From: Deltaproteobacteria bacterium RIFCSPHIGHO2_02_FULL_44_16 | GTDB lineage: Bacteria > UBA10199 > 2-02-FULL-44-16 | Length of the DNA: 64,000 nucleotides | Reading direction: 5' to 3' | Assembly (NCBI GenBank): GCA_001798185.1 | Contig: MGRM01000009.1 | Coordinates: 85,745-149,744 of the forward strand | Part shown: one piece after another, positions 1 to 64,000 of the stretch | How positions within the stretch are numbered: the stretch's first letter is position 1 | Layout: every line of letters begins with the position of its first letter | Translations under genes and position numbers: made by a program | The notes under the pieces: generated by a model | Told to the model about the DNA's origin: nothing | The model's database searches: none | The model's input: the letters and a program-made list of their open reading frames with translations, nothing else

Positions 1-806
1 CGATCCCCTTCTTCGATATTCTTGGCGCTCGAGGGGTCACGTACCTCATTATGGTTCTCAATTATCCCGCAAGCCAAGCTGCCTTTGCCTATTATCTGAA
101 ACGACGCTACAGCATTCCGATCTTTCATTGCCTCAGCATGTTTCTTCTTATTGTCGTGGTCGATCTTCTGTGGGTGACGACACTCGGATTTGCAGGAAGC
201 TTTGTGAGCACGGTTCAACTCGGAACGGTCAATCTCCAACCGACCATTCAAATAGCGGCGCTTTGTATTTATGTTGGATTTTTTTTATGGCTTCTTTTTT
301 GGAGAAAAAAATTTCGATTTCCCTTTCTTGAAAAATTTCGAACGCATCCAAGTTTTTCTATTTTCGCTCAAGCAAAATTATCTGACTATCTCTCCATTGC
401 AATCATGCGGATTCCTATTCACTTCACGCTTATTATCTCCATGTATATTGTCGTGCAGACGTTTCAAACGCACATTCCCTTTCTCGAAATTCTTGCAAAA
501 CTTCCTGTAGTCTTTTTCATCGGTACCATTCCGATTACTCCGGGGGGACTTGGGACCACCAATGCCGCGATGGTAGAACTCCTTGCTCCTTCCATGGTCA
601 GTTCTATTTTTGCCGAAGGGAAAGTAACCCCTGCAGAACTTATGTTTACGATTACCATTCTCTGGGTCTTCGCGAATTATGTCCTCAAAATCTTATCGGG
701 CATGTTTTTTTTGAAACGCATTTCGAAAAATCTCTTTAAACCGACACCCGATGTCCCCCTTGAAAAAGCCGAAAAGGCAGCTCCTCATCTGGGAGGAAAC
801 ATTTAA
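1..806 (+). CDS. Integral membrane protein, UPF0104 / lysylphosphatidylglycerol-synthase-TM-like (flippase-like) family; 5' end runs off the window
   Basis: Multiple hydrophobic segments; conserved 'GTIPITPGGLGTTNAAMVELL' motif typical of the PF03706-like family. Reading frame is open upstream of the first ATG (pos 51) to the window start. Confidence 0.45.
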   Translation, partial: IPFFDILGARGVTYLIMVLNYPASQAAFAYYLKRRYSIPIFHCLSMFLLIVVVDLLWVTTLGFAGSFVSTVQLGTVNLQPTIQIAALCIYVGFFLWLLFWRKKFRFPFLEKFRTHPSFSIFAQAKLSDYLSIAIMRIPIHFTLIISMYIVVQTFQTHIPFLEILAKLPVVFFIGTIPITPGGLGTTNAAMVELLAPSMVSSIFAEGKVTPAELMFTITILWVFANYVLKILSGMFFLKRISKNLFKPTPDVPLEKAEKAAPHLGGNI

Positions 807-969
807 CATCCTGCCTGATTTCGTGTATCTTTAGGCTCGTCACGCCGAAGCCCTTCGACAAGCTCTGGGCGGAGGCGGAAAAGTTGGCGTATTCCTTGCA
901 TATTTAATGTTTTTGTAACCCTCCACTGAAACTTTGGAGGGTTCCCCTTTCGGGGAAGCGGAGGCCAAC

Positions 970-1569
970 ATGAAGAAAAAAGAACTCGTCGAGGGGGCAG
1001 AACTCACCGAATATTTCCGCGAAAAAATTCAGCACGCACTGGCCATTACCAATGTCGAAACCAGTGAAATGACAGAATACTATCTCGTCAATCTCCTCCA
1101 TGAATTCCGCCGTGCGGAAACACTTCATGCAAAAGATGGAGAACAGGAGAAACCTCTGGCCATTCTTTTTCTGGAAGCGATGGAAGGAAATCTGGGAACA
1201 AAAACGCGATGCCTCAAAAAGATCGGAGACATCTCACTCTACACCGCTGGTTTTTTTGCTGACAACGTGAAGGAAAGTGTCGTCAATCTCAGTTACTATA
1301 TTTCCATGGGTGGAAGCGCGTATCGCAGCCTTGCTGCCATGTTCGAAAATGAAACAACTTTTGGTGAAATTTATCATGAGCTCGGTGAAAAATTTTCCAG
1401 CTACGTCAACGTACTCACAGAAATTGCGCCGTGGCATAATGCGGAAAATTATCAAAATCTCATTCGTCTCTATGAACGTTGGCTTTTCAAGCGCGACGAG
1501 AACGTCGCGAATCTCTTACGTCGTCAAGGGATTGTCATTGATCCCCTGGCAAAGAGGAACATCCAATGA
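970..1569 (+). CDS. Hypothetical protein (start chosen at MKKKEL with GGAGG ~7 nt upstream; ORF track starts at 934)
   Basis: Long ORF; ATGA overlap with the downstream ORF (1566) suggests an operon. No recognisable domain. Confidence 0.45.
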   Translation: MKKKELVEGAELTEYFREKIQHALAITNVETSEMTEYYLVNLLHEFRRAETLHAKDGEQEKPLAILFLEAMEGNLGTKTRCLKKIGDISLYTAGFFADNVKESVVNLSYYISMGGSAYRSLAAMFENETTFGEIYHELGEKFSSYVNVLTEIAPWHNAENYQNLIRLYERWLFKRDENVANLLRRQGIVIDPLAKRNIQ

Positions 1570-2195
1570 ATTTTTATGAGATGTATTCCCTCTTTCGTCG
1601 TTTCTATCACGTCGCGGAAGCGCCTGAAAAAATTGACTCCTATCTTATAACTTCACTTTCGTTTCCAGCCACATCTCTCTTCCACCACATCGGTCACCGT
1701 TTATCACATCGAGAAACATTATTCGTGCGTGAAGAAGAAAATGCAGTTGAACTTGGTCTTTATATTGCTCCGGAAATCCTTCAACATCTGGAAGATCATC
1801 GAGCATCGCTCGATGACATTGCGTGTGCAACAGAAGGTATCAGTCATTTTCTTTACATCGTTGATCGCGCTTCAAAAAACCAGAGTTGCACGCTTTTAGA
1901 ACTCGAACTTCAAGCAGAGGTCGATAAATTTTTATCTCTTCATCATCTGGCACTGACATCACACCAATCGTGCGATTCACTTTTCCGTCAACTTTTTGAA
2001 AACTTTACCTACGATGACGCTTTAACCACAGAAGAAAAAAACAGATACCAAACCGCACATCATCTTGCCGCGCATTATTGTCATTACCTTCAAGAGCGTT
2101 ACTTTCATCCTTTACGGAAAGCTGAACTTGCTGAAGAAGCCCGCAGATTCTTTCAAAAACGCTTTCCGGAGAAGATGAAATATCTCATTGCATAA
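1566..2195 (+). CDS. Hypothetical protein
   Basis: 209 aa ORF translationally coupled (ATGA) to the upstream gene. No recognisable motifs. Confidence 0.45.
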   Translation: MNFYEMYSLFRRFYHVAEAPEKIDSYLITSLSFPATSLFHHIGHRLSHRETLFVREEENAVELGLYIAPEILQHLEDHRASLDDIACATEGISHFLYIVDRASKNQSCTLLELELQAEVDKFLSLHHLALTSHQSCDSLFRQLFENFTYDDALTTEEKNRYQTAHHLAAHYCHYLQERYFHPLRKAELAEEARRFFQKRFPEKMKYLIA

Positions 2196-2224
2196 CCTTC
2201 TCTTTCCCCTTAGATGCTTTTTCC

Positions 2225-2599
2225 ATGCAATTTTTTCTCTCTCTTATGGCCATCGTTTTTGTAACGTGTGGGACAGATGGCAATACTGGAATTTCTAGCG
2301 ATATCTCTCTCAACATCACACCTGTTATTACTCGTATTTCACCGTCAAGCGCTGTCACCGGAGATGAAGTCACTATTTTTGGTCTCGGATTTTCTGTGGT
2401 TCCACAAAAAAATATTATCTCTGTTGGTAATGCAGCCACTTCAGCGGAAACATACTCATTGGTAAGCCCACCGGCAGAGGGAGAAATAGAATCGATTACA
2501 TTTCGTGTACCTGCTGGAGTCACTGTTGGCGCAAATTCCATTTTTGTCACCGTTGGGGAAAATACGAGTAATGCAAATATGAATATTACGATTAACTAG
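2225..2599 (+). CDS. Small secreted/lipoprotein-like protein with an IPT/TIG-like Ig-fold domain
   Basis: N-terminal hydrophobic signal with Cys (…FVTCG…). 'ITRISPSSAVTGDEVTIFGLGFS…ISVGN' resembles an IPT/TIG domain. Confidence 0.4.
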   Translation: MQFFLSLMAIVFVTCGTDGNTGISSDISLNITPVITRISPSSAVTGDEVTIFGLGFSVVPQKNIISVGNAATSAETYSLVSPPAEGEIESITFRVPAGVTVGANSIFVTVGENTSNANMNITIN

Positions 2600-2617
2600 C
2601 GTCTGTTTTCAAAGAGT

Positions 2618-2650
2618 GTCATCGCGAGCCCGAAGGGCGTGGCGATCTCC
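2618..2650. repeat. Degenerate single-arm member of the GTCAT…ATCTC hairpin repeat family
   Basis: gtcatcgcgagcccgaagggcgtggcgatctcc directly after the stop of the 2225-2599 gene. Same GTCAT-stem-GAA-stem-ATCTC layout as the family at 4933, 5054, 7020, 42236 and 62941. Confidence 0.35.
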
Positions 2651-2750
2651 TGAAAAATACTATCTACAAGAGATTGCTTCGTCACTAACGCTCCTCGCAA
2701 TGACATACAAGGTTTTGAAGAGAGACATTTTCGCCGAATAGGATTTTAAA

Positions 2751-3779
2751 ATGAACGACCAGGAACTGACCTCAAAAGTTAGAGCGCTTCTTCAGAAAAA
2801 AGTTTCTCTGAGCGTTCCCATCGAACGAATCGAAAAACTTTTTGGCGATGCATCAGCGCGCGTTTACACGCGTATCTTTCTGACGAATGGACAAACTTTT
2901 ATTGCAATGCAGATGCCAAAGGGAAACGCTTCGGAAGAGATCACAAATGTAAAGCAGGCACCAGCGCAGCTGCCTTTTCTTAATATTCAGCGCTTTTTGA
3001 AAGAGCGAAAGCTTCCTGTTCCTCAAATTTTTGCGTACAACGCAGAAGACGCCTTGATGCTCCTCGAAGATTTAGGCAATACGGTTCTCGCCCATAAAGT
3101 GACGAATGTTCCTGAGTCGACGCAAGAAGAGTGGTACTTCAAAGCCATCGATCTTCTCTCTCTCTTTCAACAAAAAACAAAAGAACGTGATCACGATTGT
3201 ATCGCCTTCACTCGAAGTTTTGATGCAACACTTCTGAATTGGGAATTTGATCATTTTTTAGAATATGGTCTTGATGCTCGTGGTATTCATCTCACCCAAG
3301 AAGAGCGTGAGCTTTTTGAATCTGAGACACGAAAAATCACGGAAGAAATTCTTCAGTTTCCGACGTGCTTCACCCATCGTGATTTTCAAAGCCGAAACTT
3401 AATGGTTCGGAATAATGAACTGGTGCTCATCGATTTTCAAGATGCCCTTCTAGGGCCCGCAGTTTACGATCTGGTCGCACTTACACGCGATTCGTATATT
3501 TCGTTGTCGAAAAACCTTTTGAAAAAATTAATTGCTTATTACGCACAAAAAACAAAACAACCAGAAGACGCGGTGCGCAAGCACCATCAACTGATGACCG
3601 TGCAGCGAAAACTCAAGGATGCGGGACGATTTGTGTATATCGATCAGGTGAAAAAAAATCCTCATTTTCTCTCTTTTATTCCGACTTCACTTCAATATGT
3701 TCAAAATGCTTTGCAAGAGCTTCCTGAGTATAAAGCGCTTTATGAGTTGCTGGCAGCATGCCTTCCGGAGTGGCGATGA
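2751..3779 (+). CDS. amgK: Aminoglycoside-phosphotransferase-fold kinase, AmgK-like (anomeric MurNAc/GlcNAc kinase)
   Basis: Kinase-fold motifs 'HRDFQSRNLMV…LIDFQDA' (HxDxxxxN…DFQD). ~340 aa. ATGA-coupled to a MurU-like nucleotidyltransferase, as in the known amgK-murU cell-wall recycling pair. Confidence 0.55.
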   Translation: MNDQELTSKVRALLQKKVSLSVPIERIEKLFGDASARVYTRIFLTNGQTFIAMQMPKGNASEEITNVKQAPAQLPFLNIQRFLKERKLPVPQIFAYNAEDALMLLEDLGNTVLAHKVTNVPESTQEEWYFKAIDLLSLFQQKTKERDHDCIAFTRSFDATLLNWEFDHFLEYGLDARGIHLTQEERELFESETRKITEEILQFPTCFTHRDFQSRNLMVRNNELVLIDFQDALLGPAVYDLVALTRDSYISLSKNLLKKLIAYYAQKTKQPEDAVRKHHQLMTVQRKLKDAGRFVYIDQVKKNPHFLSFIPTSLQYVQNALQELPEYKALYELLAACLPEWR

Positions 3780-4483
3780 CCATTCAACGCGCAATGCTTC
3801 TTGCAGCGGGGTTTGGAAAACGTCTTCAGCCCCTCACGAACAACGTGCCAAAACCACTTATACCGCTGGATGGAAAACGACTCATCGATTTTGCGCTCGA
3901 ATATCTCGCAAAAGGAGGCGTAAAAGAAGTGATGATCAATTTACATCACCTTGGGGATCACATTGAGACGTATGTTGGCGATGGATATCGGTATCGATTG
4001 CGGATTTCTTATTCCCATGAAAAAGTAATTTTGGGAACTGGCGGTGGCATTAAAAGGGCTGCACCCTTTTTTAACCACGAACCGTTTATTTGTTTAAATG
4101 CAGACACACTTATCAATTATGATCTTAAAAAACTGCTCGCACATCATATGACACAAAAAGCTGATGCGACAATGGTGATTCGCCCGCTTCAACCGCACGA
4201 TCCCTTTCAAGCCGTCACTCTCAATGAACAAGGAACAGTGACAGGTTTTCAAAGCAAAGGAGATTATTTCTACACCGGTCTTCAAGTGATTGGACCGAAG
4301 CTCGTCGAGCTCCTTCCAGCAGCAGGACAACCTTCATGCCTTATCAATGACGGGTACATTCCTCTTCTCAGATCAAACGGAAAAGTCGCCTCCTGTATTC
4401 ACACCGGTTATTGGAATGATCTTGGAACCCTCGAACGATACGAACAAGCCAAAAAAGATTTTGCTCAGAAAAAAATTAAGTAG
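3776..4483 (+). CDS. murU: Sugar-1-phosphate nucleotidyltransferase, MurU-like (N-acetylmuramate alpha-1-phosphate uridylyltransferase)
   Basis: N-terminal 'LLAAGFGKRLQPLTNNVPKPLIPL' nucleotidyltransferase G-x-G-x-R-L motif. ~235 aa. Overlaps the amgK-like stop. Confidence 0.55.
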   Translation: MTIQRAMLLAAGFGKRLQPLTNNVPKPLIPLDGKRLIDFALEYLAKGGVKEVMINLHHLGDHIETYVGDGYRYRLRISYSHEKVILGTGGGIKRAAPFFNHEPFICLNADTLINYDLKKLLAHHMTQKADATMVIRPLQPHDPFQAVTLNEQGTVTGFQSKGDYFYTGLQVIGPKLVELLPAAGQPSCLINDGYIPLLRSNGKVASCIHTGYWNDLGTLERYEQAKKDFAQKKIK

Positions 4484-4709
4484 AACCAGCTTCAAACCAA
4501 CGAAAGACAAGTCTCCCCTCTTTATCGTGAAAGAGACCGATGAGGATTAACACCAAATCAACAATCCACCAAATACCTAAACCGCCAACCGTCAAAAACA
4601 TGAGCACTGCTGTTCCCACTTTTCCGACATAAAAGCGATGAGCTCCAAAAATTCCTAAAAACCAGCAAAGTAACAGTGTAACAAGACGTGAACGTGGTGA
4701 GTGATCCAT
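4476..4709 (-). CDS. TM2 domain-containing small membrane protein
   Basis: 'LGIFGAHRFYVGKVGTAVLMF…GGLGIWWIVDLVLILIG' is the characteristic TM2 domain signature; two TM helices. Confidence 0.6.
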   Translation of the reverse strand: MDHSPRSRLVTLLLCWFLGIFGAHRFYVGKVGTAVLMFLTVGGLGIWWIVDLVLILIGLFHDKEGRLVFRWFEAGST

Positions 4710-4932
4710 ATATCCTCCTTAAAGAAAATATCGAAAGACTTCGTTTGAGAGTTCAATGCTGCTAACGATAACTCAACAGTTGTCTTCTCATCAAGAAAAA
4801 GTTGTACTTTTTGAAGCTTTGACAGATTGGAACTGAAGAACGTAATCGTCAAAAGAGGCAACTTTTTTACAGGAGAGGCGATCATGCATAAGTAGTCATT
4901 ACTATACCGAATGAGTTTTTTGCTCGCACGGT

Positions 4933-5003
4933 GTCATTCCTGCGAAAGCAGGAATCCAGCCATTTATAAGCTTTTCTGGATCCCCGCCTACGCGAGGATG
5001 ACA
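4933..5003. repeat. Hairpin-pair palindromic repeat element (family 1), copy A
   Basis: gtcattcctgcgaaagcaggaatc…ggatccccgcctacgcgaggatgaca. The left arm forms an 8 bp stem with a GAAA loop; the right arm is degenerate. Confidence 0.6.
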
Positions 5004-5028
5004 TACTAAAAAAAATAAAAATATGACT

Positions 5029-5180
5029 AGGGCGTGTCCTCATTTGGTAGAATGTCATTCCCGCGAAAGCGGGAATCTCCAGTGTTTGAAGGAGATCCCC
5101 GCTTAAAGCATGCGGGGATGACAAATCATCGAGATTCCTTTTTGTTTCAAATAGTTACGCCTCAAATGAGGACACGCCCT
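5029..5180. mobile_element. ~152 bp element bounded by perfect 18 bp terminal inverted repeats (AGGGCGTGTCCTCATTTG … CAAATGAGGACACGCCCT) enclosing a family-1 hairpin-pair repeat
   Basis: Perfect 18 bp inverted repeats at ~5029-5046 and ~5163-5180 flank copy B (5054-5123). MITE-like nested structure. Confidence 0.35.
5054..5123. repeat. Hairpin-pair palindromic repeat element (family 1), copy B
   Basis: gtcattcccgcgaaagcgggaatctcc…gatccccgcttaaagcatgcggggatgaca. Both arms form perfect 8 bp hairpins. Confidence 0.65.
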
Positions 5181-6434
5181 AAACCTTCTCCGACAAATCT
5201 CACACACGCTTTTGTTCAACTCTTTGGGCTCAACGACTATGACACGAATGGTCGTTATGAACAAACATTCGCTCGAGCCGTGCAAGAAACGGGAGAAGTT
5301 CCATCTGCACTTTATCGTGATCTGGATGTCATCGATGGTAAGGAAGGAAATGGTTTTACCGAAAATGACGTTAAAACTTTTATGCAAAAATTCGGATTAG
5401 ATGCTCTTCAAAAAAAATATTATCCTTTTTACTCATTTCAATATCGAGAGCGATGTCAATGTATCCACATAACAGCTTTTGAGAACACTTTAGAGGGAAA
5501 TGTCCCCTTCGACGATAAGCACGTAGCAAAGACACTTCGCCGAATCGGGCTAGAGCAGAACGAGCTCAAGTCTCTGAATGTCCTTATTCCGGCCGTCTCA
5601 TATCAACCAGATAAACCACAACTGATTGCTATCGAGGATGTACATGGCAACCCCAAACACGGCGCTCTCATTTATAATCTCGCTTCACGTTTTGCTGAAA
5701 AACGGCGCCAGTTAGTTATACTCTTTGAAGAAGCAAGAGGACCCATTCGTTATGATGTCCGAGAGGCTCGCAAAGATTGGGACATCATCCAATATATTAT
5801 TTTAAATACATGGTACAAGGATCCGAATAGAGTTCCAAATGGCGAGACAACTGAAGGGCGAGCTATTCGGATTGCTATTAGAGCTCGCATGCAAGCTCGT
5901 GACATAAGTCAAACGACGATTAAATCGCTCACCGTTGAACAATTAAAAGATTTTTTTATTGCACATCCCGAATTCAAGACAATGATTCTCGCAATCTCAC
6001 CTAGTCTTGTTTTGTTCTGCGACTATGGCAATCAACTGCTCATCGCAAATAGCGAATCGGAAATACCTCTCAATTTCAAAGTTCCTTCAGAGAAAGGAGA
6101 CCATCGCACACCCGACATGCCTGAAATGAATACTCTGCTCCAGGCTAAAGACGCCACCTTTCGTGACCCTGCAGTTAAACAGAACCCCGTACTTGCGAGC
6201 AAACTCGTGCTGAGGGATCCCCTACTCACCCTCGTAAAAGAGGTAGACAGAGCATCTCAGGAAAGAACTAGAAGATGGGCCACCAATGTTCTAAGTTTAG
6301 CTCAAGACGAAGCTTCCTGTGGAAAGAGCAGTGAATGCATTGTTATCCTTTTCGGAGGAGCGAGTCACTTTCCTCTCCTGAAGGACGAATTAGACGGAAA
6401 AATCTCACTTATGTTTTTGCGACCTGCGAACTAA
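5166..6434 (+). CDS. Hypothetical protein. Start uncertain: the ORF track start at 5034 lies inside the repeat elements.
   Basis: Long ORF with no recognisable catalytic motifs. Its N-terminal ~44 codons in the track are translated repeat sequence. Convergent 4 bp overlap with the hemW-like gene. Confidence 0.35.
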   Translation: MRTRPKPSPTNLTHAFVQLFGLNDYDTNGRYEQTFARAVQETGEVPSALYRDLDVIDGKEGNGFTENDVKTFMQKFGLDALQKKYYPFYSFQYRERCQCIHITAFENTLEGNVPFDDKHVAKTLRRIGLEQNELKSLNVLIPAVSYQPDKPQLIAIEDVHGNPKHGALIYNLASRFAEKRRQLVILFEEARGPIRYDVREARKDWDIIQYIILNTWYKDPNRVPNGETTEGRAIRIAIRARMQARDISQTTIKSLTVEQLKDFFIAHPEFKTMILAISPSLVLFCDYGNQLLIANSESEIPLNFKVPSEKGDHRTPDMPEMNTLLQAKDATFRDPAVKQNPVLASKLVLRDPLLTLVKEVDRASQERTRRWATNVLSLAQDEASCGKSSECIVILFGGASHFPLLKDELDGKISLMFLRPAN

Positions 6435-7753
6435 AGAAAATGTCGAAAGACTTCGTTCGAGAGTTCAATGCCTAAAAAAGTTAACGTAAAAGAATTCTCA
6501 TGTCGAAGAAGAAGTTTTTGTTGTTCAAGTTTTTTTGTCAGTCCCGGATAAACAGATTCGAGTGATACACCAAATCGTTTCTCAAACTCAGATAGTGAAA
6601 TTCCCTCTCGCGTTCGTAGTCCCAAAAAACAAAACTCAGCCATTGCAGTTTTGTGATCAATGACATCGACATCTTTTGGTTCAAAGTCTCCTTCAAGATA
6701 ACGGTGGACGTTACGAGTGGTTGTAAATCGCTCCGCGATGCGCCTGTCTGCTTGACCTTTGTGCGCGCGGTCCAGTTGGTCCGTGCTGACAAAGGTCTGC
6801 ACAGCGGCGCATGGAGATGAAAGAAACGATACAGCACCGCTTCCAAGTCCAAGATATTCTCCATAGCGCCAATAATTCAGATTGTGTCGCGATTCAAAAC
6901 TTGGACGCGCAAAATTCGAGATCTCATATCGATGCAATCCTGCTTTGTCTAAAAGTTGATGAACGAGACGAAATTGCTCAAGAGATGTTTCATCATCAAG
7001 TTTTGGTGGAAACATCTTTGTCATTCCCGCGGAAGCGGGAATCTCTTGACTGTCATGAGATCCCTGCCTTCGCAGGGATGACAAGTCTCTATATCTTTTC
7101 TCCAGCAGCGTTCCTGGTTCGAATGTCAATTGATACGCAGAAATATGATCCGGCTCAAACGAAAGCGCTCGTCTGATATCATCTTCCACTTCTTTCGTTG
7201 TTTGTCCTGGAATGGAGTAGATCAGATCGCAACTGAGATTTTGAAAACCGGCTTCTCTCGCATCGATAAGCACATGCTGAACATCATCAGCTGTGTGATC
7301 GCGATCGAGAAAGGTGAGATATTTTGGATTGAAAGATTGAATACCAATCGATAATCGATTCACTCCCGCTTTTTGCACAGACTTTAACCAATCGATGGCG
7401 CTGGTCCGCTGCGAAGTTTCGTCAGCACGGACCGACTGGACCGCGCCACCCATTGGATTCATCTCTGATGTAATTTCAATATCAGCCGAAAACGAAAATA
7501 TTTTGTGCAGTTCATTCAAAACATTTTCAAAAAATGAAGAATCCATGAGCGATGGTGTTCCACCACCAAAAAAGACTGCGTCTACTTTTCTTCCTTGAAG
7601 CGAATACAACGGAACCAAAGAGTGCAACTGCTTTATAACCGCTTGGGTATAGGCATGATGCGGAATCTCATCGCGTTTCGTCGGCAGCGAATGAAAATCA
7701 CAGTATCCGCACTTCACAATGCAATAAGGGATATGGATGTAGATGGTGAACAC
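6431..7753 (-). CDS. hemW: Radical SAM protein, HemW/HemN-like (heme chaperone / oxygen-independent coproporphyrinogen III oxidase-like)
   Basis: N-terminal 'YIHIPYCIVKCGYCDF' CxxxCxxC radical-SAM motif and HemN-like C-terminal region. Contains an in-frame family-1 repeat (translated …EIPASAGMT…). Confidence 0.7.
   Translation of the reverse strand: MFTIYIHIPYCIVKCGYCDFHSLPTKRDEIPHHAYTQAVIKQLHSLVPLYSLQGRKVDAVFFGGGTPSLMDSSFFENVLNELHKIFSFSADIEITSEMNPMGGAVQSVRADETSQRTSAIDWLKSVQKAGVNRLSIGIQSFNPKYLTFLDRDHTADDVQHVLIDAREAGFQNLSCDLIYSIPGQTTKEVEDDIRRALSFEPDHISAYQLTFEPGTLLEKRYRDLSSLRRQGSHDSQEIPASAGMTKMFPPKLDDETSLEQFRLVHQLLDKAGLHRYEISNFARPSFESRHNLNYWRYGEYLGLGSGAVSFLSSPCAAVQTFVSTDQLDRAHKGQADRRIAERFTTTRNVHRYLEGDFEPKDVDVIDHKTAMAEFCFLGLRTREGISLSEFEKRFGVSLESVYPGLTKKLEQQKLLLRHENSFTLTFLGIELSNEVFRHFL
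7020..7083. repeat. Hairpin-pair palindromic repeat element (family 1), copy C, embedded in frame inside the hemW-like coding sequence
   Basis: gtcattcccgcggaagcgggaatctcttgactgtcatgagatccctgccttcgcagggatgaca lies within the continuous 440 aa ORF. Confidence 0.6.
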
Positions 7754-7807
7754 CGACGACCAATAAGTGTCGGATACTTTCTGGTCAATAACCTAATTCA
7801 TGTCAGA

Positions 7808-7828
7808 AACTGTCGAAATATGACAGTT
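7808..7828. promoter_or_regulatory. Inverted repeat AACTGTC-N7-GACAGTT, candidate AbiEi operator (site 1)
   Basis: aactgtcgaaatatgacagtt in the promoter region upstream of abiEi. A second copy lies ~71 bp downstream. Confidence 0.4.
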
Positions 7829-7878
7829 TTTAACATATATCTTGATTGTTTCAATAAAATTCTGTAATTTATGCTAAC

Positions 7879-7899
7879 AACTGTCAAAAAATGACAGTT
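7879..7899. promoter_or_regulatory. Inverted repeat AACTGTC-N7-GACAGTT, candidate AbiEi operator (site 2)
   Basis: aactgtcaaaaaatgacagtt immediately upstream of the abiEi start (7911). AbiEi antitoxins are known to autoregulate through paired inverted repeats. Confidence 0.4.
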
Positions 7900-7910
7900 T
7901 CAAACTTATT

Positions 7911-8546
7911 ATGAATCAACTTCTCGCAAAAATTAAAGAGAAGATTCCTTCTGAATGCTTCACGGACACCGAACTTGCCACCATTCTGGAGGGATCTAAG
8001 CATCGCCGCTATGGCCTCGTGAAGCGAGCCATCGCTCACGGCGATCTCATTTCGCTGCGCCGTGGACTCTATTGTCTCGGCTCCCTGCATCAACAATCTT
8101 CCCTTGATTCCCTCGCATTAAGCCAACGTCTGTATGGTCCTTCCTACATCAGTTTTGAACTTGCTCTCTCCCACCATGGATGGATTCCTGAAGGGGTGCA
8201 CGTTGTCACCGCTGCTTGTCTTAAACGCTCGCAACAATTTAAAACACCCCTTGGAACTTTTTCCTACCGACATGTAAGCTCAAAACCTTTTTTCGCAGGA
8301 GTCCGCACGATTCCCCTTGAAAAGGGAACGATCTTTATGGCCACTCCCTGGAAAGCACTCGCTGATTATATTTTTTTCTTTCACAAGAAATGGAAAGGGC
8401 TCACACCCCTTCTTCATTCACTCCGAATCGACGAAGATATTTTTCAACAGATGAACATGGAAGAATTCACTGAAGCAGAACAAGCTTATAAAAATCATCG
8501 CGTCATATCATTTTTTGCACATCTTCGAAAGGATCTCTTGCTATGA
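7911..8546 (+). CDS. abiEi: AbiEi-family antitoxin / transcriptional regulator (type IV TA / abortive infection)
   Basis: N-terminal AbiEi_4-like wHTH with '…HGDLISLRRGLYCLGS…'. ATGA overlap with the downstream AbiEii gene. Confidence 0.65.
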   Translation: MNQLLAKIKEKIPSECFTDTELATILEGSKHRRYGLVKRAIAHGDLISLRRGLYCLGSLHQQSSLDSLALSQRLYGPSYISFELALSHHGWIPEGVHVVTAACLKRSQQFKTPLGTFSYRHVSSKPFFAGVRTIPLEKGTIFMATPWKALADYIFFFHKKWKGLTPLLHSLRIDEDIFQQMNMEEFTEAEQAYKNHRVISFFAHLRKDLLL

Positions 8547-9424
8547 GCACAAAAATTCTTCAGGATCGACTTGATACCTACAATGCTCAAACTTCGTGGG
8601 AAGAAGAGATCGCGCTGAAAGAAATTCTTCAAGAGATTATTCTTGCAGCTCTTGGGAGAACCGATTTTTTTAAATATGCTGCGTTCCAGGGAGGAACAGC
8701 TCTTCGCATTCTTTATAGTCTTGAACGCTTTTCCGAAGATCTTGATTTTATTTTGCAGCAGGAAGAGAAAAGTTTTGCAATCACATCTTATCTTCAAGCA
8801 ATCCAACTTGAATGCACCTCGTATGGTATGTCACTTGAATTTCAGGATCGATCAAAAGCAGATCAAGCTGTTAAAAAAGCTTTTCTCAAAGACAATTCTC
8901 TCGGTAAAATTTTGCACATCAAACATCCCAGCATCTCTTCGCCTTCAACCCCTAAAAAACTACGCATTAAACTAGAGATCGATACGAATCCACCTGCAGG
9001 GAGTCATACAGAAATCAAATATCTGAACTTTCCCTTTGCTTCAGCTGTAACGATGCAGAATCTTCCAAGTCTTTTTGCAGGAAAAAGTCACGCGCTGCTC
9101 TGTCGCGAATATGTGAAGGGAAGAGATTGGTACGATTTTCTCTGGTACGTCGTCCGAAAAACATCTCTCAATTTTGAATTCCTGACACAGGCTTGTCGAC
9201 AACAGGGACCATGGAAACATCAAACGATGGTGATCACCCAAGAATGGTATTTGCATGAAATGAAAAAAAAGATTGAGTCCATCAATTGGCAAGAAGCGCA
9301 ACAAGATGTGATGCCATTTCTCCGTGCACATCATCTGAAGTCTCTTGAACTCTGGAGCACTGATTTTTTTCTGGATGCACTTCAAAAACTTGAACAGATC
9401 TTATCTGAAAAATCCGTAAGCTAA
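8543..9424 (+). CDS. abiEii: AbiEii/AbiGii-family nucleotidyltransferase toxin (DUF1814)
   Basis: Signature 'AAFQGGTALRILYSLERFSEDLDFI' (GGTAL…RFSEDLDF) of AbiEii nucleotidyltransferases. Confidence 0.75.
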   Translation: MSTKILQDRLDTYNAQTSWEEEIALKEILQEIILAALGRTDFFKYAAFQGGTALRILYSLERFSEDLDFILQQEEKSFAITSYLQAIQLECTSYGMSLEFQDRSKADQAVKKAFLKDNSLGKILHIKHPSISSPSTPKKLRIKLEIDTNPPAGSHTEIKYLNFPFASAVTMQNLPSLFAGKSHALLCREYVKGRDWYDFLWYVVRKTSLNFEFLTQACRQQGPWKHQTMVITQEWYLHEMKKKIESINWQEAQQDVMPFLRAHHLKSLELWSTDFFLDALQKLEQILSEKSVS

Positions 9425-10032
9425 AACCGCCCTGACACGGAAACACCAGGCGCTGCTTCTCGTGTGGACATTTGGGTCGGAAGAATGGTGATTTTTGCTT
9501 TGGCAGGAGTTGCTGCGCCAACACCAAGACCAATAGCGCCACCAATCAGAGCACCGAGAGGAAAGGAAAGAAGATAAAAAGCTGCTCTCATAGCTTCACA
9601 ATCATCAGTTTCTATTGCATTTCTACAATCCGAAACTGAATTACCGATAATCGCAGTAGTGCCAAGCACGCCTGCACCAATAAGTGCACCATACCCCAAT
9701 CCTGCGAGAGCACGATTGCCAACGCGTTCAGTTCCAACACCATCGATTCGATAAATATGCTCTGGCTTGAAGAGATACGTTTTCCCTTCTTCACTCACCG
9801 TCACACGCACATTCTCTTCGCTCCATGAAAGATGTGTTCCCGGCTCTCGGATTTTTCCATACTCGCGCACACGAACAGTGTACGTGGAGGTCAGTTCAAA
9901 AGGGGTCTCTCCCCACTTTCCATATCGATGTTTCGGAATGTCGGATTTTTTCGCGCAAGCAAATGCGTGGAAGAAAATGAACAAGAGCAAAAGAGATGCT
10001 CTTTTCCTGTTCGATCTTTTTGTCTGAGCCAT
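9421..10032 (-). CDS. Hypothetical lipoprotein-like / glycine-zipper protein (start chosen at MAQTKR; ORF track extends to 10083)
   Basis: Basic N-terminus, then a hydrophobic stretch and Cys (…FFHAFACAKK…). Gly-rich C-terminal hydrophobic segments. Confidence 0.3.
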   Translation of the reverse strand: MAQTKRSNRKRASLLLLFIFFHAFACAKKSDIPKHRYGKWGETPFELTSTYTVRVREYGKIREPGTHLSWSEENVRVTVSEEGKTYLFKPEHIYRIDGVGTERVGNRALAGLGYGALIGAGVLGTTAIIGNSVSDCRNAIETDDCEAMRAAFYLLSFPLGALIGGAIGLGVGAATPAKAKITILPTQMSTREAAPGVSVSGRF

Positions 10033-10090
10033 AGCATCAATGATAAACCTCAGACCAATAAGTGTCTGACACTTATTGGTCAAAATTGGA

Positions 10091-10993
10091 TTATCGTCTC
10101 GTCATTACTCTCGCCAAGGACTCTAGCTGACATAACTGATCATTGTCATCAATTTCAAAACCTCCTGCAATTCCAACGTACGGCGAAAAAAGCCGAATTT
10201 TTTTGTGATCCTCTCCAGAAGAAGTAAGAAAAGCACACCCTTGAAGCATCTGATTTGCAGACCAATGTGCCTTACGAAGAGCATCAATATGTTTCTGAAG
10301 TACAGAAGGAATATCATCGAGATTAAAATAAAAAGCAGACATGAACCCGCAAGCATCTCCAAATGCGGGAGAAAAGCGTGTTGCGGGCATTTCCCTCATG
10401 AGCGAAGAACGAAAACTATAACTCTGAGGATCGCTGAGATCATGAATCATAAAATAAAAAAGTGTGTGATAAGAATTGATATTTACAAAGTTCGCATTCG
10501 GGTTTTCATGAGCCACAAAATATGTTTCATCTTGAAAAAAAGGAGCTACCGATGCATCCCAAATGTCTCCCGATAGTGCACAAGAATTTCCTGACTGTTG
10601 AAGAGCTTCACCCCAACGCGTGAGAATATCGTGCAGAACAACAAAACGATTATAGTCGCCAAAAAATCGCTGAAAAGCAGTCTGCTGCAAAGACGAAAGA
10701 TGTTCTACGTCAGCAAAGGCTCCCACAACTATTTTGCTTAATTCAAAACGGGCATAGAGAATTTCTTCCTCTGTAGGATTTATTTTGTTCTTCAAAAAAT
10801 CATCGACAGAGAGAATGCCATCATCCGTTCCAAAAGAATCATAATCTCCGAGTCTTTTCTGAACACGAAGATCTTCAACCTGAATACTCAAAGCGCGATC
10901 GCGAACTTCTTTCACAAGCATAGTTTCACCTTTCAAGAGGGTTATCGCAGATTTTAAAAAAAGTTGCGTCCATTCCCAATAACTAACTCTCAA
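10091..10993 (-). CDS. Hypothetical protein (alternative start with an AGGTGA RBS at 10921)
   Basis: 300 aa ORF with no recognisable motifs. Confidence 0.35.
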   Translation of the reverse strand: MRVSYWEWTQLFLKSAITLLKGETMLVKEVRDRALSIQVEDLRVQKRLGDYDSFGTDDGILSVDDFLKNKINPTEEEILYARFELSKIVVGAFADVEHLSSLQQTAFQRFFGDYNRFVVLHDILTRWGEALQQSGNSCALSGDIWDASVAPFFQDETYFVAHENPNANFVNINSYHTLFYFMIHDLSDPQSYSFRSSLMREMPATRFSPAFGDACGFMSAFYFNLDDIPSVLQKHIDALRKAHWSANQMLQGCAFLTSSGEDHKKIRLFSPYVGIAGGFEIDDNDQLCQLESLARVMTRR

Positions 10994-11060
10994 TTATTGG
11001 TAAATGATCTTTAAAGAAGCGGCTTGTCATAGCGGCGAAAACCCGTTAGGAGCGGTGTTC

Positions 11061-14000
11061 ATGTCAGATAACCGACAACAACGCGTGAAAGCCTTGAAAC
11101 AGGCGCTTCAGGAACGAATTCTCGTCCTTGATGGGGCCATGGGGACAGCACTGCAAGGTTTTAATCTGACAGCCGATGATTTCGGAGGAGAAAAATATGA
11201 AGGATGTAATGAGCATCTGATTCTGACGCGGCCCGATGTCGTTAAAAAAATTCACAACAGCTATTTAGAAGCGGGGGCTGATATTATTGAAACGAACACA
11301 TTTGGCGGCACTCCTCTGGTGCTCGCTGAATACGATTTGCAAGAGAAAGCATATGAGATCAACAAACGTGGTGCTGAAATAGCTCGCGGCTGCGCTGATT
11401 CCTTTTCAACTGCTGCGCAGCCACGGTGGATTGCTGGTTCCATTGGTCCCACCACAAAAGCCATTACGGTCACTGGCGGTGTTACGTTTCAACAACTCAT
11501 TGATCATTTTTATGCGCAAGCAAAAGGTCTCTATGATGGTGGTGTCGATTATTTTCTGATCGAAACCTGTCAAGATACGCGCAACATTAAAGCAGCTATT
11601 CTTGGCATTCAAAAATTATTTCAGGAAGGGCGACAGCCCCTGCCGATTGCAGTTTCCGGAACGATTGAAAACACCGGAACTATGCTGGCTGGACAATCTG
11701 CTGAAGCACTTGTCGTTTCACTTTCACATCTCGATCTTCTCTATATCGGTATTAACTGCGCTACTGGTCCTGACTTCATGACCGATCACATCCGTTCGAT
11801 GTCAGGGCTAGCGCCCTTTTCTGTTGCTTGTGTGCCAAATGCCGGCTTGCCCGATGTCGATGGAAATTATCTTGAGACACCACAAATGATGGCAACGATT
11901 CTCGCACGCTTTTGCGAGGCGGGATGGATCAATCTCCTCGGCGGTTGCTGTGGCACCACTCCAGCGCATATTCGAACATTTGTGGACGTGGCAAAGAAAT
12001 ATCGACCGCGTGTTCCAAAAAAACAAGGGACCAGCCTTTTGGCGGGGATTGAACTTCTCGAAGTCACCGATGAAAAACGACCGATGCTTGTGGGAGAGCG
12101 AACCAATGTCATCGGCAGTCGAAAATTTAAAAAACTGATTTGCGAAGAAAAGTTCGACGAAGCGAGTGAAATTGCGCGAGCGCAAGTGAAAGCTGGAGCT
12201 CATGTCATTGATGTTTGTCTCGCAAATCCTGACCGAGATGAACTGTCAGACATGAAACAGTTCCTCGAAAAAGTGATTCATAAAATCAAAGTTCCACTCA
12301 TGATTGATTCCACGGATGAAAAAGTTGTGGAACTGGCACTCACCTATTCTCAAGGCAAAGCCATTATTAACTCTATTAATCTTGAAGATGGCGAAGAGCG
12401 CTTTGAAAAAATTATTCCACTGGTGAAAAAATATGGCGCTGCTGTTGTCGTGGGATGTATTGATGATGACCCACAACAAGGGATGGGAGTCACACGAGAG
12501 CGCAAACTTGAAATTGCAACACGATCGCATGAACTCCTTACCAAAAAACATGGTCTTCCTTCTGAAGATATTTACTGGGATCCACTTGTCTTCCCATGCG
12601 CGACTGGCGATGCACAGTACATCGGTTCTGCAGCAGAAACCATTGAAGGTGTCGGACTCATCAAACAAAAACTTCCACAAACAAAAACGGTTCTGGGTAT
12701 CTCCAATGTCTCGTTTGGTTTGCCGCCAGCTGGACGCGAAGTTCTCAATTCTGTTTTTCTTCATCATTGCGTCAAAAAGGGTCTCGACCTCGCAATTGTG
12801 AATGCAGAGCAGCTCGTGCGCTTTGCTTCTATTTCAGAAGAAGAGTTACAACTTGCGGATGACCTTCTTTACAATCGTGGTGAAGATCCAATCGCAGCTT
12901 TTGCTGCGTTCTATCGTGGAAAGAAAAAAGAAAAGCAGGTCTCTTCTCGCGAGCACATGTCGCTCGATGAACGACTCGCCGCATATATTGTTGAAGGAAC
13001 AAAAGATGGTCTCTTTCCAGATTTAGATGCAACATTAAAAGAGGAGCGCAGTCCTTTGGAAGTAATCAATGGCCCTCTCATGAAAGGGATGGATGAAGTC
13101 GGTCGTCTTTTTAATAACAATGAATTGATTGTCGCTGAAGTGTTGCAAAGCGCTGAGTCGATGAAAGCGGCGGTTGAATATTTAAAACCACACATGCCAA
13201 AAAATGAGAACACGTCTTCCCGCGGAAAAGTTATCCTCGCAACGGTGAAAGGTGATGTGCACGATATCGGAAAAAATCTCGTCGAAATTATTCTTTCGAA
13301 TAACGGATTTGAAGTGGTCAACCTTGGCATCAAAGTGCCATCAGAACAGCTGATCAAAGCGATCTCAGAGCACCGCCCTGATATCGTCGGTCTCTCAGGG
13401 CTTCTCGTGAAATCAGCGCAGCAGATGCAACTGACTGCTGATGATTTGAATCGTGCAGGCATTGATCTTCCGATTATGGTGGGAGGCGCTGCGCTTTCAG
13501 AAAATTTTACCAATAAACGCATCGCTCCTGCATACGGCGAAGGAACAGTGGTCTATGCAAAAGATGCGATGGAAGGTTTAAATCTCGCGCGTCGTATTCG
13601 AAATCCGAAAGAATTTATTTTGTTGAAAGAAAAATTAAAAACAAAGCAAACAGCATCGGTTGAAAATGAAAAAATTGAGGCGCTGAAACAAGAATCTGCG
13701 CAGCAGAGATCTTCTCTCATAGAAACAGCGTCGCTTCCAGTTCCACCTGATTTTGAACCGCATATTCTTACCAACACCCCGCTCGATCACATCTGGCCCT
13801 ACATTAACAATCTCATGCTCTATACACGTCATCTTGGTGTGAAGGGAAAATATGTAAAACTCCTGGATGCAAAAAAATTTGATGAACTCAAAAAGGACCC
13901 AGAAGAAGGACGTAAGGCCTTTGAAATATTTGAAACGCTTGAAGAGCTGAAAAAAGAATGCCGCGCTGGCCTCATGCACGTGAAAGCGACCTTTCAATTC

Positions 14001-14666
14001 TTTCGTGCAACAAGTCATGGCAATACAATAGACCTTTTTCAAAACGTTGTTTCGAAACGGGTCCTGCCGTCTGCGGTGTTCCGGCCCTCCCGCTTATCGC
14101 GGGAGACCCTCCCGGAAGCACCTCCGACGTCACCCGATTCATGGAATTTTGAAAAAGATCTATTGTCACCAGATGCAACCTTTACATTTCCACGACAACA
14201 AAAAGAAGAGGGTCTATGTCTCGCTGATTATGTGCTTCCAAAAGAACGAGATGCTATTGACACCGTCGCTCTTTTTGTTGTTACGGCCGGAAAAGGCATT
14301 CGCCATCTCGCAGAGAAATGGAAGCAAGAAGGACTTTATCTCAAATCGCATCTCATCCAAGCACTCGCGATTGAAACAGCTGAAGCCTATGCAGAAATGT
14401 TACATGCGAAACTTCGCTCTATGTGGGGTTTCCCTGATCCAATTGACATGACCATGATGCAGCGCTTTCAAGCAAAATATCGTGGCAAGCGATATTCTTT
14501 TGGATATCCGGCATGTCCGAATCTGGAAGATCAGAAAACACTTTTCGATCTTTTATCTCCAAAAAACATTGGCGTCGAACTCACCGAAGGATTCATGATG
14601 GATCCTGAGGCGAGCGTCTCCGCCATTGTTTTTCATCATCCACAGTGTACGTATTTTGGTGTTTAA
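11061..14666 (+). CDS. metH: Cobalamin-dependent methionine synthase
   Basis: Hcy-binding, pterin-binding and B12-binding ('TVKGDVHDIGKNLV', DxHxxG) domains plus an AdoMet activation domain; ~1200 aa. Confidence 0.9.
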   Translation: MSDNRQQRVKALKQALQERILVLDGAMGTALQGFNLTADDFGGEKYEGCNEHLILTRPDVVKKIHNSYLEAGADIIETNTFGGTPLVLAEYDLQEKAYEINKRGAEIARGCADSFSTAAQPRWIAGSIGPTTKAITVTGGVTFQQLIDHFYAQAKGLYDGGVDYFLIETCQDTRNIKAAILGIQKLFQEGRQPLPIAVSGTIENTGTMLAGQSAEALVVSLSHLDLLYIGINCATGPDFMTDHIRSMSGLAPFSVACVPNAGLPDVDGNYLETPQMMATILARFCEAGWINLLGGCCGTTPAHIRTFVDVAKKYRPRVPKKQGTSLLAGIELLEVTDEKRPMLVGERTNVIGSRKFKKLICEEKFDEASEIARAQVKAGAHVIDVCLANPDRDELSDMKQFLEKVIHKIKVPLMIDSTDEKVVELALTYSQGKAIINSINLEDGEERFEKIIPLVKKYGAAVVVGCIDDDPQQGMGVTRERKLEIATRSHELLTKKHGLPSEDIYWDPLVFPCATGDAQYIGSAAETIEGVGLIKQKLPQTKTVLGISNVSFGLPPAGREVLNSVFLHHCVKKGLDLAIVNAEQLVRFASISEEELQLADDLLYNRGEDPIAAFAAFYRGKKKEKQVSSREHMSLDERLAAYIVEGTKDGLFPDLDATLKEERSPLEVINGPLMKGMDEVGRLFNNNELIVAEVLQSAESMKAAVEYLKPHMPKNENTSSRGKVILATVKGDVHDIGKNLVEIILSNNGFEVVNLGIKVPSEQLIKAISEHRPDIVGLSGLLVKSAQQMQLTADDLNRAGIDLPIMVGGAALSENFTNKRIAPAYGEGTVVYAKDAMEGLNLARRIRNPKEFILLKEKLKTKQTASVENEKIEALKQESAQQRSSLIETASLPVPPDFEPHILTNTPLDHIWPYINNLMLYTRHLGVKGKYVKLLDAKKFDELKKDPEEGRKAFEIFETLEELKKECRAGLMHVKATFQFFRATSHGNTIDLFQNVVSKRVLPSAVFRPSRLSRETLPEAPPTSPDSWNFEKDLLSPDATFTFPRQQKEEGLCLADYVLPKERDAIDTVALFVVTAGKGIRHLAEKWKQEGLYLKSHLIQALAIETAEAYAEMLHAKLRSMWGFPDPIDMTMMQRFQAKYRGKRYSFGYPACPNLEDQKTLFDLLSPKNIGVELTEGFMMDPEASVSAIVFHHPQCTYFGV
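14059..14136. repeat. GC-rich palindromic segment embedded in frame in metH (linker before the activation domain)
   Basis: gggtcctgccgtctgcggtgttccggccctcccgcttatcgcgggagaccctcccgg… contains the hairpin ctcccgc-ttatc-gcgggag. The local GC content clearly exceeds that of the surrounding coding sequence. Confidence 0.35.
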
Positions 14667-14729
14667 ATGTCGCGTGCTTCCACTTGAAAGGTAGACACAA
14701 CAATTTTGAAGAAAGGTCGATAAAGAGTC

Positions 14730-17078
14730 GTGACATTTATCAATTCTAAATCATTCTGTAAAATCGATATTCCTGAGGTTCCAAGAATCGAAGAACTCAC
14801 CGTGGGAAATCCCGAGGTTCTGGATGAAGTTCTTCCTCAAATTGAAGCGCAACAACAGTTCATAGCAACAAAACCACAACATCATCTCATTGCAAAAAGA
14901 ACTGCATTAGAAAATGAGGCAAAGACATTGAGGGATAAAGGTCCTCCTGAAGAAAAAGAACATGCGCGTCTTCTCGATATTGAAACACAACTCAAAGCCA
15001 TTCCGCGAAGTGATGCTCCGATTACGATCAAGAGCAAATGGGATGCTGTCAAAATGCCGATCGTCAGTCGTCTCTTCGGCGGATTTGATTTCAATAACGA
15101 CAATCATGAAGATTTTGTTTTGATTCGCTCCTTTACCATTTACGTTGCAAAAGGAGAAACACCTCAAACCATTTCCTTCGTTTCGAAAATTATGGGAACT
15201 GAAGCTTCAGACGTTTCAGGAAAACCTGATGCGCAGATGCTCGCATCTGCAGAATTTATGTGGTCAGAGAAACATGCTGTCAGCGAACGCATGGATGCGT
15301 TCCAAAAAGTCATTTTTCATGATGGAAAAGAATCCATCAAACTCTTTTTCTATAATGCCGACAAAATGGAACGACGTGAAGTCATTGTCCCTTCTTCCAT
15401 TGCACGTTCTTCCCTCGAAGAAGCCTATCAAGCTGATCTTCGACTTTATAAACATATAAGTGAAGTGCAGGCCTATATTGGAAACTCTTCAGGATATTTT
15501 TCAATGTTACGCGGCGTTTCCATGTCACCAGAAGAGAAAAAAACCGCTCAGGCAGCGCGCGATAAAATGCACCCAACCCTTTATAGCCGTTCACATGCTG
15601 CTCTTCGTGCATTAAAACTCCGTTATGCAGAAGTGATGGGAGATCCACAAAAGAAATCATTTTATGAACTCCGAAAACCGGACCTTCTTCCTTTTATGTG
15701 CGCGATTATTAGAGATGCGGCTCAGTATACAACCTACACCGAAGAAGAAGAGGCGTTCTTTTCTGAACTTATTCCACAAAAGGCATACGGCATCTCTGAT
15801 ACGGCAGCAAAAACATTTGAGTGGAAAGGAGCAAAGATGGACCGATGGAAATTCTTTGCAGACCTTCGCATGATTTCTGATCCAATAGAACGGCGTGAAC
15901 TCTTTCAAGCCTACACCCATCATCATCTTGTGGCGATGCAACAAAAAGATGGTCTTTTGCATGAAGAAAACGGCGAACTCGTTGTCATTCGCGAACTCAA
16001 TGCACTTGCACGAAACCACGGGTTTCGCAGCCATGCTGATTTCATCACCAAAGTAAACTACGCCACAAGTGTCGAAGATGTTGATCGAGCTTTTCAAGAA
16101 CATGCCGACAAAAAACAAAATGATGTCAATGCCTATGTGGCTGAACTCGAAGCCCTCAACGGGGGACCAGTTGCAGAATGGGATGTTCCCTATCTCACCC
16201 AACAACTCATCTCGTCACGTTTTGGTGGAAAAGAAATTCCTAAGTTGAGTATTGAAGAAGCAGGATCGGTTGCAAAAGACTATTTGCGTGATCTCGGTTT
16301 TGATTTGGATCAACCTCCTTTTCAGGGGAAAATCATTATGGATTTGTATGCCCGAGAGGGGAAAGATGCACAAACGCATGCACGGGGAGTACACGATGGG
16401 AGTTCTACTGTACTCCATGGAAATTTTAAACCAGGACAACAGATTTCGCTTGAAGAATTTAATGTTCTCCTTCATGAACTTTTTCACAATATTCATTTTA
16501 TTCTTGGTGCAGAAAAAGCTGGTGGGAAGAGCATCAATGGTTTTTATGGACAACCACGAGTATGGGGAGAAGGGAGTGCTCAAGCCATTGCAAATGTCAT
16601 CTATGAAAAATCATGGATGGATCGTTACTTGAAACTGCTTCCTCAGTTTGCAGATGACAAATTCCGTGCAGCCATCAGCAATGCGAAAAAAATTGCGATT
16701 GCGTATGAAGAAATGCAGTTCTTCTGTTACGCAAAATGGGAAATTAATCTCTACGAAAGAACTGACCTTCCTGTCAAAGATCGTCTGGCGCTTTGGAGAG
16801 AGATGTCCAAAAAATATCTTGGTGTTGAAACAATGGATATGATGGAGGGGGGATATCCCTATACACGAAGTCAATTCTCATCCTTCCCCATATACTATGT
16901 CAATTATGCTCTCAGTTCTCCTCTTGCAACTCCAGCTGTAGAAGCAATTGTGAATGGACTGAACGAAAATGATCTCCCAGCAGTTCAGCGTGCAGGAGTG
17001 AAAATGAGGAATATCCTACGCGCTGGAAGCCGACTCCCCACAACTGCAGATGTGAGTCGCGCTCTCAAAGCAAATTAA
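14730..17078 (+). CDS. Large hypothetical protein with an HExxH zinc-metallopeptidase-like motif (possibly M3/gluzincin-like); GTG start per ORF track
   Basis: 'LLHELFHNIHFILG' (HExxH) with downstream Glu residues. No other assignable domains. Confidence 0.4.
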   Translation: MTFINSKSFCKIDIPEVPRIEELTVGNPEVLDEVLPQIEAQQQFIATKPQHHLIAKRTALENEAKTLRDKGPPEEKEHARLLDIETQLKAIPRSDAPITIKSKWDAVKMPIVSRLFGGFDFNNDNHEDFVLIRSFTIYVAKGETPQTISFVSKIMGTEASDVSGKPDAQMLASAEFMWSEKHAVSERMDAFQKVIFHDGKESIKLFFYNADKMERREVIVPSSIARSSLEEAYQADLRLYKHISEVQAYIGNSSGYFSMLRGVSMSPEEKKTAQAARDKMHPTLYSRSHAALRALKLRYAEVMGDPQKKSFYELRKPDLLPFMCAIIRDAAQYTTYTEEEEAFFSELIPQKAYGISDTAAKTFEWKGAKMDRWKFFADLRMISDPIERRELFQAYTHHHLVAMQQKDGLLHEENGELVVIRELNALARNHGFRSHADFITKVNYATSVEDVDRAFQEHADKKQNDVNAYVAELEALNGGPVAEWDVPYLTQQLISSRFGGKEIPKLSIEEAGSVAKDYLRDLGFDLDQPPFQGKIIMDLYAREGKDAQTHARGVHDGSSTVLHGNFKPGQQISLEEFNVLLHELFHNIHFILGAEKAGGKSINGFYGQPRVWGEGSAQAIANVIYEKSWMDRYLKLLPQFADDKFRAAISNAKKIAIAYEEMQFFCYAKWEINLYERTDLPVKDRLALWREMSKKYLGVETMDMMEGGYPYTRSQFSSFPIYYVNYALSSPLATPAVEAIVNGLNENDLPAVQRAGVKMRNILRAGSRLPTTADVSRALKAN

Positions 17079-17140
17079 AATAAAACTCCTTTTCTCACGC
17101 TCATTTCCTTGTTAAGAATAGAAATCTTTTAGAGGAAAGC

Positions 17141-17530
17141 ATGCGTCACATTTCAGGTTTTACGCTGATTGAACTGATCGTTACCTTGCTTCTTGTCGCG
17201 ATTCTTGCGGTCGCGGCTCTTCCCCGTTTTATGAATCTCAGCACCGAAGCTGAAAACTCGAATGAAGCTGCTGTCGTCAGTGCTCTCAGAACTTCACTTC
17301 AGATATGGAAAGCCAATGATATGCTCCAAAATGGAGGGAGTGGCGCTTATCCTCCAGAACTCGATAGTAATGCGAATAGCAGTCCTTGTGCTTCGTGTTT
17401 CAGTACTCTCTTAGATTATGGAGTCACCGACAACAGTTGGTGGCGTATTCATGCAACACAGTACAGTTTCAGCGATGGAACAGATACCACAATTTATACG
17501 TATGACCCTGTCGCAGGGACGTTTCAATAA
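17141..17530 (+). CDS. Type IV pilin / pseudopilin-like protein with a prepilin-type N-terminal cleavage/methylation domain
   Basis: 'GFTLIELIVTLLLVAILAVAALP' class III signal peptide motif (G-F-T-L-I-E). Confidence 0.6.
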   Translation: MRHISGFTLIELIVTLLLVAILAVAALPRFMNLSTEAENSNEAAVVSALRTSLQIWKANDMLQNGGSGAYPPELDSNANSSPCASCFSTLLDYGVTDNSWWRIHATQYSFSDGTDTTIYTYDPVAGTFQ

Positions 17531-17537
17531 TTTCTTT

Positions 17538-17945
17538 TTATTTCTCTAAAAATAAAGAAATTGTTTTGTAGAGTTTTTCGGCTGTCGCGAAAGCTTGTGC
17601 AGCATCGGTTTTATTGGGGAGACGATGAGGAAAACTTCCCGGAATCCCGTCGGGATATCGAGTTGGAGCGTAGTAAAGATTGAGCACCATCAGCGGTTCC
17701 TCAAAAACTTGGAGTATTTCTTCATTCACAGGAAGACATATTCGAAACAGTTCATTGAGATCATGTATTTTTTTAAACGAAATAGCGTGAAAATGAAGAA
17801 AGGCTTTCAATAATTTTTCAGCACATTGTTGAGCATGAAAACAGGCTTGTGAATAAATTCCTTCTTTGGAAAGAACATGCGCTGCTTGCAAATCCTCTCC
17901 TGCAAAGACTAGCCATTCAAGCGCCAGATCACGCTGCTTTGTCAT
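17538..17945 (-). CDS. HEPN domain protein (toxin partner of the HEPN/MNT module)
   Basis: HEPN-like helical protein (PF05168-type, '…AHVLSKEGIYSQACFHAQQCAEKLLKA…'). Overlaps the upstream MNT gene by 17 nt. Confidence 0.55.
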   Translation of the reverse strand: MTKQRDLALEWLVFAGEDLQAAHVLSKEGIYSQACFHAQQCAEKLLKAFLHFHAISFKKIHDLNELFRICLPVNEEILQVFEEPLMVLNLYYAPTRYPDGIPGSFPHRLPNKTDAAQAFATAEKLYKTISLFLEK

Positions 17946-18444
17946 AGAGCACTTTTCCTTTTCCCTTTATCTCTTCCGTAAAAAAAGGCCGTTCACTTTT
18001 CTCAGCATCAGCCCATTCCTTTGGCGTATAGACAAAAAAATCACACGCAAGCTTCGGACGAATGAGCTTCACCACTTCTTTTTGTCGATCCCAAAATCGT
18101 TTCTTCGTCTGCTTGATGATGACTAAATCGATGTCACTGCTTTCGTGAACTTTTCCCGCGGCAAGCGAGCCAAAAAGAATAATTTTTTCTGGCTGATATT
18201 CAGCAGCAAGTTTCGTGACCATACGCAAAAGCTCCCCCGTCAACTCACGCTCACGGATTGAAACCGTATCAAGCGCACGTTGAGTGAGCTTCTCAAACAC
18301 GTCGCAGCCAACAAGAACTAAGGTGGGTTTCCCATGTTGCGTTAAGATCACCGGTTCTTTTGCTTCCAGCACGCGCTCAATGAGCTTTCCCGGTTCCCGC
18401 TGCATTTCCGTAGCGGTGGCTAAATGTTCTGATTTGAGTTGCAT
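17929..18444 (-). CDS. Minimal nucleotidyltransferase (MNT) with an N-terminal Phd/YefM-like antitoxin domain
   Basis: 'ILFGSLAAGKVHESSDIDLVII' (GS…SDIDL) MNT motif. The N-terminal ~60 aa ('…PVILTQHGKPTLVLVGCDVFEKL') resembles Phd/YefM. Confidence 0.55.
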   Translation of the reverse strand: MQLKSEHLATATEMQREPGKLIERVLEAKEPVILTQHGKPTLVLVGCDVFEKLTQRALDTVSIRERELTGELLRMVTKLAAEYQPEKIILFGSLAAGKVHESSDIDLVIIKQTKKRFWDRQKEVVKLIRPKLACDFFVYTPKEWADAEKSERPFFTEEIKGKGKVLYDKAA

Positions 18445-18456
18445 ACGCCTCCTGTA

Positions 18457-18488
18457 TTACGTATAAGATTATGTATTTTTATACGTAA
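18457..18488. promoter_or_regulatory. Palindrome TTACGTATA…TATACGTAA in the promoter region of the MNT/HEPN operon (candidate autoregulatory operator)
   Basis: attacgtataagattatgtatttttatacgtaa lies just upstream (on the minus strand) of the MNT start. Confidence 0.3.
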
Positions 18489-18721
18489 AAATACAACTTC
18501 TTTTTTAAGGAGAGAAATATCGCGAAAACTTTTTTAAAAGGGCACCTCTGAGCAGACGGAGATTCAGATTATTTTTATCCCTCAGGGAATACAGACAGTA
18601 GGAATTTTTGCAGAAAGTCCGACAGGACTCCATTTTTTCCCTCCACCATCATTATGATACGGTCATCAATCGTGCATTCACTGAATTCTTGACACGGAAG
18701 ATCAGTTCGTCGAAAACGCGA

Positions 18722-21466
18722 ATGGCTATGACCATCTCTCTTCATCCCACAAATGTCGTTTATATTGAGCAGCTTCTCCAACAGTATCGGGACAATCCTT
18801 CTTCTCTTGAGCCAACATGGCGCGCTTTTTTTGATGGGATTGAATTTGCGCGCGAAAATGGAAAGGATCTCGGAGACAAACTTCTTTTTGAGTTCAATGT
18901 GTTTCAACTCATTCAGGCGTACCGAGAAATGGGATTTCTCATTGCCGATGTTAATCCACTCGACCGCACCCCAAAGTCTCATCCTCTTTTGACATTGGAA
19001 CAATATCATCTCTCTCCCTTCGATCTCGATCGTCCCTGTGACGCAGGAAAACTTTTAGGTTTAGAAGCAGCCACCCTGGGCGATATTGTGGCACATTTAC
19101 GAACCTCCTATTGCGGGCCGGCCACTGTAGAATTTAGTCATATTGGAGATCCAGAACGTCGACTCTGGATTCAACAGCGCATCGAATCACATGAGCTTCT
19201 TCAATCTACTGAAGCAACAACGAAAAAAAATATTCTTCATCTTCTGGTTCAGTCTGAAACATTTGACATGACGCTTCACAAACGTTTCGTGGGACAAAAA
19301 CGTTTTTCCGGTGAAGGAAACGACGCCATGATTCCGATGTTGGCTGATCTTATCGAACAATCAGCACAGACACATACAGATGAAATCATTTTTGGCATGG
19401 CGCATCGAGGACGGCTCTCATTTTTAACCAATGTTCTCAAAAAAGATCTCAAAACTCTTTTTGCTGAATTCTTGGGAAATCTCGAAACAAATACAACTCC
19501 AGGCGATGGCGATGTGAAATATCATTTAGGTTTTTCAGGAGAAATCACAACTTCTTCTGGGAAGGAAGTTCACCTTTCACTTGTTCCAAACCCCAGTCAC
19601 CTCGAAGCCATTAATGCTGTGGTCATGGGCATGGTCCGTGCAAAACAGCAATGCAAAGATGACAGCACACGGATGAAAACACTCGCGGTGTTGTTGCATG
19701 GAGATGCTTCCTTTGCAGGTCAAGGAAATGTCTATGAAACCCTGAACATGTCGGGCTTACGCGGCTATACGATTGGTGGCACCATTCACGTGATCATCAA
19801 TAATCAAATTGGTTTTACCACAAACCCGAAAGATGCTCGATCAACTCCGAATACGACTGATATTGCCAAAATGCTTCAGACTCCCATCTTCCGGGTCAAT
19901 GCGGACGAGCCGGAAATGGCAGTACGATGCATGCGGCTTGCACTCGAATATCGCAACCTTTTTCAGGATGATGTTTTTATCGATCTCATGGGCTACCGTC
20001 GCTATGGACACAATGAAGGAGATGAACCCTCTTTTACCCAACCTCTTCTCTCTGAAAAAATTAAACATCACCCTCGTGTGGCTGAAATCTATACCGCTCG
20101 ACTTCTCGAAGAGGGAATCATCACCCAAGAAGAGGCGCAAGCCTTTCGTGAAAAACTTCAGACTTCCTATGAAACATTGATTGAAGAAGCAAAAAAAGCA
20201 AAAATTCCTCGCACCATGAGTGCGTTTGAAAAAACATGGCACGATTTTTCTCCTGTTCCTCAAACAGAAACTTTTTTTCAAACCATCGACACCGCAGTTG
20301 CCGAAAAAATTCTTCAGAAGATGGGAGATGAACTTTCAACCTCTCCAGAAAATTTTCAACCTCATCCAAAACTGATCCGTTTTTTTGAGGATCGAAAAGA
20401 GATGATCGACGGAAAACGCGGAATTGACTGGAGTTTAGGAGAAGCTTTGGCTTTTGGCTCTCTTCTTTGTGACAATTTCTCGATACGATTGTCGGGCCAA
20501 GATGTGGAACGAGGAACATTTTCGCATCGGCACTCTGTGCTTTATGACATCACCAATAATGAACGATATATTCCTCTCAATCATCTCTCTGAAAGAAAAA
20601 AAGATTATGAAGTGGTGAATAGTTTGCTTTCAGAATTTGCTGCCATGGGTTTTGAATTTGGTCAAAGTCTTGCTGATCCTTACAAACTCACCCTTTGGGA
20701 AGCACAGTTCGGTGATTTCTTTAATGGCGCCCAAGTGATCGTCGATCAATTCTTGGTAAGTTCAGCCATTAAGTGGCAACGCTCGAGTGGACTCGTTCTC
20801 CTGCTCCCTCATGGCTACGAAGGGATGGGGCCGGAGCATTCATCGGCACGACTGGAACGATTTTTACAGGCATGTGCGCAACAGAATATTCAAGTCTGCA
20901 ATGTCAGTACACCTGCACAATACTTTCATCTGTTGCGTCGTCAAATGCTTCGATCCTTTCGTCTTCCCCTTGTCATCATGTCGCCGAAAAGCCTTCTTCG
21001 ACATCCACGTGCAACTTCATCGATGGCTGAACTTACCACCGGAACCTTTTGCGAAATACTCGACGAAACGATGCTCAAGTCATCAAAAGAGATGAAACGT
21101 CTCATTCTTTGCAGCGGTAAAATTTATTACGAACTCTTGGCAGAGCGCGAAGCACAAAAAATAATGAATGTTCCGCTCATTCGTATTGAACAATTTTATC
21201 CTTTTCATGCGAAATATTTACAAACGATTTTTCAACGATATCCAAAAATAAAAGAAATCGTCTGGTGTCAGGAAGAAGCGCAAAACATGGGAGGTTGGCA
21301 TTTCATGAAAAATCAGCTTGTGCCACTTCTTGACCAGAAGGTGAAGCTTCAGTATGTCGGTCGTCCACCGCAAGCAAGTGTTTCGGGTGGTTATCTGCAT
21401 GTTCACGAAGCAGAACAAAAACGAATCGTCACCACCGCATTCAGCGATCTTGAAGGAGCACTATGA
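18722..21466 (+). CDS. sucA: 2-oxoglutarate dehydrogenase E1 component
   Basis: ~915 aa; the N-terminal region aligns with SucA ('…VYIEQLLQQYRDNPSSLEPTWRAFF'); transketolase-like ThDP domains. Confidence 0.85.
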   Translation: MAMTISLHPTNVVYIEQLLQQYRDNPSSLEPTWRAFFDGIEFARENGKDLGDKLLFEFNVFQLIQAYREMGFLIADVNPLDRTPKSHPLLTLEQYHLSPFDLDRPCDAGKLLGLEAATLGDIVAHLRTSYCGPATVEFSHIGDPERRLWIQQRIESHELLQSTEATTKKNILHLLVQSETFDMTLHKRFVGQKRFSGEGNDAMIPMLADLIEQSAQTHTDEIIFGMAHRGRLSFLTNVLKKDLKTLFAEFLGNLETNTTPGDGDVKYHLGFSGEITTSSGKEVHLSLVPNPSHLEAINAVVMGMVRAKQQCKDDSTRMKTLAVLLHGDASFAGQGNVYETLNMSGLRGYTIGGTIHVIINNQIGFTTNPKDARSTPNTTDIAKMLQTPIFRVNADEPEMAVRCMRLALEYRNLFQDDVFIDLMGYRRYGHNEGDEPSFTQPLLSEKIKHHPRVAEIYTARLLEEGIITQEEAQAFREKLQTSYETLIEEAKKAKIPRTMSAFEKTWHDFSPVPQTETFFQTIDTAVAEKILQKMGDELSTSPENFQPHPKLIRFFEDRKEMIDGKRGIDWSLGEALAFGSLLCDNFSIRLSGQDVERGTFSHRHSVLYDITNNERYIPLNHLSERKKDYEVVNSLLSEFAAMGFEFGQSLADPYKLTLWEAQFGDFFNGAQVIVDQFLVSSAIKWQRSSGLVLLLPHGYEGMGPEHSSARLERFLQACAQQNIQVCNVSTPAQYFHLLRRQMLRSFRLPLVIMSPKSLLRHPRATSSMAELTTGTFCEILDETMLKSSKEMKRLILCSGKIYYELLAEREAQKIMNVPLIRIEQFYPFHAKYLQTIFQRYPKIKEIVWCQEEAQNMGGWHFMKNQLVPLLDQKVKLQYVGRPPQASVSGGYLHVHEAEQKRIVTTAFSDLEGAL

Positions 21467-22647
21467 TTCATCCTGTGAAAGTACCAAGTGCTGGCGAATC
21501 CGTAACAGAAGCGTTCATTGGCGAATGGAAAGTCCATAATGGTGATGTCGTCAAAAAAGGCCAGGTGATTGTCGATCTTGAAAGTCAAAAAGCAACGTTT
21601 GAACTGGAAGCTGAATCAACAGGACGCATTGAGATCAAACGTCCAACTGAAGGCGATCGCGTTACAATTGGCGAAGTCATCGCAACGATTGATGATGCCA
21701 ATGGAAAATCTGTAGGGGCGCATGGCCATGCGCCTGAGGGCGAACGCCGTTCGCCCCTACAGCAACAAACATTCATGCAAACATCCCAGAAAACTTCTTC
21801 TTCGCAAGTTGGTCCTGCTGCACGACGACGTGGAGCTGAAGTTATAGAGGTACCGGGCTCTGCGCCCGAGGGCGAACGCCGTTCGCCCCTACCTGCAACC
21901 CCATCTGTACAACCGATAAAATATACGCTCGATACAGCACGCGGTGAGCGAGCTGAAAAAGCATCACGCATTCGAAAACAGATCGCGCAAAATTTAGTTA
22001 CAGCTCAACATACTGCTGCGATTCTCACGACCTTTAATGAAGTCGACATGTCAGCAATCACTGAACTTCGAAAAAAGTATAAAGATTCCATCCTCAAAAA
22101 ACATGGTGTGAAAATCGGAATGGTTGGACCTTTTGCGATGGCCGCAAAACGAGCTCTCCTCAAATATCCTCTCGTGAATTCAACTTTTACGGGCGAAGAA
22201 ATTATCAAGCGCGATTTCATCGATCTCTCGATTGCTGTCAGCACTGAAAAAGGACTTGTGGTTCCCGTCATAAAAGACCTGCAAGGTCTCGATTGGATCG
22301 GATTTGAAAAAAAATTAACTGAACTCGCCACCAAAGCACGAGATGGAAAACTCTCCATTCCAGAGATGACCGGCGGAACGTTTACGATTACGAACGGCGG
22401 CGTGTTTGGTTCTCTCTTAGCCACTCCACTTCTCAATATGCCGCAAAGTGCGATTTTAGGCCTTCATAAAATCGAAGATCGTCCCGTTGCTCTCGAAGGA
22501 AAAGTGGTGGTACGTCCGATGATGTATATTGCTCTTTCGTATGATCACCGTCTGTTAGATGGAAAAGATGCCATTGAATTTATCGTCTCGATAAAAGAAG
22601 CAATCGAAAATCCGAGTTTGATCATTGATGAATCAATATTGAAATGA
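21463..22647 (+). CDS. sucB: Dihydrolipoyllysine-residue succinyltransferase (2-oxoglutarate dehydrogenase E2)
   Basis: N-terminal lipoyl domain ('…DLESQKATFELEAESTG…'), linker, and C-terminal catalytic domain ('…SYDHRLLDGKDA…'). Confidence 0.85.
   Translation: MIHPVKVPSAGESVTEAFIGEWKVHNGDVVKKGQVIVDLESQKATFELEAESTGRIEIKRPTEGDRVTIGEVIATIDDANGKSVGAHGHAPEGERRSPLQQQTFMQTSQKTSSSQVGPAARRRGAEVIEVPGSAPEGERRSPLPATPSVQPIKYTLDTARGERAEKASRIRKQIAQNLVTAQHTAAILTTFNEVDMSAITELRKKYKDSILKKHGVKIGMVGPFAMAAKRALLKYPLVNSTFTGEEIIKRDFIDLSIAVSTEKGLVVPVIKDLQGLDWIGFEKKLTELATKARDGKLSIPEMTGGTFTITNGGVFGSLLATPLLNMPQSAILGLHKIEDRPVALEGKVVVRPMMYIALSYDHRLLDGKDAIEFIVSIKEAIENPSLIIDESILK
21730..21760. repeat. 31 bp palindromic repeat embedded in frame in the sucB linker (copy 1)
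   Basis: gcgcctgagggcgaacgccgttcgcccctac. The core GGCGAACG/CGTTCGCC is a perfect palindrome and translates to APEGERRSP. Confidence 0.55.
21863..21893. repeat. 31 bp palindromic repeat embedded in frame in the sucB linker (copy 2)
   Basis: gcgcccgagggcgaacgccgttcgcccctac, 133 bp downstream of copy 1. It also translates to APEGERRSP. Confidence 0.55.
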
Positions 22648-22834
22648 AGAGGAGTTTGCTCGCAGGGCGACTATAAGCGAATATGAAGCGGAGTGTATAA
22701 GGAGTTTAAAATTGTATTGGTGTCACCATTTGGAGGCTGACGCGAGGAAGACATCCAAATGGAAAAGACACCAAACAATTTTGGACGACGAGTAACGTAG
22801 CGAAATGCGCGGAGCACGAGAGTAAACTCCTCTT
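22647..22834. repeat. ~188 bp structured element filling the sucB-lpdA spacer, closed by a ~17 bp imperfect terminal inverted repeat and nested internal stems
   Basis: 5' aagaggagtttgctcg … 3' cgagagtaaactcctctt. Internal ggtgtc/gacacc and ccatttgga/tccaaatgg pairings. MITE-like or a structured RNA. Confidence 0.35.
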
Positions 22835-22853
22835 CATTTAAAAGGAATGCGAA

Positions 22854-24254
22854 ATGACAGAACAAACATTTGATCTTATCGTTATTGGCGCTGGCCCTGC
22901 TGGCTATGTCGCTTCCATTCGCGCTGCGCAACTCGGAATAAATGTGGCGTGTGTTGAAAAAGAATATTTGGGTGGCACCTGTTTAAATGTTGGTTGTATT
23001 CCCAGCAAAGCACTTCTTGAGTCGAGTGAACTCTACTTCCAAGCCAAACACGGCATGAAAGACCATGGCATCAATGTCGGCGATCTCACCATCGATCTGC
23101 AAAAATTTATGGATCGCAAAAACCAGATCGTCAGCAAATTCACCTCCAACATCGGTATGCTCTTCAAAAAAAAGAAAGTAACGAGCATCAAGGGAAGAGC
23201 CAAGTTTACGAGCACCACAACACTTGAAGTGACGAGTTCTGAAGGAACGAAAACAGTTTCGGCGAAGAATATCCTCATCGCAACGGGAAGTGCCCCTGTC
23301 GCTATTCCTAACGTTCCCTTTGATGGAAAAAGAATTATCGATTCCACGGGAGCACTTGCGCTGACGGAAATTCCAAACGAATTAATTGTTATTGGTGGCG
23401 GTTACATTGGACTCGAAATGGGATCTGTTTACATGCGTCTTGGAAGCAAAGTGACCGTAATCGAAGCACTCGATCGACTTGTTCCTGCGATGGATAATGA
23501 CATCAGCAGCGGTTTACAAAAAGTTCTCACGAAACAAGGAATGGAATTTAAACTCTCCACCAAAGTACAGAAAGCGTCGGTTATCGGCAATCGTGTTGAG
23601 GTGACGACACTCGATCCGCAGGGGAATAGTACCGCCATTACCGCTGATTACGTTCTTGTCGCTGTTGGCCGTCGTCCGTATACTGACGGCCTCAACCTCA
23701 ATGCTGCAAATATCACAACAGATGAAAAGGGACGCGTCAGCGTCAACGAAAATTGGCAGACATCAACACCGAATATTTATGCGGTCGGCGATGTGATTGC
23801 AGGTCCCATGCTCGCGCACAAAGCTTCAGAAGAGGGGACTGCGTGTGTTGAGCGTATTGCAAACCATAACGCTTTTGTAAATTACGACACCATTCCGGGT
23901 GTTATTTATACCTGGCCAGAAGCAGCATCTGTCGGCATCACCGAAGAACAGGCGAAACAACAAAACATCAATTACAAAGTTTCAAAATTTCCGTTTATGG
24001 CCAATGGCCGCGCGATTTCGATGAACGAAAAGGACGGCTTTGTAAAATTGATTGCGAGCAAAGATGACGATCGCATCTTAGGCGCGCACATTTTAGGTCC
24101 GCGCGCTTCTGACATGATCGCCGAAATCGTCCTCGGTATGGAGTTTTCAACAACCGCCGCCGACATTGCTCTCACCATCCACGCCCATCCCACTCTTTCC
24201 GAAGCGGTTAAAGAAGCTGCCCTCGGCCTCGGCACCGGCATGATTCATTTGTAA
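22854..24254 (+). CDS. lpdA: Dihydrolipoyl dehydrogenase (E3)
   Basis: FAD-binding 'IGAGPAGY', redox-active 'GGTCLNVGCIPSK', dimerisation domain; 466 aa. Confidence 0.9.
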   Translation: MTEQTFDLIVIGAGPAGYVASIRAAQLGINVACVEKEYLGGTCLNVGCIPSKALLESSELYFQAKHGMKDHGINVGDLTIDLQKFMDRKNQIVSKFTSNIGMLFKKKKVTSIKGRAKFTSTTTLEVTSSEGTKTVSAKNILIATGSAPVAIPNVPFDGKRIIDSTGALALTEIPNELIVIGGGYIGLEMGSVYMRLGSKVTVIEALDRLVPAMDNDISSGLQKVLTKQGMEFKLSTKVQKASVIGNRVEVTTLDPQGNSTAITADYVLVAVGRRPYTDGLNLNAANITTDEKGRVSVNENWQTSTPNIYAVGDVIAGPMLAHKASEEGTACVERIANHNAFVNYDTIPGVIYTWPEAASVGITEEQAKQQNINYKVSKFPFMANGRAISMNEKDGFVKLIASKDDDRILGAHILGPRASDMIAEIVLGMEFSTTAADIALTIHAHPTLSEAVKEAALGLGTGMIHL

Positions 24255-24357
24255 GCCTAAACACCCTTCTTTTCGAACAATTTGCCTGCTAAAATAATAG
24301 TGGTAATAATAGATGTAATATGTGACATTTTTACTGAAGTCTGTGGAGGAAAGGCTC

Positions 24358-25269
24358 ATGACAAAATGGTATACATTAGCTCTGATCAATCCCTACTATC
24401 AAGATAACCATAATCTTTTCCAATCAGACATTTCTTTTGATGATGTGCTTATAACAAAAAAACCAACGTGGATCGATCGTGAGGATATCAAAAACAAGTT
24501 TGGTTTAAACCAAAGACGTATCATTGAAAACGCGGAGCTTTGTTTTATGACAGAATATAAAGCAAAATCTCTTGGAGAGCCCGATCCTTTGTGGAAAGGA
24601 AAAAAGCAGCGATCAAAACAAGATTTGCATGTTGAAAAGATCATGTTCTGTAACCAGGCACTGTGGCTATCTCAACCGACCTCTTTGAACTTTCAGGTTC
24701 TTCTCCACATTGAAAAAAGAAATGGAAAACATACCGGAAGAGAATTCTCAACTTTTCCAGCTGCTCTTCCTCATAGCGAAGATAGTGAAAGTCTGATTCA
24801 TCAAAAAAATATTCAGGAAGCTCAAACTCTTTTCAGTAAGATTTGCTCTTTACACCGTAAGGGTTCCACATGGATTGCTTTGCATAATCTTTGGTCCGCA
24901 CTTTCAGCTCCTCAAGGTCAATGGCTCATGAGATATTTGTTGCTGTGGATCGCTCTTGAAGCACTTTTTGGATCTGATATCGAGATTACACATCGACTTT
25001 CCGAAAGAATTTCCTTTTTCATTGCCGATGATCGTTTTCAAGCGAAGGATTTGTATGAAAGATCTAAGTATTGTTATCGCTGGCGCTCTAAAATTGTTCA
25101 CGGTAACGGAATGGATAAGCTTACACCAAATGATTCAGAGAAAATCATGTATGACTCTGAAGATTTGGTCAGAACTGCTTTGAAGAAAATTCTTTTGAAT
25201 GATGACCTGATAAATACGTTTAGCGGAAATGGACGAGAAAAATGTCTCGACGAACTGATTTTTGCTTAA
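24358..25269 (+). CDS. Hypothetical protein with a HEPN-like R-x4-H-G motif (candidate Abi/RNase effector); AT-rich gene
   Basis: 'YRWRSKIVHGNG' matches the Rx4-6H HEPN consensus in a predicted helical C-terminal region. GGAGGA RBS 8 nt upstream of ATG 24358. Confidence 0.3.
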   Translation: MTKWYTLALINPYYQDNHNLFQSDISFDDVLITKKPTWIDREDIKNKFGLNQRRIIENAELCFMTEYKAKSLGEPDPLWKGKKQRSKQDLHVEKIMFCNQALWLSQPTSLNFQVLLHIEKRNGKHTGREFSTFPAALPHSEDSESLIHQKNIQEAQTLFSKICSLHRKGSTWIALHNLWSALSAPQGQWLMRYLLLWIALEALFGSDIEITHRLSERISFFIADDRFQAKDLYERSKYCYRWRSKIVHGNGMDKLTPNDSEKIMYDSEDLVRTALKKILLNDDLINTFSGNGREKCLDELIFA

Positions 25270-25280
25270 AAATATTAACT

Positions 25281-26318
25281 ATGAAAACTCTCCAACAATT
25301 CGAAAATGAACTCAGAGAAGTACCGGCATCTGCCGCATGGTATATTGGCGACCTTGGAGAAGCACGCGGTAAGCAAGAACTCTTCACACGGCAATCTCAA
25401 CAGAGACTCAAGGTCCTACGTCAGCATGCGTTGATTGAAAGTGCGGTCTCGTCCAATCGGATCGAAGGAGTAACGGTTGATCAAGATCGTGTAAAAGCCG
25501 TGATTCTAGGCCGCTCAGCTCTGCACGATAGAGATGAAGAGGAGATACGGGGATATCGCAATGCACTTAAGTGGATTCACGAAAAGAAGCCAATGATTAC
25601 GGAAAAAACGATCAAAGAACTTCATCATCTCGCTCGGGGAAAAATTGGAGACGCTGGGCAATACAAAACAAAGGACAGTGATATTATCGAACGCCACACA
25701 GATGGTACATATACTGTTCGCTTCAAAACCGCTTCTGCAAAAGAGACATCCAAAAATATGAAGGAGCTTGTTTCGTTGTGGCAAGATCATCTCAAAAATA
25801 AAGCTATTCATCCACTTGTCATTTTGGCGGGATTTAATCTCGATTTTCTTTGCGTACATCCCTTGCGCGATGGCAATGGTCGTGTGTCGCGATTGCTGCT
25901 TCTGCTTCAGCTTTATCATCTGGGTTATGAAGTTGGACGGTACATTAGTCTTGAACGACTGATCGAAGAAAACAAAGAACGTTACTACGAAACCTTGAAG
26001 CTCAGCTCACAGGGTTGGCATGAGGGAAAGCATGATCCGTGGCACTACATCAACTTTTTACTATTCATTCTCAAAGAAGCCTACAAGGAATTTGAAAAAA
26101 GAGCCGGACAAATCAAAGAACCTAAAGGAGCCAAAACAGAATTGATTGAAGCGGCAATTCGATCACTGGGAAATGGATTCACGGTTTCGGATCTAGAAAA
26201 ATCCTGCCCTACTGTCAGTCGTGACATGATTCGCCGTGTGCTCCACAATTTGAAGAAAGCAAAAAAGGTTGAATGCCTTGCACGGGGCCCAGGGGCCACC
26301 TGGAAGCAAAAAGGGTAA
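25281..26318 (+). CDS. Fic-family protein (class II, auto-inhibited AMPylase type) with a C-terminal wHTH-like region
   Basis: Fic motif 'HPLRDGNGRVSRLL' (HPFx[DE]GNGR) and N-terminal inhibitory 'SSNRIEG' ([ST]xxxE[GN]). Confidence 0.8.
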   Translation: MKTLQQFENELREVPASAAWYIGDLGEARGKQELFTRQSQQRLKVLRQHALIESAVSSNRIEGVTVDQDRVKAVILGRSALHDRDEEEIRGYRNALKWIHEKKPMITEKTIKELHHLARGKIGDAGQYKTKDSDIIERHTDGTYTVRFKTASAKETSKNMKELVSLWQDHLKNKAIHPLVILAGFNLDFLCVHPLRDGNGRVSRLLLLLQLYHLGYEVGRYISLERLIEENKERYYETLKLSSQGWHEGKHDPWHYINFLLFILKEAYKEFEKRAGQIKEPKGAKTELIEAAIRSLGNGFTVSDLEKSCPTVSRDMIRRVLHNLKKAKKVECLARGPGATWKQKG

Positions 26319-26411
26319 TACACATTAATAAGTGTAATAATAAGTGTAATGTATATAGGAATTTGTAGCGTTTTGTTTACGTTGTCTAAACCTCTCACTA
26401 CAGAATCATGA

Positions 26412-26440
26412 TTGAATTTTCGCCTGTAAAATTCTAGTAT
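26412..26440 (+). promoter_or_regulatory. Candidate sigma70-type promoter for the MTase operon (TTGAAT-17-TAGTAT)
   Basis: ttgaattttcgcctgtaaaattctagtat in an AT-rich spacer carrying 'ataagtgtaat' direct repeats, ~40 bp upstream of the MTase ATG. Confidence 0.3.
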
Positions 26441-26479
26441 TATGGCTCTCAAAATTTTGATTCGTGTAGACCTAAATCT

Positions 26480-28465
26480 ATGACTAAAGAAATTGAAAAA
26501 AACCAAACTTTGCCAACGCAAGAAAAGTTTTTTTCTACCGAGAAACTACGTCGGTCAGCGCGAGCGGGGACAAATCTACCTGACCCCACGATGGCACCCT
26601 ATGGGTATGATGCCAAACAGCACTACGGCCATCTCTTTCCCAAGTTGGAATTGCCGCGATTGTTTCCGCCGGCGTCGCATCATCCCGATGACCACGTTAG
26701 CTTTGGCTCGCCAAGTATGGAACCCCATCAGCTTTATCTGGGGGACAACCTCTATGTTCTGCGCCAGTTGCCCACTGAATCAATCGACCTGATTTACATC
26801 GACCCGCCCTTCTTTTCCAATCGGACCTACACCCAAATCTGGGGTGACGACAATGAAGTGCGTTCTTTCACCGATATTTTTCAGGATGGGATGTTTTCTT
26901 ATCTCGCTTGGCTGAATGCCCGATTGTGGGAAATGAAGCGGGTACTCAAGTCTACCGGTTCCATTTACGTTCATTGCGATTGGCATGCAGCTCATTACAT
27001 CAAGTGTGAACTCGATAAAATTTTCGGCTATGACAATCTTCGGAACGAGATTATCTGGTGTTACCAAAATGGCGGCAAAGGAAAGGAAAATTTTGCCCGC
27101 AAGCATGATATAATTTTTTGGTACTCAAAAACGCAACAATGGATTTTTAACGAAGCCGACGTTCATATACCCTATGAATTAATTTCGCCTAATTCTGTAA
27201 CGCCATTTAATCTGAAAGACGGACAAGGTAGACGCTATCGGGAGAGAATCTCAAATGGGAAGAAGTATGTCTACTATGAAGATAATGGGAAAATTCCCAA
27301 CGATTGGTGGTTAGATGTACAGCCGTTGACTGGGCGTCATGGGTGGGATGAGAGATTAGGGTATCCTACACAAAAACCGGAATCTTTACTTGAAAGAATC
27401 GTTAAGGCGTCTTCAACTTCCAACGGTATAGTCGCTGATTTTTTCATGGGTGGTGGCACAGCGGGATCTGTCGCTCTGAAATTGGATCGCCGTTTTATCG
27501 GCTGTGACATTTCTCGCGTTGCTGTCAGCGTTACCGCTAGCCGTTTAATTGATATCGCTGAAAATATTTCAGGCATAACAGTAACAAACAAAGCCCAGCC
27601 GACTCTACCAATGAAACAGGCAGACGTTGCCGATATTCGCGTGGGCTATGTGGGGAGCTACCCTCAAGATAAATTTCGCGGTATCTCCCATGAGGAATTT
27701 TCAAAATTCATCCGCACTGTATACCAGGCCATGCCCTTTACGGGTCAGGCTCAATGGATTCATGGCTTGGCCAACAACAAAATTATCCTTTCCATTGGCC
27801 CGGGCGACCCCAATGAACGGGTGACGCTTACACAAGTGGATGGCGCCGTCAAAGACACGGTCAAACAGTATTCTCGACAATTCGCCGAGGGAGAAGACAA
27901 AATTCTTCAGATTATCGGGTGGTCTTTTGATCCTCAGTGTGAAGGTTGGAAGCGCAAGGCGGCAGAAACCCTCAACAGCAAGGGAGTCAAGTTACAAATC
28001 GATCTGATTTCTTTGGGGAGCGAGAGTTTCCGTCAGAAAATTTTCCGCAACGTTGGTGAAAGCAATCTTGATCTCAAATTCAATCGTCTTAATCAACTCC
28101 TCTCATTCACCGGCGCGCCCTATGCCGGAAAAATCACTGTCACCAGTAGGAACAAGTTGACCGTCTCTTTTGCTTTGGAAGGGGCAAGGGCTATCGGTGC
28201 GGGCGCCAAGCTGATCAACTGTCAGTGGGATTTTTCCTATGACAACAACCGCTTTGCCAGTCGGGAACATGCTTTGAACCGGGACGGAAAGAATGGAGAT
28301 TTTATCGCTATCCTGACAACGGATCACACGTTTCCAAAGTCAGGAACGTACAGCATTGCGGCGAGGGTACAGGACAATCTCGACGGACAAGCCACAGTTG
28401 CCGCCCGAATCGAAGTGAGTGAAACCGATTGCAGGATTATTGAAGAGAAGATCGTGAATGTATGA
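26480..28465 (+). CDS. DNA methyltransferase (N6-adenine/N4-cytosine, beta-class, type III Mod-like / PF01555) with a ~300 aa C-terminal extension of unknown function
   Basis: Motif IV 'IYIDPPFFSN' precedes motif I 'DFFMGGGTAGSV' by ~220 aa (beta class), with 'SIYVHCDW…NEIIWCY' in between. 661 aa total. Confidence 0.8.
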   Translation: MTKEIEKNQTLPTQEKFFSTEKLRRSARAGTNLPDPTMAPYGYDAKQHYGHLFPKLELPRLFPPASHHPDDHVSFGSPSMEPHQLYLGDNLYVLRQLPTESIDLIYIDPPFFSNRTYTQIWGDDNEVRSFTDIFQDGMFSYLAWLNARLWEMKRVLKSTGSIYVHCDWHAAHYIKCELDKIFGYDNLRNEIIWCYQNGGKGKENFARKHDIIFWYSKTQQWIFNEADVHIPYELISPNSVTPFNLKDGQGRRYRERISNGKKYVYYEDNGKIPNDWWLDVQPLTGRHGWDERLGYPTQKPESLLERIVKASSTSNGIVADFFMGGGTAGSVALKLDRRFIGCDISRVAVSVTASRLIDIAENISGITVTNKAQPTLPMKQADVADIRVGYVGSYPQDKFRGISHEEFSKFIRTVYQAMPFTGQAQWIHGLANNKIILSIGPGDPNERVTLTQVDGAVKDTVKQYSRQFAEGEDKILQIIGWSFDPQCEGWKRKAAETLNSKGVKLQIDLISLGSESFRQKIFRNVGESNLDLKFNRLNQLLSFTGAPYAGKITVTSRNKLTVSFALEGARAIGAGAKLINCQWDFSYDNNRFASREHALNRDGKNGDFIAILTTDHTFPKSGTYSIAARVQDNLDGQATVAARIEVSETDCRIIEEKIVNV

Positions 28466-29556
28466 TGGTATCAAAAGGAAACAAAATGGAAGGACTCAAA
28501 CCTCAAGATTGGAAGGATTTACTAAGCGGGGTACGCAATCTTATTATTTCAGCCAGGCGAGCCGCCTCGCGAAGCATTGACACTCTTCAGGTGTTCACCA
28601 GCTTTGAGATCGGACGCCGTGTTGTCGAACATGAACAACTCGGAGAAAAGCGAGCCACTTATGGAAAACACGTGCTTACAAGACTTTCAGAGAGCCTAAC
28701 TCGTGAGTTCGGGCGCGGATTTTCAGAGGACAATCTCTCAAATATGCGGCGTTTTTATCTTGAATATCGGAAATGCTTGCCGAAGATTTCCGAGAAGCCT
28801 TCTCGGAAATCCATTTCCGCGCCAGGCCAGTCAATCTTATCGAATGTCAGCTCTGTTTTGAGCTGGTCCCATTACGTTTTTCTGATGACAATTTCAGACA
28901 AGGATGAACGACAATTCTATGAAATCGAATCTGCCCAAAACGGCTGGTCTCTGCCGGAACTCAAACGCCAGTTCAATTCCAGCCTTTATGAACGTCTGGC
29001 CTTAAGCCGGAACAAGAAAAAAGTCCTGGAGTTGGCCAAAAAGGGCCAATTGATAGAAACTTCCTCCGACCTGATCAAGCAACCCCTTGTGCTGGAATTT
29101 CTCGGCTTGGATGAAAAAAACAAATATGCGGAGTCGGATCTGGAATCCGCCATTATCGATAAACTGGAACATTTTCTGCTTGAGTTGGGCAAAGGCTTTC
29201 TTTTCGAAGCCCGGCAAAAACGTTTCACCTTTGACACCGATCACTTCTACGTTGACCTTGTATTTTATAATCGCCTTCTACGCTGCTACGTGCTCATCGA
29301 TCTCAAGATCGGCAAACTCACCCACCAAGATTTGGGACAGATGCAGATGTACGTCAATTATTTCGACCGCTTTGTAAAAAGGGATGGCGAACATCCCACC
29401 ATCGGCATCATTCTTTGCCGAACAAAAGGTAGTGCCTTGGTTGAAATCACGCTTCCTGAAAAAGCCAACATCTATGCGTCAGAATATAAACTCTACCTCC
29501 CATCGAAAAAAGATCTGAAAAGAAAACTTTTGGCATGGGCCGCAGAGGAAGAATAA
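28462..29556 (+). CDS. DUF1016 / YhcG-family PD-(D/E)xK nuclease-like protein (alternative start at 28486)
   Basis: YhcG-like N-terminal region plus a C-terminal '…FYVDLVFYNRLLRCYVLIDLKIGKL…' (D…[I]DLK) PD-(D/E)xK core. ATGA overlap with the MTase. Confidence 0.6.
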   Translation: MMVSKGNKMEGLKPQDWKDLLSGVRNLIISARRAASRSIDTLQVFTSFEIGRRVVEHEQLGEKRATYGKHVLTRLSESLTREFGRGFSEDNLSNMRRFYLEYRKCLPKISEKPSRKSISAPGQSILSNVSSVLSWSHYVFLMTISDKDERQFYEIESAQNGWSLPELKRQFNSSLYERLALSRNKKKVLELAKKGQLIETSSDLIKQPLVLEFLGLDEKNKYAESDLESAIIDKLEHFLLELGKGFLFEARQKRFTFDTDHFYVDLVFYNRLLRCYVLIDLKIGKLTHQDLGQMQMYVNYFDRFVKRDGEHPTIGIILCRTKGSALVEITLPEKANIYASEYKLYLPSKKDLKRKLLAWAAEEE

Positions 29557-29559
29557 TTC

Positions 29560-31695
29560 ATGATTACCGAAGAAGAATTACAATGGCGACTCTGGACGGA
29601 GACGCCCCAGTTCCCAAATCTGAATGACCATCAAAGACTGGTGGCTCAAAGGTTTTTCGAGCGCCTTAGCGGACAGGATTTCTTCAAACCACTTTATCGT
29701 CATCAATGGGAGGCGATTGCACGTGTTATTCATAATGGTGAAGTACGAGGAAAGTGGGAATGCCTTCTCGATATTGTAACCGGAGGCGGTAAGACCGTCA
29801 TCATGGCTGGTTTGATGTCGTACTTTTGGCAGGTTCGTAAGTGCGAAAAATTCCTGATTCTTGTTCCCAACACCATTGTTCGTGAACGGGTCAAAGACGA
29901 CTTTGAGTTTAATAATCCAGCTAATGCATTCAAAGAATTCCCTTTTTTCTTCAACTCTTGCTCCAGGGTACCTGAACGCCTTGTGTGTAAAGTCCTGCGG
30001 GATGGAAGCGACGCCTCCGGCATCCGTGACGCCCATGTGATTGTCGCAAACATCCATCAACTTTACGAAGGCAAGGGTTCTCCTGCCCTTGAAGTGCTCC
30101 TTGCAGACAAGGTTACACCCGAACTCGTGATTTTTAATGATGAGGCGCATAACGCAGCGGCGGGAGAATATCGGGAAGTGTTAAAACTTTTGCGTCGAAA
30201 AACCGTTGCCCGGATTGACCTGACTGCAACCCCTTACCGCCTCGACAAGCAGGACCTCGATACCTATCCGCCGCTGTATGAATACCATGTGCAGGAAGCC
30301 ATGCGCGATGGAGTGGTAAAACAGATCGTAGTGACCAGACCAGACATCCAGAGCGTCAAACTGCAATATGAAGAGTGGGACGAAAACAATCAGGTGATTC
30401 GCACGCTTGATGCCGAAGAAATGCCCTGGGAGCAGATCGAAAGTGAACTCAGGCGAAGCGGTGCCGTTCGTTTCGTCACGGCAGATAACGCCCGCAGACA
30501 ACAGCTTCAAATTGCAAAAAGCTGTTTGGATTATCAGAAAAAATGTGTCCCTCGCGGAGTGGATGATAAGCCACAATGGGAACCGTTGATGCTGACAGTT
30601 GCACTCTCCCAAAAAGATGCTTTTAAAATTTATGAAACCCTTCAGAAAAAACCATTTGGCTATAAACCAGAAGAATTATTGCTTGTTCACAGCAAACAAG
30701 AAGAACTGCAGAACAGGAAAGCATTTTTGCTTGGACGTAAAGGTCCAGAGGGTTTGAATAAAGAAGATGAAGAGTTATGGCATGAGACACGAAAAGTACG
30801 GGTCATCATTGCTGTTTCTATGTTGCGTGAAGGTTGGGATGTTAGAAATATTGCCATTATTTGCCTTTTTCGCAAATTCAGTTTTCAGAAAAAGGGGGAT
30901 CGGACTTATACAGTTTATGGCCCACAGATCATTGGTCGAGGCCTAAGACGAATCCGCCAGCCCAACGAACGGGATTTTCTGTTTGTCATCGATCATCCGG
31001 CTTTCAATCATGATTGGCTTTGGGAGATTCTTTCAGCTCACAAGTACGCCAAGCCACTGAATCCAGGCGACGCCGTGGAAGATTCTTGTATTGAAGACAT
31101 CCCTCTGGAAAAGCCGAAAATAGAGGAATCGGAGGAGGCCAATAAGGAAGACAAGAAACCGGAATTGGATGTTGAAGATATACTCAATAGTCTCCCTTCC
31201 ATTGATGGCAAGGGTGTTCATCCCATCGCCAATTGGCAAAAACATTTTCGAGAGTTTCCCCTAGCAAAAAAAATATCATCGGCCCTCCAAAGAATTACCA
31301 ATATAAAAAGTCAAAAGCTGGGGGGCGATACAACTGCGCATGTCTTGCCTGAAGAAGAGATTAATATTGAGGAACTCAATGAAAGTGTGGCCGGTCAATA
31401 CAAAGATAAAAAACGGGAAGACTTGATTCGGGAACTCCAAACAGACCTGCTCAACGAGCCTCATCATGCACTGATGCTTTGTTTCAAGATGGAGACCGCC
31501 GAGGAAACGCTTAAGTTGATGCAAGCGCTGGAATGGATTTTGACCGAACTTTTTGCCATTCAGGGGGTTAGTGGTTTGGGCGAATCTCCGGAGGCCCAAT
31601 TGCGTAAACTGCATTTTTCCTTACCCCAGATTTTGGATGAGTTTCGGAAGCCGGAAATCGTCTTGGGCATTCTTGGTGAGGGGTCTGAAAAATGA
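29560..31695 (+). CDS. SF2 DEAH-box helicase, type III restriction Res-subunit-like, lacking a recognisable C-terminal endonuclease domain
   Basis: Motif I 'DIVTGGGKTVIMAG', motif II 'VIFNDEAHNAAA', 'LTATPYR', motif VI 'QIIGRGLRR'. 711 aa. Begins 4 nt after the DUF1016 stop. Confidence 0.7.
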   Translation: MITEEELQWRLWTETPQFPNLNDHQRLVAQRFFERLSGQDFFKPLYRHQWEAIARVIHNGEVRGKWECLLDIVTGGGKTVIMAGLMSYFWQVRKCEKFLILVPNTIVRERVKDDFEFNNPANAFKEFPFFFNSCSRVPERLVCKVLRDGSDASGIRDAHVIVANIHQLYEGKGSPALEVLLADKVTPELVIFNDEAHNAAAGEYREVLKLLRRKTVARIDLTATPYRLDKQDLDTYPPLYEYHVQEAMRDGVVKQIVVTRPDIQSVKLQYEEWDENNQVIRTLDAEEMPWEQIESELRRSGAVRFVTADNARRQQLQIAKSCLDYQKKCVPRGVDDKPQWEPLMLTVALSQKDAFKIYETLQKKPFGYKPEELLLVHSKQEELQNRKAFLLGRKGPEGLNKEDEELWHETRKVRVIIAVSMLREGWDVRNIAIICLFRKFSFQKKGDRTYTVYGPQIIGRGLRRIRQPNERDFLFVIDHPAFNHDWLWEILSAHKYAKPLNPGDAVEDSCIEDIPLEKPKIEESEEANKEDKKPELDVEDILNSLPSIDGKGVHPIANWQKHFREFPLAKKISSALQRITNIKSQKLGGDTTAHVLPEEEINIEELNESVAGQYKDKKREDLIRELQTDLLNEPHHALMLCFKMETAEETLKLMQALEWILTELFAIQGVSGLGESPEAQLRKLHFSLPQILDEFRKPEIVLGILGEGSEK

Positions 31696-32138
31696 TTCAG
31701 TCGAAGAGAGGTATTCTTAAAGGACTCAAGAAAACTCCAAAAGGTGAATCTACTTATGACAGTCTTTTGGAGCGAGATTACATGTTTGAATTGGAAAATA
31801 TGGGTGGCGTGGTTTCATGGACCAAGGACCACGGGATCCGAATTCCCTACAAAATCTTCGGGATCATTTCACGCCACTACTTGCCGGACTTCCTTGTCAC
31901 CTATGCGGACGGGTCAAAGGAGATTCATGAAACCAAAGGTGCTGGCTTTCTCGCCTGGGTTTCCACGCACGCCAAACGGCATGCCGGTGATGCCTGGTGC
32001 CGCCAGCGCGGGATGGTTTACCGGTTTATTGAAAACTCCAAAGGGGCGCTGTTTGCGAAGAATAATAGCTTGTCTCAACTTGAGGGAAGTTCCTCCTTCA
32101 AGCAGAAAAAACAAGTCGGGTCATTTGAAGATTTGTGA
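31692..32138 (+). CDS. Small PD-(D/E)xK-type nuclease-like protein (148 aa), translationally coupled to the helicase
   Basis: 'YLPDFLVTYADGSKEIHETKG' is a D…ExK core. ATGA overlap with the helicase stop. Confidence 0.4.
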   Translation: MIQSKRGILKGLKKTPKGESTYDSLLERDYMFELENMGGVVSWTKDHGIRIPYKIFGIISRHYLPDFLVTYADGSKEIHETKGAGFLAWVSTHAKRHAGDAWCRQRGMVYRFIENSKGALFAKNNSLSQLEGSSSFKQKKQVGSFEDL

Positions 32139-32276
32139 ATGTGACTAGAAATGCGGGCATGGAAATTATTTGAACAATTATTTTACTCCACCTAACGCGT
32201 CTTTCGGGGGGAGTCGTAATAGAAACCGCGCTCCGCCCCAACTCTTTATATTCACCTTCTTTACACCATTGTTAAA

Positions 32277-32711
32277 TTGTTTAAAATTATTATTGCAATA
32301 TCTGTAAGAATGGCTTACTCGTCACAAATGGCCACCAAAGGTGAAAAGAAAAGTGAGTTTCTGAGACACAAGAAAGAGATCGAAGAGACTTACAACCGTA
32401 AACTTGAAGCCCTGTATGAGCTTTATCCTGAGTTCAAAAATACCACATCTTCAATCAATGGCGGCAGTGTTAGCACAAGCTCTTATGGCAGCCTTAAAAA
32501 GGTTTTACATCAAGCCATAGATAGGCGCGAGGGTGAGTTTACTTCGCGTGATCTAAAAAAATGGATCTCCGAGATTGATGCATCTGTGGGGGCGGCGATG
32601 ACACCTGCATCAGTTTCAAATGCGTTGGCGCGACTGAAGAAGGAGCAAAAAATAGAGCAAATTAAAAAGGGAGCAGGATCATCACCATCGATTTTTAAAA
32701 AGAAAAATTAA
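32277..32711 (+). CDS. Hypothetical protein (start uncertain)
   Basis: 144 aa ORF upstream of the HNH gene. Lys/Glu-rich; no recognisable motif. Confidence 0.3.
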   Translation: MFKIIIAISVRMAYSSQMATKGEKKSEFLRHKKEIEETYNRKLEALYELYPEFKNTTSSINGGSVSTSSYGSLKKVLHQAIDRREGEFTSRDLKKWISEIDASVGAAMTPASVSNALARLKKEQKIEQIKKGAGSSPSIFKKKN

Positions 32712-32862
32712 AGGCCAACCGCGCTAACGATTGGCCCTTAAATAGGGGACAGGAAAACCCGTCCACTTGTTCAATGCAAGTACACTTGTAGCGGTTCCCC
32801 TCCATTAAATCAAGAGCCCTTTCGTTTTCCTGTGGGTTCAATTTAAATAGGGAGGTTCTGAA

Positions 32863-33123
32863 ATGAACTTAACTCAAGAACAGCTTAAACAAATTTGGTT
32901 TAAAGCTAAAAACGCAGGTGCAGAAAACGACCGGAATGGCTTTCGTAAAGACAAATACGGAGCTTGGATAAAATGGTCTGACTACGGCAACAGAAACAGT
33001 CAATATGGATGGGAAGTTGACCACATTATTGCCACCGCAAATGGTGGGTCTGACACTATGAGCAATCTTTGCCCACTGCATTGGAAAAACAACGCATCCA
33101 AAAGCGGCAGCAGATTCTTATAG
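32863..33123 (+). CDS. Small HNH endonuclease
   Basis: 'YGWEVDHIIATANGGSDTMSNLCPLHWKNNASK' H-N-H core. GGGAGG RBS 6 nt upstream. Confidence 0.65.
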   Translation: MNLTQEQLKQIWFKAKNAGAENDRNGFRKDKYGAWIKWSDYGNRNSQYGWEVDHIIATANGGSDTMSNLCPLHWKNNASKSGSRFL

Positions 33124-33237
33124 CTTGAATGTTAATGGCCTTCAGAATAAAACGACGGTAGCTTGCAATGCCGTCGTTTTTATTTTGCAAGCAAACTGCT
33201 TGGGCGCCAGATATCAAGGATATTCCCTAGAGTGAGC

Positions 33238-33336
33238 ATGATGAAACACTACATCACCGCCACTGACCTCTATAATTTCAAAAAATGCGCTTATTGGCCG
33301 TACATGGATGGCAATACGTTGATAAAAGCACTTTAA
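33238..33336 (+). pseudogene. Orphan duplicated 5' fragment of the TM0106-type nuclease gene (encodes MMKHYITATDLYNFKKCAYWPYMDGNTLIKAL*)
   Basis: Its first ~23 codons are ~85% identical at the DNA level to 34580-34650, the N-terminus of the downstream nuclease ORF. It terminates after 32 codons. Confidence 0.4.
33244..33315 (+). repeat. Direct repeat DR-L (~70 bp) flanking the DUF4143 ATPase gene
   Basis: aaacactacatcaccgccactgacctctataatttcaaaaaatgcgcttattggccgtacatggatggcaat, matching 34580-34652. Confidence 0.55.
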
Positions 33337-33426
33337 AATCAATTGGTTATAAATAAATAAGCTCTGCGAAATATATGATGTTTTCAGCAACACCATTGCG
33401 TATTTTTTAACTTCTGTTAGGCTCTC

Positions 33427-34581
33427 ATGATGGTGGATTACACACGTATTCTTGACCTTCAAACTCCTCTCAAACGGAAAAGCCTTTTTCTTTTTGGGCC
33501 TCGCCAGACGGGGAAAACCTTTTATCTCAAGAAAACTTTTCCCAATATCCCTTTTTATAATTTGCTTGAGTCGAAAACATTTCTTCGGCTGAGTCAGCGC
33601 CCTCATTTACTCCGAGAAGAATTGATGGCAACTGCATCCGCGAATCCGCTGATTATTATAGATGAAATACAAAAACTTCCTCTTTTGCTTGATGAAGTTC
33701 ATTCATTGATTGAGGAAAAGAAAATGAAGTTTATTTTAACGGGGAGCAGCGCGCGGAAGTTAAAAAGAGGTGGAGCCAATCTTTTGGGAGGTCGGGCAAC
33801 AACGCTTCACCTCTATCCATTAGTTTCCGCTGAAATTCCCAATTTTGATTTGATCCGAGCTTTAAATTGGGGAACACTTCCTTCTCTTTACCCCTCTGAC
33901 GACCCGGAAAACGATCTTCATGATTATGTCGGAAATTATCTCAAAGAAGAAATCCAGGCGGAGGGGTTGGCGCGAAACATCGGAAATTTCTCTCGTTTTC
34001 TCCAAACAGCATCACTCTGCAACGCGGAACAAACTCATTTTACAAATATTGGAAACGATGCCCAAATATCGCCTCGCACTGTAGCGGAATATTTCTCCAT
34101 CTTGGAAGACACACTCATCGGATACATTTTAGAGCCCTATACAAAGACGAAAAAACGAAAGGCAGTTTCTACCGCGAAATTCTATTTTTTTGATTGCGGC
34201 GTTTGCAACGTTTTGGCCGGACGAAGAAACATCAGTCCAAAAACAGAACTGTTCGGAAAGTCGTTTGAGCAATTTATTTTTACAGAATTGAAAGCCTATC
34301 TTTCCTATAAGCGGGATTCCCGGCCGCTTACTTTTTGGAAATCCCAAATATCAGATTACGAAGTTGATTTTTTGATCGGAGATGAAATTGCCATTGAAGT
34401 AAAAGGTTCTGAATTGATTACAGAACGCCATTTAACGGGTATTAAGGCTCTTAAAGAAGAGTTGAAATTGAAAAAGAACATTATTGTTTCCATGGATGAA
34501 AAACCTCGAAAATTGGACGGCATTGATATTTTCCCCGTTTCTCATTTCCTTGAAATGTTATGGAGCGGAGAAATTGTCTAA
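33427..34581 (+). CDS. AAA+ ATPase, AAA_14 / DUF4143 family
   Basis: Walker A 'LFGPRQTGKTFYL', Walker B 'LIIIDEIQK', and a DUF4143-like C-terminal region. Confidence 0.7.
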   Translation: MMVDYTRILDLQTPLKRKSLFLFGPRQTGKTFYLKKTFPNIPFYNLLESKTFLRLSQRPHLLREELMATASANPLIIIDEIQKLPLLLDEVHSLIEEKKMKFILTGSSARKLKRGGANLLGGRATTLHLYPLVSAEIPNFDLIRALNWGTLPSLYPSDDPENDLHDYVGNYLKEEIQAEGLARNIGNFSRFLQTASLCNAEQTHFTNIGNDAQISPRTVAEYFSILEDTLIGYILEPYTKTKKRKAVSTAKFYFFDCGVCNVLAGRRNISPKTELFGKSFEQFIFTELKAYLSYKRDSRPLTFWKSQISDYEVDFLIGDEIAIEVKGSELITERHLTGIKALKEELKLKKNIIVSMDEKPRKLDGIDIFPVSHFLEMLWSGEIV

Positions 34582-36088
34582 ACACTACATCACCGCCACT
34601 GATCTCTATAATTTCAAGAAGTGCGCCTATCGACCATTTATGGATTTCAATGGGGATCTATCGTTGAAAGTCGACGTGCATCCGCTCGTGAAACTGCTGT
34701 GGGAATCGGGAGTGCAATATGAAGCAAAGGTCATTGAATCGTATCAGCGAGATCATTCCGAAAAATCGTTTCGTGCAATCGATCCTGAGAAGCCGGCATC
34801 CGAAGCTTTGGCCAAGGAAACGCTCAAAGCAATGCAAGATGGGATTGATATCATTTATCAAGGTGTTTTGATTTCAGGAAATAAACTCGGTCGTCCTGAT
34901 CTGCTTCTGAAAACACCGGGATCTTCGTCGCTCGGCGCGCATCATTATTATCCGATGGATATTAAACTCACTCGCATTGATGCGACATGGGATGATGGCA
35001 ATGAAAAGGTTCCCATAGAACAATTCTGGCAAATCTATTTTTATGGTGAACTTTTAGAGCACGTTCAAGGCAAGCGACCAGAGAAAGGTTATATCTATAA
35101 GACCAAGTCGCGCATTCTTCCGATTCCTCTTTATAAAGCTCCCAAGAATTACGAATGGTCAGTGAATCAATTAGAAAATTATCTTCAGGGAAATGCGTTC
35201 GGAGCAGAGCCAACGATCAACAGCAATTGCGGCTTATGCGACTGGAAAGATTCATGTCGAAGTTGGGCCGATGAAAAACAGGATATTTCACTCGTCTATT
35301 ATGTTGGTCAGGCAATGAAACTCGGACTCAATCAACTCGGCATTCGTTCGATCGAAGATCTTGCGGCGCAAGATCCAGACTATTTGACGAGAAAAGTTAT
35401 AGAACTGAAAAACCAAGGATTCTTTTGGAATGCAATGCCCGCCGATCTCCCTGCAAAATCTGTTGTGCGCGCGAAGATTCACCTGAGCAAAAAACCGGTC
35501 ATCCATAACCCCATCACTTTTCCTGATGCTGAAAAAGAGATTCATTACGATATCGAAGATGACCCAACACAGGATTTTGTCTATTTGCACGGCGCCTTGC
35601 TTATCGAGAAAGGGAAAGAGCCAAAGTATTACGCCTTCTTTGCAGAACATCGCGATGAGGAACGCACCATCACCGAACACCTGTTTGATTTTTTCAATCA
35701 GCACCCGGATGCGACTGTGTATCACTACAGTGATTACGAAAAGACAACGCTTAAGCGACTCATCAGTAAGCATCAACTCGATTCGACATCGTATGAACGA
35801 TTGTTCGGTAAAAATGGAACAGCAATCGATCTTTATAAAATTGTCACCGAGAATACTGACTGGCCGCTGACAAGCTATGGCGTCAAGGCGATCTGCAAGT
35901 TTTTGGGATTTCAGTGGGATGCCAGTGATGCTGGTGGCGCCGCATCGATTGTCTGGATGAATGAATATTTAAGCGGACATACAAGCATGAAAGAGAAAAT
36001 ACTCCGATATAATGAAGACGATTGTCGGGCGACCTCTTTTCTCAAAAACGAACTCATCAAAATGCAAAATCACACGAACGATGTGTAG
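34484..36088 (+). CDS. RecB-family nuclease, TM0106-like (Cas4/RecB-like N-terminal domain with Cys cluster, RNase-H-like C-terminal domain). Start ambiguous.
   Basis: Conserved N-terminal 'HYITATDLYNFKKCAYRPFMD'; Cys cluster 'CGLCDWKDSC'; C-terminal 'HYDIEDDP…VYLHG' RNase H-like. No ATG immediately precedes the conserved N-terminus, so the only in-frame ATG (34484) overlaps the ATPase gene. Confidence 0.5.
   Translation: MFPWMKNLENWTALIFSPFLISLKCYGAEKLSKHYITATDLYNFKKCAYRPFMDFNGDLSLKVDVHPLVKLLWESGVQYEAKVIESYQRDHSEKSFRAIDPEKPASEALAKETLKAMQDGIDIIYQGVLISGNKLGRPDLLLKTPGSSSLGAHHYYPMDIKLTRIDATWDDGNEKVPIEQFWQIYFYGELLEHVQGKRPEKGYIYKTKSRILPIPLYKAPKNYEWSVNQLENYLQGNAFGAEPTINSNCGLCDWKDSCRSWADEKQDISLVYYVGQAMKLGLNQLGIRSIEDLAAQDPDYLTRKVIELKNQGFFWNAMPADLPAKSVVRAKIHLSKKPVIHNPITFPDAEKEIHYDIEDDPTQDFVYLHGALLIEKGKEPKYYAFFAEHRDEERTITEHLFDFFNQHPDATVYHYSDYEKTTLKRLISKHQLDSTSYERLFGKNGTAIDLYKIVTENTDWPLTSYGVKAICKFLGFQWDASDAGGAASIVWMNEYLSGHTSMKEKILRYNEDDCRATSFLKNELIKMQNHTNDV
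34580..34652 (+). repeat. Direct repeat DR-R (~70 bp), coinciding with the conserved N-terminal coding region of the nuclease gene
   Basis: aaacactacatcaccgccactgatctctataatttcaagaagtgcgcctatcgaccatttatggatttcaatgggg. Confidence 0.55.
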
Positions 36089-36251
36089 CATTTTTTCACT
36101 TTCTGTACAGAATCACTCCACTTTCATTTTTGTAACTCACTGATTTTCAATAGCTAACACTGGCATTACTTTTGCTTTGTCTTTCTTTGACAATAAAAAG
36201 GAGGAGTGCCATGAGTGATCTCAGCTTGAACATACCTCCTAAGGAACATAT

Positions 36252-36704
36252 ATGCCCTGTAACGATGTGACAGACTCTTTAAAACTGACCCTTGATGAAC
36301 ACGACCACATTTTGAGCTATGAACTTTCAAAACGGACGTGTGGCGCCGAAGTTGGGGAGCTGTCGCTCATTTCTGATTGGATTAAAGAAAAAAAGATCAG
36401 CGAAATCCTTAGCACACCAGCAGAACACTTTTTGGAAGAATATCTTCCCCCAAAAGATGACATTGAAGAGTTTCTCTTCTTAAAACATTTCTTCTCGATT
36501 CAAAATGGTTTGCGATCTCTCTTAGGAGATGTCTCTGCAACGAACCAAGATGTCTGCACGGTGGACGGTGTCGAACAAGATGGAAATCTCACCCACCTTA
36601 TGGCTTCGCTCAAAGTCGATTTGATCACGAAGGAAATCAAGTCCTGCGCCGGTTGCGCTTGCACGAAAAAACGAGATGAGCGAAGAGCCAAAAGAGGTTT
36701 TTAG
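36252..36704 (+). CDS. Hypothetical protein (Cys-containing C-terminus CAGCAC)
   Basis: 150 aa ORF upstream of the DtxR-family gene. A 19-codon uORF with a strong SD overlaps its start. Confidence 0.3.
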   Translation: MPCNDVTDSLKLTLDEHDHILSYELSKRTCGAEVGELSLISDWIKEKKISEILSTPAEHFLEEYLPPKDDIEEFLFLKHFFSIQNGLRSLLGDVSATNQDVCTVDGVEQDGNLTHLMASLKVDLITKEIKSCAGCACTKKRDERRAKRGF

Positions 36705-36722
36705 CATATCCCATCTTTTTGT

Positions 36723-36750
36723 TTGACATATAAAACACTTGCTCTATAAG
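36723..36750 (+). promoter_or_regulatory. Candidate sigma70 promoter TTGACA-16-TATAAG for the DtxR-family gene
   Basis: ttgacatataaaacacttgctctataag ends ~10 bp upstream of the ATG at 36761. Confidence 0.35.
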
Positions 36751-36760
36751 CAGGCGCATT

Positions 36761-37288
36761 ATGTCACAAACCACGACCTGGAAACTCTTTGAAGAGAATG
36801 CCCTCACCCACAGTGCGGCTCATTATTTGATGACGGTTCATGAACTTATCGAAGAGCAAGGTTATGCGCGCGTGACCGATATTGCCAAAGCGCTCAATAT
36901 TACCCGTGGAAGTTGTTCGATCAGTTTAAAGCCTCTCAAAAAACGTGGCCTCATTCGTGAAGATCAAAATAAATTTCTCTCACTTTCAGAAGAAGGACTT
37001 CGCCTCACAAAGCTGATCGAAAAAAATGATGAACTTCTGGAAACTTTTTTCCGGGATGTGCTGAGTGTAGAAATTGATCAAGCGGAAATCGATGCCTGCA
37101 AAATCGAACATCTTATCAGCATTGAAACAAGCGTGAAACTCGCGCACTTCATTTCTTTTCTCAAAAGCGATCACGAAGCCGTACGCAATTTCATGATGGA
37201 ACTCAAAAAATTTCCGGCGTGCCAAACATTACTTCCTGTCACGCCAAAGAAAGGGACGCAGTCCCGAAGGGGGAAACAATGGAACTAG
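36761..37288 (+). CDS. DtxR/MntR-family metal-dependent transcriptional regulator
   Basis: N-terminal HTH '…AAHYLMTVHELIEEQGYARVTDIAKALNITRGSCSISLKPLKKRGLI…' typical of the DtxR family. Adjacent to feoAB. Confidence 0.7.
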   Translation: MSQTTTWKLFEENALTHSAAHYLMTVHELIEEQGYARVTDIAKALNITRGSCSISLKPLKKRGLIREDQNKFLSLSEEGLRLTKLIEKNDELLETFFRDVLSVEIDQAEIDACKIEHLISIETSVKLAHFISFLKSDHEAVRNFMMELKKFPACQTLLPVTPKKGTQSRRGKQWN

Positions 37289-37515
37289 TTTCACTTGCAA
37301 CGATTCAACCTGGGCAAAAAGGAACCATTAAACAAATTACCGGGGAAGGACTTTTCTTTACGCGACTTCGGGAACTCGGCATGCGCCCTGAAACAGCCAT
37401 CGCCGTTGTCCGTCGCGCTCCTTTCGGCGGCGCTCTTCATGTTCGTCTTGGAGATCAAAATAATATTGCGGTATCGATACAAGAAGCATCCCAGATTTTA
37501 TTAGCCATCATTTAA
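37279..37515 (+). CDS. feoA: Ferrous iron transport protein A
   Basis: ~78 aa SH3-like FeoA ('…LATIQPGQKGTIKQITGEG…GMRPETAIAVVRRAPFGG…'). Sits upstream of feoB. Confidence 0.7.
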   Translation: MELVSLATIQPGQKGTIKQITGEGLFFTRLRELGMRPETAIAVVRRAPFGGALHVRLGDQNNIAVSIQEASQILLAII

Positions 37516-37530
37516 TATTTGTTTGTACCG

Positions 37531-37566
37531 CTCATCCTGAGCCTGTCGAAGGATGAGCAGGATGAA
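37531..37566. repeat. Hairpin element in the feoA-feoB spacer
   Basis: gctcatcctgagcctgtcgaaggatgagcaggatga contains the perfect 8 bp stem gctcatcc/ggatgagc and is followed by a T-rich stretch. Confidence 0.35.
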
Positions 37567-37612
37567 GTTTTTCATGGTTCGACAGGCTCACCATGAGCGA
37601 ATTGTCATAAAG

Positions 37613-39823
37613 ATGAAAACTTTTCTCCTTGTTGGAAATCCTAATACCGGCAAAACCACTCTTTTCAATGCTCTCACCGGTCTTCATCAAAAAGTCGGAA
37701 ACTATGCAGGAGTCACCGTTGAAAAAAAAGAAGGAACGTTTCACGTCAACGATCAAAAAATTCGTCTCATTGATCTTCCTGGCACCTACAGTCTGACACC
37801 GAGTTCTCCTGACGAAGAGATTGTGGTCCAAACTCTATTGGGCCTTTCATCAGAGAAAATGTCCATTGATGGCGTCATTGTCGTTGCTGATGCCACGAAT
37901 CTCGAACGAAATCTTTATCTCACCACACAAGTCATTGATTGCGGTTTTCCGACAATTCTTGCGGTCAACATGATCGACGAAGCCAAGAAAAAGGGACAAT
38001 CCATTGAATTGGAGCTTCTTTCAAAGCGACTCGGAATTCCGGTTTTTTTTACGGCAGCAAATAAAAAAAGGGGTGTTGCTGAACTCAAAACGTATCTTGC
38101 CACAGAGACACTGCGTGCACCCCCTTCCATTTTGACACAACTGCAGCTCTCCTCTTCGGTTCGTTCACACTTAGAACAACTTGAACCGCATCTTGCTCAT
38201 ATCTCTCATTCCAATTCACGACGTGCGGAAGCGCTTCGTCTCCTTTCGCGAGATGACAAACTCGAAACTTATCCGCAGAAGCAAAATCTTTTGAAACTCT
38301 GTTCTACGATTCATTACATGCTCGAAACAGAACATGTTGATTGGAAATCTCTTGAAGCAGATGCGCGTTATCAGTGGATCAACCATGTCTGCAAATCTGC
38401 GTGCTCACGTCTTTTGCAGAAACCAAAGACTTCAATGACAGATCGCATTGATGCCATTGTCACCCATCGCATGGTGGGTCCGCTCTTCTTTTTTCTGATC
38501 GTCGGTATTATCTTCCAGGCTCTTTTTAGTTGGGCTACATTTCCGATGGACTTCATCGATAGTTTCTTTGGAAAAGCGAGCAATGTCATTCATCGGACGC
38601 TTCCCGAAGGACCAATTCGAAGTCTACTGGCTGATGGAGCAGTGGCGGGCATTGGCGGGATTATTATTTTTCTTCCTCAAATCGCGTTTCTTTTTTTCTT
38701 TATCGCGCTTCTTGAAGACTCTGGCTATATGGCACGCGCGGCATTTGTCATGGAACAGTTGATGGCAAAATTTGGTCTTCACGGAAAATCGTTCATCCCG
38801 CTCATCAGTTCTTTTGCATGTGCCATTCCGGGCATTATGGCCACACGAACGATTGAATCGAAACGAGATCGACTCATTACCATTCTCATCGCACCCCTCA
38901 TGAGTTGTAGCGCACGGCTTCCGGTGTATACGCTTCTCATTGCCGCATGCATTCCGTCACTCACGTTTCTTGGCATCTTCAATCTTCAAGGTATTGTCAT
39001 GTGGAGTCTCTATCTTTTAGGCGTTATCGCGGCTATTGCGGTTGCTTTTCTGCTCAAAAAAACAATTCTAAAAACTCCCTCACTCCCCTTTTTCATTGAG
39101 CTTCCTCCTTATCGTCTTCCTCAATTTTCAAATGTCTTTAAAAAAACGTGGGAGCGATCAAAACTTTTTTTGACGAATGCCGGGACGATTATCTTTGCCC
39201 TCTCGATCATCCTTTGGTTTTTGACGAGTTATCCGAAACCGAAAAATCATGTTGCAGAGAATTCATTTCAAAATGGACAAATGATTCGGGTGGCGTCGAC
39301 GTCGGATCCCAGGGGCGCCCCGCGTCAGCGGGGAGGTGGAACGACGGAGACGACAGGACCCGTATCAGAAAATAATTTTGAAATGAATTCTTCTGAGTCA
39401 AAAATCGCGTATAGTTTCGCCGGCCGCATGGGAAAAGCCATTGAACCTCTCATTGAACCGCTCGGTTTTAATTGGAAAATCGGAATCGGTTTGATCGCTT
39501 CTTTTGCAGCACGTGAAGTTTTTATCAGCACGATGGCCATTGTCTATAGTCTCGAAGATACTGACGAAACTTCTGAATCACTGATAAGTGCAATCAGAAA
39601 TGACGTTCATGCAGATGGACGAAAAGTTTTTAATCCGCTTGTGGCCTTAAGTCTTCTCGTTTTTTATGTGCTCGCTTGTCAGTGCATTTCTACTGTTGCG
39701 GTCGTCAAACGCGAAACCAACTCCTGGCGTTGGCCCATTTTTATGGTCGTCTATATGACTCTTCTCGCTTACGGGGCTTCGTTTATCGTCTATCAAGGAG
39801 GAAAATATTTTTTCCCTCTGTAA
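37613..39823 (+). CDS. feoB: Ferrous iron transport protein B
   Basis: G-domain 'LVGNPNTGKTTLFNALTG', 'DLPGTYSL', and a polytopic membrane domain. The ORF track start at 37553 lies within the upstream hairpin. Confidence 0.85.
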   Translation: MKTFLLVGNPNTGKTTLFNALTGLHQKVGNYAGVTVEKKEGTFHVNDQKIRLIDLPGTYSLTPSSPDEEIVVQTLLGLSSEKMSIDGVIVVADATNLERNLYLTTQVIDCGFPTILAVNMIDEAKKKGQSIELELLSKRLGIPVFFTAANKKRGVAELKTYLATETLRAPPSILTQLQLSSSVRSHLEQLEPHLAHISHSNSRRAEALRLLSRDDKLETYPQKQNLLKLCSTIHYMLETEHVDWKSLEADARYQWINHVCKSACSRLLQKPKTSMTDRIDAIVTHRMVGPLFFFLIVGIIFQALFSWATFPMDFIDSFFGKASNVIHRTLPEGPIRSLLADGAVAGIGGIIIFLPQIAFLFFFIALLEDSGYMARAAFVMEQLMAKFGLHGKSFIPLISSFACAIPGIMATRTIESKRDRLITILIAPLMSCSARLPVYTLLIAACIPSLTFLGIFNLQGIVMWSLYLLGVIAAIAVAFLLKKTILKTPSLPFFIELPPYRLPQFSNVFKKTWERSKLFLTNAGTIIFALSIILWFLTSYPKPKNHVAENSFQNGQMIRVASTSDPRGAPRQRGGGTTETTGPVSENNFEMNSSESKIAYSFAGRMGKAIEPLIEPLGFNWKIGIGLIASFAAREVFISTMAIVYSLEDTDETSESLISAIRNDVHADGRKVFNPLVALSLLVFYVLACQCISTVAVVKRETNSWRWPIFMVVYMTLLAYGASFIVYQGGKYFFPL
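39287..39365. repeat. GC-rich palindromic segment embedded in frame in feoB
   Basis: …gtcgacgtcggatcccaggggcgccccgcgtcagcggggaggtggaacgacggagacgac… contains the hairpin ccccgc-gtca-gcgggg. Encodes the hydrophilic stretch STSDPRGAPRQRGGGTTETTGP between membrane segments. Confidence 0.3.
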
Positions 39824-39827
39824 AGCA

Positions 39828-39974
39828 GACCAAACTGATTCACATTTTCTCTCGGGGCACGGACGCTTCGGTTGCGCTCCTCGCGTCCTCTCTTTCAGTC
39901 GGCGCGATTTATCACATCGCATCGACGCGCCTCCCTCAAAGGTCCCCTGCGAGAAAATCTTCACCAGTTTGGTC
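39828..39974 (+). mobile_element. MITE family 2 (~147 bp, terminal inverted repeats GACCAAACTG…CAGTTTGGTC), copy 1
   Basis: gaccaaactgattcacattttctctcggggcacggacgcttcgg…cccctgcgagaaaatcttcaccagtttggtc, immediately after the feoB stop. Confidence 0.7.
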
Positions 39975-39987
39975 TGTGGTTCATAAT

Positions 39988-40116
39988 ATGCAAGATATCA
40001 TCATCTACATCGTCGTCGGACTCACTACACTTTGGCTTCTGAAGCGTTTCTTTGGCAGGCGCCAGAAATCGATGTGCGGGGGAGCATGCAATTGTCCCTT
40101 CAAGTCAAAAAATTGA
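39988..40116 (+). CDS. FeoB-associated Cys-rich small membrane protein (42 aa)
   Basis: MQDIIIYIVVGLTTLWLLKRFFGRRQKSMCGGACNCPFKSKN: one TM helix, then a basic stretch and a CGGxCxC motif, downstream of feoB. The ORF track hides it inside a 146 aa ORF that translates the MITE. Confidence 0.5.
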   Translation: MQDIIIYIVVGLTTLWLLKRFFGRRQKSMCGGACNCPFKSKN

Positions 40117-40208
40117 TGTGTGTCATTTTTTTGACTTCCTCTTTCGCCAAAGAGACTGCTTCCACGCCTTTCTTCTTTATTGAACTCCATTAATCTTTAT
40201 AAAAATCA

Positions 40209-40823
40209 ATGAGTTATGTATTTGCACCGGCGCAAGCCGGCTGGCACAATCTTTGCTTTTTTAGTTCTCTAGCAAGTGGAGACAAGGAGATCTTTATGGG
40301 AAGAAACCAAGAACCGGTTCCAAATTTTGCCGAATCGCTGCGTGCTCTCGTTGCTCCTCTCTGCAAATTGCAACCGAGCAAAATCAACATGGTGCATGTG
40401 CGAGCGAGCTATGGAAATTACAAAATAACTCTCGGCCAAAACACAGAGCAAGATCCTTCCGTTGAAATTGATGGAGAGATTCATCATCTTTTTCTGACCC
40501 CTGGCCGTATTGCTCCAAATCCGACCAATCTTCAGATCGAAAAAAATATGAAAGATACCGTCATTATGCGCGATTTGAGTGTTCATCTTTTGAATCCAGA
40601 TGGACAGGCCGAGGAACAGAATGATGCAGCGGAAAAAGGGAATCACTCTGTTGAAGCACGTGAAATGATTAATCTTGCCGGAGAACGGGGAGAAGAACTC
40701 ATTCAAGAAGCCGTGGCCAGTGGAAAACTTTCAAAAGCAGCGTATGAAATCATTCGGCATGATATTTTGACAGCTCTCACCGATCATCCCGAAGACTCGC
40801 TCGGAGAAGTTTCCGAGTTTTAA
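40209..40823 (+). CDS. Hypothetical protein (possible start at 40296)
   Basis: 204 aa acidic ORF with no recognisable motif. Confidence 0.3.
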   Translation: MSYVFAPAQAGWHNLCFFSSLASGDKEIFMGRNQEPVPNFAESLRALVAPLCKLQPSKINMVHVRASYGNYKITLGQNTEQDPSVEIDGEIHHLFLTPGRIAPNPTNLQIEKNMKDTVIMRDLSVHLLNPDGQAEEQNDAAEKGNHSVEAREMINLAGERGEELIQEAVASGKLSKAAYEIIRHDILTALTDHPEDSLGEVSEF

Positions 40824-40886
40824 TTCGAGGGTTGTTTTTCTTCTCATCTCGATTAAAGAGATACACTCTAAAGGGAGTAACGTAGA

Positions 40887-42236
40887 GTGAAGAAAACCAA
40901 CTATCTCCTCACATCCTTTCTTTTTTTTTCGCTTCTTTTTTCTTCTTTTCCTGCAGCAGCAGCGAAAAACGGTGATGTCATCAACCTTTTCCCGACCAAT
41001 GATAGCGGGCTCTTTTTAAGTATCTATGACAGTCATACCTTTGGTTGGAGAAGTTTTTCCATCAGAACCGTTTGGAATTATGCACCACGTACGCTTGAAC
41101 TCAACAATACATCAGGTCGACGTGTACGAGGTGTGATCGATGATCTGCTCATCACGGATATTGGGGGGGCCATTGGGATTCTCCCCTGGTGGCATATCGG
41201 TTTTAATCAACCTGTCATCCTCTGGCAAACCTATCAAGATCCTTCTCTTCTCACGACAACTGCGCCAAAAGAGAATCGATTTGGGAAACTCGGTGATCCT
41301 CGTCTCGATATGAAATTTCGCTTGCTGGAAAATTATAGAACTCCTCTTGGAATTGCCATCATCCCCTTTGTGTATCTCCCTTATGGTGATGAAGAACATT
41401 TTTTAGGAAATGGAATGTGGTCTCCAGGCGCCACGTTAGCGCTCGACACTTCTTTGAGAAAGCGACTCTTTTTTGCTTTCAACATTACCTATCGAAATTA
41501 CGAAAAATTTCAGTATCGAACTGGCGCCAATTCTTTTATCGATGACACGCTCGGTTTCGGCCTGGGATTCCGTATTCAGATGAGCGAAAAACTCGCACTT
41601 TTAAGCGAACTTTGGGGTGAAAGCGTCATCAGTTCATTTGCAAAAAACAGTTTGCAGAACCCATCGGAATTTTTAGCAGGATTACGCTATGAACCTTCTC
41701 GCAAAAAATCACATCTGGGAATGACGCTCGCTGGCGGAAGATCCATCGTTTCAGGTCTTGGATCTCCTGAATACAGAGTCACCGCTGGCATTGATTATCT
41801 TCACTATGCCAGCGCAAAGAAAGAAAAACAAAAAGAGGCGGAGAAAGAGAAAAAGGAGAAGAGAAGAGAAGAGAAAAAAATAATAGAATTTAAGATTGAT
41901 CAGAAGATTCATTTTTCTTTCGCAAGCGCTTATATCAAAGAAGTCTGGAATCCGGTACTTGAAGAAGTGGCAACATTTCTTCTGAAACATCCTCGACTCA
42001 ATAAAATGATCGTCGAAGGATACACTGATGTACTGGGACCTCAAAAGTACAATCAGCGACTCTCTGAAGAACGAGCGAAAGCAGTGCGGGATGCTCTTAT
42101 TGCACGTGGGGTTGAACCAGATCGTCTTGAAGTTATTGGCTTTGGATCGAGCCAACCTCTCGCTGACAATGCGACCGCAGCAGGAAGAGCGCTCAATCGG
42201 CGTGTTGAATTTTCTCTTCCGGTGCAGCAACCATAG
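40887..42236 (+). CDS. OmpA-family outer membrane protein (N-terminal beta-barrel, K/E-rich linker, C-terminal OmpA domain)
   Basis: Signal peptide; C-terminal 'VEGYTDVLGPQKYNQRLSEERAKAV…NRRVEF' peptidoglycan-binding OmpA domain. GTG start. Confidence 0.7.
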   Translation: MKKTNYLLTSFLFFSLLFSSFPAAAAKNGDVINLFPTNDSGLFLSIYDSHTFGWRSFSIRTVWNYAPRTLELNNTSGRRVRGVIDDLLITDIGGAIGILPWWHIGFNQPVILWQTYQDPSLLTTTAPKENRFGKLGDPRLDMKFRLLENYRTPLGIAIIPFVYLPYGDEEHFLGNGMWSPGATLALDTSLRKRLFFAFNITYRNYEKFQYRTGANSFIDDTLGFGLGFRIQMSEKLALLSELWGESVISSFAKNSLQNPSEFLAGLRYEPSRKKSHLGMTLAGGRSIVSGLGSPEYRVTAGIDYLHYASAKKEKQKEAEKEKKEKRREEKKIIEFKIDQKIHFSFASAYIKEVWNPVLEEVATFLLKHPRLNKMIVEGYTDVLGPQKYNQRLSEERAKAVRDALIARGVEPDRLEVIGFGSSQPLADNATAAGRALNRRVEFSLPVQQP

Positions 42237-42299
42237 TCATCCCCGCGAAAGCAGGGATCTCATGTTTTGACTCGAGATTTCCGCTTTCGCGGGAATGAC
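42236..42299. repeat. Hairpin-pair palindromic repeat element (family 1), copy D, between the convergent OmpA and giant-protein genes
   Basis: gtcatccccgcgaaagcagggatctcatgttttgactcgagatttccgctttcgcgggaatgac followed by TTTTT. Probably acts as a bidirectional terminator. Confidence 0.6.
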
Positions 42300-45200
42300 T
42301 TTTTGATACCCACAAGCAGTATGAGGAAGAAAAGAAGCATCTGCTTCGAAGAAGCTTTAGTTGAAAGCGAACATCCTCCGCCACCATCAAAGGAGAACTC
42401 ATCTCCTGGGTTGGTGTTAATAGAACCATAAAGGTCCACTTTATAAACACTACTCGTCGATTTCGTCGTAAAGATTTCATCAATTCCATCTGAATTTGTA
42501 TCTCTGAGGAAGATACCTGCAAAACATCGATCGCCACTCGACTCACACGGAACTTGGATAATTCCCTTTTCATCATTGACATTCATCGTACTGCTCCACG
42601 TCGTTCCTCCCGGGATGACATAGAGAATTCCAGTATCATTATTATGTGTTGGAGCGCCGATCAGCAGATCAATATAGCCGTCACCTGTCACATCTTTAAA
42701 TGCCAGACTTTGACCAAATCCGTCACTGGCGCTTCCATTACTGATCACCACAGCAGCATCGTCTTCAGAATAGACCGTGCCATCAACGAGAGGACCATTG
42801 ATAATGTAAACAGCTCCGTTCGTTGTTGCCAAAGCAACGTCTTGATTGCCGTCAGCGTTATAATCTCCAACTGCTGTCGTTTGAATATTTGCATCGGGAC
42901 TGAGCGATGCATCGACACCAGTGCTTGAAAGCTGGACTTCTCCGGTTAAACTCGACGCTTCATTCAACGCAAAACTCTTGGAGACGGCTACTTTCACCGT
43001 AAGCGTGCTTCCCACTTGAAGATTTTTCTTAATGCCTGGATTATCCGGACCAACGAGAAAAGCATTGTTGGTCTTGGTAAAAAGATTTTGGACGACGAGA
43101 GAATAAATAGGATTATTGCTGCTTCCAAAAATGAGGCCCGTAAGCACATAGTTCTGGTTGTAGAGATAGATACAACCATTAAATCCGCAACCGGGCGCCG
43201 CAATCGCAATATCAATTTCTCCATCACCGTTGATATCGCCTGTCCCGAGATAGGAAGCAAAACCATCACTTTCATTGCGTTCAAGAATCAAGAAGGGGTC
43301 AGAGCTTGACGCTGAGAGCACTGCTGGCAGCAAATCACTCTCAAATTTGGAAGATGCTTTTGAAACAGACTTTGAAACTGCAAGATCAGCAAGCTCGCTC
43401 AAATCAATCGTCCTTGGAAGATTAGCTAACGTTCCTGTGCTCTCTGTTGCGAGGAAAACCTGCGATCTTCCACTCGGGAATTGAATACCGACCATCATTC
43501 TTCCGGTACTGGTTTCATCAATTGTATAACTTGAATATCCTGAGGGAAGTGTCAGCGTCAGGAATCCGATTTCAAGAAAATGAGCTTCACTTCCTCTTAT
43601 TTGCGTGCGGCGTTCATAGACCGTATATCCTCCAACAGATCCAACCACCATGAGGTTACTCTGGGTCTCTGTTTGAATGCTGACCGCTTCGAGATAACGA
43701 TTCACTGTCACAACCGCATCGTCAGTTGCTGAGGTACTGCCATCAGTCACCGTGAGGCGTAAGGTAAGTGATCGACTGCGAGCGCTTTGTGAAACCGAAA
43801 GCGTTGATGAAGCGGAAGTCGCGCTTCCAAGCGATGCAACTCCGTCAGTATTTCCGCTGATGATCGTCCATGAATAACTGATACTTGAACCTGTTCCACT
43901 TCCACTTAACGTAATCGATTCGCCTGCATTCATGCGTCGATCACTTCCGGCACTCGCTGAAACAAGTGTTGATTCTGTATCGTTATCGGTGATCGTTCCG
44001 GTTCCCTGACTGTCGTTGATCGTGGCATTGGCATTCACGTTGCTCAAGTTGATGACAAAGGTCTCATCGCTTTCGGTCGTGCTATCGTCAGTTGTCGAAA
44101 CGGAAACCGTCTTGCTCGTTTCCAGTGCAGCGAATGTCAGCGTTCCACTATTTGCAGTGTAATCAGAACTTGTTGTGGCAGTTCCATTGGCAGTGGCATA
44201 GTCAACCGTAATTGTTTGCGTGCTGGCACGATTCAACAACACCGTAAATTGAAGAGTGTTGCCCTCTGTTGCAGAGACATCATCGATGGTGATTCTCGGC
44301 TTAGGTCCAGATGTATCATTATTCGTTAATGTGCCAGTCCCCTGGCTATCGCTGATCGTGGCATTGGCATTCACGTTGCTCAAGTTGACGACAAAGGTCT
44401 CATCAATTTCATTGAGACTATCATCAGCTGTCGTTACAGAGATCGTCTTACTGGTTTCCAACGCTGCAAACGTCACTGTTCCACTGGTCGCAGTGTAATC
44501 GGAACTGGAGGAGGCTGTCTCGTTCGCGGTGGCATAGTCAACCGTAATCGTTTGAATGCTGGCATGATTCAATGACACAGTAAATTGAAAGGTATTCCCC
44601 TCTGTTGCAGAAACATTGTCGATGCTGATCGTCGGAATTGAACCACTATCCGTGATCGTACCAGTTCCCTGACTGTCGCTGATCGTGGCATTGGCATTCA
44701 CGTTGCTCAAGTTGATGACAAAGGTCTCATCGCCTTCGGTCGTGCTGTCGCTGGCGGTGGAAACATCGACCGTCTTCGTGGTCTGCCCTGCTGTGAATGT
44801 CAATGTCCCGCTTGTCGCAGTGTAATCAGAATCTGCAGTCGTCGCTGTCCCATTGGCGGTGGCATAGTCGACGGTGATCGTCTGAGAACTTGCGTTGCTC
44901 AACGAGACCGTAAATTGAATACTACTCCCCTCCACCGCAGAAACATCGTTGACGCTGATGCCTGGAGTACTATCGTCATCGGTAATCGTCACCGTATGTA
45001 GGGTCGGACTAATCGCAACAGCATTGGTGGGAGTTCCCATTGTCAGAATGACGGTTTCATCACTCTCATCGATCGTATCTGCTGTTACGGTAAAAGTTGT
45101 AGTCCCGGTAGAAACATTATCCGCACTCAAAATTGTAATATTGCCATCGGCGAGATTATGGTCTGTTCCGCTCGCCGTTGCACTTCCACTGACCGTGAAC

Positions 45201-46690
45201 GGGATCGTGACATCTGAAGAGGGAACTTCAGGAAGGGTAGCAGTCACCGTCACCGTCCCTACTGCTTCAGCTACACTCTGCGATGATGCAGAGAAAGAGA
45301 CACCGGGATCTACGGTAATATCGGTTACATTTCCGGAATGATAACTATTGGTCGTCGTAATCGTTCCACCAACACCATCAGCATCCTTTAAATCGCAATA
45401 GTCCATGGTGTTATTACTTCCTTGATCGATCCCAAATTGGGTTCCTGCAACACTGGAACGAAGTGCCAGATAGGCGCCAGAGGCACCTTGAAAGGTCATG
45501 TTGTTTGTAATCGTCACTGTTTTGCTTGCTTCTATGGTAAGGGTATCAGCCGTATTCACACTTTTTGAAAAATTATAAAATGTGGGAGAGCCATTAATGG
45601 CTTGATTTGTTCCATCCAGGGTAACCGTACATGTGCGTCTATTGAACACCCCTCCGGAAGTAAACGTAAAATCTCCACCAACCGTAATATCGTAACAAGT
45701 TGGAGTTCCTGCCTCCAAAGTTCCGTCAGCACTGATGGAAAGATCGTCGTTAATATCAATGGCAGCTGCTAAGGTGGCTGACGCATCTTCAATATCCACG
45801 TCATTGAACGACATACTACTGGCAGGAGCATTCACGATCATATTACGGAAGACGATTTTCGCATTGGCAGTATGAGCAACAGTTCCGGCGGTATGTGTAA
45901 AATTCTTGGTCACGCGCAATGTGCCGTCAAACGTAAGTGTTCCGCCAGTTTTGTTGATCACGATCTCCGTCGTGGTTCCACTCGACGTGCTGTGATTTCC
46001 CGTACAGGTTTGATTGTTATCGCCAGTAAAAGTAATTTTACCGTTCGGAAAATCTGTAAACCCACTTTCAAAAGAAACATCTCCCTGTGCTTCAACCCCT
46101 GAGCCTGAGTTTCCACTCTGGAGTTTTCCAGAAGTCAACGTTGTGGTTGCTGTCACAATAAGCGTATCGTCATTTGCCACCGTAAGGTTTGCGAAAGCAT
46201 TTTTTGCGACCGTAAAATTTTTCATCGTAAATGACGTGCTCACATCGATCGTTGACGAGCTTCCCGTGAACTTCAGCGTCGCCGCATCAGCATCCAATGT
46301 ATTTGCGCCAAGGGTAAAATTCCCTGAAGTCGTGAACGTCGTTGTTCCGATATCAAGAACGCCGGTGTAGTTTGTCGTCGTTAATGAACTCACAGTGGTA
46401 TTGGACGAAAGCGTACAATTTCCCGTTCCACTTGCATCAAACGTGACCGCATCAGAACTTCCTGGAACGGAACCTGTTGTCAGTTTTGATCCACCGCTCG
46501 TACCGGACCAACAGGCCAGCTCACTCCACAGACCAGTACATGCAGAATCACCATCAGCAGTATCGTAAATCCAAAAACGAGACGCAGCATGCGCTTCGGA
46601 GATAAGAGCCCAGGAAAAAATCAGAACGGGGATGAAGTATTTGAGTGCGTATTTCTTCACGACTTTTCCTCCACCAACATTGTACCGCAA
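42260..46690 (-). CDS. Giant repetitive cell-surface protein (1476 aa): signal peptide, FG-GAP/VCBS-like and Calx-beta repeats, C-terminal hydrophobic anchor with a basic tail
   Basis: Calx-beta signatures ('DETFVINLSNVNANATISDSQGTGTITD' x3-4), FG-GAP-like 'DINGDGEIDIAIAAPG'. C-terminus 'GGGGCSLS…LLFFLILLVGIKKSFPRKRKSR'. Confidence 0.75.
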   Translation of the reverse strand: MRYNVGGGKVVKKYALKYFIPVLIFSWALISEAHAASRFWIYDTADGDSACTGLWSELACWSGTSGGSKLTTGSVPGSSDAVTFDASGTGNCTLSSNTTVSSLTTTNYTGVLDIGTTTFTTSGNFTLGANTLDADAATLKFTGSSSTIDVSTSFTMKNFTVAKNAFANLTVANDDTLIVTATTTLTSGKLQSGNSGSGVEAQGDVSFESGFTDFPNGKITFTGDNNQTCTGNHSTSSGTTTEIVINKTGGTLTFDGTLRVTKNFTHTAGTVAHTANAKIVFRNMIVNAPASSMSFNDVDIEDASATLAAAIDINDDLSISADGTLEAGTPTCYDITVGGDFTFTSGGVFNRRTCTVTLDGTNQAINGSPTFYNFSKSVNTADTLTIEASKTVTITNNMTFQGASGAYLALRSSVAGTQFGIDQGSNNTMDYCDLKDADGVGGTITTTNSYHSGNVTDITVDPGVSFSASSQSVAEAVGTVTVTATLPEVPSSDVTIPFTVSGSATASGTDHNLADGNITILSADNVSTGTTTFTVTADTIDESDETVILTMGTPTNAVAISPTLHTVTITDDDSTPGISVNDVSAVEGSSIQFTVSLSNASSQTITVDYATANGTATTADSDYTATSGTLTFTAGQTTKTVDVSTASDSTTEGDETFVINLSNVNANATISDSQGTGTITDSGSIPTISIDNVSATEGNTFQFTVSLNHASIQTITVDYATANETASSSSDYTATSGTVTFAALETSKTISVTTADDSLNEIDETFVVNLSNVNANATISDSQGTGTLTNNDTSGPKPRITIDDVSATEGNTLQFTVLLNRASTQTITVDYATANGTATTSSDYTANSGTLTFAALETSKTVSVSTTDDSTTESDETFVINLSNVNANATINDSQGTGTITDNDTESTLVSASAGSDRRMNAGESITLSGSGTGSSISYSWTIISGNTDGVASLGSATSASSTLSVSQSARSRSLTLRLTVTDGSTSATDDAVVTVNRYLEAVSIQTETQSNLMVVGSVGGYTVYERRTQIRGSEAHFLEIGFLTLTLPSGYSSYTIDETSTGRMMVGIQFPSGRSQVFLATESTGTLANLPRTIDLSELADLAVSKSVSKASSKFESDLLPAVLSASSSDPFLILERNESDGFASYLGTGDINGDGEIDIAIAAPGCGFNGCIYLYNQNYVLTGLIFGSSNNPIYSLVVQNLFTKTNNAFLVGPDNPGIKKNLQVGSTLTVKVAVSKSFALNEASSLTGEVQLSSTGVDASLSPDANIQTTAVGDYNADGNQDVALATTNGAVYIINGPLVDGTVYSEDDAAVVISNGSASDGFGQSLAFKDVTGDGYIDLLIGAPTHNNDTGILYVIPGGTTWSSTMNVNDEKGIIQVPCESSGDRCFAGIFLRDTNSDGIDEIFTTKSTSSVYKVDLYGSINTNPGDEFSFDGGGGCSLSTKASSKQMLLFFLILLVGIKKSFPRKRKSRVKT
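44003..45000. repeat. Three near-identical ~333 bp tandem repeats inside the giant surface-protein gene, each encoding a Calx-beta unit
   Basis: The block …ctgtcgctgatcgtggcattggcattcacgttgctcaagttgatgacaaaggtctcatc… recurs at ~44003, ~44341 and ~44669. Confidence 0.65.
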
Positions 46691-46854
46691 CTTATGTGCC
46701 AGCTTAGAGGGAAATTTTTTACTATAACTACATGATATTATTTATATTTTTAAATTCCCCTCTTTCTCAAAATGGGAGAAAAAAGGGGCAAAAAGTCAAA
46801 AAAATGACGCTTTTCAGGAGTATAACAAAAAACTTTCGACATGCATGTAAAAAC

Positions 46855-48600
46855 TTATGCTATTCCAAGCTCTTTGAGCTGTTTCGCGGAGACCTGCGAT
46901 GGAGCATCGCACATGAGATCAGAAGCGCTTGTGGTTTTGGGAAAGGCGATCACATCGCGAATATTTTCCGTTCCCGTGAGAAGCATGATCAGACGATCAA
47001 ACCCCAAAGCAATGCCACCATGTGGAGGGGCTCCCATTTGTAAGGCTTCGAGCAAAAAACCAAATTTTTGCTGCGCCTCTTCTTTACCAATACCGAGCAA
47101 GCGAAAGACTTGATCTTGAATCTGCTGGTGATGAATTCGAATCGAACCCCCACCGATTTCAGAACCGTTGAGCACAATATCATACGCGAGCGCGCGAACT
47201 CGCCCAGGATCGTTTTCCAAAAATGGAAAATCTTCTATATGCGGCGAAGTAAAGGGATGATGCACTGCCACAAACCTTTTTTCCTCTTCGCTCCAATCAA
47301 AAAGAGGAAAATCATAGACCCACAAAAAATCAGGCTGCACCTTTTCTAGGAAACCTTGTCTCTTTCCAAGGTGCAAGCGAACTGCTCCAAGCGCTGCATT
47401 CGCAACAGATGCTTTATCAGCGACAAACAAGAGAAGATCTCCTTCTTTGATTGAACAGATTTTTGTCAGCGGCGCTTTTTCTTGCTCCAAAAATTTTGCA
47501 ATCGCTCCCTTCCATTCTTTCTCTGCTTTAATCCACGCAAGTCCTTTTGCTCCATGTGTTTTTGCAACTGCTTCGAGATCATCAATCTCTTTTCGAGAAA
47601 GGTCCTGCGCACCGCAGTTAAGAACTTTTACAATCCCTTGGTTTTCAACCACAGAGGCAAATGTTTTGAACGAGGCATTCCGAAAAATCTCTGTCACATT
47701 CTGCAACTCCCACGGAATGCGACGATCAGGACGATCATTGCCGTAACGTTCCATAGCGTCAGCATAACGAAGTCGATCAAATTGTTTCGGAATTTCAACA
47801 GCGCAAATTTCTTGAAAAAGGGTACGCAATACCTTCTCAATCAATGCAAAAACAGTTTCCTGTGTTGGGAATGAAATCTCAATATCGACTTGCGTAAATT
47901 CCGGTTGGCGATCCGCACGAAGATCCTCATCGCGAAAACATTTGACGATTTGAAAATAGCGATCAAATCCCGCAACCATCAAAAGCTGTTTGAACAATTG
48001 CGGTGACTGTGGAAGCGCATAAAATTTTCCCTTCGCAATGCGCGAGGGGACAAGATAGTCGCGCGCTCCTTCAGGTGTCGATTTCGTGAGAACCGGTGTT
48101 TCGATTTCCAGAAAATTTTCTTCCGAAAGAACACGACGGACAATTTGTGCTGCTCGGTGTCGAGTGATCAATTGCCGTTGAAGAACCGGACGACGAAGAT
48201 CGAGATAACGATATTTGAGTCGCAACTCTTCTGAAGCTGTCGTGTCGTTTTCAATCAGAAAAGGGAGCGGCTTCGCGGTGTTCAATATTTCAATCGATGA
48301 GACTTCGACTTCAATCTCACCGGTCGCAAATGCTTTATTGACTTGATCGTCAGGACGCTTCTGAACCACCCCTTCGACTTCGATCACATATTCATAACGA
48401 AGGTCATGCGCACGCTTCATCGTTTCTTTCTCAACGGTATCAGGGTTCAGCACTACTTGCGTAATCCCATAACGATCGCGAAGCTGCAGAAAAATAAGCC
48501 CTCCAAGATCGCGACGTGCATGGATCCAACCTTGAAGAATCACTTTTTTCTTTGTCTCATTTTTGGTCAACTCACCACATGTGTGTGTACGCTGTTTCAT
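46855..48600 (-). CDS. aspS: Aspartyl-tRNA synthetase (start corrected to [11 protein letters not shown]; the ORF track N-terminus is translated MITE)
   Basis: Class II aaRS motifs ('…FLQLRDRYG…', '…GGGSIRIHH…'); ~580 aa after start correction. Confidence 0.9.
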
Positions 48601-48622
48601 GAAAGCTCCGCTAAAAACTATG

Positions 48623-48769
48623 GACCAAAGTGGTGAAGATTTTCTCGCAGGGGGCCTTTGACTGAGGCGCGTCGATGCAGTTTGATAAATCGCGCCGATG
48701 GAAACAGAAGACGCGAGGAGCGTAATCGAAGCGTCTGTACCCCGAGAGAAAATGTGAACCAGTTTGGTC
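48623..48769 (-). mobile_element. MITE family 2, copy 2 (reverse orientation), in the hisS-aspS spacer
   Basis: gaccaaagtggtgaagattttctcgcagggggc…ccccgagagaaaatgtgaaccagtttggtc is the reverse complement of the other copies. Confidence 0.7.
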
Positions 48770-48771
48770 AA

Positions 48772-50034
48772 TTAATTCCATAGATTTTCTAAATCAGAAA
48801 GTTTGACTTCCTTCTGCTCTTTGGTCACCAGATTTCGAACGATCACACTCTGTTTTGCAATTTCATCATCACCCACAATGATCACCATTTCAGCTCCTGA
48901 TTTATCAGCACGTTTCATGAGACTCTTCAGCGATTTCGGTTCATAATCCCATTCAACGTGAATTCCCTTTTGGCGCAGTGACTGAATTTTTGGGGACATC
49001 ACTTCAATGGCCTTCTCACTCATCGCCGCCACATAGGCCTTGCAGCCTTTCTGGGTAAAGTTTGATTGTAGTGACTGCAGAAGCAAGATGAGTCTTTCAA
49101 TTCCAATCGCAAATCCGACTGCTGGAATATCAGGCCCACCAAGATCACGCACAAGACCGTCATAGCGACCGCCGGCAGCTACTGCATTTTGCGCACCGAG
49201 TTGATCGGTCGTAAACTCAAAGGCAGTCCGTGTATAGTAATCGAGTCCTCTCACGATTCGTTCATTCACCACATATTTCACATTGAGCAATGTCAGATAT
49301 TTTTGAACGGCCTCAAAATGCTCACGATCTTCGACAGAAAGAAATTCAGCAAAACGGGGAGCATTTTTTAAAATGTGTTGGGTCGACTCCACTTTACTAT
49401 CGAAAATACGAAGTGGATTTCGATGCAAACGTTTTTGAGAATCTTCGTCAAGTTTCCGTCGATAGGGTTCAAGATAGGATAAAAGCTTCTCGATATATTT
49501 CTTCCGCGATGATTCTGATCCGATCGAATTGATCTCAAGCGTTATATGTTCCAATTTCATGCGATCAAAAAAATGCGAAAGCATGGCCATCACTTCAGCA
49601 TCGGAAGAAGGATGCGAAGGGCCGAGCAACTCAGCACCAAGTTGATAAAACTGTCGTTGTCTCCCTTTTTGCGGACGTTCGTAACGAAACATCGGACCAA
49701 AATACCAGTACCGTGAAATCGGCTCGAGTCCATGGACGTTTGCGTTGATATAAGCGCGCACCACAGAAGCCGTCCCTTCGGGACGAAGCGTCACTTCATG
49801 TCCACCTTTATCGACAAAATCATACATCTCTTTGGACACAATATCGGTCGACTCTCCAACGCTTCGTTTGAAGAGAGCCAGAGGCTCGAGAATGGGAGTG
49901 ACAATCTCGTCATATCCATACGACGAAAAAACAGCTTGCGCCGTTTCAATGACTTTTCTCCAAAGATGACTCTCAGGAGGAAGAATGTCTTCCATCCCGC
50001 GGAGGATTTCGACTTTGTTTCCGTGGTTCTTCAT
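48772..50034 (-). CDS. hisS: Histidyl-tRNA synthetase
   Basis: Class II motifs, 'RPEGTASVVRAY', HisRS anticodon-binding domain; 420 aa. Confidence 0.9.
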   Translation of the reverse strand: MKNHGNKVEILRGMEDILPPESHLWRKVIETAQAVFSSYGYDEIVTPILEPLALFKRSVGESTDIVSKEMYDFVDKGGHEVTLRPEGTASVVRAYINANVHGLEPISRYWYFGPMFRYERPQKGRQRQFYQLGAELLGPSHPSSDAEVMAMLSHFFDRMKLEHITLEINSIGSESSRKKYIEKLLSYLEPYRRKLDEDSQKRLHRNPLRIFDSKVESTQHILKNAPRFAEFLSVEDREHFEAVQKYLTLLNVKYVVNERIVRGLDYYTRTAFEFTTDQLGAQNAVAAGGRYDGLVRDLGGPDIPAVGFAIGIERLILLLQSLQSNFTQKGCKAYVAAMSEKAIEVMSPKIQSLRQKGIHVEWDYEPKSLKSLMKRADKSGAEMVIIVGDDEIAKQSVIVRNLVTKEQKEVKLSDLENLWN

Positions 50035-50070
50035 AAGAACGAGGAGATGTAACAGAGCGGAAAAGGAGCG

Positions 50071-50901
50071 TCAATTGTTGGCTGCGACAAGACGAAGGTC
50101 TTCAGCCACACTCATAATGATGTCAGGAGTCAGAGGAAAAGAGGCTTTTCGGATATATCCTTCGAAGAGGGCATTATCACAGATGACATTCACGAGACGC
50201 GGAATCCCTTTCGAAAAAGAAAAGATAGCAGCAAGAGCCGCTCCAGAAAATATTTCTCGACTCGCACCCGCATGCTGCAAACGAAAACGAATATAGTCGA
50301 CCATGACATTTTGAGGAAATGGTTTGAGTTCACATCGAACGGCTGTTCGTTGTGCGAGCGCTGGCTCCAAAGCAATCACTTGATCGAGCTCCGGCATTCC
50401 AAAAAAAACAAAGGAGATTAATTTTTGTTCTGGAAGTTCAAGATTGAGTAAGCCTCGAATTTCTTCAAGCAAATCTTGCGTGCGAAGCATATGCGCTTCA
50501 TCAATCAGAACTGCAGCGCGCTTTCCGGTCTCGGCAATTTCTTCTAAACGACGATACAAGCGCGTCATGATATCGACCTTTTTTTCATCTTCTTTAACTT
50601 CAATTCCAAATTGCGCTGCGATTCTTCGCACAAGCCAATTGCTATCGACATCGCTATGGAGCACCACAAGCAGAGAGACTTCATATTCTTCTTCCGGAAG
50701 ACTTTCAAAAAGACGACGCGCCAAGAGCGATTTTCCCGTCCCAACAGGACCGGTCAGAAGCGCTAAGCCCTTCATCGCTTGAATCGCTCGATGAAGATGA
50801 AGATAGGCGCGATCATGCTGCTCATTGTTATAATAAAAATCGGTCAACGGCATGATGGAGAAAGGTTCTTTTTTCAATCCATAATATTCAAGATGACTCA
50901 T
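50071..50901 (-). CDS. ExeA/GspA-like AAA ATPase (type II secretion / T4P-associated)
   Basis: 'GLALLTGPVGTGKSLLARRL' Walker A and an ExeA-like N-terminal region. Confidence 0.55.
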   Translation of the reverse strand: MSHLEYYGLKKEPFSIMPLTDFYYNNEQHDRAYLHLHRAIQAMKGLALLTGPVGTGKSLLARRLFESLPEEEYEVSLLVVLHSDVDSNWLVRRIAAQFGIEVKEDEKKVDIMTRLYRRLEEIAETGKRAAVLIDEAHMLRTQDLLEEIRGLLNLELPEQKLISFVFFGMPELDQVIALEPALAQRTAVRCELKPFPQNVMVDYIRFRLQHAGASREIFSGAALAAIFSFSKGIPRLVNVICDNALFEGYIRKASFPLTPDIIMSVAEDLRLVAANN

Positions 50902-50913
50902 GGGATCCTCTCG

Positions 50914-52335
50914 TTAAACAAAGGAAGCTTTCTTTTTGGATTTTGGAAACGGTGGCGTATCTTGCTTCGGTTTTTCTTCTTTTTTTTGAACTTTTTTTTC
51001 GCCGCGCAAATCTTCAATGCGCTGCACAAGAAAAGGATCGGGTTTCCCTTGCGTTTGAAGCGCTTCGTACAACTCCAGCGCTCTGCGGCGCTCTTCGTCA
51101 GCTTCTTTTTCCAACCCCATCTGTTCATACATGTTCATCAGTCGAAAAGCTGCATCAGCTTCGTGTGTCTCATTTTTTGGAGCTGCAACGGACGGAGGTG
51201 GCGGAGGAAGCGATGAAGGGACAACGCCCTTTTCCGCTAATCGTTTTTGGATTTTTTCACGACGGATTTTTTGCGCCTCTTCTTCTTGAACACGACGCGT
51301 TTCATCTTCTCGTCGGCGAAGTGAGACTTCACGTTTTCGTTCTTCTTCTTCTCTCTCTTTTAATTCTTCATCAAGTTCTTTCCGTCGCTTCAGCGCCCAC
51401 GCTTCGGCGCGAGCAAAAGCATCAGGACCCAAGAGACTTATCTTTGTTCGCACTTCTTCTTTTTCTCCTGGAATATATACCAAAATTTCAGCATACGCTC
51501 TCAGCGCTCCTTCAACATCTCCATTTTCCTGATAGAGTTCTGCCAGAGAAAAATATTTGCTCTTTGCGGTATCAAATTGATTGAGAGAGGCATAGATTTC
51601 AGCCTGCATTCCTAAAAGTTCGGGGTCATACGGAGTCAGATCTTCGGCAGCATCCAGCCACTTGAGCGCTCTCTTTTTATCCCCCTCAACATACGCATAT
51701 CGAATAAGTCTCTCGATCAGAAACGTTCGATCGGGACGATGTGAAAGAATCTTTTCGTAAAGTTCGATCAGTTTCTTTTCTCGTCCCCCTCTTTTTTCCA
51801 GAGCTTTTGCAAGCTCTTCAAATTGATCAAGGGCTTGTTCTGTTTTCCCCACACTTTGATAAAATTCTGCAAGTCGAGTCCGCGATGCAATGTCATCAGG
51901 ATGCAACTGAACAATTTTTTCTCGAATTTCGAGTGAACGTTCTCGATCGCCACGACGATCTAAAGCATTTGCCACAATGTCATATTGCCGAACAGCGTCT
52001 CCAAGAATCCCCATACGCTCATACAGTTTCGCAAGTTCTTCGTTGATCTCAATCAATGACGGATTTAAACGCAAAATTTGTTTATAGACCGTGACGGCTT
52101 TGAGATAAAAACCTTCATCAGTATATTGCAATGCTACTTCTCGATAAAGTTTGATCGCTTGTTCACTCTGTTTTTGTTTTGTGTAGAGTTCTGCAATCCG
52201 AATTTTGACGCGCAAATCTTTCACATCTGAGAAAAGAATTTTCTCATATTCACGAATAGCCTTATCAATCTTTCCCTCATCGACAAAAGCTTGAGCCTGT
52301 TCAAGCAATTTTTCTTTATTGAGAATGGTCGTCAC
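50914..52335 (-). CDS. TPR-repeat protein with a charged coiled-coil region and a Pro-rich C-terminus
   Basis: Multiple TPR-like helical repeats; 'EEEERKREVSLRRREDETRRVQEEEAQK' and 'SSLPPPPPSVAAP'. Confidence 0.5.
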   Translation of the reverse strand: MTTILNKEKLLEQAQAFVDEGKIDKAIREYEKILFSDVKDLRVKIRIAELYTKQKQSEQAIKLYREVALQYTDEGFYLKAVTVYKQILRLNPSLIEINEELAKLYERMGILGDAVRQYDIVANALDRRGDRERSLEIREKIVQLHPDDIASRTRLAEFYQSVGKTEQALDQFEELAKALEKRGGREKKLIELYEKILSHRPDRTFLIERLIRYAYVEGDKKRALKWLDAAEDLTPYDPELLGMQAEIYASLNQFDTAKSKYFSLAELYQENGDVEGALRAYAEILVYIPGEKEEVRTKISLLGPDAFARAEAWALKRRKELDEELKEREEEERKREVSLRRREDETRRVQEEEAQKIRREKIQKRLAEKGVVPSSLPPPPPSVAAPKNETHEADAAFRLMNMYEQMGLEKEADEERRRALELYEALQTQGKPDPFLVQRIEDLRGEKKVQKKEEKPKQDTPPFPKSKKKASFV

Positions 52336-52345
52336 GTCTCTCGCC

Positions 52346-52837
52346 TCATTTCGATAGCTCGATTAATCTCTTTTCTGCTTCATGATTATGAGGGTCGCGG
52401 CGAAGAATGGATTCAAAAATTTTCCGCGCTTTGTCAGCATGTCCTTGAGCTTGGAAAATTTCTGCCATCGTAATGGTCTCCCAATTTTCCGGAAGTTTCT
52501 CTTCATGTTTTTCTTCTTGGATTTTGGACTCTTTGATTTTCTGATGAAGAATCAAAGCTTGCTGATGGCCTGGATGATTTGCGAGAATGGTCTGAACTTC
52601 TTCTTCTGCCTCTTCCCAATTTCCGCGCGCAATATGGACCCTTGCCAGAAGCAACTTCGCGCTGAGACACTGAGGATGATGACGCAACCCTTCCCGACAT
52701 ACCTTTAAGGCATCGTCCAAAAGATGATAGCGGAGAAAAAAATCAGCAATGGCGACAAAAACAATGGATTGAGGATCGCGTTGCCATTGATGGTAATAGC
52801 GCAAAAAGAGAGGATTGTTCAAAAGATCTGGATGCAT
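52346..52837 (-). CDS. TPR-repeat protein
   Basis: 163 aa with TPR-like repeats ('…LLLARVHIARGNWEEAEEEVQTIL…'). Confidence 0.45.
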   Translation of the reverse strand: MHPDLLNNPLFLRYYHQWQRDPQSIVFVAIADFFLRYHLLDDALKVCREGLRHHPQCLSAKLLLARVHIARGNWEEAEEEVQTILANHPGHQQALILHQKIKESKIQEEKHEEKLPENWETITMAEIFQAQGHADKARKIFESILRRDPHNHEAEKRLIELSK

Positions 52838-52875
52838 TGATCTGATATCAAAGATTTTTCTTCAAGGATCAAGAT

Positions 52876-53130
52876 TTAAATGACTGGCTTTGGAAAAACC
52901 TTTTCTTTGTCCGTGAGTTTGAGACCAAGCGCGAGCAAAATTTTACGCATCGTATCCATGCGACACGACATCCCATGTTCAATGCGATCAATCGTGAGAG
53001 AAGAGATGCCGGCTTTACGAGCAAGCTCCGCTTTACTCATTAAGAGTTCTTCACGAAACTGACGAACATTATTTCCTATCGACTCTTTGCTTTTCACATT
53101 CTTCTCCTGAATCTGTATGACGGCTTTCAT
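52876..53130 (-). CDS. XRE-family helix-turn-helix transcriptional regulator
   Basis: 'LMSKAELARKAGISSLTIDRIEHG' HTH_3-like. Confidence 0.55.
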   Translation of the reverse strand: MKAVIQIQEKNVKSKESIGNNVRQFREELLMSKAELARKAGISSLTIDRIEHGMSCRMDTMRKILLALGLKLTDKEKVFPKPVI

Positions 53131-53232
53131 GAAGCGGGATATAGACTCAGAAATGCAAAGAGCGTCAAGGCTTTTCTTAAATTATATTAAAATATATATA
53201 ATTTTTAATCTTTTATATATAAAAGATCAGCT

Positions 53233-54030
53233 TTAAAAAAGGCTGAGGTACCAGGAAACCATTTGAGGACCAATGAAGAGATAGATGATACCGGCAAAAG
53301 CAATAAAAGGACCAAAAGGGAGTTGATATTGAAATCCTTTGCGAAAGAAAATCATCAACACGATACCAATCAAAAGTCCTAAGACAGAACTGAGAAGCAT
53401 GATGAAAAGAGTTGCTTGCCATCCAAAAAAAGCGCCGAGCATGGCCATTAACTTTACATCCCCTCCTCCAAGGCCCTCCCGCTTTTTTATTTTTTCATAG
53501 GCAAACGCGATGAGGAAAAGAGTTCCTCCTCCTACAAGAATACCAATGACACCATCCATCAATGCAGAAAGATGAGTACCTTCAGGTGCAAGAAGAAGAC
53601 GCACGATCAAACCGACCACAATTCCCGGCAAGGAAATGGAGTCAGGAATGATAAGATGTTTCAGATCAATAAAAGAGATGACCATAAGAGGAGCGATGAA
53701 AAAAAGAAAATAGAGGAGATAGGAGAGAATATCGCGAAACCACCACCAGGTCAGAAGAGAAAAAAAGATCGTGAACAGTTCAACCAAAGGATATTGCCAT
53801 GAAATGGCTGCGTGACAATGACGACATTTGGCTCGGAGAAAGAAAAAGCTGAAAAGAGGAATATTTTCGTACCACGAGAGGGAGTGGCGACAGTTGGCAC
53901 AGTGCGAACCGGGGAAAATAATCGATTCACCTTGAGGTAAACGCGAAATACAGACATTCAAAAAACTTCCGACAATAGCGCCGAGCACGCCGACAACAAT
54001 CCAAAGGTAAATTTCTGGGAGAAAATGCAT
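53233..54030 (-). CDS. pilD: Prepilin peptidase (A24 family, PilD-like)
   Basis: N-terminal tetra-Cys 'CANCRHSL…CRHCHAAIS', 'GGGDVKLMAMLGAFFGW', polytopic membrane protein. Confidence 0.75.
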   Translation of the reverse strand: MHFLPEIYLWIVVGVLGAIVGSFLNVCISRLPQGESIIFPGSHCANCRHSLSWYENIPLFSFFFLRAKCRHCHAAISWQYPLVELFTIFFSLLTWWWFRDILSYLLYFLFFIAPLMVISFIDLKHLIIPDSISLPGIVVGLIVRLLLAPEGTHLSALMDGVIGILVGGGTLFLIAFAYEKIKKREGLGGGDVKLMAMLGAFFGWQATLFIMLLSSVLGLLIGIVLMIFFRKGFQYQLPFGPFIAFAGIIYLFIGPQMVSWYLSLF

Positions 54031-54071
54031 TGAACATCTTTAACATAGAAAACAGTTGATGACTATAGATT

Positions 54072-54219
54072 AGCCAAACTGATTTCGCATTTTTTCTCGG
54101 GGTACAGCGGCTTCGGTTACGCTCCTCGCCGCTTCTGTTTCCGTCGGCGCGATTTATTATATTGCATCGACGCGCCTCCCTCAAATGCCCCCTGCGAAAA
54201 AATCCTTATCAGTCTGGCT
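54072..54219 (+). mobile_element. MITE family 2, copy 3 (degenerate termini), between the divergent prepilin peptidase and gatC genes
   Basis: agccaaactgatttcgcattttttctcggggtacagcggcttcggttacgctcctcgcc…ccccctgcgaaaaaatccttatcagtctggct. Confidence 0.6.
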
Positions 54220-54265
54220 TTATCATTGTCAGTTCTTTTCCCCTATGTTAGCCCCGCATGCATCT

Positions 54266-54562
54266 ATGAAAAAAGAGCTTATCGAACATGTGCGCCAACT
54301 TTCTCGCCTTCGTTTTTCCAAAGAAGTCGAAGAACGCCTCGTGAAAAAAGTAACAGCAATCATGGGCTATGTCGAACGCCTCAATGAATTAAATACCGAA
54401 CATATTGAACCAACCTCACATGCGATGATCTCCTCTGGCCCCTCTTCGGGAAATCTTCGTGAGGATCGCGTGATTCTCTCCACACTTGCATCAGACATTT
54501 TATCTGTCGCCCCAGAGCGGGACGGCGCTTCTATTCAAGTTCCCAAGGTAATCGATTCATGA
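54266..54562 (+). CDS. gatC: Glu-tRNA(Gln)/Asp-tRNA(Asn) amidotransferase subunit C (start corrected; the ORF track N-terminus is MITE-derived)
   Basis: ~98 aa; '[25 protein letters not shown]…' is typical of GatC. Overlaps the gatA start. Confidence 0.8.
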
Positions 54563-56022
54563 ATGAACTCACTTCTCTGACACTTCATGAAACGCATGAC
54601 CTTCTCACCAAAGGTGAAATCTCTTCCGTTGAATTGACGAAGCAATATTTTTCGAGAATCGAAAAATATGACACCACACTCCACTGCTATCTTACATTAT
54701 CTGCGGAAGCAGCACTCCAGCAAGCAGAAGCATCTGATCAACGTCTCAAAAGGAAAAGAGAGCTGACCCCCTTCACCGGAATCCCCCTCGGTCTCAAAGA
54801 TATTTTCGTCACCAAAGGGATTCGCACCACTTGTGCTTCAAAAATTTTAGAGAACTATGTTCCCCCCTATTCTGGAACGATTGTTGAAAAACTCGATCAG
54901 GCAGGAGCTATCCTCCTGGGAAAATTGAATATGGACGAGTTTGCCATGGGATCATCAAATGAACACTCGGCCTTTGGAACTACGTTGAATCCATGGAACC
55001 CCTTCGTTATTCCAGGAGGATCCAGTGGCGGCAGCGCTGCTGCGGTCGCTGCAGATCTCTGCACGGCTTCTCTCGGTACTGACACTGGTGGTTCCATTCG
55101 TCAGCCCGCGGCAATGTGCGGTATTGTGGGACTGAAACCGACCTATGGTCGCGTCTCGCGTTACGGCATTATCGCGTTTGCGTCATCTCTTGATCAACTT
55201 GGTCCTATGACTAAAGATGTCACGGATGCAGCACTCATGATGAATCTGATTGCAGGGAGAGATGAACGCGATGCGACATCTCTTGATGCTCCGGTTCCAG
55301 ATTATACGAAAAATCTTTCCCAAGGGATCAAAGGAATGCGCCTTGGCATTCCGAAAGAATATTTTGTGAAAGGAATTGATCCTGAAGTCGAAGCAGCTGT
55401 AAAAGCAGCCATTCAACAACTTTCTGAACTCGGTGCAAGCATTGAAGAGGTGACACTTCCGCATACCGAGTACGCAATTCCTGCCTACTATATTATTGCT
55501 CCTGCTGAAGCCTCTTCGAATCTCGCGCGCTACGATGGCGTTCGATATGGAGTGCGGAGCAACGAAGCACACGACCTTCTCGAACTTTACGAAAAAACGC
55601 GCTCTGAAGCTTTTGGTCCAGAAGTCACGCTTCGCATTATGATCGGGACGTACGTCCTTTCATCCGGTTATTATGATGCCTATTATCGTAAGGCGCAGAA
55701 AGTTCGGACTCTTATTGCGCAGGATTTTACAAACGTCTTTCAACAGGTCGATGCGCTGGTGACGCCAACAGCACCGACGGCTGCATTTAAAATTGGAGAA
55801 AAAACAGAAGATCCACTAAAAATGTATCTCAATGATATCTTTACCTGTCCGGTGAATCTTGCGGGACTTCCGGCAATATCGGTACCATGTGGTTTTACCA
55901 ACGCGAAGCTCCCGATCGGACTTCAATTGATTGGAAAACCTCTTGATGAAGCAACCCTGCTCCGCGTTGCATATACGTATGAACAATCAACGCCGTGGCA
56001 TAAACAAAAACCGACGCTATGA
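54559..56022 (+). CDS. gatA: Glu-tRNA(Gln) amidotransferase subunit A (amidase)
   Basis: Amidase signature '[13 protein letters not shown]…[13 protein letters not shown]'; 487 aa. Confidence 0.9.
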
Positions 56023-56032
56023 CCAATGACTC

Positions 56033-56179
56033 TTCCAAACTGGTTCACATTTTCTCTCGGGGTACAGACGCTTCGGTTACGCTCCTCGCGTCTTCTGTTT
56101 CCATCGGCGCGATTGATCGAATTGCATTGACGCGCCTCAGTCAAATGCCCCCTGCGAGAAAATCTTCACCAGTTTGGTC
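56033..56179 (+). mobile_element. MITE family 2, copy 4, in the gatA-gatB spacer
   Basis: ccaaactggttcacattttctctcggggtacagacgcttcggttacgctcctcgcgtcttc…ccccctgcgagaaaatcttcaccagtttggtc. Confidence 0.7.
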
Positions 56180-56215
56180 CATCGTCAATAGTCCATGGTC
56201 AATGGTCGATTGTTT

Positions 56216-57637
56216 ATGACAACTTACGAAGCCATCATTGGATTAGAAGTCCACGCTCAGCTCAAAACAGCGAGCAAAATGTTTTGTGGCTGTGCCACTT
56301 CATTTGGGAATCCACCTAATAGCAACATTTGCCCGGTGTGCATGGCACATCCAGGCACTCTTCCGACGGTGAATAAACGAGCTATTGAAATGGCAATCAA
56401 AGCAGGACTTGCTGTTGGATCCAATATCCAGGAAAAGAGCATCTTCGCTCGAAAAAATTATTTTTATCCTGATCTCAGCAAAGGTTATCAAATTTCCCAA
56501 TATGAGTTCCCTCTTTGCCTCGGCGGGGCTATCGCGCTTTCCACTAAAACTGTCTCTATCATTCGCATTCATCTCGAAGAAGACGCGGGAAAACTGACGC
56601 ATGATCTTGGCCATCCCGATAAAAGTCATGTCGATTTTAATCGGTGTGGCGCTCCCCTGATCGAAATCGTCTCTGGGCCTGACATGCGCACGCCAGAAGA
56701 GGCGGGAGAATATTTACGAAAACTCCGCACGCTTCTTGTCTATCTCGATGTCTGTGAAGGCAATATGCAAGAAGGGAACTTGCGTTGCGATGCCAATGTT
56801 TCAATTCGTCCACTCGGAGAAGAAAAATTTGGAACTCGAACTGAAATGAAAAATTTAAATTCCTTTCGTGCTGTAGAACGCAGCATTGCCCATGAAATTG
56901 GACGCCAAACACAAATGATTCAAGAAGGAAAAAAAATTATCCAAGAGACACGTCTTTGGGATGAACAAGCTGGCGTCACAAAACCGATGCGGGGAAAAGA
57001 AGAGGCGCACGACTATCGTTATTTTCCTGACCCCGATCTTTTACCTCTTATCGTCGAAAAATCGTGGATAGAAAACGTGCGCAGCACTCTGCCCGAACTT
57101 CCAGATGCAAAACAAAAACGTTTTGTCACAGATTACGGCATTCCTGAATATGATGCCGAAGTGCTCACCGCAGAAAAGGAATTGGCACATTATTATGAAG
57201 CCTGCATCGCTGTTCATGCTTCCCCAAAAATGATTTCAAATTGGATGATGACCGAACTGCTGCGAGAGCTAAAAAACGAAAATATTTCCATTACGAAATG
57301 CAAGATCACACCAGAACAGCTCGCCACTCTTGTGAAACTGATCGATGAAGGAACGATTTCGGGGAAAATTGCGAAAGATGTTTTCGCGGAGATGTACAGA
57401 TCGGGGAAAGATCCGACGAAAATTATCGAAGAAAAAGGATTGAAACTGGTAAGCGACACCGGAGAACTGGAATCAATTATTGAACGTGTCCTTGCGAACA
57501 ACACAAAACAAGTGGAACAATATCGCTCCGGAAAAACCGCTGTCTTCGGCTTCCTCGTCGGTCAAGTCATGAAGGAAACCAAAGGCCAAGCAAATCCAAA
57601 TGTGGTGAATGACTTGTTGAAAAGGAAATTAGCATGA
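56216..57637 (+). CDS. gatB: Glu-tRNA(Gln) amidotransferase subunit B (start corrected to MTTYEAIIGLEVH)
   Basis: Canonical GatB N-terminus 'YEAIIGLEVHAQL' and GatB/YqeY C-terminal domain. Confidence 0.9.
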   Translation: MTTYEAIIGLEVHAQLKTASKMFCGCATSFGNPPNSNICPVCMAHPGTLPTVNKRAIEMAIKAGLAVGSNIQEKSIFARKNYFYPDLSKGYQISQYEFPLCLGGAIALSTKTVSIIRIHLEEDAGKLTHDLGHPDKSHVDFNRCGAPLIEIVSGPDMRTPEEAGEYLRKLRTLLVYLDVCEGNMQEGNLRCDANVSIRPLGEEKFGTRTEMKNLNSFRAVERSIAHEIGRQTQMIQEGKKIIQETRLWDEQAGVTKPMRGKEEAHDYRYFPDPDLLPLIVEKSWIENVRSTLPELPDAKQKRFVTDYGIPEYDAEVLTAEKELAHYYEACIAVHASPKMISNWMMTELLRELKNENISITKCKITPEQLATLVKLIDEGTISGKIAKDVFAEMYRSGKDPTKIIEEKGLKLVSDTGELESIIERVLANNTKQVEQYRSGKTAVFGFLVGQVMKETKGQANPNVVNDLLKRKLA

Positions 57638-58668
57638 ACCTTATCAAAACTCTTCAATGGAAAGATGACAAAGTGATTTTACTCGATCAGCGGAAGCTCC
57701 CGCATGAAGAAATTTATGTGGTCTGTGAAGATTATGAAAGTGTGGCACAAGCCATTGAACAGATGATCGTACGTGGCGCCCCTGCAATCGGCGTTGCAGC
57801 GGCCATGGGAGTAGCACTTGGTGCCATGGGGATCGGCGTTTTATCGAAAGAAATCTTCTTTCAAAAATTAAGCGGGATTTGTGAACGACTCACAAAAACG
57901 CGACCAACCGCAATCAATCTTTTTTGGGGTATCGAACGAATGAGAGCTATCGCTCTTTCTTTATCAGATCCTTCCATCGATCAACTCATTTTGGCACTCA
58001 AAAATGAAGCGCTGAAAATTTATCACGAAGATATTGAATCGGGTCAGCGCATTGGAAAATTTGGGGCTTCACTTCTGCATGATGGAGATACGGTGCTCAC
58101 GCATTGCAATGCCGGCGGACTTGCAACAGCCGGCTATGGAACTGCACTCGGAGTCATCTATGCCGCAGCTGATGCCGGAAAAACAATTCATGTGATTGCT
58201 GATGAAACCCGACCTCGTTTACAAGGGGCAAGCCTCACCGCATGGGAACTTCAGAAACATGGCATTGATGTCACGGTCATTAGTGACAACATGGCCGCAA
58301 GTCTCATGCGTGCGAAAAAAATCGACAACGTGATTGTGGGTGCTGATCGCATCGCCGCAAATGGGGATACAGCGAATAAAATCGGAACCTATGGTGTGGC
58401 GGTGCTTGCGTCTTATCACAAAATTCCTTTTTATGTAGCTGCCCCTTTTTCGACGATTGACCTGACAATCTCTGACGGATCACAAATACCGATTGAAGAA
58501 CGTGATCATCGCGAAGTAACCCATATTGGACACACACAAATTACTCCAACGCTTGTGAATGTGATCAATCCATCATTTGATGTCACTCCTCACACACTCA
58601 TTACTGCAATCATCACTGACCGTGGAATTGTAGAAGCACCATATCAAGAAACAATAAGAAACATCTGA
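57634..58668 (+). CDS. mtnA: S-methyl-5-thioribose-1-phosphate isomerase (eIF-2B alpha/beta/delta-like family)
   Basis: '…VIVGADRIAANGDTANKIGTY…' eIF-2B-like isomerase signature; 344 aa. ATGA-coupled to gatB. Confidence 0.7.
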   Translation: MNLIKTLQWKDDKVILLDQRKLPHEEIYVVCEDYESVAQAIEQMIVRGAPAIGVAAAMGVALGAMGIGVLSKEIFFQKLSGICERLTKTRPTAINLFWGIERMRAIALSLSDPSIDQLILALKNEALKIYHEDIESGQRIGKFGASLLHDGDTVLTHCNAGGLATAGYGTALGVIYAAADAGKTIHVIADETRPRLQGASLTAWELQKHGIDVTVISDNMAASLMRAKKIDNVIVGADRIAANGDTANKIGTYGVAVLASYHKIPFYVAAPFSTIDLTISDGSQIPIEERDHREVTHIGHTQITPTLVNVINPSFDVTPHTLITAIITDRGIVEAPYQETIRNI

Positions 58669-58740
58669 ACTGGTCGCAAATTGTGACCGGTTAAGCAAAA
58701 TTAAGTTGCATCAGGACAAGTGTTTTTGTAGCTATTTCGT

Positions 58741-58785
58741 GCGCCAGACTTCGGTTTTTTCCCGAAGCTGGCGTTTTTTGTTTTG
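58741..58785 (+). terminator. Rho-independent terminator after mtnA
   Basis: gcgccagacttcgg-ttttttc-ccgaagctggcg followed by ttttttgtttt. Confidence 0.5.
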
Positions 58786-58861
58786 AAGTTCAAAAAACAT
58801 ATATTTTTCAATTAGTTACAATCTTGATATCGCAAACTGCGATACCAAGTTGGGAGGAACA

Positions 58862-59395
58862 ATGAAAAATACCAGCCTGATTCCAATCAATGTCATTGCA
58901 AATCAAATCTACCTGATCCGCGGCACGAAAGTAATGTTGGATAAAGATTTAGCCAAACTTTATGGTGTAAAAACATTTCACCTCAATGAGGCAGTAAAGC
59001 GTAATATGGAACGCTTCCCCCTCAATTTTATGTTTCGGCTTACAGAAGCGGAGTTTGGAGAAATACGCGGTTCCGGATGGGGCGGCAGACGCACTCTTCC
59101 ATACGCATTCACCGAACAAGGGGTTTCAATGCTTTCGAGTGTTCTTCGGAGTAAACGAGCAATTCAGGTCAACATTGCGATTATGAACACTTTCGTTCGA
59201 TTACGACAAATGATTGCATCCCACGAAGATATTGTTCATAAAATCGATGCCATGGAGAAAAAATACGATTCGCAATTTAAAGTTGTTTTTGATGCTCTTC
59301 GTCAGATGATGCTTCCAGCAAAAACGAAAGACAAATCGATTGGATTTGAGTTGAAGAAAAAAGAGCAAAAACAAAACCCGCTACGGGTGAGGTAG
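58862..59395 (+). CDS. ORF6N-domain protein (phage-type DNA-binding/antirepressor-like)
   Basis: 'NQIYLIRGTKVMLDKDLAKLYGVKTFHLNEAVKRNMERFP…FMFRLTEAE' ORF6N signature. GGGAGG RBS. Confidence 0.6.
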   Translation: MKNTSLIPINVIANQIYLIRGTKVMLDKDLAKLYGVKTFHLNEAVKRNMERFPLNFMFRLTEAEFGEIRGSGWGGRRTLPYAFTEQGVSMLSSVLRSKRAIQVNIAIMNTFVRLRQMIASHEDIVHKIDAMEKKYDSQFKVVFDALRQMMLPAKTKDKSIGFELKKKEQKQNPLRVR

Positions 59396-59440
59396 CGGGC
59401 TCGAGGAAAAGGAGAGGATATGATCCTCCCGAGGATTTCG

Positions 59441-59779
59441 TTAGTTCATCGATTCTTTTTGCTTCACGAGATACAAAACATTTTGCGGCTTTCGTCCTGC
59501 AACCACTTTGACCGGCGCTTGATCATTCGGCGTAGTTAAAATGTGATACAAAAGATGTTTCGCTTTCTGGTGCGCGTACGGAATATAAATACCGCCACAG
59601 GAAAGAATGAGTGGATTTTTGGTGGAAAGTTCTTTTGAGTCTTGATCCATCACCTCTTTGAGAATCAACTCTCCACATCCTTGCTTTGCCTCTTGATCCC
59701 GTTTCATGTTTCCCCCTTGGGCACAATGCCAAGAAGAGCAAAGAATATGCCAAGAGAGAAAGAGAACTCCTTCGATCAC
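59441..59779 (-). CDS. Hypothetical small protein
   Basis: 112 aa ORF downstream of uvrC; no recognisable motif. Confidence 0.25.
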   Translation of the reverse strand: MIEGVLFLSWHILCSSWHCAQGGNMKRDQEAKQGCGELILKEVMDQDSKELSTKNPLILSCGGIYIPYAHQKAKHLLYHILTTPNDQAPVKVVAGRKPQNVLYLVKQKESMN

Positions 59780-59887
59780 AAACCTACTGAATTTTCAGGA
59801 TAATTTTCTCTTTTATCGCGAAGTTCTTAAAAGAGAATTGACGAAGCGTGTGATTTCCAACCCAGAAACGTCAATCCTTCGACTTAC

Positions 59888-61552
59888 TCAGGATGAACTC
59901 GTCGCTTTGTCGGTGAGCATTTTTCGGGTCCGTTGCTTGCGGTGAGTTTTGAGTCCAAAGCGATGAGCTTCGTCCCGAATCCGCATCAAATACAAAAGTT
60001 CTTTACTCCCTTTCTTGAACGTCACCGGATTTTTTCGCAGAGGAATATAAATCTGATCGCTTTCTCTCTCCTCTTTTGCTTTGGCAATAGCCGCAACCGA
60101 AAGTCCTGTCACGCCAATCTCTTCCAACGCACGAAGCGCAACAGCAAGTTGTCCTTTGCCACCATCAATAAGAAGAATATCTGGAAATGGTAGGGACAGG
60201 CCACTCGCCTCTACACCAAATCGGCGTTTCAGCACTTCCATCATCATCCCATAGTCATCCGGAGTATTGAGACTGCGGATCGTGTAGAGACGATAGCGAT
60301 TTTTTTGAGGCTCTCCATCCACAAAACAGACAAGAGAACCGACTGCTTCGCGTCCTGAAAGATTGGAAATATCGACACACTCCACAACACGAGGGATGTT
60401 TGAAAGCCCCAATTTTTGTGCAAGTTGCGAAAGAATCTCTTCGATCCCCTCTTTTTTCTCGCGCAACCGCTTGAGTTCTTCCTGAGCATTTCTTTCAGCG
60501 AGGAGCACCATATCGCGCTTGAGTCCGCGCTTCGGCGTTATCAGTCGCACAGCTCTTCCACTTTTTTCTCTCAAAAGTTCTTCTCCAGCCTGTTGGCCTT
60601 CGAAAGAAAAGGGAATCAGAATTTCCGGGGGAATGTCAGAACGCTTCAAATAATGTTGGACCAAAAAATCAGAGAGAAGATCGTCGTCTTCGCTTTTGAT
60701 ATGGTGAAAACGATACTGCAAGCGATCAAGCAAAGCTCCATGACGAACCATCAAAAGACAAAGCGAAACATCATCTCCGACTCTTGCAAAAGAGATTGCA
60801 TCGTAATCTCCACCGCCGTGCACGACCACCTTCTGTTTTGCGTTCAGTCCTTCGAGAAGAAACAGAGCATCGCGCATCCGTGCTGCTTCTTCAAAATGAG
60901 CTTGGAGCGAAGCTTCATCCATTCTCTCTTTCAGACGATGCAGTAACTCACGACTTCTGCCACGCAAAAAAAGGACGGCGTCCTCTACTTGATGGGCATA
61001 CGCTTCCTTTGAAACCAATTTCACACAGGGAGCAGTGCAACGGCCGATATCATATTTTAAACAGGGACGAACACGATTGGAAAACTCACGATCGGTACAC
61101 GTTCGCACACGGAAAAAACGGGTGATCTGATCAACCGCTTCTCGCGCGCCAGCGGCAGATGCGTACGGTCCAAAATAACTCGCTCCATCTTTGATCACGC
61201 GACGAGTCGTCGCAATTCCGGGAGAAGAATGTTCGAGACCGATACGAATACTGATGTAATTTTTGTCATCGCGAAGATCGATGTTGTAATGAGGCCGATG
61301 TTGCTTAATCAGCGTATTTTCAAGGAGCAGCGCCTCTTTTTCTGTATCCGTCACGATAAATTCGAGCTGCGAAGCTTTTTTGAGAAGAAACGAAATTTGA
61401 GTGCGATCATCTTTTCCAAAAAAATAAGCCTGAATTCTTTTTTTGAGATTCTTCGCCTTCCCCACATAGAGCATCTCGTTTTTCTTCCCTTTAAAAAGAT
61501 AAACTCCCGGAGATGTCGGAAAGGTGCGGGCTTGTTCTGTGAGAGACTTCAT
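59888..61552 (-). CDS. uvrC: Excinuclease ABC subunit C
   Basis: N-terminal GIY-YIG ('PTSPGVYLFKGKKNEMLYVGKAKNLKKR'), UvrBC-interaction region, C-terminal RNase H-like/HhH. Confidence 0.85.
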   Translation of the reverse strand: MKSLTEQARTFPTSPGVYLFKGKKNEMLYVGKAKNLKKRIQAYFFGKDDRTQISFLLKKASQLEFIVTDTEKEALLLENTLIKQHRPHYNIDLRDDKNYISIRIGLEHSSPGIATTRRVIKDGASYFGPYASAAGAREAVDQITRFFRVRTCTDREFSNRVRPCLKYDIGRCTAPCVKLVSKEAYAHQVEDAVLFLRGRSRELLHRLKERMDEASLQAHFEEAARMRDALFLLEGLNAKQKVVVHGGGDYDAISFARVGDDVSLCLLMVRHGALLDRLQYRFHHIKSEDDDLLSDFLVQHYLKRSDIPPEILIPFSFEGQQAGEELLREKSGRAVRLITPKRGLKRDMVLLAERNAQEELKRLREKKEGIEEILSQLAQKLGLSNIPRVVECVDISNLSGREAVGSLVCFVDGEPQKNRYRLYTIRSLNTPDDYGMMMEVLKRRFGVEASGLSLPFPDILLIDGGKGQLAVALRALEEIGVTGLSVAAIAKAKEERESDQIYIPLRKNPVTFKKGSKELLYLMRIRDEAHRFGLKTHRKQRTRKMLTDKATSSS

Positions 61553-62343
61553 CGAGATGAGGCAATATAAGAACGTAAATATTCTTTTGCTTCAGAAGTT
61601 GCTTCGGGAAGCAAGCGTCCTTTGGCAAGTGAAGCCGCAAGCGCTGATGAAAAACGGCACCCTGTTCCTCGCGGGTTTTTTCCTGGGATACGTGCTGCAG
61701 AAAAAGGGAGAAATTGTTGACCATCGTAGAGCATATCCACAGCATCACCTTGCAGATGTCCCCCCTTAATTAAAATCGCAAGAGCAGGAGCGTTCTGAGA
61801 ACGAAATTGCATGACATGATCATAGATCACTTTTGCTGCTGTACGCATTGTTTCAAGGTTTGCGACTTGCATTCCTGCAAGCGCAGAGGCTTCCGACAAA
61901 TTAGGCGTAATGACGGTTGCCAGGGGAAAAAGTTCTTGTCGATAAAAAGCAGTTGCCTTGCTTTCAAGAAGAGCAATGCCCGAAGAGGAATGTAATATCG
62001 GATCAAGAATCACATGCGATGTTTTCAACTGTTTTAAAAACCAACTGATCACACGAATATTCGCCTGCGTTGCCACCATTCCGATCTTTACCGCATCGGG
62101 AATCTGTTTCTTACATGCTGTAGAGAGCTGCTGACTTAAAATGTCCGCTGGAGTCGGATGAATCGCAATGACCGCTTGGTCTGTCTGTGCCGTGATTGCC
62201 GTGATCGCAGAAATACCGCGCACACCACAATCCGAAAGCGTTTTGAGATCTGCCTGCACTCCTGCTCCTCCAGAAGGATCACTTCCAGCAATCGCAAGAA
62301 CCACTTTTTTTTCAGGAGATGAGGTCATATGCATGAGCTTCAT
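61549..62343 (-). CDS. thiD: Hydroxymethylpyrimidine/phosphomethylpyrimidine kinase
   Basis: 'LAIAGSDPSGGAGVQADLKT' ribokinase-like ThiD motif; overlaps the uvrC start. Confidence 0.75.
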   Translation of the reverse strand: MKLMHMTSSPEKKVVLAIAGSDPSGGAGVQADLKTLSDCGVRGISAITAITAQTDQAVIAIHPTPADILSQQLSTACKKQIPDAVKIGMVATQANIRVISWFLKQLKTSHVILDPILHSSSGIALLESKATAFYRQELFPLATVITPNLSEASALAGMQVANLETMRTAAKVIYDHVMQFRSQNAPALAILIKGGHLQGDAVDMLYDGQQFLPFSAARIPGKNPRGTGCRFSSALAASLAKGRLLPEATSEAKEYLRSYIASSR

Positions 62344-62849
62344 TATTTAATATCGAGTTGTTTGATCTTTGCCCGCAACGTATTGCGATGCATTCCAAGA
62401 AGCCTTGCTGCCTTGAGATGATTCCCCTCTGCCCACTGAATCGCAAGTGAAATCATCGGTCGCTCAACATGTTCGACCACCGTGCGATGAATGCCGGTGA
62501 CTTCGTGCCGTCCAAGGCGTTCAAAAAAATGCGCAAGCTTATGAAAAACAGCGTCGCCAAGGGAAAGTTCATCAAAATGGGTATTGAAAAAAGCTTCATG
62601 ATCTTGACGATAGCGAGGAGGAAAATGAAACACATCGACTTCCGCTGTCGAAGAGAGAAGGGCAGCGGTAAAAATCAGACGACGAAGTTCATCCTCCTTG
62701 CTTTCATCAAAGGTGCGACGCTCAATCCATTCTTTTGCTTTTTCCGAAAAATATTTTTGTGGCAGAGAAAGAAGAAAACAACATTCGTGAAGATACATTT
62801 CGGCAGATGCAATTTTTTCTTTCACCTTTTCTGATCCGTTTGAGTTCAT
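62343..62849 (-). CDS. Fis-family helix-turn-helix DNA-binding protein
   Basis: C-terminal '…NHLKAARLLGMHRNTLRAKIKQL' Fis-type HTH. Confidence 0.45.
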   Translation of the reverse strand: MNSNGSEKVKEKIASAEMYLHECCFLLSLPQKYFSEKAKEWIERRTFDESKEDELRRLIFTAALLSSTAEVDVFHFPPRYRQDHEAFFNTHFDELSLGDAVFHKLAHFFERLGRHEVTGIHRTVVEHVERPMISLAIQWAEGNHLKAARLLGMHRNTLRAKIKQLDIK

Positions 62850-62940
62850 GCGAAAGCACTACTATCTTTTTGCTTCATGATTGCAAGCCTTGAATCATGA
62901 TGTTAGAATCCACCTCACAAATGTCTTTTGATCATTTGTT

Positions 62941-63010
62941 GTCATCCCTGCGAAGGCAGGGATCCAGTGTTTTTGATGCTTTCTGGATTCCCGCCTCCGC
63001 GGGAATGACA
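62941..63010. repeat. Hairpin-pair palindromic repeat element (family 1), copy E
   Basis: gtcatccctgcgaaggcagggatccagtgtttttgatgctttctggattcccgcctccgcgggaatgaca; the right arm is a perfect 8 bp hairpin. Confidence 0.6.
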
Positions 63011-63049
63011 ATAAAAGTGATTTATAAGATAGCCTCTAGCACCTTTCAC

Positions 63050-64000
63050 ATGCGACAAATATTTTTCACTTTTTTTCTCTTTTTTTTCGCTCTCTTTCCC
63101 TTTTTTCTTCATGCACAAGAAAAAATTCCCGTTCACGATATTTATATCATCCATTTTATTCTTGACGGAGCAAATGCAGATTTCTTTCATCAACTTTTGG
63201 CTGATGGAAAACTTCCAACGGTTCAAAAAGAAATAGTAGAAAAAGGCATAAAATTTACAGAGGCAATTGCCTCTTTTCCGAGTGTCTCAGGAGCTAACTA
63301 TCAAAGTTTTGTCACCGGACTTTTTCCAGGTCATGCGGGTATTCCGCATCTTGAACGCTTTGATCGAGAAAAAAATAAAAACATCGGCTATCTCACTCTT
63401 TCGGGATATCGACGTATTAATGATGACCTCATCAACATGAGATCTTTTGAAACTGGCGGATCACTTCAACCATCCACTACAATTTTTGAACTTCTCAGCG
63501 GACATCCGACAGCATCGATTTACTCTTCTTTTTATCGCGGCGCTTCTTACGTCGCTCCACACTTTCTTCCCATGCGCGCAATTTGGGCGGCTTTTGTTTC
63601 AAAGCGAACCTGGTACGTTGATCTGCTCGCGATGCGAAAAGTCTTCAGACAGTTTCGAAAGCAAGAGCGTAAGCTTCCGCGTTATACCTTGGTGGGGCTT
63701 ATTGGAACTGATCTTGCCGGGCACGCCAATGGCGCACGGAGCAAAGAAGTGGAAAAAACGCTCGTGCACTTTGACACACAACTTGAGCGCTTCATCGTCC
63801 TTTTAAAAAAACGAAAGCTTTTGGACAAAACTTATATCATCATTTCATCTGATCACGGCATGCATGATACGCAAAAATATTTTGCGCTCAAAACACGGCT
63901 CGAAAAAGAACCATTCGACGATCTTCTTTTTGTAGGAGATCGGGGTGTTGCATCGAGTCAAATTTATTTCAAACAATCTCTCTCTTCAGAAAAGAGAGAG
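63050..64000 (+). CDS. Alkaline-phosphatase-superfamily phosphodiesterase/nucleotide pyrophosphatase-like protein with a signal peptide; 3' end runs off the window (unterminated, so absent from the ORF track)
   Basis: Manual translation gives MRQIFFTFFLFFFALFPFFLHAQE… with 'HFILDGANADFF', 'PSVSGANYQSFVTG' and 'IIISSDHGMHD' (AlkP/PF01663-like metal-binding motifs). No stop codon before 64000. Confidence 0.45.
   Translation, partial: MRQIFFTFFLFFFALFPFFLHAQEKIPVHDIYIIHFILDGANADFFHQLLADGKLPTVQKEIVEKGIKFTEAIASFPSVSGANYQSFVTGLFPGHAGIPHLERFDREKNKNIGYLTLSGYRRINDDLINMRSFETGGSLQPSTTIFELLSGHPTASIYSSFYRGASYVAPHFLPMRAIWAAFVSKRTWYVDLLAMRKVFRQFRKQERKLPRYTLVGLIGTDLAGHANGARSKEVEKTLVHFDTQLERFIVLLKKRKLLDKTYIIISSDHGMHDTQKYFALKTRLEKEPFDDLLFVGDRGVASSQIYFKQSLSSEKRE

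What the first reader, a model, noticed from the sequence alone, without database searches (positions are those of the whole stretch)
33238..34652. DUF4143 AAA ATPase gene bracketed by ~70 bp direct repeats that duplicate the 5' end of the neighbouring TM0106-type nuclease gene
Sequence 33244-33315 is ~85% identical to 34580-34652. The first copy carries a proper ATG and encodes MMKHYITATDLYNFKKCAY…, then terminates after 32 codons. The second copy is the in-frame conserved N-terminus (KHYITATDLYNFKKCAYRPF) of the 534 aa nuclease. That copy has no ATG of its own, so the nuclease can start only at an upstream ATG (34484) overlapping the ATPase gene, or at a non-canonical start. The 1.3 kb between the repeats is exactly the ATPase gene. 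This looks like an insertion or recombination event that delivered the ATPase into the 5' end of the nuclease gene. Either it left a decoy gene start, or it marks a site-specific insertion mechanism that targets this conserved nuclease N-terminal coding sequence.
Basis: seen in the sequence. Interest (0 to 1): 0.6.

Follow-up and report, generated by a model that had tools for sequence, protein, structure and literature searches.

The report
Defence gene inserted with long target duplication
A self-contained 1.26 kb candidate phage-defence gene (PDC-S01 ATPase-nuclease) was inserted into the start of a RecB-like nuclease gene and duplicated 72 bases of it, a little-understood insertion mode so far described for restriction-modification genes.

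Summary
The repeat is real: 33244-33315 and 34580-34651 match at 61 of 72 bases without gaps (BLAST E 5e-17). Nothing else in the window resembles it.

The DNA between the copies (33316-34579) is a discrete cassette, made of about 110 nt of promoter region plus an AAA_14/DUF4143 ATPase-nuclease (PADLOC candidate PDC-S01). The same cassette occurs at 72-92% nucleotide identity in five unrelated loci, and homology always stops at the ATPase stop codon.

Nuclease homologues (71-75% aa) start with ATG directly before K-x-x-ITATDLYNFKKC and have no ATPase upstream. So this is an insertion, not an ancestral gene pair.

The left copy is the orphaned native start, a 32-codon ORF. The working nuclease most likely starts at TTG 34574, behind a GGAG inside the ATPase's last codons.

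The cassette is not specific for the nuclease. Two other cassettes carry unique flanking duplications of other targets: 49 nt of a dnaJ-like gene start and 37 nt of an epimerase gene end.

This fits "insertion with long target duplication" (Nobusato 2000; Furuta 2010), known for restriction-modification genes, whose mechanism is unsolved.

A 91.5%-identical cassette in an apparently unrelated bacterium still carries a nuclease-5' remnant on its left side.

Verdict: a new member of a known kind, of moderate interest.

The parts
33149..33180 (+). Terminator-like hairpin ending the upstream HNH gene (32863-33123). It marks the end of the previous transcription unit, so the native nuclease promoter and start region begin after it.
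   Evidence: The terminator scan finds a 12-pair stem followed by a T-run. No terminator-like site is found on the + strand between here and the nuclease gene.
33238..33336 (+). Orphaned native start of the nuclease gene. ATGATG plus repeat copy 1 reads as a 32-codon ORF (MMKHYITATDLYNFKKCAYWPYMDGNTLIKAL*).
   Evidence: tblastn of the nuclease against the window hits 33238-33315 at 81% over 26 aa. Copy 1 carries three non-synonymous changes against the family consensus (R->W, F->Y, Y/F->G), as expected for a decaying fragment.
33244..33315 (+). Left copy of the 72-nt direct repeat (duplicated target).
   Evidence: Of the 11 differences from the right copy, 7 are at third codon positions. The first 23 nt are identical.
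33316..33426 (+). Upstream part of the inserted cassette, a conserved promoter/operator-like region (TTTTCAGCA..TTGCGtAT..TAGGCT) that travels with the ATPase gene.
   Evidence: It aligns with the region upstream of the ATPase in L013, L014, L018, L082 and L083. Homology to L018 starts at 33365 and to L014 at 33381. Weaker similarity to L013, L014 and L082 reaches about 33319.
33427..34581 (+). PDC-S01-type ATPase-nuclease gene (384 aa), with an AAA+ domain, a helical middle part and a C-terminal PD-(D/E)xK domain.
   Evidence: Pfam gives AAA_14 at 1.5e-22 and DUF4143 at 6.5e-28. PADLOC gives PDC-S01 at 4e-45. Invariant residues are GPRxTGK (24-30), D79 E80, and E312 D314 E324 K326. The AlphaFold model has pLDDT 87.5 and pTM 0.90, and Foldseek matches it only to generic AAA+ proteins such as RuvB, RFC and Orc1/Cdc6.
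34562..34576 (+). Shine-Dalgarno-like GGAGCGGAG followed by TTG 34574, the probable present start of the nuclease. It lies inside the last codons of the ATPase, with an 8-nt overlap in the +1 frame.
   Evidence: Read from the sequence. The 504-aa gene call P0001 in ENA/Logan is 100% identical. NCBI calls a 482-aa product from Met23, which would lack the conserved N-terminal Cys.
34580..34651 (+). Right copy of the 72-nt direct repeat, the functional N-terminal coding sequence of the nuclease (KHYITATDLYNFKKCAYRPFMDFN).
   Evidence: It begins on the last two bases of the ATPase stop codon. Cassette homology to L014 and L018 ends at the ATPase stop codon, 34581-34582.
34574..36088 (+). TM0106-family RecB-like nuclease gene, with an N-terminal Cas4-like PD-(D/E)xK domain and a C-terminal RNase_H_2 domain.
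   Evidence: TIGR03491 at 298.5 bits. PF13482 at 3.5e-31. Weak Cas4 hits in PADLOC. The cysteine pattern is C17 plus C-x2-C-x5-C at about 219-228, and the N-terminal Cys is present in 22 of 23 homologues.

Best explanation
A self-contained single-gene cassette was inserted into the first 26 codons of a resident TM0106-family nuclease gene. The cassette is about 110 nt of its own promoter region plus a PDC-S01-type AAA+ ATPase / PD-(D/E)xK nuclease ORF, 33316-34579.

The insertion duplicated at least 72 nt of the target. This is the pattern called "insertion with long target duplication".

The left copy kept the native ATGATG start, and probably the native promoter, but now ends after 32 codons. 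It has been decaying as a pseudo-start. The right copy stayed joined to the gene and has changed only at synonymous or conservative sites.

The duplication began after the start codons, so the working gene lost its ATG. It is now most likely translated from TTG 34574, behind a GGAG that lies in the ATPase's last codons, by translational coupling.

Shown:
- the repeat;
- the cassette boundaries;
- uninterrupted homologues of the nuclease;
- horizontal spread of the cassette;
- two further cassettes with unique flanking duplications of other targets.

Inferred:
- that the two copies were identical at birth;
- that a staggered double-strand break or a replicative template switch made the duplication;
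- which start codon is used.

The enzyme responsible is unknown.
For: 1. The repeat is real and unique in the window.

2. The cassette is discrete.
- L018 shares 91.5% nt over window 33365-34581 and nothing outside it.
- L013, L014, L082 and L083 share 72-76% nt, from 46-55 nt upstream of the start (L014, L082, L083) or from within the ORF (L013) to within 0-18 nt of the stop codon, with weaker similarity further upstream.
- Sequence after the stop codon is unrelated in all 15 loci compared.
- The neighbouring genes differ in every locus group; L014 and L083/L084 share a downstream hemerythrin.

3. Five nuclease homologues (71-75% aa) start with ATG directly before the conserved N-terminus. 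They have other defence-type genes upstream, not this ATPase.

4. The same architecture occurs with other targets.
- In L082, 49 nt (42/49 identical) spanning the ATG and the first 13 codons of a dnaJ-like gene is repeated on both sides of the cassette. The left copy is a 20-codon stub placed after efp.
- In L021, 37 nt (33/37 identical) spanning the stop codon of an epimerase gene is repeated on both sides.
- Both repeats are unique within their loci.
- The control rate is 3 of 196 pseudo-inserts scoring 40 or more.

5. The substitution pattern fits one free and one constrained copy. Against the family consensus, copy 2 has about 5-6 synonymous or conservative changes, and copy 1 has about 6, four of them at first or second codon positions in the three non-synonymous codons.

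6. The pattern matches published cases. [quoted passage not shown]

7. No integrase or transposase lies in the insert. The island ORFs examined upstream (24322-33123) also gave no such Pfam hit.
Against: - No orthologous empty site was found: no contig of the same species joins the HNH gene directly to an intact nuclease. The duplication is therefore inferred from homologues in other contexts.
- None of the three duplications is perfect (85-89% identity), so no recent event was caught.
- The 11 mismatches in the window are clustered, with none in the first 23 nt (P about 0.01 by my calculation). Simple decay does not predict this.
- Copy 1 is slightly closer to the 5' end of a distant homologue (L009, 64/72) than to copy 2 (61/72).
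- Most cassette loci, about 11 of 14 independent loci with at least 57% aa identity to the window's ATPase (all but one at least 64%), show no flanking duplication.
- The L018 cassette carries a nuclease-like remnant on its left flank in a locus without a nuclease. This shows the left copy can move with the cassette.
Confidence: 0.68

Rival explanations
1. Campbell-type (insertion-duplication) integration. A circular or one-ended DNA carrying the cassette plus a short piece of a foreign nuclease 5' end recombined with the resident nuclease gene through a short identical stretch. The two copies were therefore different from the start, one half element-borne and one half resident. This resembles integrative elements that carry a replacement end for the gene they enter.
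For: - The L018 cassette (91.5% nt) sits in an apparently unrelated bacterium and locus, yet carries a 41-nt nuclease-5' remnant immediately upstream. Its score is 43 against 18.7 +/- 2.1 for shuffles, with 0 of 200 shuffles reaching it.
- That remnant shares with copy 1 a T where every real nuclease has the C of an Arg codon.
- The repeat has a 23-nt block of perfect identity followed by 22% divergence. From my own knowledge, a block of this length is what homologous recombination between diverged sequences needs.
- Copy 1 is 64/72 identical to the L009 homologue and 61/72 identical to copy 2.
- All three duplications seen are imperfect.
Against: - It needs a donor in which the cassette already lay next to a nuclease gene, so it does not explain the first event.
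- The identical first 23 nt include lineage-specific codons (K-H-Y; the homologues have KKY, KPH or KKV). This argues that both copies come from the same gene lineage.
- The non-synonymous changes are all in copy 1, as simple decay predicts.
- The L018 remnant is closer to the family consensus (L011, 35/41) than to copy 1.
- L082 and L021 would each need their own donor with the same adjacency.
Confidence: 0.2
2. Site-specific targeting. The cassette, or a recombinase acting on it, recognises the conserved nuclease N-terminal coding sequence as an attachment site.
For: - Two cassette copies (the window and L018) are associated with nuclease 5' sequence.
- The first 24 codons of the nuclease family are somewhat more conserved at third positions (0.60) than most of the gene (typically about 0.36-0.52).
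- The gene array immediately upstream of the nuclease differs in every relative.
Against: - No nuclease gene lies within 3-4 kb of any of the roughly 70 other ATPase loci. That was tested by tblastn for 43 of them and read from the gene tables for L082-L085.
- Cassettes of the same subfamily sit in at least five other contexts.
- The other two duplicated targets (dnaJ 5' end, epimerase 3' end) share no motif with the nuclease sequence that I could see.
- There is no integrase in the insert or among the island ORFs examined upstream.
- There is no conserved sequence after the cassette's stop codon.
Confidence: 0.06
3. No insertion. The ATPase and nuclease are an ancestral overlapping gene pair, and the upstream 72 nt is an unrelated or artefactual similarity, for example an assembly chimera.
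For: The two genes overlap by 8 nt like a normal operon pair. All eight contigs with this nuclease have the ATPase upstream.
Against: - Homologues of the nuclease lack the ATPase, and homologues of the ATPase lack the nuclease.
- The repeat has E 5e-17 and lies in frame with a start codon.
- The structure is reproduced in independent assemblies and in a strain variant that is 98.7-98.9% identical.
Confidence: 0.02

Closest known systems
Insertion with long target duplication (Nobusato et al. 2000, Gene 259:99; Furuta, Abe and Kobayashi 2010, NAR, PMC2853133)
   Same: - A short insert of nuclease-type defence genes without any integrase or transposase.
- Flanking direct repeats longer than 30 bp, made from unique target sequence.
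- Repeats that span a translation start or stop, so the neighbouring gene survives.
- Repeat lengths that vary between events (here 72, 49 and 37 nt; published cases run from 46 to about 420 bp).
- Single genes, a solitary mcrA and orphan methylases, are among the published cases.
   Different: - The cargo here is not a restriction-modification gene. It is a PDC-S01 ATPase-nuclease with its own conserved promoter.
- The published cases were proven with empty-site genomes of the same species and mostly have repeats of 93% identity or more. Here no empty site is available and the repeats are 85-89% identical, so the events look older.
- In the window the duplication starts after the start codon, so the gene had to adopt a TTG start supplied by the insert.
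PDC-S01, a PADLOC phage-defence candidate (AAA_14 + DUF4143; COG1373)
   Same: The domain architecture and profile hits match. The family is described as ATPase domains fused to a PD-(D/E)xK nuclease, as the fourth most common defence candidate in prokaryotes, and as having undergone multiple horizontal transfers (PMC12988326). DUF4143 is listed as a PD-(D/E)XK family (PMC3424549).
   Different: [quoted passage not shown] Nothing I found describes discrete cassette ends, a co-transferred promoter or flanking target duplications for this family (literature searches).
Integrative elements that carry a replacement end for the gene they enter, such as tRNA-targeting islands or e14/phage 21 in icd (from my own knowledge)
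   Same: Imperfect direct repeats made of a gene end flank the element. One copy keeps the gene working and the other is a displaced fragment.
   Different: Those elements use a site-specific integrase and always enter the same gene. Here there is no recombinase gene, and three different targets are used.
Insertion sequences with unusually long target duplications: IS1630, 19-26 bp (cited in PMC2853133); IS1634 and IS1549, tens to hundreds of bp (from my own knowledge)
   Same: Long direct duplications of the target, of variable length.
   Different: Those elements have a transposase and terminal inverted repeats. The cassette has neither.

Membership tests
Insertion with long target duplication (Nobusato 2000; Furuta 2010) | The insert is flanked by direct repeats longer than 30 bp. 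| tested here: met
   72 nt at 61/72 identity, abutting both cassette ends. Also 49 nt in L082 and 37 nt in L021.
Insertion with long target duplication (Nobusato 2000; Furuta 2010) | The repeat corresponds to a single-copy sequence at an empty site in a related genome. | tested here: inconclusive
   No orthologous empty site was found, because every contig of this species carries the insert. Homologous nuclease genes at 71-75% aa identity have one uninterrupted 5' end, but they lie in other genomic contexts.
Insertion with long target duplication (Nobusato 2000; Furuta 2010) | The repeat is unique, not a dispersed repeat element. | tested here: met
   There are only two copies in the 64 kb. 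The L082 and L021 repeats are unique in their loci. By contrast, the flanking repeats of L038 and L060 proved to be dispersed hairpin elements, and L044 is rich in the same kind of repeat (L044 by a control hit), so all three were discarded.
Insertion with long target duplication (Nobusato 2000; Furuta 2010) | No integrase, transposase or other mobile element is associated with the insert. | tested here: met
   The insert holds one ORF, with AAA_14 and DUF4143 as the top Pfam hits and only other ATPase families below them. The island ORFs examined upstream (24322-33123) gave no integrase or transposase family. The 148-aa TnsA-like ORF matches the C-terminal part of a BPTD_3080-type restriction enzyme.
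Insertion with long target duplication (Nobusato 2000; Furuta 2010) | The cargo is a restriction-modification gene or gene set. | tested here: not met
   The cargo is a PDC-S01 ATPase / PD-(D/E)xK nuclease with no methylase. It therefore works like that class but extends it to a new cargo.
PDC-S01 / AAA_14 + DUF4143 ATPase-nuclease | An N-terminal AAA_14 P-loop ATPase followed by a C-terminal DUF4143 (PD-(D/E)xK) domain. | tested here: met
   PF13173 at 80.5 bits and PF13635 at 97.9 bits, both above cut-off. Seven PDC-S01 profiles match, the best at 4e-45. Walker A, Walker B and E312/D314/E324/K326 are invariant in 39 sequences.
PDC-S01 / AAA_14 + DUF4143 ATPase-nuclease | Anti-phage defence activity. 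| not testable with these tools
   This is a candidate based on genomic embedding only. [quoted passage not shown]
TM0106-family RecB-like nuclease (TIGR03491) | A profile score above the curated cut-off over the full length. | tested here: met
   298.5 bits against 97.45, covering residues 6-492 of 504. The RNase_H_2 domain scores 3.5e-31.
TM0106-family RecB-like nuclease (TIGR03491) | A Cas4/AddB-type four-cysteine pattern, with one N-terminal Cys plus C-x2-C-x5-C. Its role as an Fe-S cluster ligand set is from general knowledge. | tested here: met
   C17 in FKKCAY and CGLCDWKDSC are present. The N-terminal Cys is conserved in 22 of 23 homologues. It lies inside the duplicated segment, so a start at Met23, as in the NCBI call, would remove it.
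Insertion sequence or transposon | A transposase gene and terminal inverted repeats. | tested here: not met
   No transposase family is hit. Inverted-repeat searches of the window, L018 and L082 found none at the cassette ends in the window or L018, and in L082 only a 9-nt near-terminal pair that I noted by eye. The fold search gives only generic AAA+ matches, none to transposition ATPases.
Site-specific integrative element (att-type) | A recombinase gene and re-use of the same target sequence in independent insertions. | tested here: not met
   There is no recombinase in the insert. The duplicated targets differ and share no motif that I could see: nuclease 5' end, dnaJ-like 5' end and epimerase 3' end. 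The L018 remnant is the only hint of re-use.
Integron gene cassette | An attC site after the ORF, a promoterless ORF, and a nearby integron integrase. | tested here: not met
   Nothing is conserved after the stop codon in 15 loci. The cassette carries its own conserved promoter-like region. No integrase was seen.

The most novel reading that the evidence does not exclude
PDC-S01 cassettes may not be passive cargo. They could be autonomous selfish elements whose own AAA+ ATPase / PD-(D/E)xK nuclease makes widely staggered breaks, or promotes recombination, that insert the 1.26 kb unit with a 37-72 nt target duplication. The flanking repeats would then allow excision as a circle and re-entry into new genomes, carrying a piece of the old target along, as seen in L018. 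If so, one of the most abundant 'defence candidates' in prokaryotes would be, at least in part, a new kind of mobile element. It would also supply the missing enzyme for 'insertion with long target duplication'.
Probability: 0.1. Interest if true: 0.8.

Novelty: new member of a known kind. Interest (0 to 1): 0.45.

Why it matters
How solitary defence genes move between genomes without any recombinase of their own is still unclear. "Insertion with long target duplication" was described for restriction-modification genes between 2000 and 2010. As far as the literature I searched shows, it has no experimentally established mechanism.

This locus, with two sister cases, shows the same footprint for a different nuclease-bearing defence candidate, and a very common one. 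That cassette has sharply defined ends and a promoter that travels with it. One copy was evidently transferred into an apparently unrelated bacterium from the same aquifer site.

This makes the question testable on a compact 1.26 kb unit.

On the practical side, the case shows how such an insertion misleads annotation. Three different starts (482, 504 and 534 aa) are on record or possible for the nuclease. One of them removes a conserved cysteine, and a 32-codon decoy start remains upstream.

Tried and rejected
- **Terminal inverted repeats, attC-like or dif-like sites at the cassette ends.** The repeat searches found no inverted repeats at the ends, and nothing is conserved after the stop codon. 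attC-like and dif-like sites were only looked for by eye. L082 has one 9-nt inverted match near its ends that has no counterpart in the window.
- **Nuclease genes or remnants next to other ATPase loci.** tblastn found no nuclease in the 43 loci tested. Only L018 has a significant 5' remnant. L014 is marginal (7 of 200 shuffles), and L013, L082 and L083 have nothing.
- **Flanking repeats in L038, L044 and L060.** They looked like further cases (z = 14-48). L038 and L060 proved to be dispersed hairpin or terminator-type repeats present several times per locus, and L044 gave a strong control hit elsewhere in the locus. All three were discarded.
- **Polarising the 11 differences with homologues, to decide between decay and a foreign origin of copy 1.** Both models fit.
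- **Extending the repeat beyond 33315.** A shared CGTTGA after a 9-nt gap is too weak to count.
- **Viral contigs and plasmids.** No cassette relative in viral contigs, and plasmid hits are at most 41% aa identical, so they were no help.
- **Rfam scan of 32800-34800.** Nothing relevant.
- **PDB sequence searches.** No solved relative of either protein.
- **Fold search of the ATPase model.** Only generic AAA+ matches such as RuvB, RFC, Orc1/Cdc6 and STAND proteins, and no transposition ATPase.

Full report
**1. The observation**

The repeat is real. Positions 33244-33315 and 34580-34651 are 72 nt long and ungapped, with 61 of 72 bases identical. blastn within the window gives E 5e-17. A flank-versus-flank alignment scores 89, z about 36 against shuffles. 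The window holds no third copy.

The left copy follows ATGATG at 33238 and reads MMKHYITATDLYNFKKCAYWPYMDGNTLIKAL, stopping at 33334-33336. The right copy is the in-frame N-terminus of a TM0106-family RecB-like nuclease (TIGR03491, 298.5 bits against a cut-off of 97.45). The gene between the copies is AAA_14 + DUF4143 and matches the PADLOC defence candidate PDC-S01 at 4e-45.

Three details in the finding need correcting:
- 34484 is TTG, and the first in-frame ATG is at 34496.
- A better start is TTG 34574, preceded by GGAGCGGAG at 34562-34570. The ENA/Logan gene calls use it (504 aa, 100% identical). NCBI aa from Met23.
- The insert is the ATPase ORF plus 111 nt of its own upstream DNA.

The structure is not an assembly artefact. 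It is identical or nearly identical in independent assemblies (L001-L003) and present in a strain variant that is 98.7-98.9% identical (L012).

**2. It is an insertion**

Five nuclease homologues at 71-75% aa identity (L008, L009, L011, L015, L017) begin ATG-K-K/P-[YHV]-ITATDLYNFKKC. None has this ATPase upstream. Each has a different set of defence-type genes there, including Fic, type I and type III restriction-modification genes, OLD-family nucleases and HNH.

Conversely, the closest ATPase genes lie in unrelated places:
- L018 (93% aa, 91.5% nt) lies beside a convergent LysM/SLT gene and ftsZ.
- L013 and L014 (81-83% aa) lie beside a tricorn-like protease gene and a hemerythrin gene.
- L082, L083 and L085 lie beside a dnaJ-like gene, a hemerythrin gene and an aminotransferase gene.

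DNA homology among these copies runs from up to about 110 nt upstream of the ATPase start and ends within a few bases of the stop codon (L014, L018, L082) or within the last 18 nt of the ORF (L013, L083). The upstream part holds a conserved promoter/operator-like block. Nothing after the stop codon is conserved in the 15 loci compared. More distant cassettes (64-68% aa) from Planctomycetes and Omnitrophota keep their own conserved TTGACA..TCAGCA..ATGCTATATAT block.

The unit is therefore promoter plus ORF, about 1.26 kb. In the window the two repeat copies abut exactly its two ends.

**3. The organism and horizontal transfer**

The window's SucA is 100% identical to OGQ22930.1, from a Rifle-aquifer MAG named Deltaproteobacteria bacterium RIFCSPHIGHO2_02_F.... 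The next SucA outside that cluster is only 60% identical. L018 comes from a different Rifle MAG (RIFCSPHIGHO2_01_FULL_43_49). That MAG has no member in the SucA cluster.

The two cassettes differ at only 22.5% of fourfold-degenerate sites, and 73 of their 95 differences are at third codon positions. On this evidence the cassette moved between apparently distant bacteria living at the same site.

The window's cassette sits at the downstream end of a defence island of about 12 kb. The island lies between sucAB-lpdA and dtxR-feoAB and holds a Fic gene, an N6/N4 methylase, a DUF1016 gene, a ResIII helicase with a TnsA-like endonuclease, and an HNH gene.

**4. The cassette is not specific for the nuclease, but the footprint recurs**

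I compared 400 nt upstream with 400 nt downstream of the ATPase in about 62 loci. Apart from the window, two loci have unique duplications that abut the cassette:

| Locus | ATPase identity | Repeat | What is duplicated |
|---|---|---|---|
| L082 | 83% aa | 49 nt, 42/49 identical | the ATG and first 13 codons of a dnaJ-like gene; the left copy is a 20-codon stub after efp, the right copy heads the intact 307-aa gene |
| L021 | 67% aa | 37 nt, 33/37 identical | the last codons and stop codon of an epimerase gene; the repeat reappears 13 nt after the ATPase stop |

Both repeats are unique in their loci. Three further hits (L038, L044, L060) involve dispersed hairpin repeats and were discarded. 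In a control, 3 of 196 pseudo-inserts reached a score of 40. Against that rate, 3 of about 14 independent cassette loci with at least 57% aa identity to the window's ATPase (all but one at least 64%) gives P about 1e-3 by my binomial estimate. The three duplicated sequences share no motif that I could see.

**5. A remnant that travels**

Immediately upstream of the L018 cassette lies a 41-nt sequence, AAATGTGCCACTGCTGGCCGTTTATGGATTACGATGGGAAT. It matches nuclease 5' ends (35/41 to L011; score 43 against 18.7 +/- 2.1 for shuffles, with 0 of 200 reaching it). No nuclease gene is nearby. Like copy 1, it has T where all real nucleases have the C of an Arg codon.

Either a piece of the left repeat was carried along when the cassette moved, or the L018 lineage once sat in a nuclease gene too. 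In both cases the link between this cassette lineage and a nuclease 5' fragment predates the 22% neutral divergence. The window's insertion is therefore old and stably inherited.

**6. Reading the substitutions**

Seven of the 11 differences are at third codon positions. Against the consensus of five homologues, copy 2 carries about 5-6 changes, all synonymous or conservative. Copy 1 carries about 6, four of them at first or second codon positions in its three non-synonymous codons (R->W, F->Y, Y/F->G). This is what one constrained copy and one free copy of a duplication would show.

Two features are not explained by simple decay:
- The first 23 nt have no mismatch at all (P about 0.01).
- Copy 1 is marginally closer to L009 (64/72) than to copy 2 (61/72).

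These keep a Campbell-type rival alive, in which one copy arrived with the cassette.

**7. How it most likely works now**

No terminator-like site lies between the HNH terminator (33149-33180) and the nuclease on the + strand. Transcription from the native nuclease promoter probably still runs through the 32-codon stub and the cassette, joined by the cassette's own promoter. This step is inferred.

The nuclease N-terminus carries the first cysteine of a C...C-x2-C-x5-C pattern that is conserved in 22 of 23 homologues. A start at Met23 would therefore be defective. TTG 34574, with its GGAG eight bases upstream, gives MSKHYITATD..., which has nearly the ancestral length. In L013 the cassette end likewise supplies GGAGG before a TAATG overlap with the next gene.

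**8. What is known**

The footprint matches "insertion with long target duplication". It was described for restriction-modification genes in H. pylori and later in many bacteria. Its features are duplications longer than 30 bp and of variable length, no mobility genes, repeats that often span a start or stop codon, and single genes such as mcrA among the cargo. The authors suspected a role for double-strand breakage and proposed a virus-like cycle through the repeats (PMC2853133).

PDC-S01 is reported as the fourth most common defence candidate in prokaryotes, with multiple horizontal transfers, and validation is pending for most such candidates (PMC12988326). DUF4143 is a PD-(D/E)XK family (PMC3424549). 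I found no report that links the two.

The ATPase model (pLDDT 87.5) resembles generic AAA+ proteins only. Neither protein has a solved relative detectable by sequence.

**9. Verdict**

It is a new member of a known but poorly understood class, and interest is moderate. The main weaknesses are the lack of an empty-site allele, only three cases, and the age of the events.

Noticed in passing
window 39828-39974, 48617-48769, 54074-54217, 56035-56185: A dispersed repeat of about 147 nt in four copies, 84-95% identical, in both orientations. The first copy starts 5 nt after feoB. It looks like a MITE- or REP-type element.
   Followed up: no
window 5051-5122, 7018-7084, 42236-42300, 62939-63011: A repeat of about 65-70 nt in four copies, 75-83% identical. 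The copy at 42235-42300 matches its own reverse complement.
   Followed up: no
window 43976-44959: An internal tandem repetition with a period of about 335 nt and 75-77% identity, presumably a repetitive protein gene.
   Followed up: no
window 29560-32138: The 711-aa ResIII helicase and the overlapping 148-aa TnsA-like endonuclease ORF match different parts of one NCBIfam model, the BPTD_3080-family restriction endonuclease (profile positions 570-619 and 858-940 of 970). This looks like a split or two-gene version of that enzyme.
   Followed up: partly
L012 versus window 33001-34860: The strain variant differs at 21 positions. Twenty are inside the ATPase gene, 16 of them within 34224-34452, while the flanks are identical. 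Half of the variant bases equal those of the L018 cassette. Four short contigs (L004-L007) break at 34047-34413. This means either recombination among cassette alleles in the community or chimeric assembly of co-occurring cassettes.
   Followed up: partly
window 34574-36088 (public annotation): NCBI records the nuclease as a 482-aa hypothetical protein (OGQ22813.1, OGQ45928.1). ENA/Logan aa, and the longest ORF is 534 aa. The 482-aa version lacks the conserved N-terminal cysteine.
   Followed up: yes
L008, L009, L011, L015, L017: TM0106 nuclease homologues (71-75% aa) each sit co-directionally just downstream of a variable defence-type gene array (Fic, type I or III restriction-modification genes, OLD, HNH, DUF4357), often with DUF6933 or DUF1016 nearby. 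L008 has a large serine recombinase 2.5 kb downstream. The 5' side of this gene behaves like a hot spot for defence-gene turnover.
   Followed up: partly
L019-L022, L024, L060, L061 (about 100 nt upstream of the ATPase start): PDC-S01 genes from Planctomycetes and Omnitrophota share a conserved upstream block, TTGACAaTCAGCA..ATGCTATATATCATGATAAnCAGCA. It looks like a promoter with palindromic operator-like half-sites that has been kept across phyla, which suggests a regulator site that travels with the gene.
   Followed up: no
L013 7145-7152: In another locus the cassette end supplies GGAGG and a TAATG stop/start overlap to a downstream tricorn-like protease gene. This is the same kind of translational coupling as in the window.
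   Followed up: no

Follow-up and report, generated by a model that had tools for sequence, protein, structure and literature searches.

The window, the whole 64,000-nt stretch of DNA that was analysed, contains four copies of a palindromic repeat, lying beside feoB, between hisS and aspS, between pilD and gatC, and between gatA and gatB. The copies, c1 to c4, are listed here with their immediate surroundings and their scores against a covariance model (CM).

39828..39974, + strand: copy c1, 4 nt past the feoB stop (39821-39823), with 13 nt between it and the ATG (39988) of a 42-aa FeoB-associated Cys-rich ORF, sense to both genes; CM 173.7 bits
48623..48769, − strand: copy c2, 2 nt past the hisS stop (48772-48774), with 22 nt between it and the aspS ATG (48600), sense to both genes; CM 180.3 bits
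54072..54219, + strand: copy c3, the most diverged, in the 214-nt divergent pilD/gatC spacer, with the pilD ATG (54030) 41 nt away on one side and the gatC start (54245 or 54266) 25-46 nt away on the other; CM 172.8 bits
56033..56179, + strand: copy c4, in the spacer from the gatA stop (56020-56022) to the gatB ATG (56216), sense to both genes; CM 181.8 bits

The original prediction had placed four copies at these coordinates and named their neighbouring genes. Both statements hold: nhmmer and the covariance model find these four and no fifth copy or fragment in the window, and Pfam matches on the gene calls agree with the named context (FeoB_N/FeoB_C and, at E=3.9e-5, FeoB_associated at c1; the products called beside c2 are HisS, 420 aa, and AspS, 581 aa). 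Mutual alignability had been named beforehand as one test of the family, and the four copies align with 82-94% pairwise identity and a mean column identity of 88%. A 22-nt core matches four times in the window and not once in 100 shuffles. The third copy had been described as degenerate; at 148 nt it is full length and differs from the others merely in being the most diverged.

The metagenome-assembled genome (MAG) concerned, "Deltaproteobacteria bacterium RIFCSPLOWO2_02_FULL_44_10", from an uncultured groundwater bacterium, has three further copies (c5, c6 and c7) on two more of its contigs, giving seven copies on three contigs of one genome that are 79-94% identical and 147-149 nt long. The assignment to one genome is based on neighbouring NCBI protein accessions (OGQ226xx/OGQ228xx and OGQ46xxx/OGQ45xxx), all from two Rifle MAGs. 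Six of the copies come from 125 kb sampled without reference to the element, a density of about one per 21 kb, and one was found through its own ORF. The high genome-wide copy number that had been anticipated does not emerge: about 100 kb of this contig holds four copies, all within 16.4 kb, and 25 kb of the second contig holds two. Each copy is a single unit, and TRF detects no tandem array at any of them. Pattern searches add little to this count. The pattern CGCTCCTCGC-N{10,18}-TCGGCGCGAT, applied to genome contigs, was too loose, returning at least 120 chance matches in GC-rich genomes and no element among the matches listed, while a metagenome pattern with 22 specified bases gave one true match (L130, which is c5) and undercounts because c6 and c7 have TGCG in place of TTCG. 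Searches of IMG/VR, phages and plasmids returned no match to the element. The same junction sequences are present in independent ENA, Logan and NCBI MAG assemblies; presence/absence polymorphism, proposed as a check, was not seen among the assemblies and strains read, across which the copies are identical.

The element folds into four helices, P1 to P4. P1 is the terminal inverted repeat (TIR), 10-12 bp with 90.5% of cells paired, and P2 is a second inverted repeat of 13 bp, 98.9% paired, which corresponds to the internal pairing of TTTTCTCTC.GGGG with CCCC.TGCGAGAAAA that had been noticed at the outset. The TIR proposed at the same time, GACCAAACTG/CAGTTTGGTC, is perfect in c1 only; c2 has one mismatch, c4 begins TTCC, and c3 carries the compensated version AGCC...GGCT. 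P3, an internal hairpin outside the TIR, is 100% paired and shows three pair types across three of its six pairs. Over the whole fold, changes on both sides of a pair occur in 8 of 37 pairs compared with 0-1 in controls with the partners slid, and 96.5% of pair cells are paired compared with 43-51% in such controls; at most 2 of 500 shuffles matched the observed pairing and covariation values. Folding into a long hairpin was likewise checked, and both strands fold with z-scores of −4.8 to −6.9. Loop sequences are near-invariant: CGCUCCUC in the P3 loop, UUCUGUUUCC at the junction, and GGCGCG/CGCGCC in P4. The element has 52-56% GC, against 41-48% in the window and 44% in the genome. G-U versus A-C positions give a mixed indication of strand, one favouring the + strand and three the − strand, and strand assignment by this means was dropped. 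Rfam covariance models report nothing at gathering score in the window and, around c3 and c4, only chance-level matches (E of at least 3.7).

Six of the seven copies stand between co-directional genes, starting 0-12 nt past the upstream stop and leaving the native downstream start intact, which agrees with the predicted location in operon spacers; none of the seven is intragenic. Nearly the whole of the stop-to-start spacer consists of the element, and the spacers filled include those of the essential operons hisS-aspS, gatA-gatB and lysS-lolC. The flanking genes are functionally mixed, comprising feoB, nadE, a queuosine operon and lolC as well as the aminoacylation genes hisS, aspS, gatCAB and lysS. 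A T-box or riboswitch leader of aminoacylation genes was considered and set aside, given the lack of an Rfam match, relatives without the element and the unrelated genes that are also flanked. Both orientations occur, five copies being sense to transcription and two (c5 and c6) antisense, which rules out a strict sense orientation. No terminator is predicted at any copy, and a terminator function was rejected on that ground; this result and the spacing indicate that the element is probably co-transcribed with its neighbours. The divergent spacer holds one additional feature.

54156..54184, − strand: sigma-70-like promoter match inside c3, directed towards pilD (TTGAGG-17-TATAAT, 10/12; a consensus match only)

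The −10 box of this candidate promoter falls in the variable P4 loop and is particular to c3.

Comparison with relatives supports insertion. Three related species, with GatA 66-70% identical, share the order aspS-hisS-...-pilD followed by gatC-gatA-gatB, yet have no element at the same junctions. Their gatA-gatB spacers measure −4, 42 and 94 nt compared with 193 nt here, and the place of c3 is taken in all three by a Zn_ribbon_TFIIB gene. The possibility that the repeat is conserved 5' coding sequence, named in advance as one of two observations that would count against a mobile element, is answered by these same relatives, since an element absent from syntenic junctions is an insertion. The corresponding spacers in related species hold unrelated palindromes, which suggests that these junctions may be general landing or retention sites.

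The ends of the element bear on how it was inserted. No direct repeat or target-site duplication abuts the core ends; of the abutting duplications considered (TA, TTAA, YTAR), only c7 has one, TTAA/TTAA, which is itself palindromic. A short duplicated word is found farther out, and is clearest around c4.

56018..56023, + strand: left TATGAC, carrying the gatA stop
56180..56214, + strand: subterminal tail of c4, about five degenerate 7-nt units GTCNATN
56215..56220, + strand: right TATGAC, carrying the gatB start

TATGAC is the longest direct word common to both flanks of c4, and excising 56024-56220 restores an ATGA start/stop overlap as in one relative (L137). ATGAY stands on both sides in c4, c5 (ATGAT/ATGAT, L138 3954-3958 and 4112-4116) and c6 (ATGAC/ATGAC), the left copy carrying the upstream stop and the right copy the downstream start; these repeats, recognised post hoc in a set of just seven copies, lie 0-35 nt outside the core. 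The shorter ATGA is present on both sides in c3 and c7, and no duplication is found at c1 or c2, where the stops are TAA. An extended inverted repeat (AAGAGTCATTG), rather than the target, may account for part of the ATGA/TCAT signal. The tail of c4 reads GTCAATA GTCCATG GTCAATG GTCGATT GTTTATG, and a related outward motif, AAGAGTC(C)ATTG, occurs beside its 5' end (56024-56032) and at the 3' ends of c6 and c7. The recurrence of this motif implies that the full unit may be longer than 147 nt, about 190 nt with subterminal tails.

Four of the six operon copies (c2, c4, c5 and c7) contain a "relay" ORF that bridges both flanking genes, and c1 and c6 contain none. The two within the window are the following.

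48611..48781, − strand: relay ORF through c2, 56 codons, its ATG 7 nt upstream of the hisS stop
56019..56219, + strand: relay ORF through c4, 66 codons, its ATG overlapping the gatA stop (ATGA) and its TGA overlapping the gatB start (ATGA)

The overlaps are −4/−4 in c4, −4/−1 in c5 (ATGA/TAATG), and −4 plus a 26-nt overlap in c7; the TAG of the c2 ORF stands 10 nt short of the aspS ATG, immediately before a GGAG ribosome-binding site, and the fit of c2 and c7 is approximate. Calculated from per-copy rates, at least four such ORFs among six copies would turn up in about 0.5% of shuffles that preserve composition, and in about 1e-5 of cases when the spacers have genome-like composition. The + strand of the element has 0-2 stop codons compared with 1.3-3.6 in dinucleotide shuffles. 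The relay ORFs are largely a by-product of a stop-poor, pyrimidine-rich + strand, and the idea that selection keeps this strand free of stops, as in Rickettsia palindromic elements (RPEs), was dropped because the effect is mostly compositional. The + strand has no internal ATG or GTG start, and its only ORFs are read-through artefacts.

These artefacts have entered public data. The ORF at 56019-56219, singled out early as spurious, is deposited as a 66-aa protein (P0001), and another copy has given rise to a 71-aa counterpart (P0152); when peptides of all three sense frames were compared with 5.8 billion proteins, only these two matched, both as stand-alone ORFs. Artificial N-terminal extension had been claimed for aspS, gatC and gatB. 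The first two do run into the element (aspS from TTG 48771, gatC from ATG 54185), and GatC is called as 125 aa in two public assemblies, while the longest gatB ORF starts at 56195, downstream of it, and so gains nothing from the element. Assemblies are affected as well: contig L003 breaks off within two copies, and contig L004 is a chimera whose join falls within one. The repeat therefore both distorts public gene calls and breaks or chimerises metagenome assemblies, and masking it would improve annotation of the lineage.

[quoted passage not shown] Tested against the MITE features listed in PMC10969869, it is shorter than 500 bp and has no transposase gene, its TIR falls in the range of about 4-30 bp, and its copies are multiple and dispersed. 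It departs from the AT-richness of typical prokaryotic MITEs, which lie in AT-rich intergenic DNA, a feature that is not defining (PMC10969869). The original assignment to a MITE family accordingly stands as regards a short, non-coding, dispersed repeat with TIRs, and lacks an abutting duplication, a parent transposase and strain polymorphism, the element being also GC-richer than its host. Neither transposase, integrase nor isolated TIR was detected by Pfam and gene tables in the window and about 80 kb more of this genome (about 144 kb); a parent insertion sequence (IS) would be expected to end in GACCAAACTGGT...ACCAGTTTGGTC. The compensatory changes in P3 are not predicted by a simple model of IS ends without a transposase. 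A retron was rejected on context.

The likeliest reading is that these are lineage-specific, non-coding, palindromic dispersed repeats, MITE/ERIC-like, which probably inserted at junctions of co-transcribed genes and persist there because they do little harm. An as yet unseen enzyme would have spread them in trans, be it a DDE transposase working on the TIRs or a protein recognising hairpin DNA. The element may prefer stop/start junctions or survive only there, and insertion may duplicate an ATGA overlap, leaving the upstream stop in the left copy and the downstream start in the right. RNA polymerase would read through the element, which would fold in the mRNA; a relay ORF could pass ribosomes on and so keep translation coupled, for instance that of gatA and gatB, whose products are subunits of one enzyme, and c3 may supply a promoter for pilD. 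Reinitiation drops sharply past a spacer of about 20-40 nt (PMC10666635), and if the duplicated ATGA junctions and the relay ORFs hold genome-wide, the element would provide a natural test case for the reach of termination-reinitiation. The main interest of the element is how slightly it disturbs the surrounding genes: it is a clear case of a repeat taking up the entire spacer from stop to start in essential operons without harm.

A more specific proposal, of fairly low probability, is a mobile palindrome specialised for ATGA overlaps, which duplicates the overlap on insertion, carries a stop-free relay ORF in either orientation, and keeps its four-helix fold for transposition or for neutrality at the RNA level. 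Such an element would be a transposon fitted to go unnoticed within essential operons.

Rather doubtful is the view that the repeat acts in cis as a functional module of structured RNA, which was recruited to operon spacers or duplicated into them as an mRNA processing or stability element or as a binding site for protein or RNA, with selection on fold and loops and with mobility incidental or long past. The covariation of P3 outside the TIR, the near-invariant loops, GC-rich stems in an AT-richer genome, the five sense copies of seven and the presence of several copies beside aminoacylation genes speak for this view, and ERIC and Correia elements do alter mRNA decay via RNase E or RNase III (PMC10969869). 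The two antisense copies, however, present the loops as complements, wobble and mismatch positions favour neither strand, and the element has no Rfam match even at E<=10. The relatives do without the element at the same junctions, which speaks against a conserved regulator of these genes, and its neighbours are functionally unrelated.

It is unlikely that the repeat is a REP/BIME-like or IS200/IS605-type palindromic element (PATE) moved as single-stranded DNA by a hairpin-recognising Y1 enzyme (RAYT/TnpA). This mechanism would account for both the structural covariation and the missing target duplication at the core ends, since hairpin recognition predicts that stems are kept and their sequence is not; the good folding of both strands and the position directly after stop codons in operons, like that of REPs, also fit. 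However, RAYT and TnpA genes are missing from the roughly 144 kb sampled, the element is longer than a REP by a factor of 4-5, its long TIRs span the whole unit, unlike subterminal hairpins, and a conserved 4-5 nt target 5' of one end is lacking.

Integron attC-like recombination sites are a highly improbable identity for these copies. The core-site consensus of attC is RYYYAAC/GTTRRRY, and the ends of the element (...ACCAAAC and GTTTGGT...) are each one mismatch from it; imperfect palindromes of about 150 nt right after stop codons, with structure kept more than sequence, add to the resemblance. Gene context effectively refutes it: instead of cassettes, syntenic housekeeping genes flank the copies, both orientations occur (5:2), neither the window nor the added loci show an integrase, and the copies are scattered over three contigs with no array. 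Chance similarity, assembly artefact or real 5' coding sequence of the downstream genes, to which the open + strand and the L004 chimera might point, has a negligible probability and is refuted by the recurrence of the junctions in independent assemblies, the absence of matches in shuffles, the native N-termini of the downstream proteins and homologues without the segment, with the low stop count itself near the expectation from dinucleotide composition.

The favoured reading, a MITE/ERIC-like repeat at operon junctions, finds parallels in several known systems. ERIC/IRU sequences of Enterobacteriaceae and Vibrionaceae are likewise imperfect palindromes of about 127-150 bp, transcribed and intergenic, often just 3' of genes, that occur in either orientation and fold in mRNA, and no transposase is known for either family. 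Effects of ERIC on mRNA decay have been reported (PMC10969869). Unlike ERIC, to which it has no sequence relationship, the present element resides in another host phylum, has an internal multi-helix core that covaries, and takes up nearly the whole spacer. Correia elements (CREE/NEMIS) of Neisseria are similar in size (about 100-155 bp), TIRs, the ability to carry promoter-like boxes and co-transcription, which is inferred here, and their TIR hairpin is a substrate of RNase III (PMC10969869). They differ in having an abutting TA target duplication and an IHF site, where the present element has a candidate ATGAY at a distance. REPs sit directly after stop codons in operons, and the REP/BIME and RAYT system shares with this element palindromes at that position, conservation of structure above sequence and the lack of a target duplication. 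REPs, however, are 20-40 nt long and clustered, compared with 147 nt here and no Y1/RAYT domain in the sampled DNA.

RPEs and the QMITEs of Coxiella are palindromic repeats of about 100-150 bp that also read as open frames, and most QMITE2 copies lie in 3' UTRs (PMC10969869, PMC5896051). RPEs typically lie in frame inside genes, whereas all seven copies here are intergenic. Mycobacterial interspersed repetitive units (MIRUs) resemble the element in lying inside operons at start codons and in having an internal ORF with a −4 overlap, which c4 and c5 echo on both sides. The units of a MIRU measure 46-101 bp and often form tandem arrays, and they are not known to have long TIRs or a conserved multi-helix fold. 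The copies described here, by contrast, are single palindromic units with a relay ORF in just four of six. MIRU insertion is thought to be harmless through the −4-coupled internal ORF (PMC12548453, citing Supply et al. 1997). If the duplicated ATGA and the relay ORFs hold genome-wide, they would extend the MIRU idea, in which an insertion is tolerated for leaving translational coupling intact, to a palindromic element with TIRs in an unrelated phylum.

The four copies of the ~147-nt palindromic repeat, here called the element, lie where the original prediction placed them and align with one another over their full length at 88% mean column identity. The 22-nt core gives 4 matches in the window versus 0 in 100 shuffles. 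Neither nhmmer nor a covariance model derived from these copies detected additional copies or fragments in the 64 kb, which also holds no tRNA genes. The window's proteins match exactly those of two MAGs from the Rifle aquifer, Deltaproteobacteria bacterium RIFCSPLOWO2_02_FULL_44_10 and RIFCSPHIGHO2_02_FULL_44_16. A pattern scan of JGI metagenomes returned a single copy, c5 (locus L130), on a contig that protein accessions assign to the same MAGs. Exact-protein look-ups added 25 kb of this second contig, where c5 is joined by a sixth copy, c6, and ~18 kb beyond either end of the window, where there are 0 copies. Three sense-frame translations of the element, compared with 5.8 billion proteins, returned only P0001, the spurious ORF at c4, and P0152, through which a seventh copy, c7, was located on a third contig. 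The phage, plasmid and IMG/VR collections held nothing resembling the element. All seven copies fall between 147 and 149 nt in length, with pairwise identities of 79-94%. In DNA chosen independently of the element, their density is 6 copies in ~125 kb, with c1-c4 all confined to 16.4 kb. Gene calls and Pfam matches place them as follows.

Copies of the element and their gene context
c1, 39828-39974, plus strand: between feoB and a small FeoB-associated ORF
c2, 48623-48769, minus strand: between hisS and aspS
c3, 54072-54219, plus strand: pilD/gatC divergent spacer
c4, 56033-56179, plus strand: between gatA and gatB
c5, second contig: between lysS and a lolC-like gene, antisense to transcription
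c6, second contig: between nadE and a TP_methylase (RsmI-like) gene, antisense to transcription
c7, third contig: between a DUF366 gene and a radical-SAM gene in a queuosine-type cluster

The core begins 0-12 nt downstream of the preceding gene's stop codon, and removal of the element leaves only ~2-47 nt of spacer (66 nt at c3). Five copies are in the sense orientation and two, c5 and c6, are not. Co-transcription with neighbouring genes, as originally predicted, can reasonably be inferred, since none of the copies has a predicted terminator-like site. The minus strand of c3 carries a 10/12 sigma-70-like match directed at pilD.

At 52-56% across the seven copies, the GC content of the element exceeds the 41-48% of the window, and each copy folds much better than its shuffles on both strands. 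Four helices are backed by RNAalifold and by explicit counting of pairs: P1, formed by the terminal 12 bp and equivalent to the TIR of the original prediction; P2, 8+5 bp; P3, an internal 6-bp hairpin whose loop is 16 nt; and P4, GGCGCG/CGCGCC. P2 is the ttttctctcgggg/cccctgcgagaaaa pairing that had been proposed to form a long hairpin, and it is real. Across the seven copies, standard pairs fill 96.5% of pair cells versus 43-51% in slid controls, whose 3' partners were moved 1-3 columns, and 8 of 37 pairs have changed on both sides versus 0-1 in those controls. The observed pairing values were reached in no more than 2 of 500 shuffles. P3 occurs as AGACGC/GCGTCT, GGACGC/GCGTCC and AGCGGC/GCCGCT, and P1 covaries at both its inner and outer ends, one with GACC..GGTC, AGCC..GGCT and AACC..GGTT and the other with CTGGT/ACCAG, CTGAT/ATCAG and CTGTC/GACAG. 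Loop sequences are almost invariant. Wobble and mismatch positions favour neither strand, so that pairing at the RNA level and at the DNA level are indistinguishable.

Comparison with relatives shows that the element is not conserved 5' coding or leader sequence. The nearest GatA homologues are only 66-70% identical, and three such relatives share the order aspS-hisS-AAA-TPR-TPR-HTH-pilD | Zn_ribbon-gatC-gatA-gatB-IF2B. None of the three carries the element, and their gatA-gatB spacers measure -4 (an ATGA overlap), 42 and 94 nt versus 193 nt in the window. In all three, a Zn_ribbon_TFIIB gene of ~100 aa separates pilD from gatC and either overlaps or abuts the latter. Window positions 54031-54265 lack this gene and c3 occupies the gap; TGATGA immediately left of c3 could be a remnant of the gene's end. 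The relatives' hisS-aspS, gatA-gatB and pilD-proximal spacers contain palindromic repeats of their own, unrelated to the element (L134:2376-2470, 11460-11510, 9145-9240 and 14143-14238; L137:3819-3912; L136:3060-3125). In L134, one 8-nt-periodic GTGAGAT/GCGAGAT palindrome sits in both the hisS-aspS and gatA-gatB spacers. It appears that palindromes repeatedly land, or are retained, at these junctions.

The size, TIRs, dispersed copies and missing coding capacity agree with the predicted MITE; the GC content is atypically high for one. Proof of transposition would come from a target duplication at the ends, a parent IS and polymorphism. No direct repeats abut the core ends. The window and added loci contain no transposase, integrase, lone TIR or parent IS with the element's ends, and no presence/absence polymorphism was seen among the assemblies compared. 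An AAGAGTC(C)ATTG-like sequence reads outward from both ends of several copies and a run of GTCNATN heptamers flanks c4, so the true unit may exceed 147 nt and carry subterminal repeats. Three copies have a duplicated junction repeat, TATGAC at c4, ATGAT at c5 and ATGAC at c6, with one pentamer at the upstream stop and the other at the downstream start; c3 and c7 show a duplicated ATGA. In silico deletion between the two repeats of c4 restores an ATGA overlap like that of the relative L137. The pentamer, recognised post hoc, is possibly a target duplication of the start/stop overlap. The duplication fails at c1 and c2 and may be confounded with an extended inverted repeat.

Four of the six operon copies carry a relay ORF that opens at the upstream stop or slightly ahead of it, spans the element and closes at or close to the downstream start.

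Relay ORFs
c2: 56 codons
c4: 66 codons, ATGA overlap at each end
c5: 50 codons, on the element's antisense strand, with ATGA and TAATG overlaps
c7: 71 codons, one ATGA overlap and one 26-nt overlap

Calculated from per-copy rates, at least four relay ORFs arise in ~0.5% of composition-preserving shuffles and at ~1e-5 with genome-like spacer composition. They are largely a consequence of the element's stop-poor composition. Reinitiation is reported to collapse past ~20-40 nt of spacer (PMC10666635), so a relay ORF would be a plausible reason why gatA and gatB, whose products are subunits of one enzyme, can harmlessly be separated by an insertion of 150-190 nt. The reading that combines junction duplication with the relay ORF is one we hold at low confidence.

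The element also affects public contigs. Independent ENA and Logan assemblies contain the c4 locus with an identical gatA-gatB spacer, apart from one variant with two SNPs. One Logan contig (L003, SRR3989338_530447) starts and ends within c2 and c4, and an ENA contig (L004, ERZ27254836 k141_1650175) is a chimera fusing the lolC-like locus to gatC within the element, as expected of assemblers on a dispersed repeat.

The window holds other repeats. A ~70-nt family (5053-5121, 7020-7086 and 42236-42302; half copies at 4938-4953 and 62989-63004) has the layout GTCAT-[TCCCGC GAAA GCGGGA]-ATCTC...GAGAT-[CCCCGC...GCGGGG]-ATGAC, a GTCAT/ATGAC inverted repeat enclosing two GC hairpins; its 16-nt hairpin pattern gives 6 matches versus 0.6 expected. 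One copy separates convergent genes, another falls at the called start of ORF 5052-6434 and a third apparently lies within a hemN-like ORF (6431-7717, minus strand). The flexible linker of an E2 (sucB-like) protein (21463-22647) contains two in-frame copies (21713-21760 and 21845-21892) of a 48-nt GC-rich palindrome (..GAGGGCGAACGCCGTTCGCCCCTAC); both copies translate as ..APEGERRSPL.. and look like RPE-like intragenic palindromic insertions. A 31-nt near-perfect palindrome, GACCAATAAGTGTC.GACACTTATTGGTC (7758-7788 and 10053-10083), flanks a locus with an AbiEii-domain gene (8543-9424), shares only GACCAA with the element's end and could be an operator or recombination site. At 43976-44938, three tandem copies of a ~330-nt repeat, 62-79% identical, lie in a 1476-aa Calx-beta/FG-GAP ORF (42260-46690, minus strand) and are probably repeated protein domains. 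A cluster of defence-type genes (26480-32138; 25242-26318; 17538-18444) encodes an N6_N4 DNA methylase, a YhcG/DUF1016 nuclease, a ResIII helicase and a protein whose N-terminal domain is a TnsA-like endonuclease domain, along with a Fic protein and a HEPN/nucleotidyltransferase pair; another such pair with identical Pfam domains adjoins lysS on the c5 contig (L138:1550-2411).

We classify the element with the small palindromic intergenic repeats and MITE-like elements, as a previously undescribed member. Rejected identities are an attC site, an RPE, a terminator, none being predicted at any copy, and a riboswitch, Rfam giving no match at gathering score in the window and a best E=3.7 around c3 and c4. 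Effects at the RNA level, of the kind described for ERIC and Correia elements (PMC10969869), are also possible. In placement and behaviour the element is closest to ERIC, while its relay ORFs resemble MIRUs and its structural covariation resembles that of REP-type hairpin elements.
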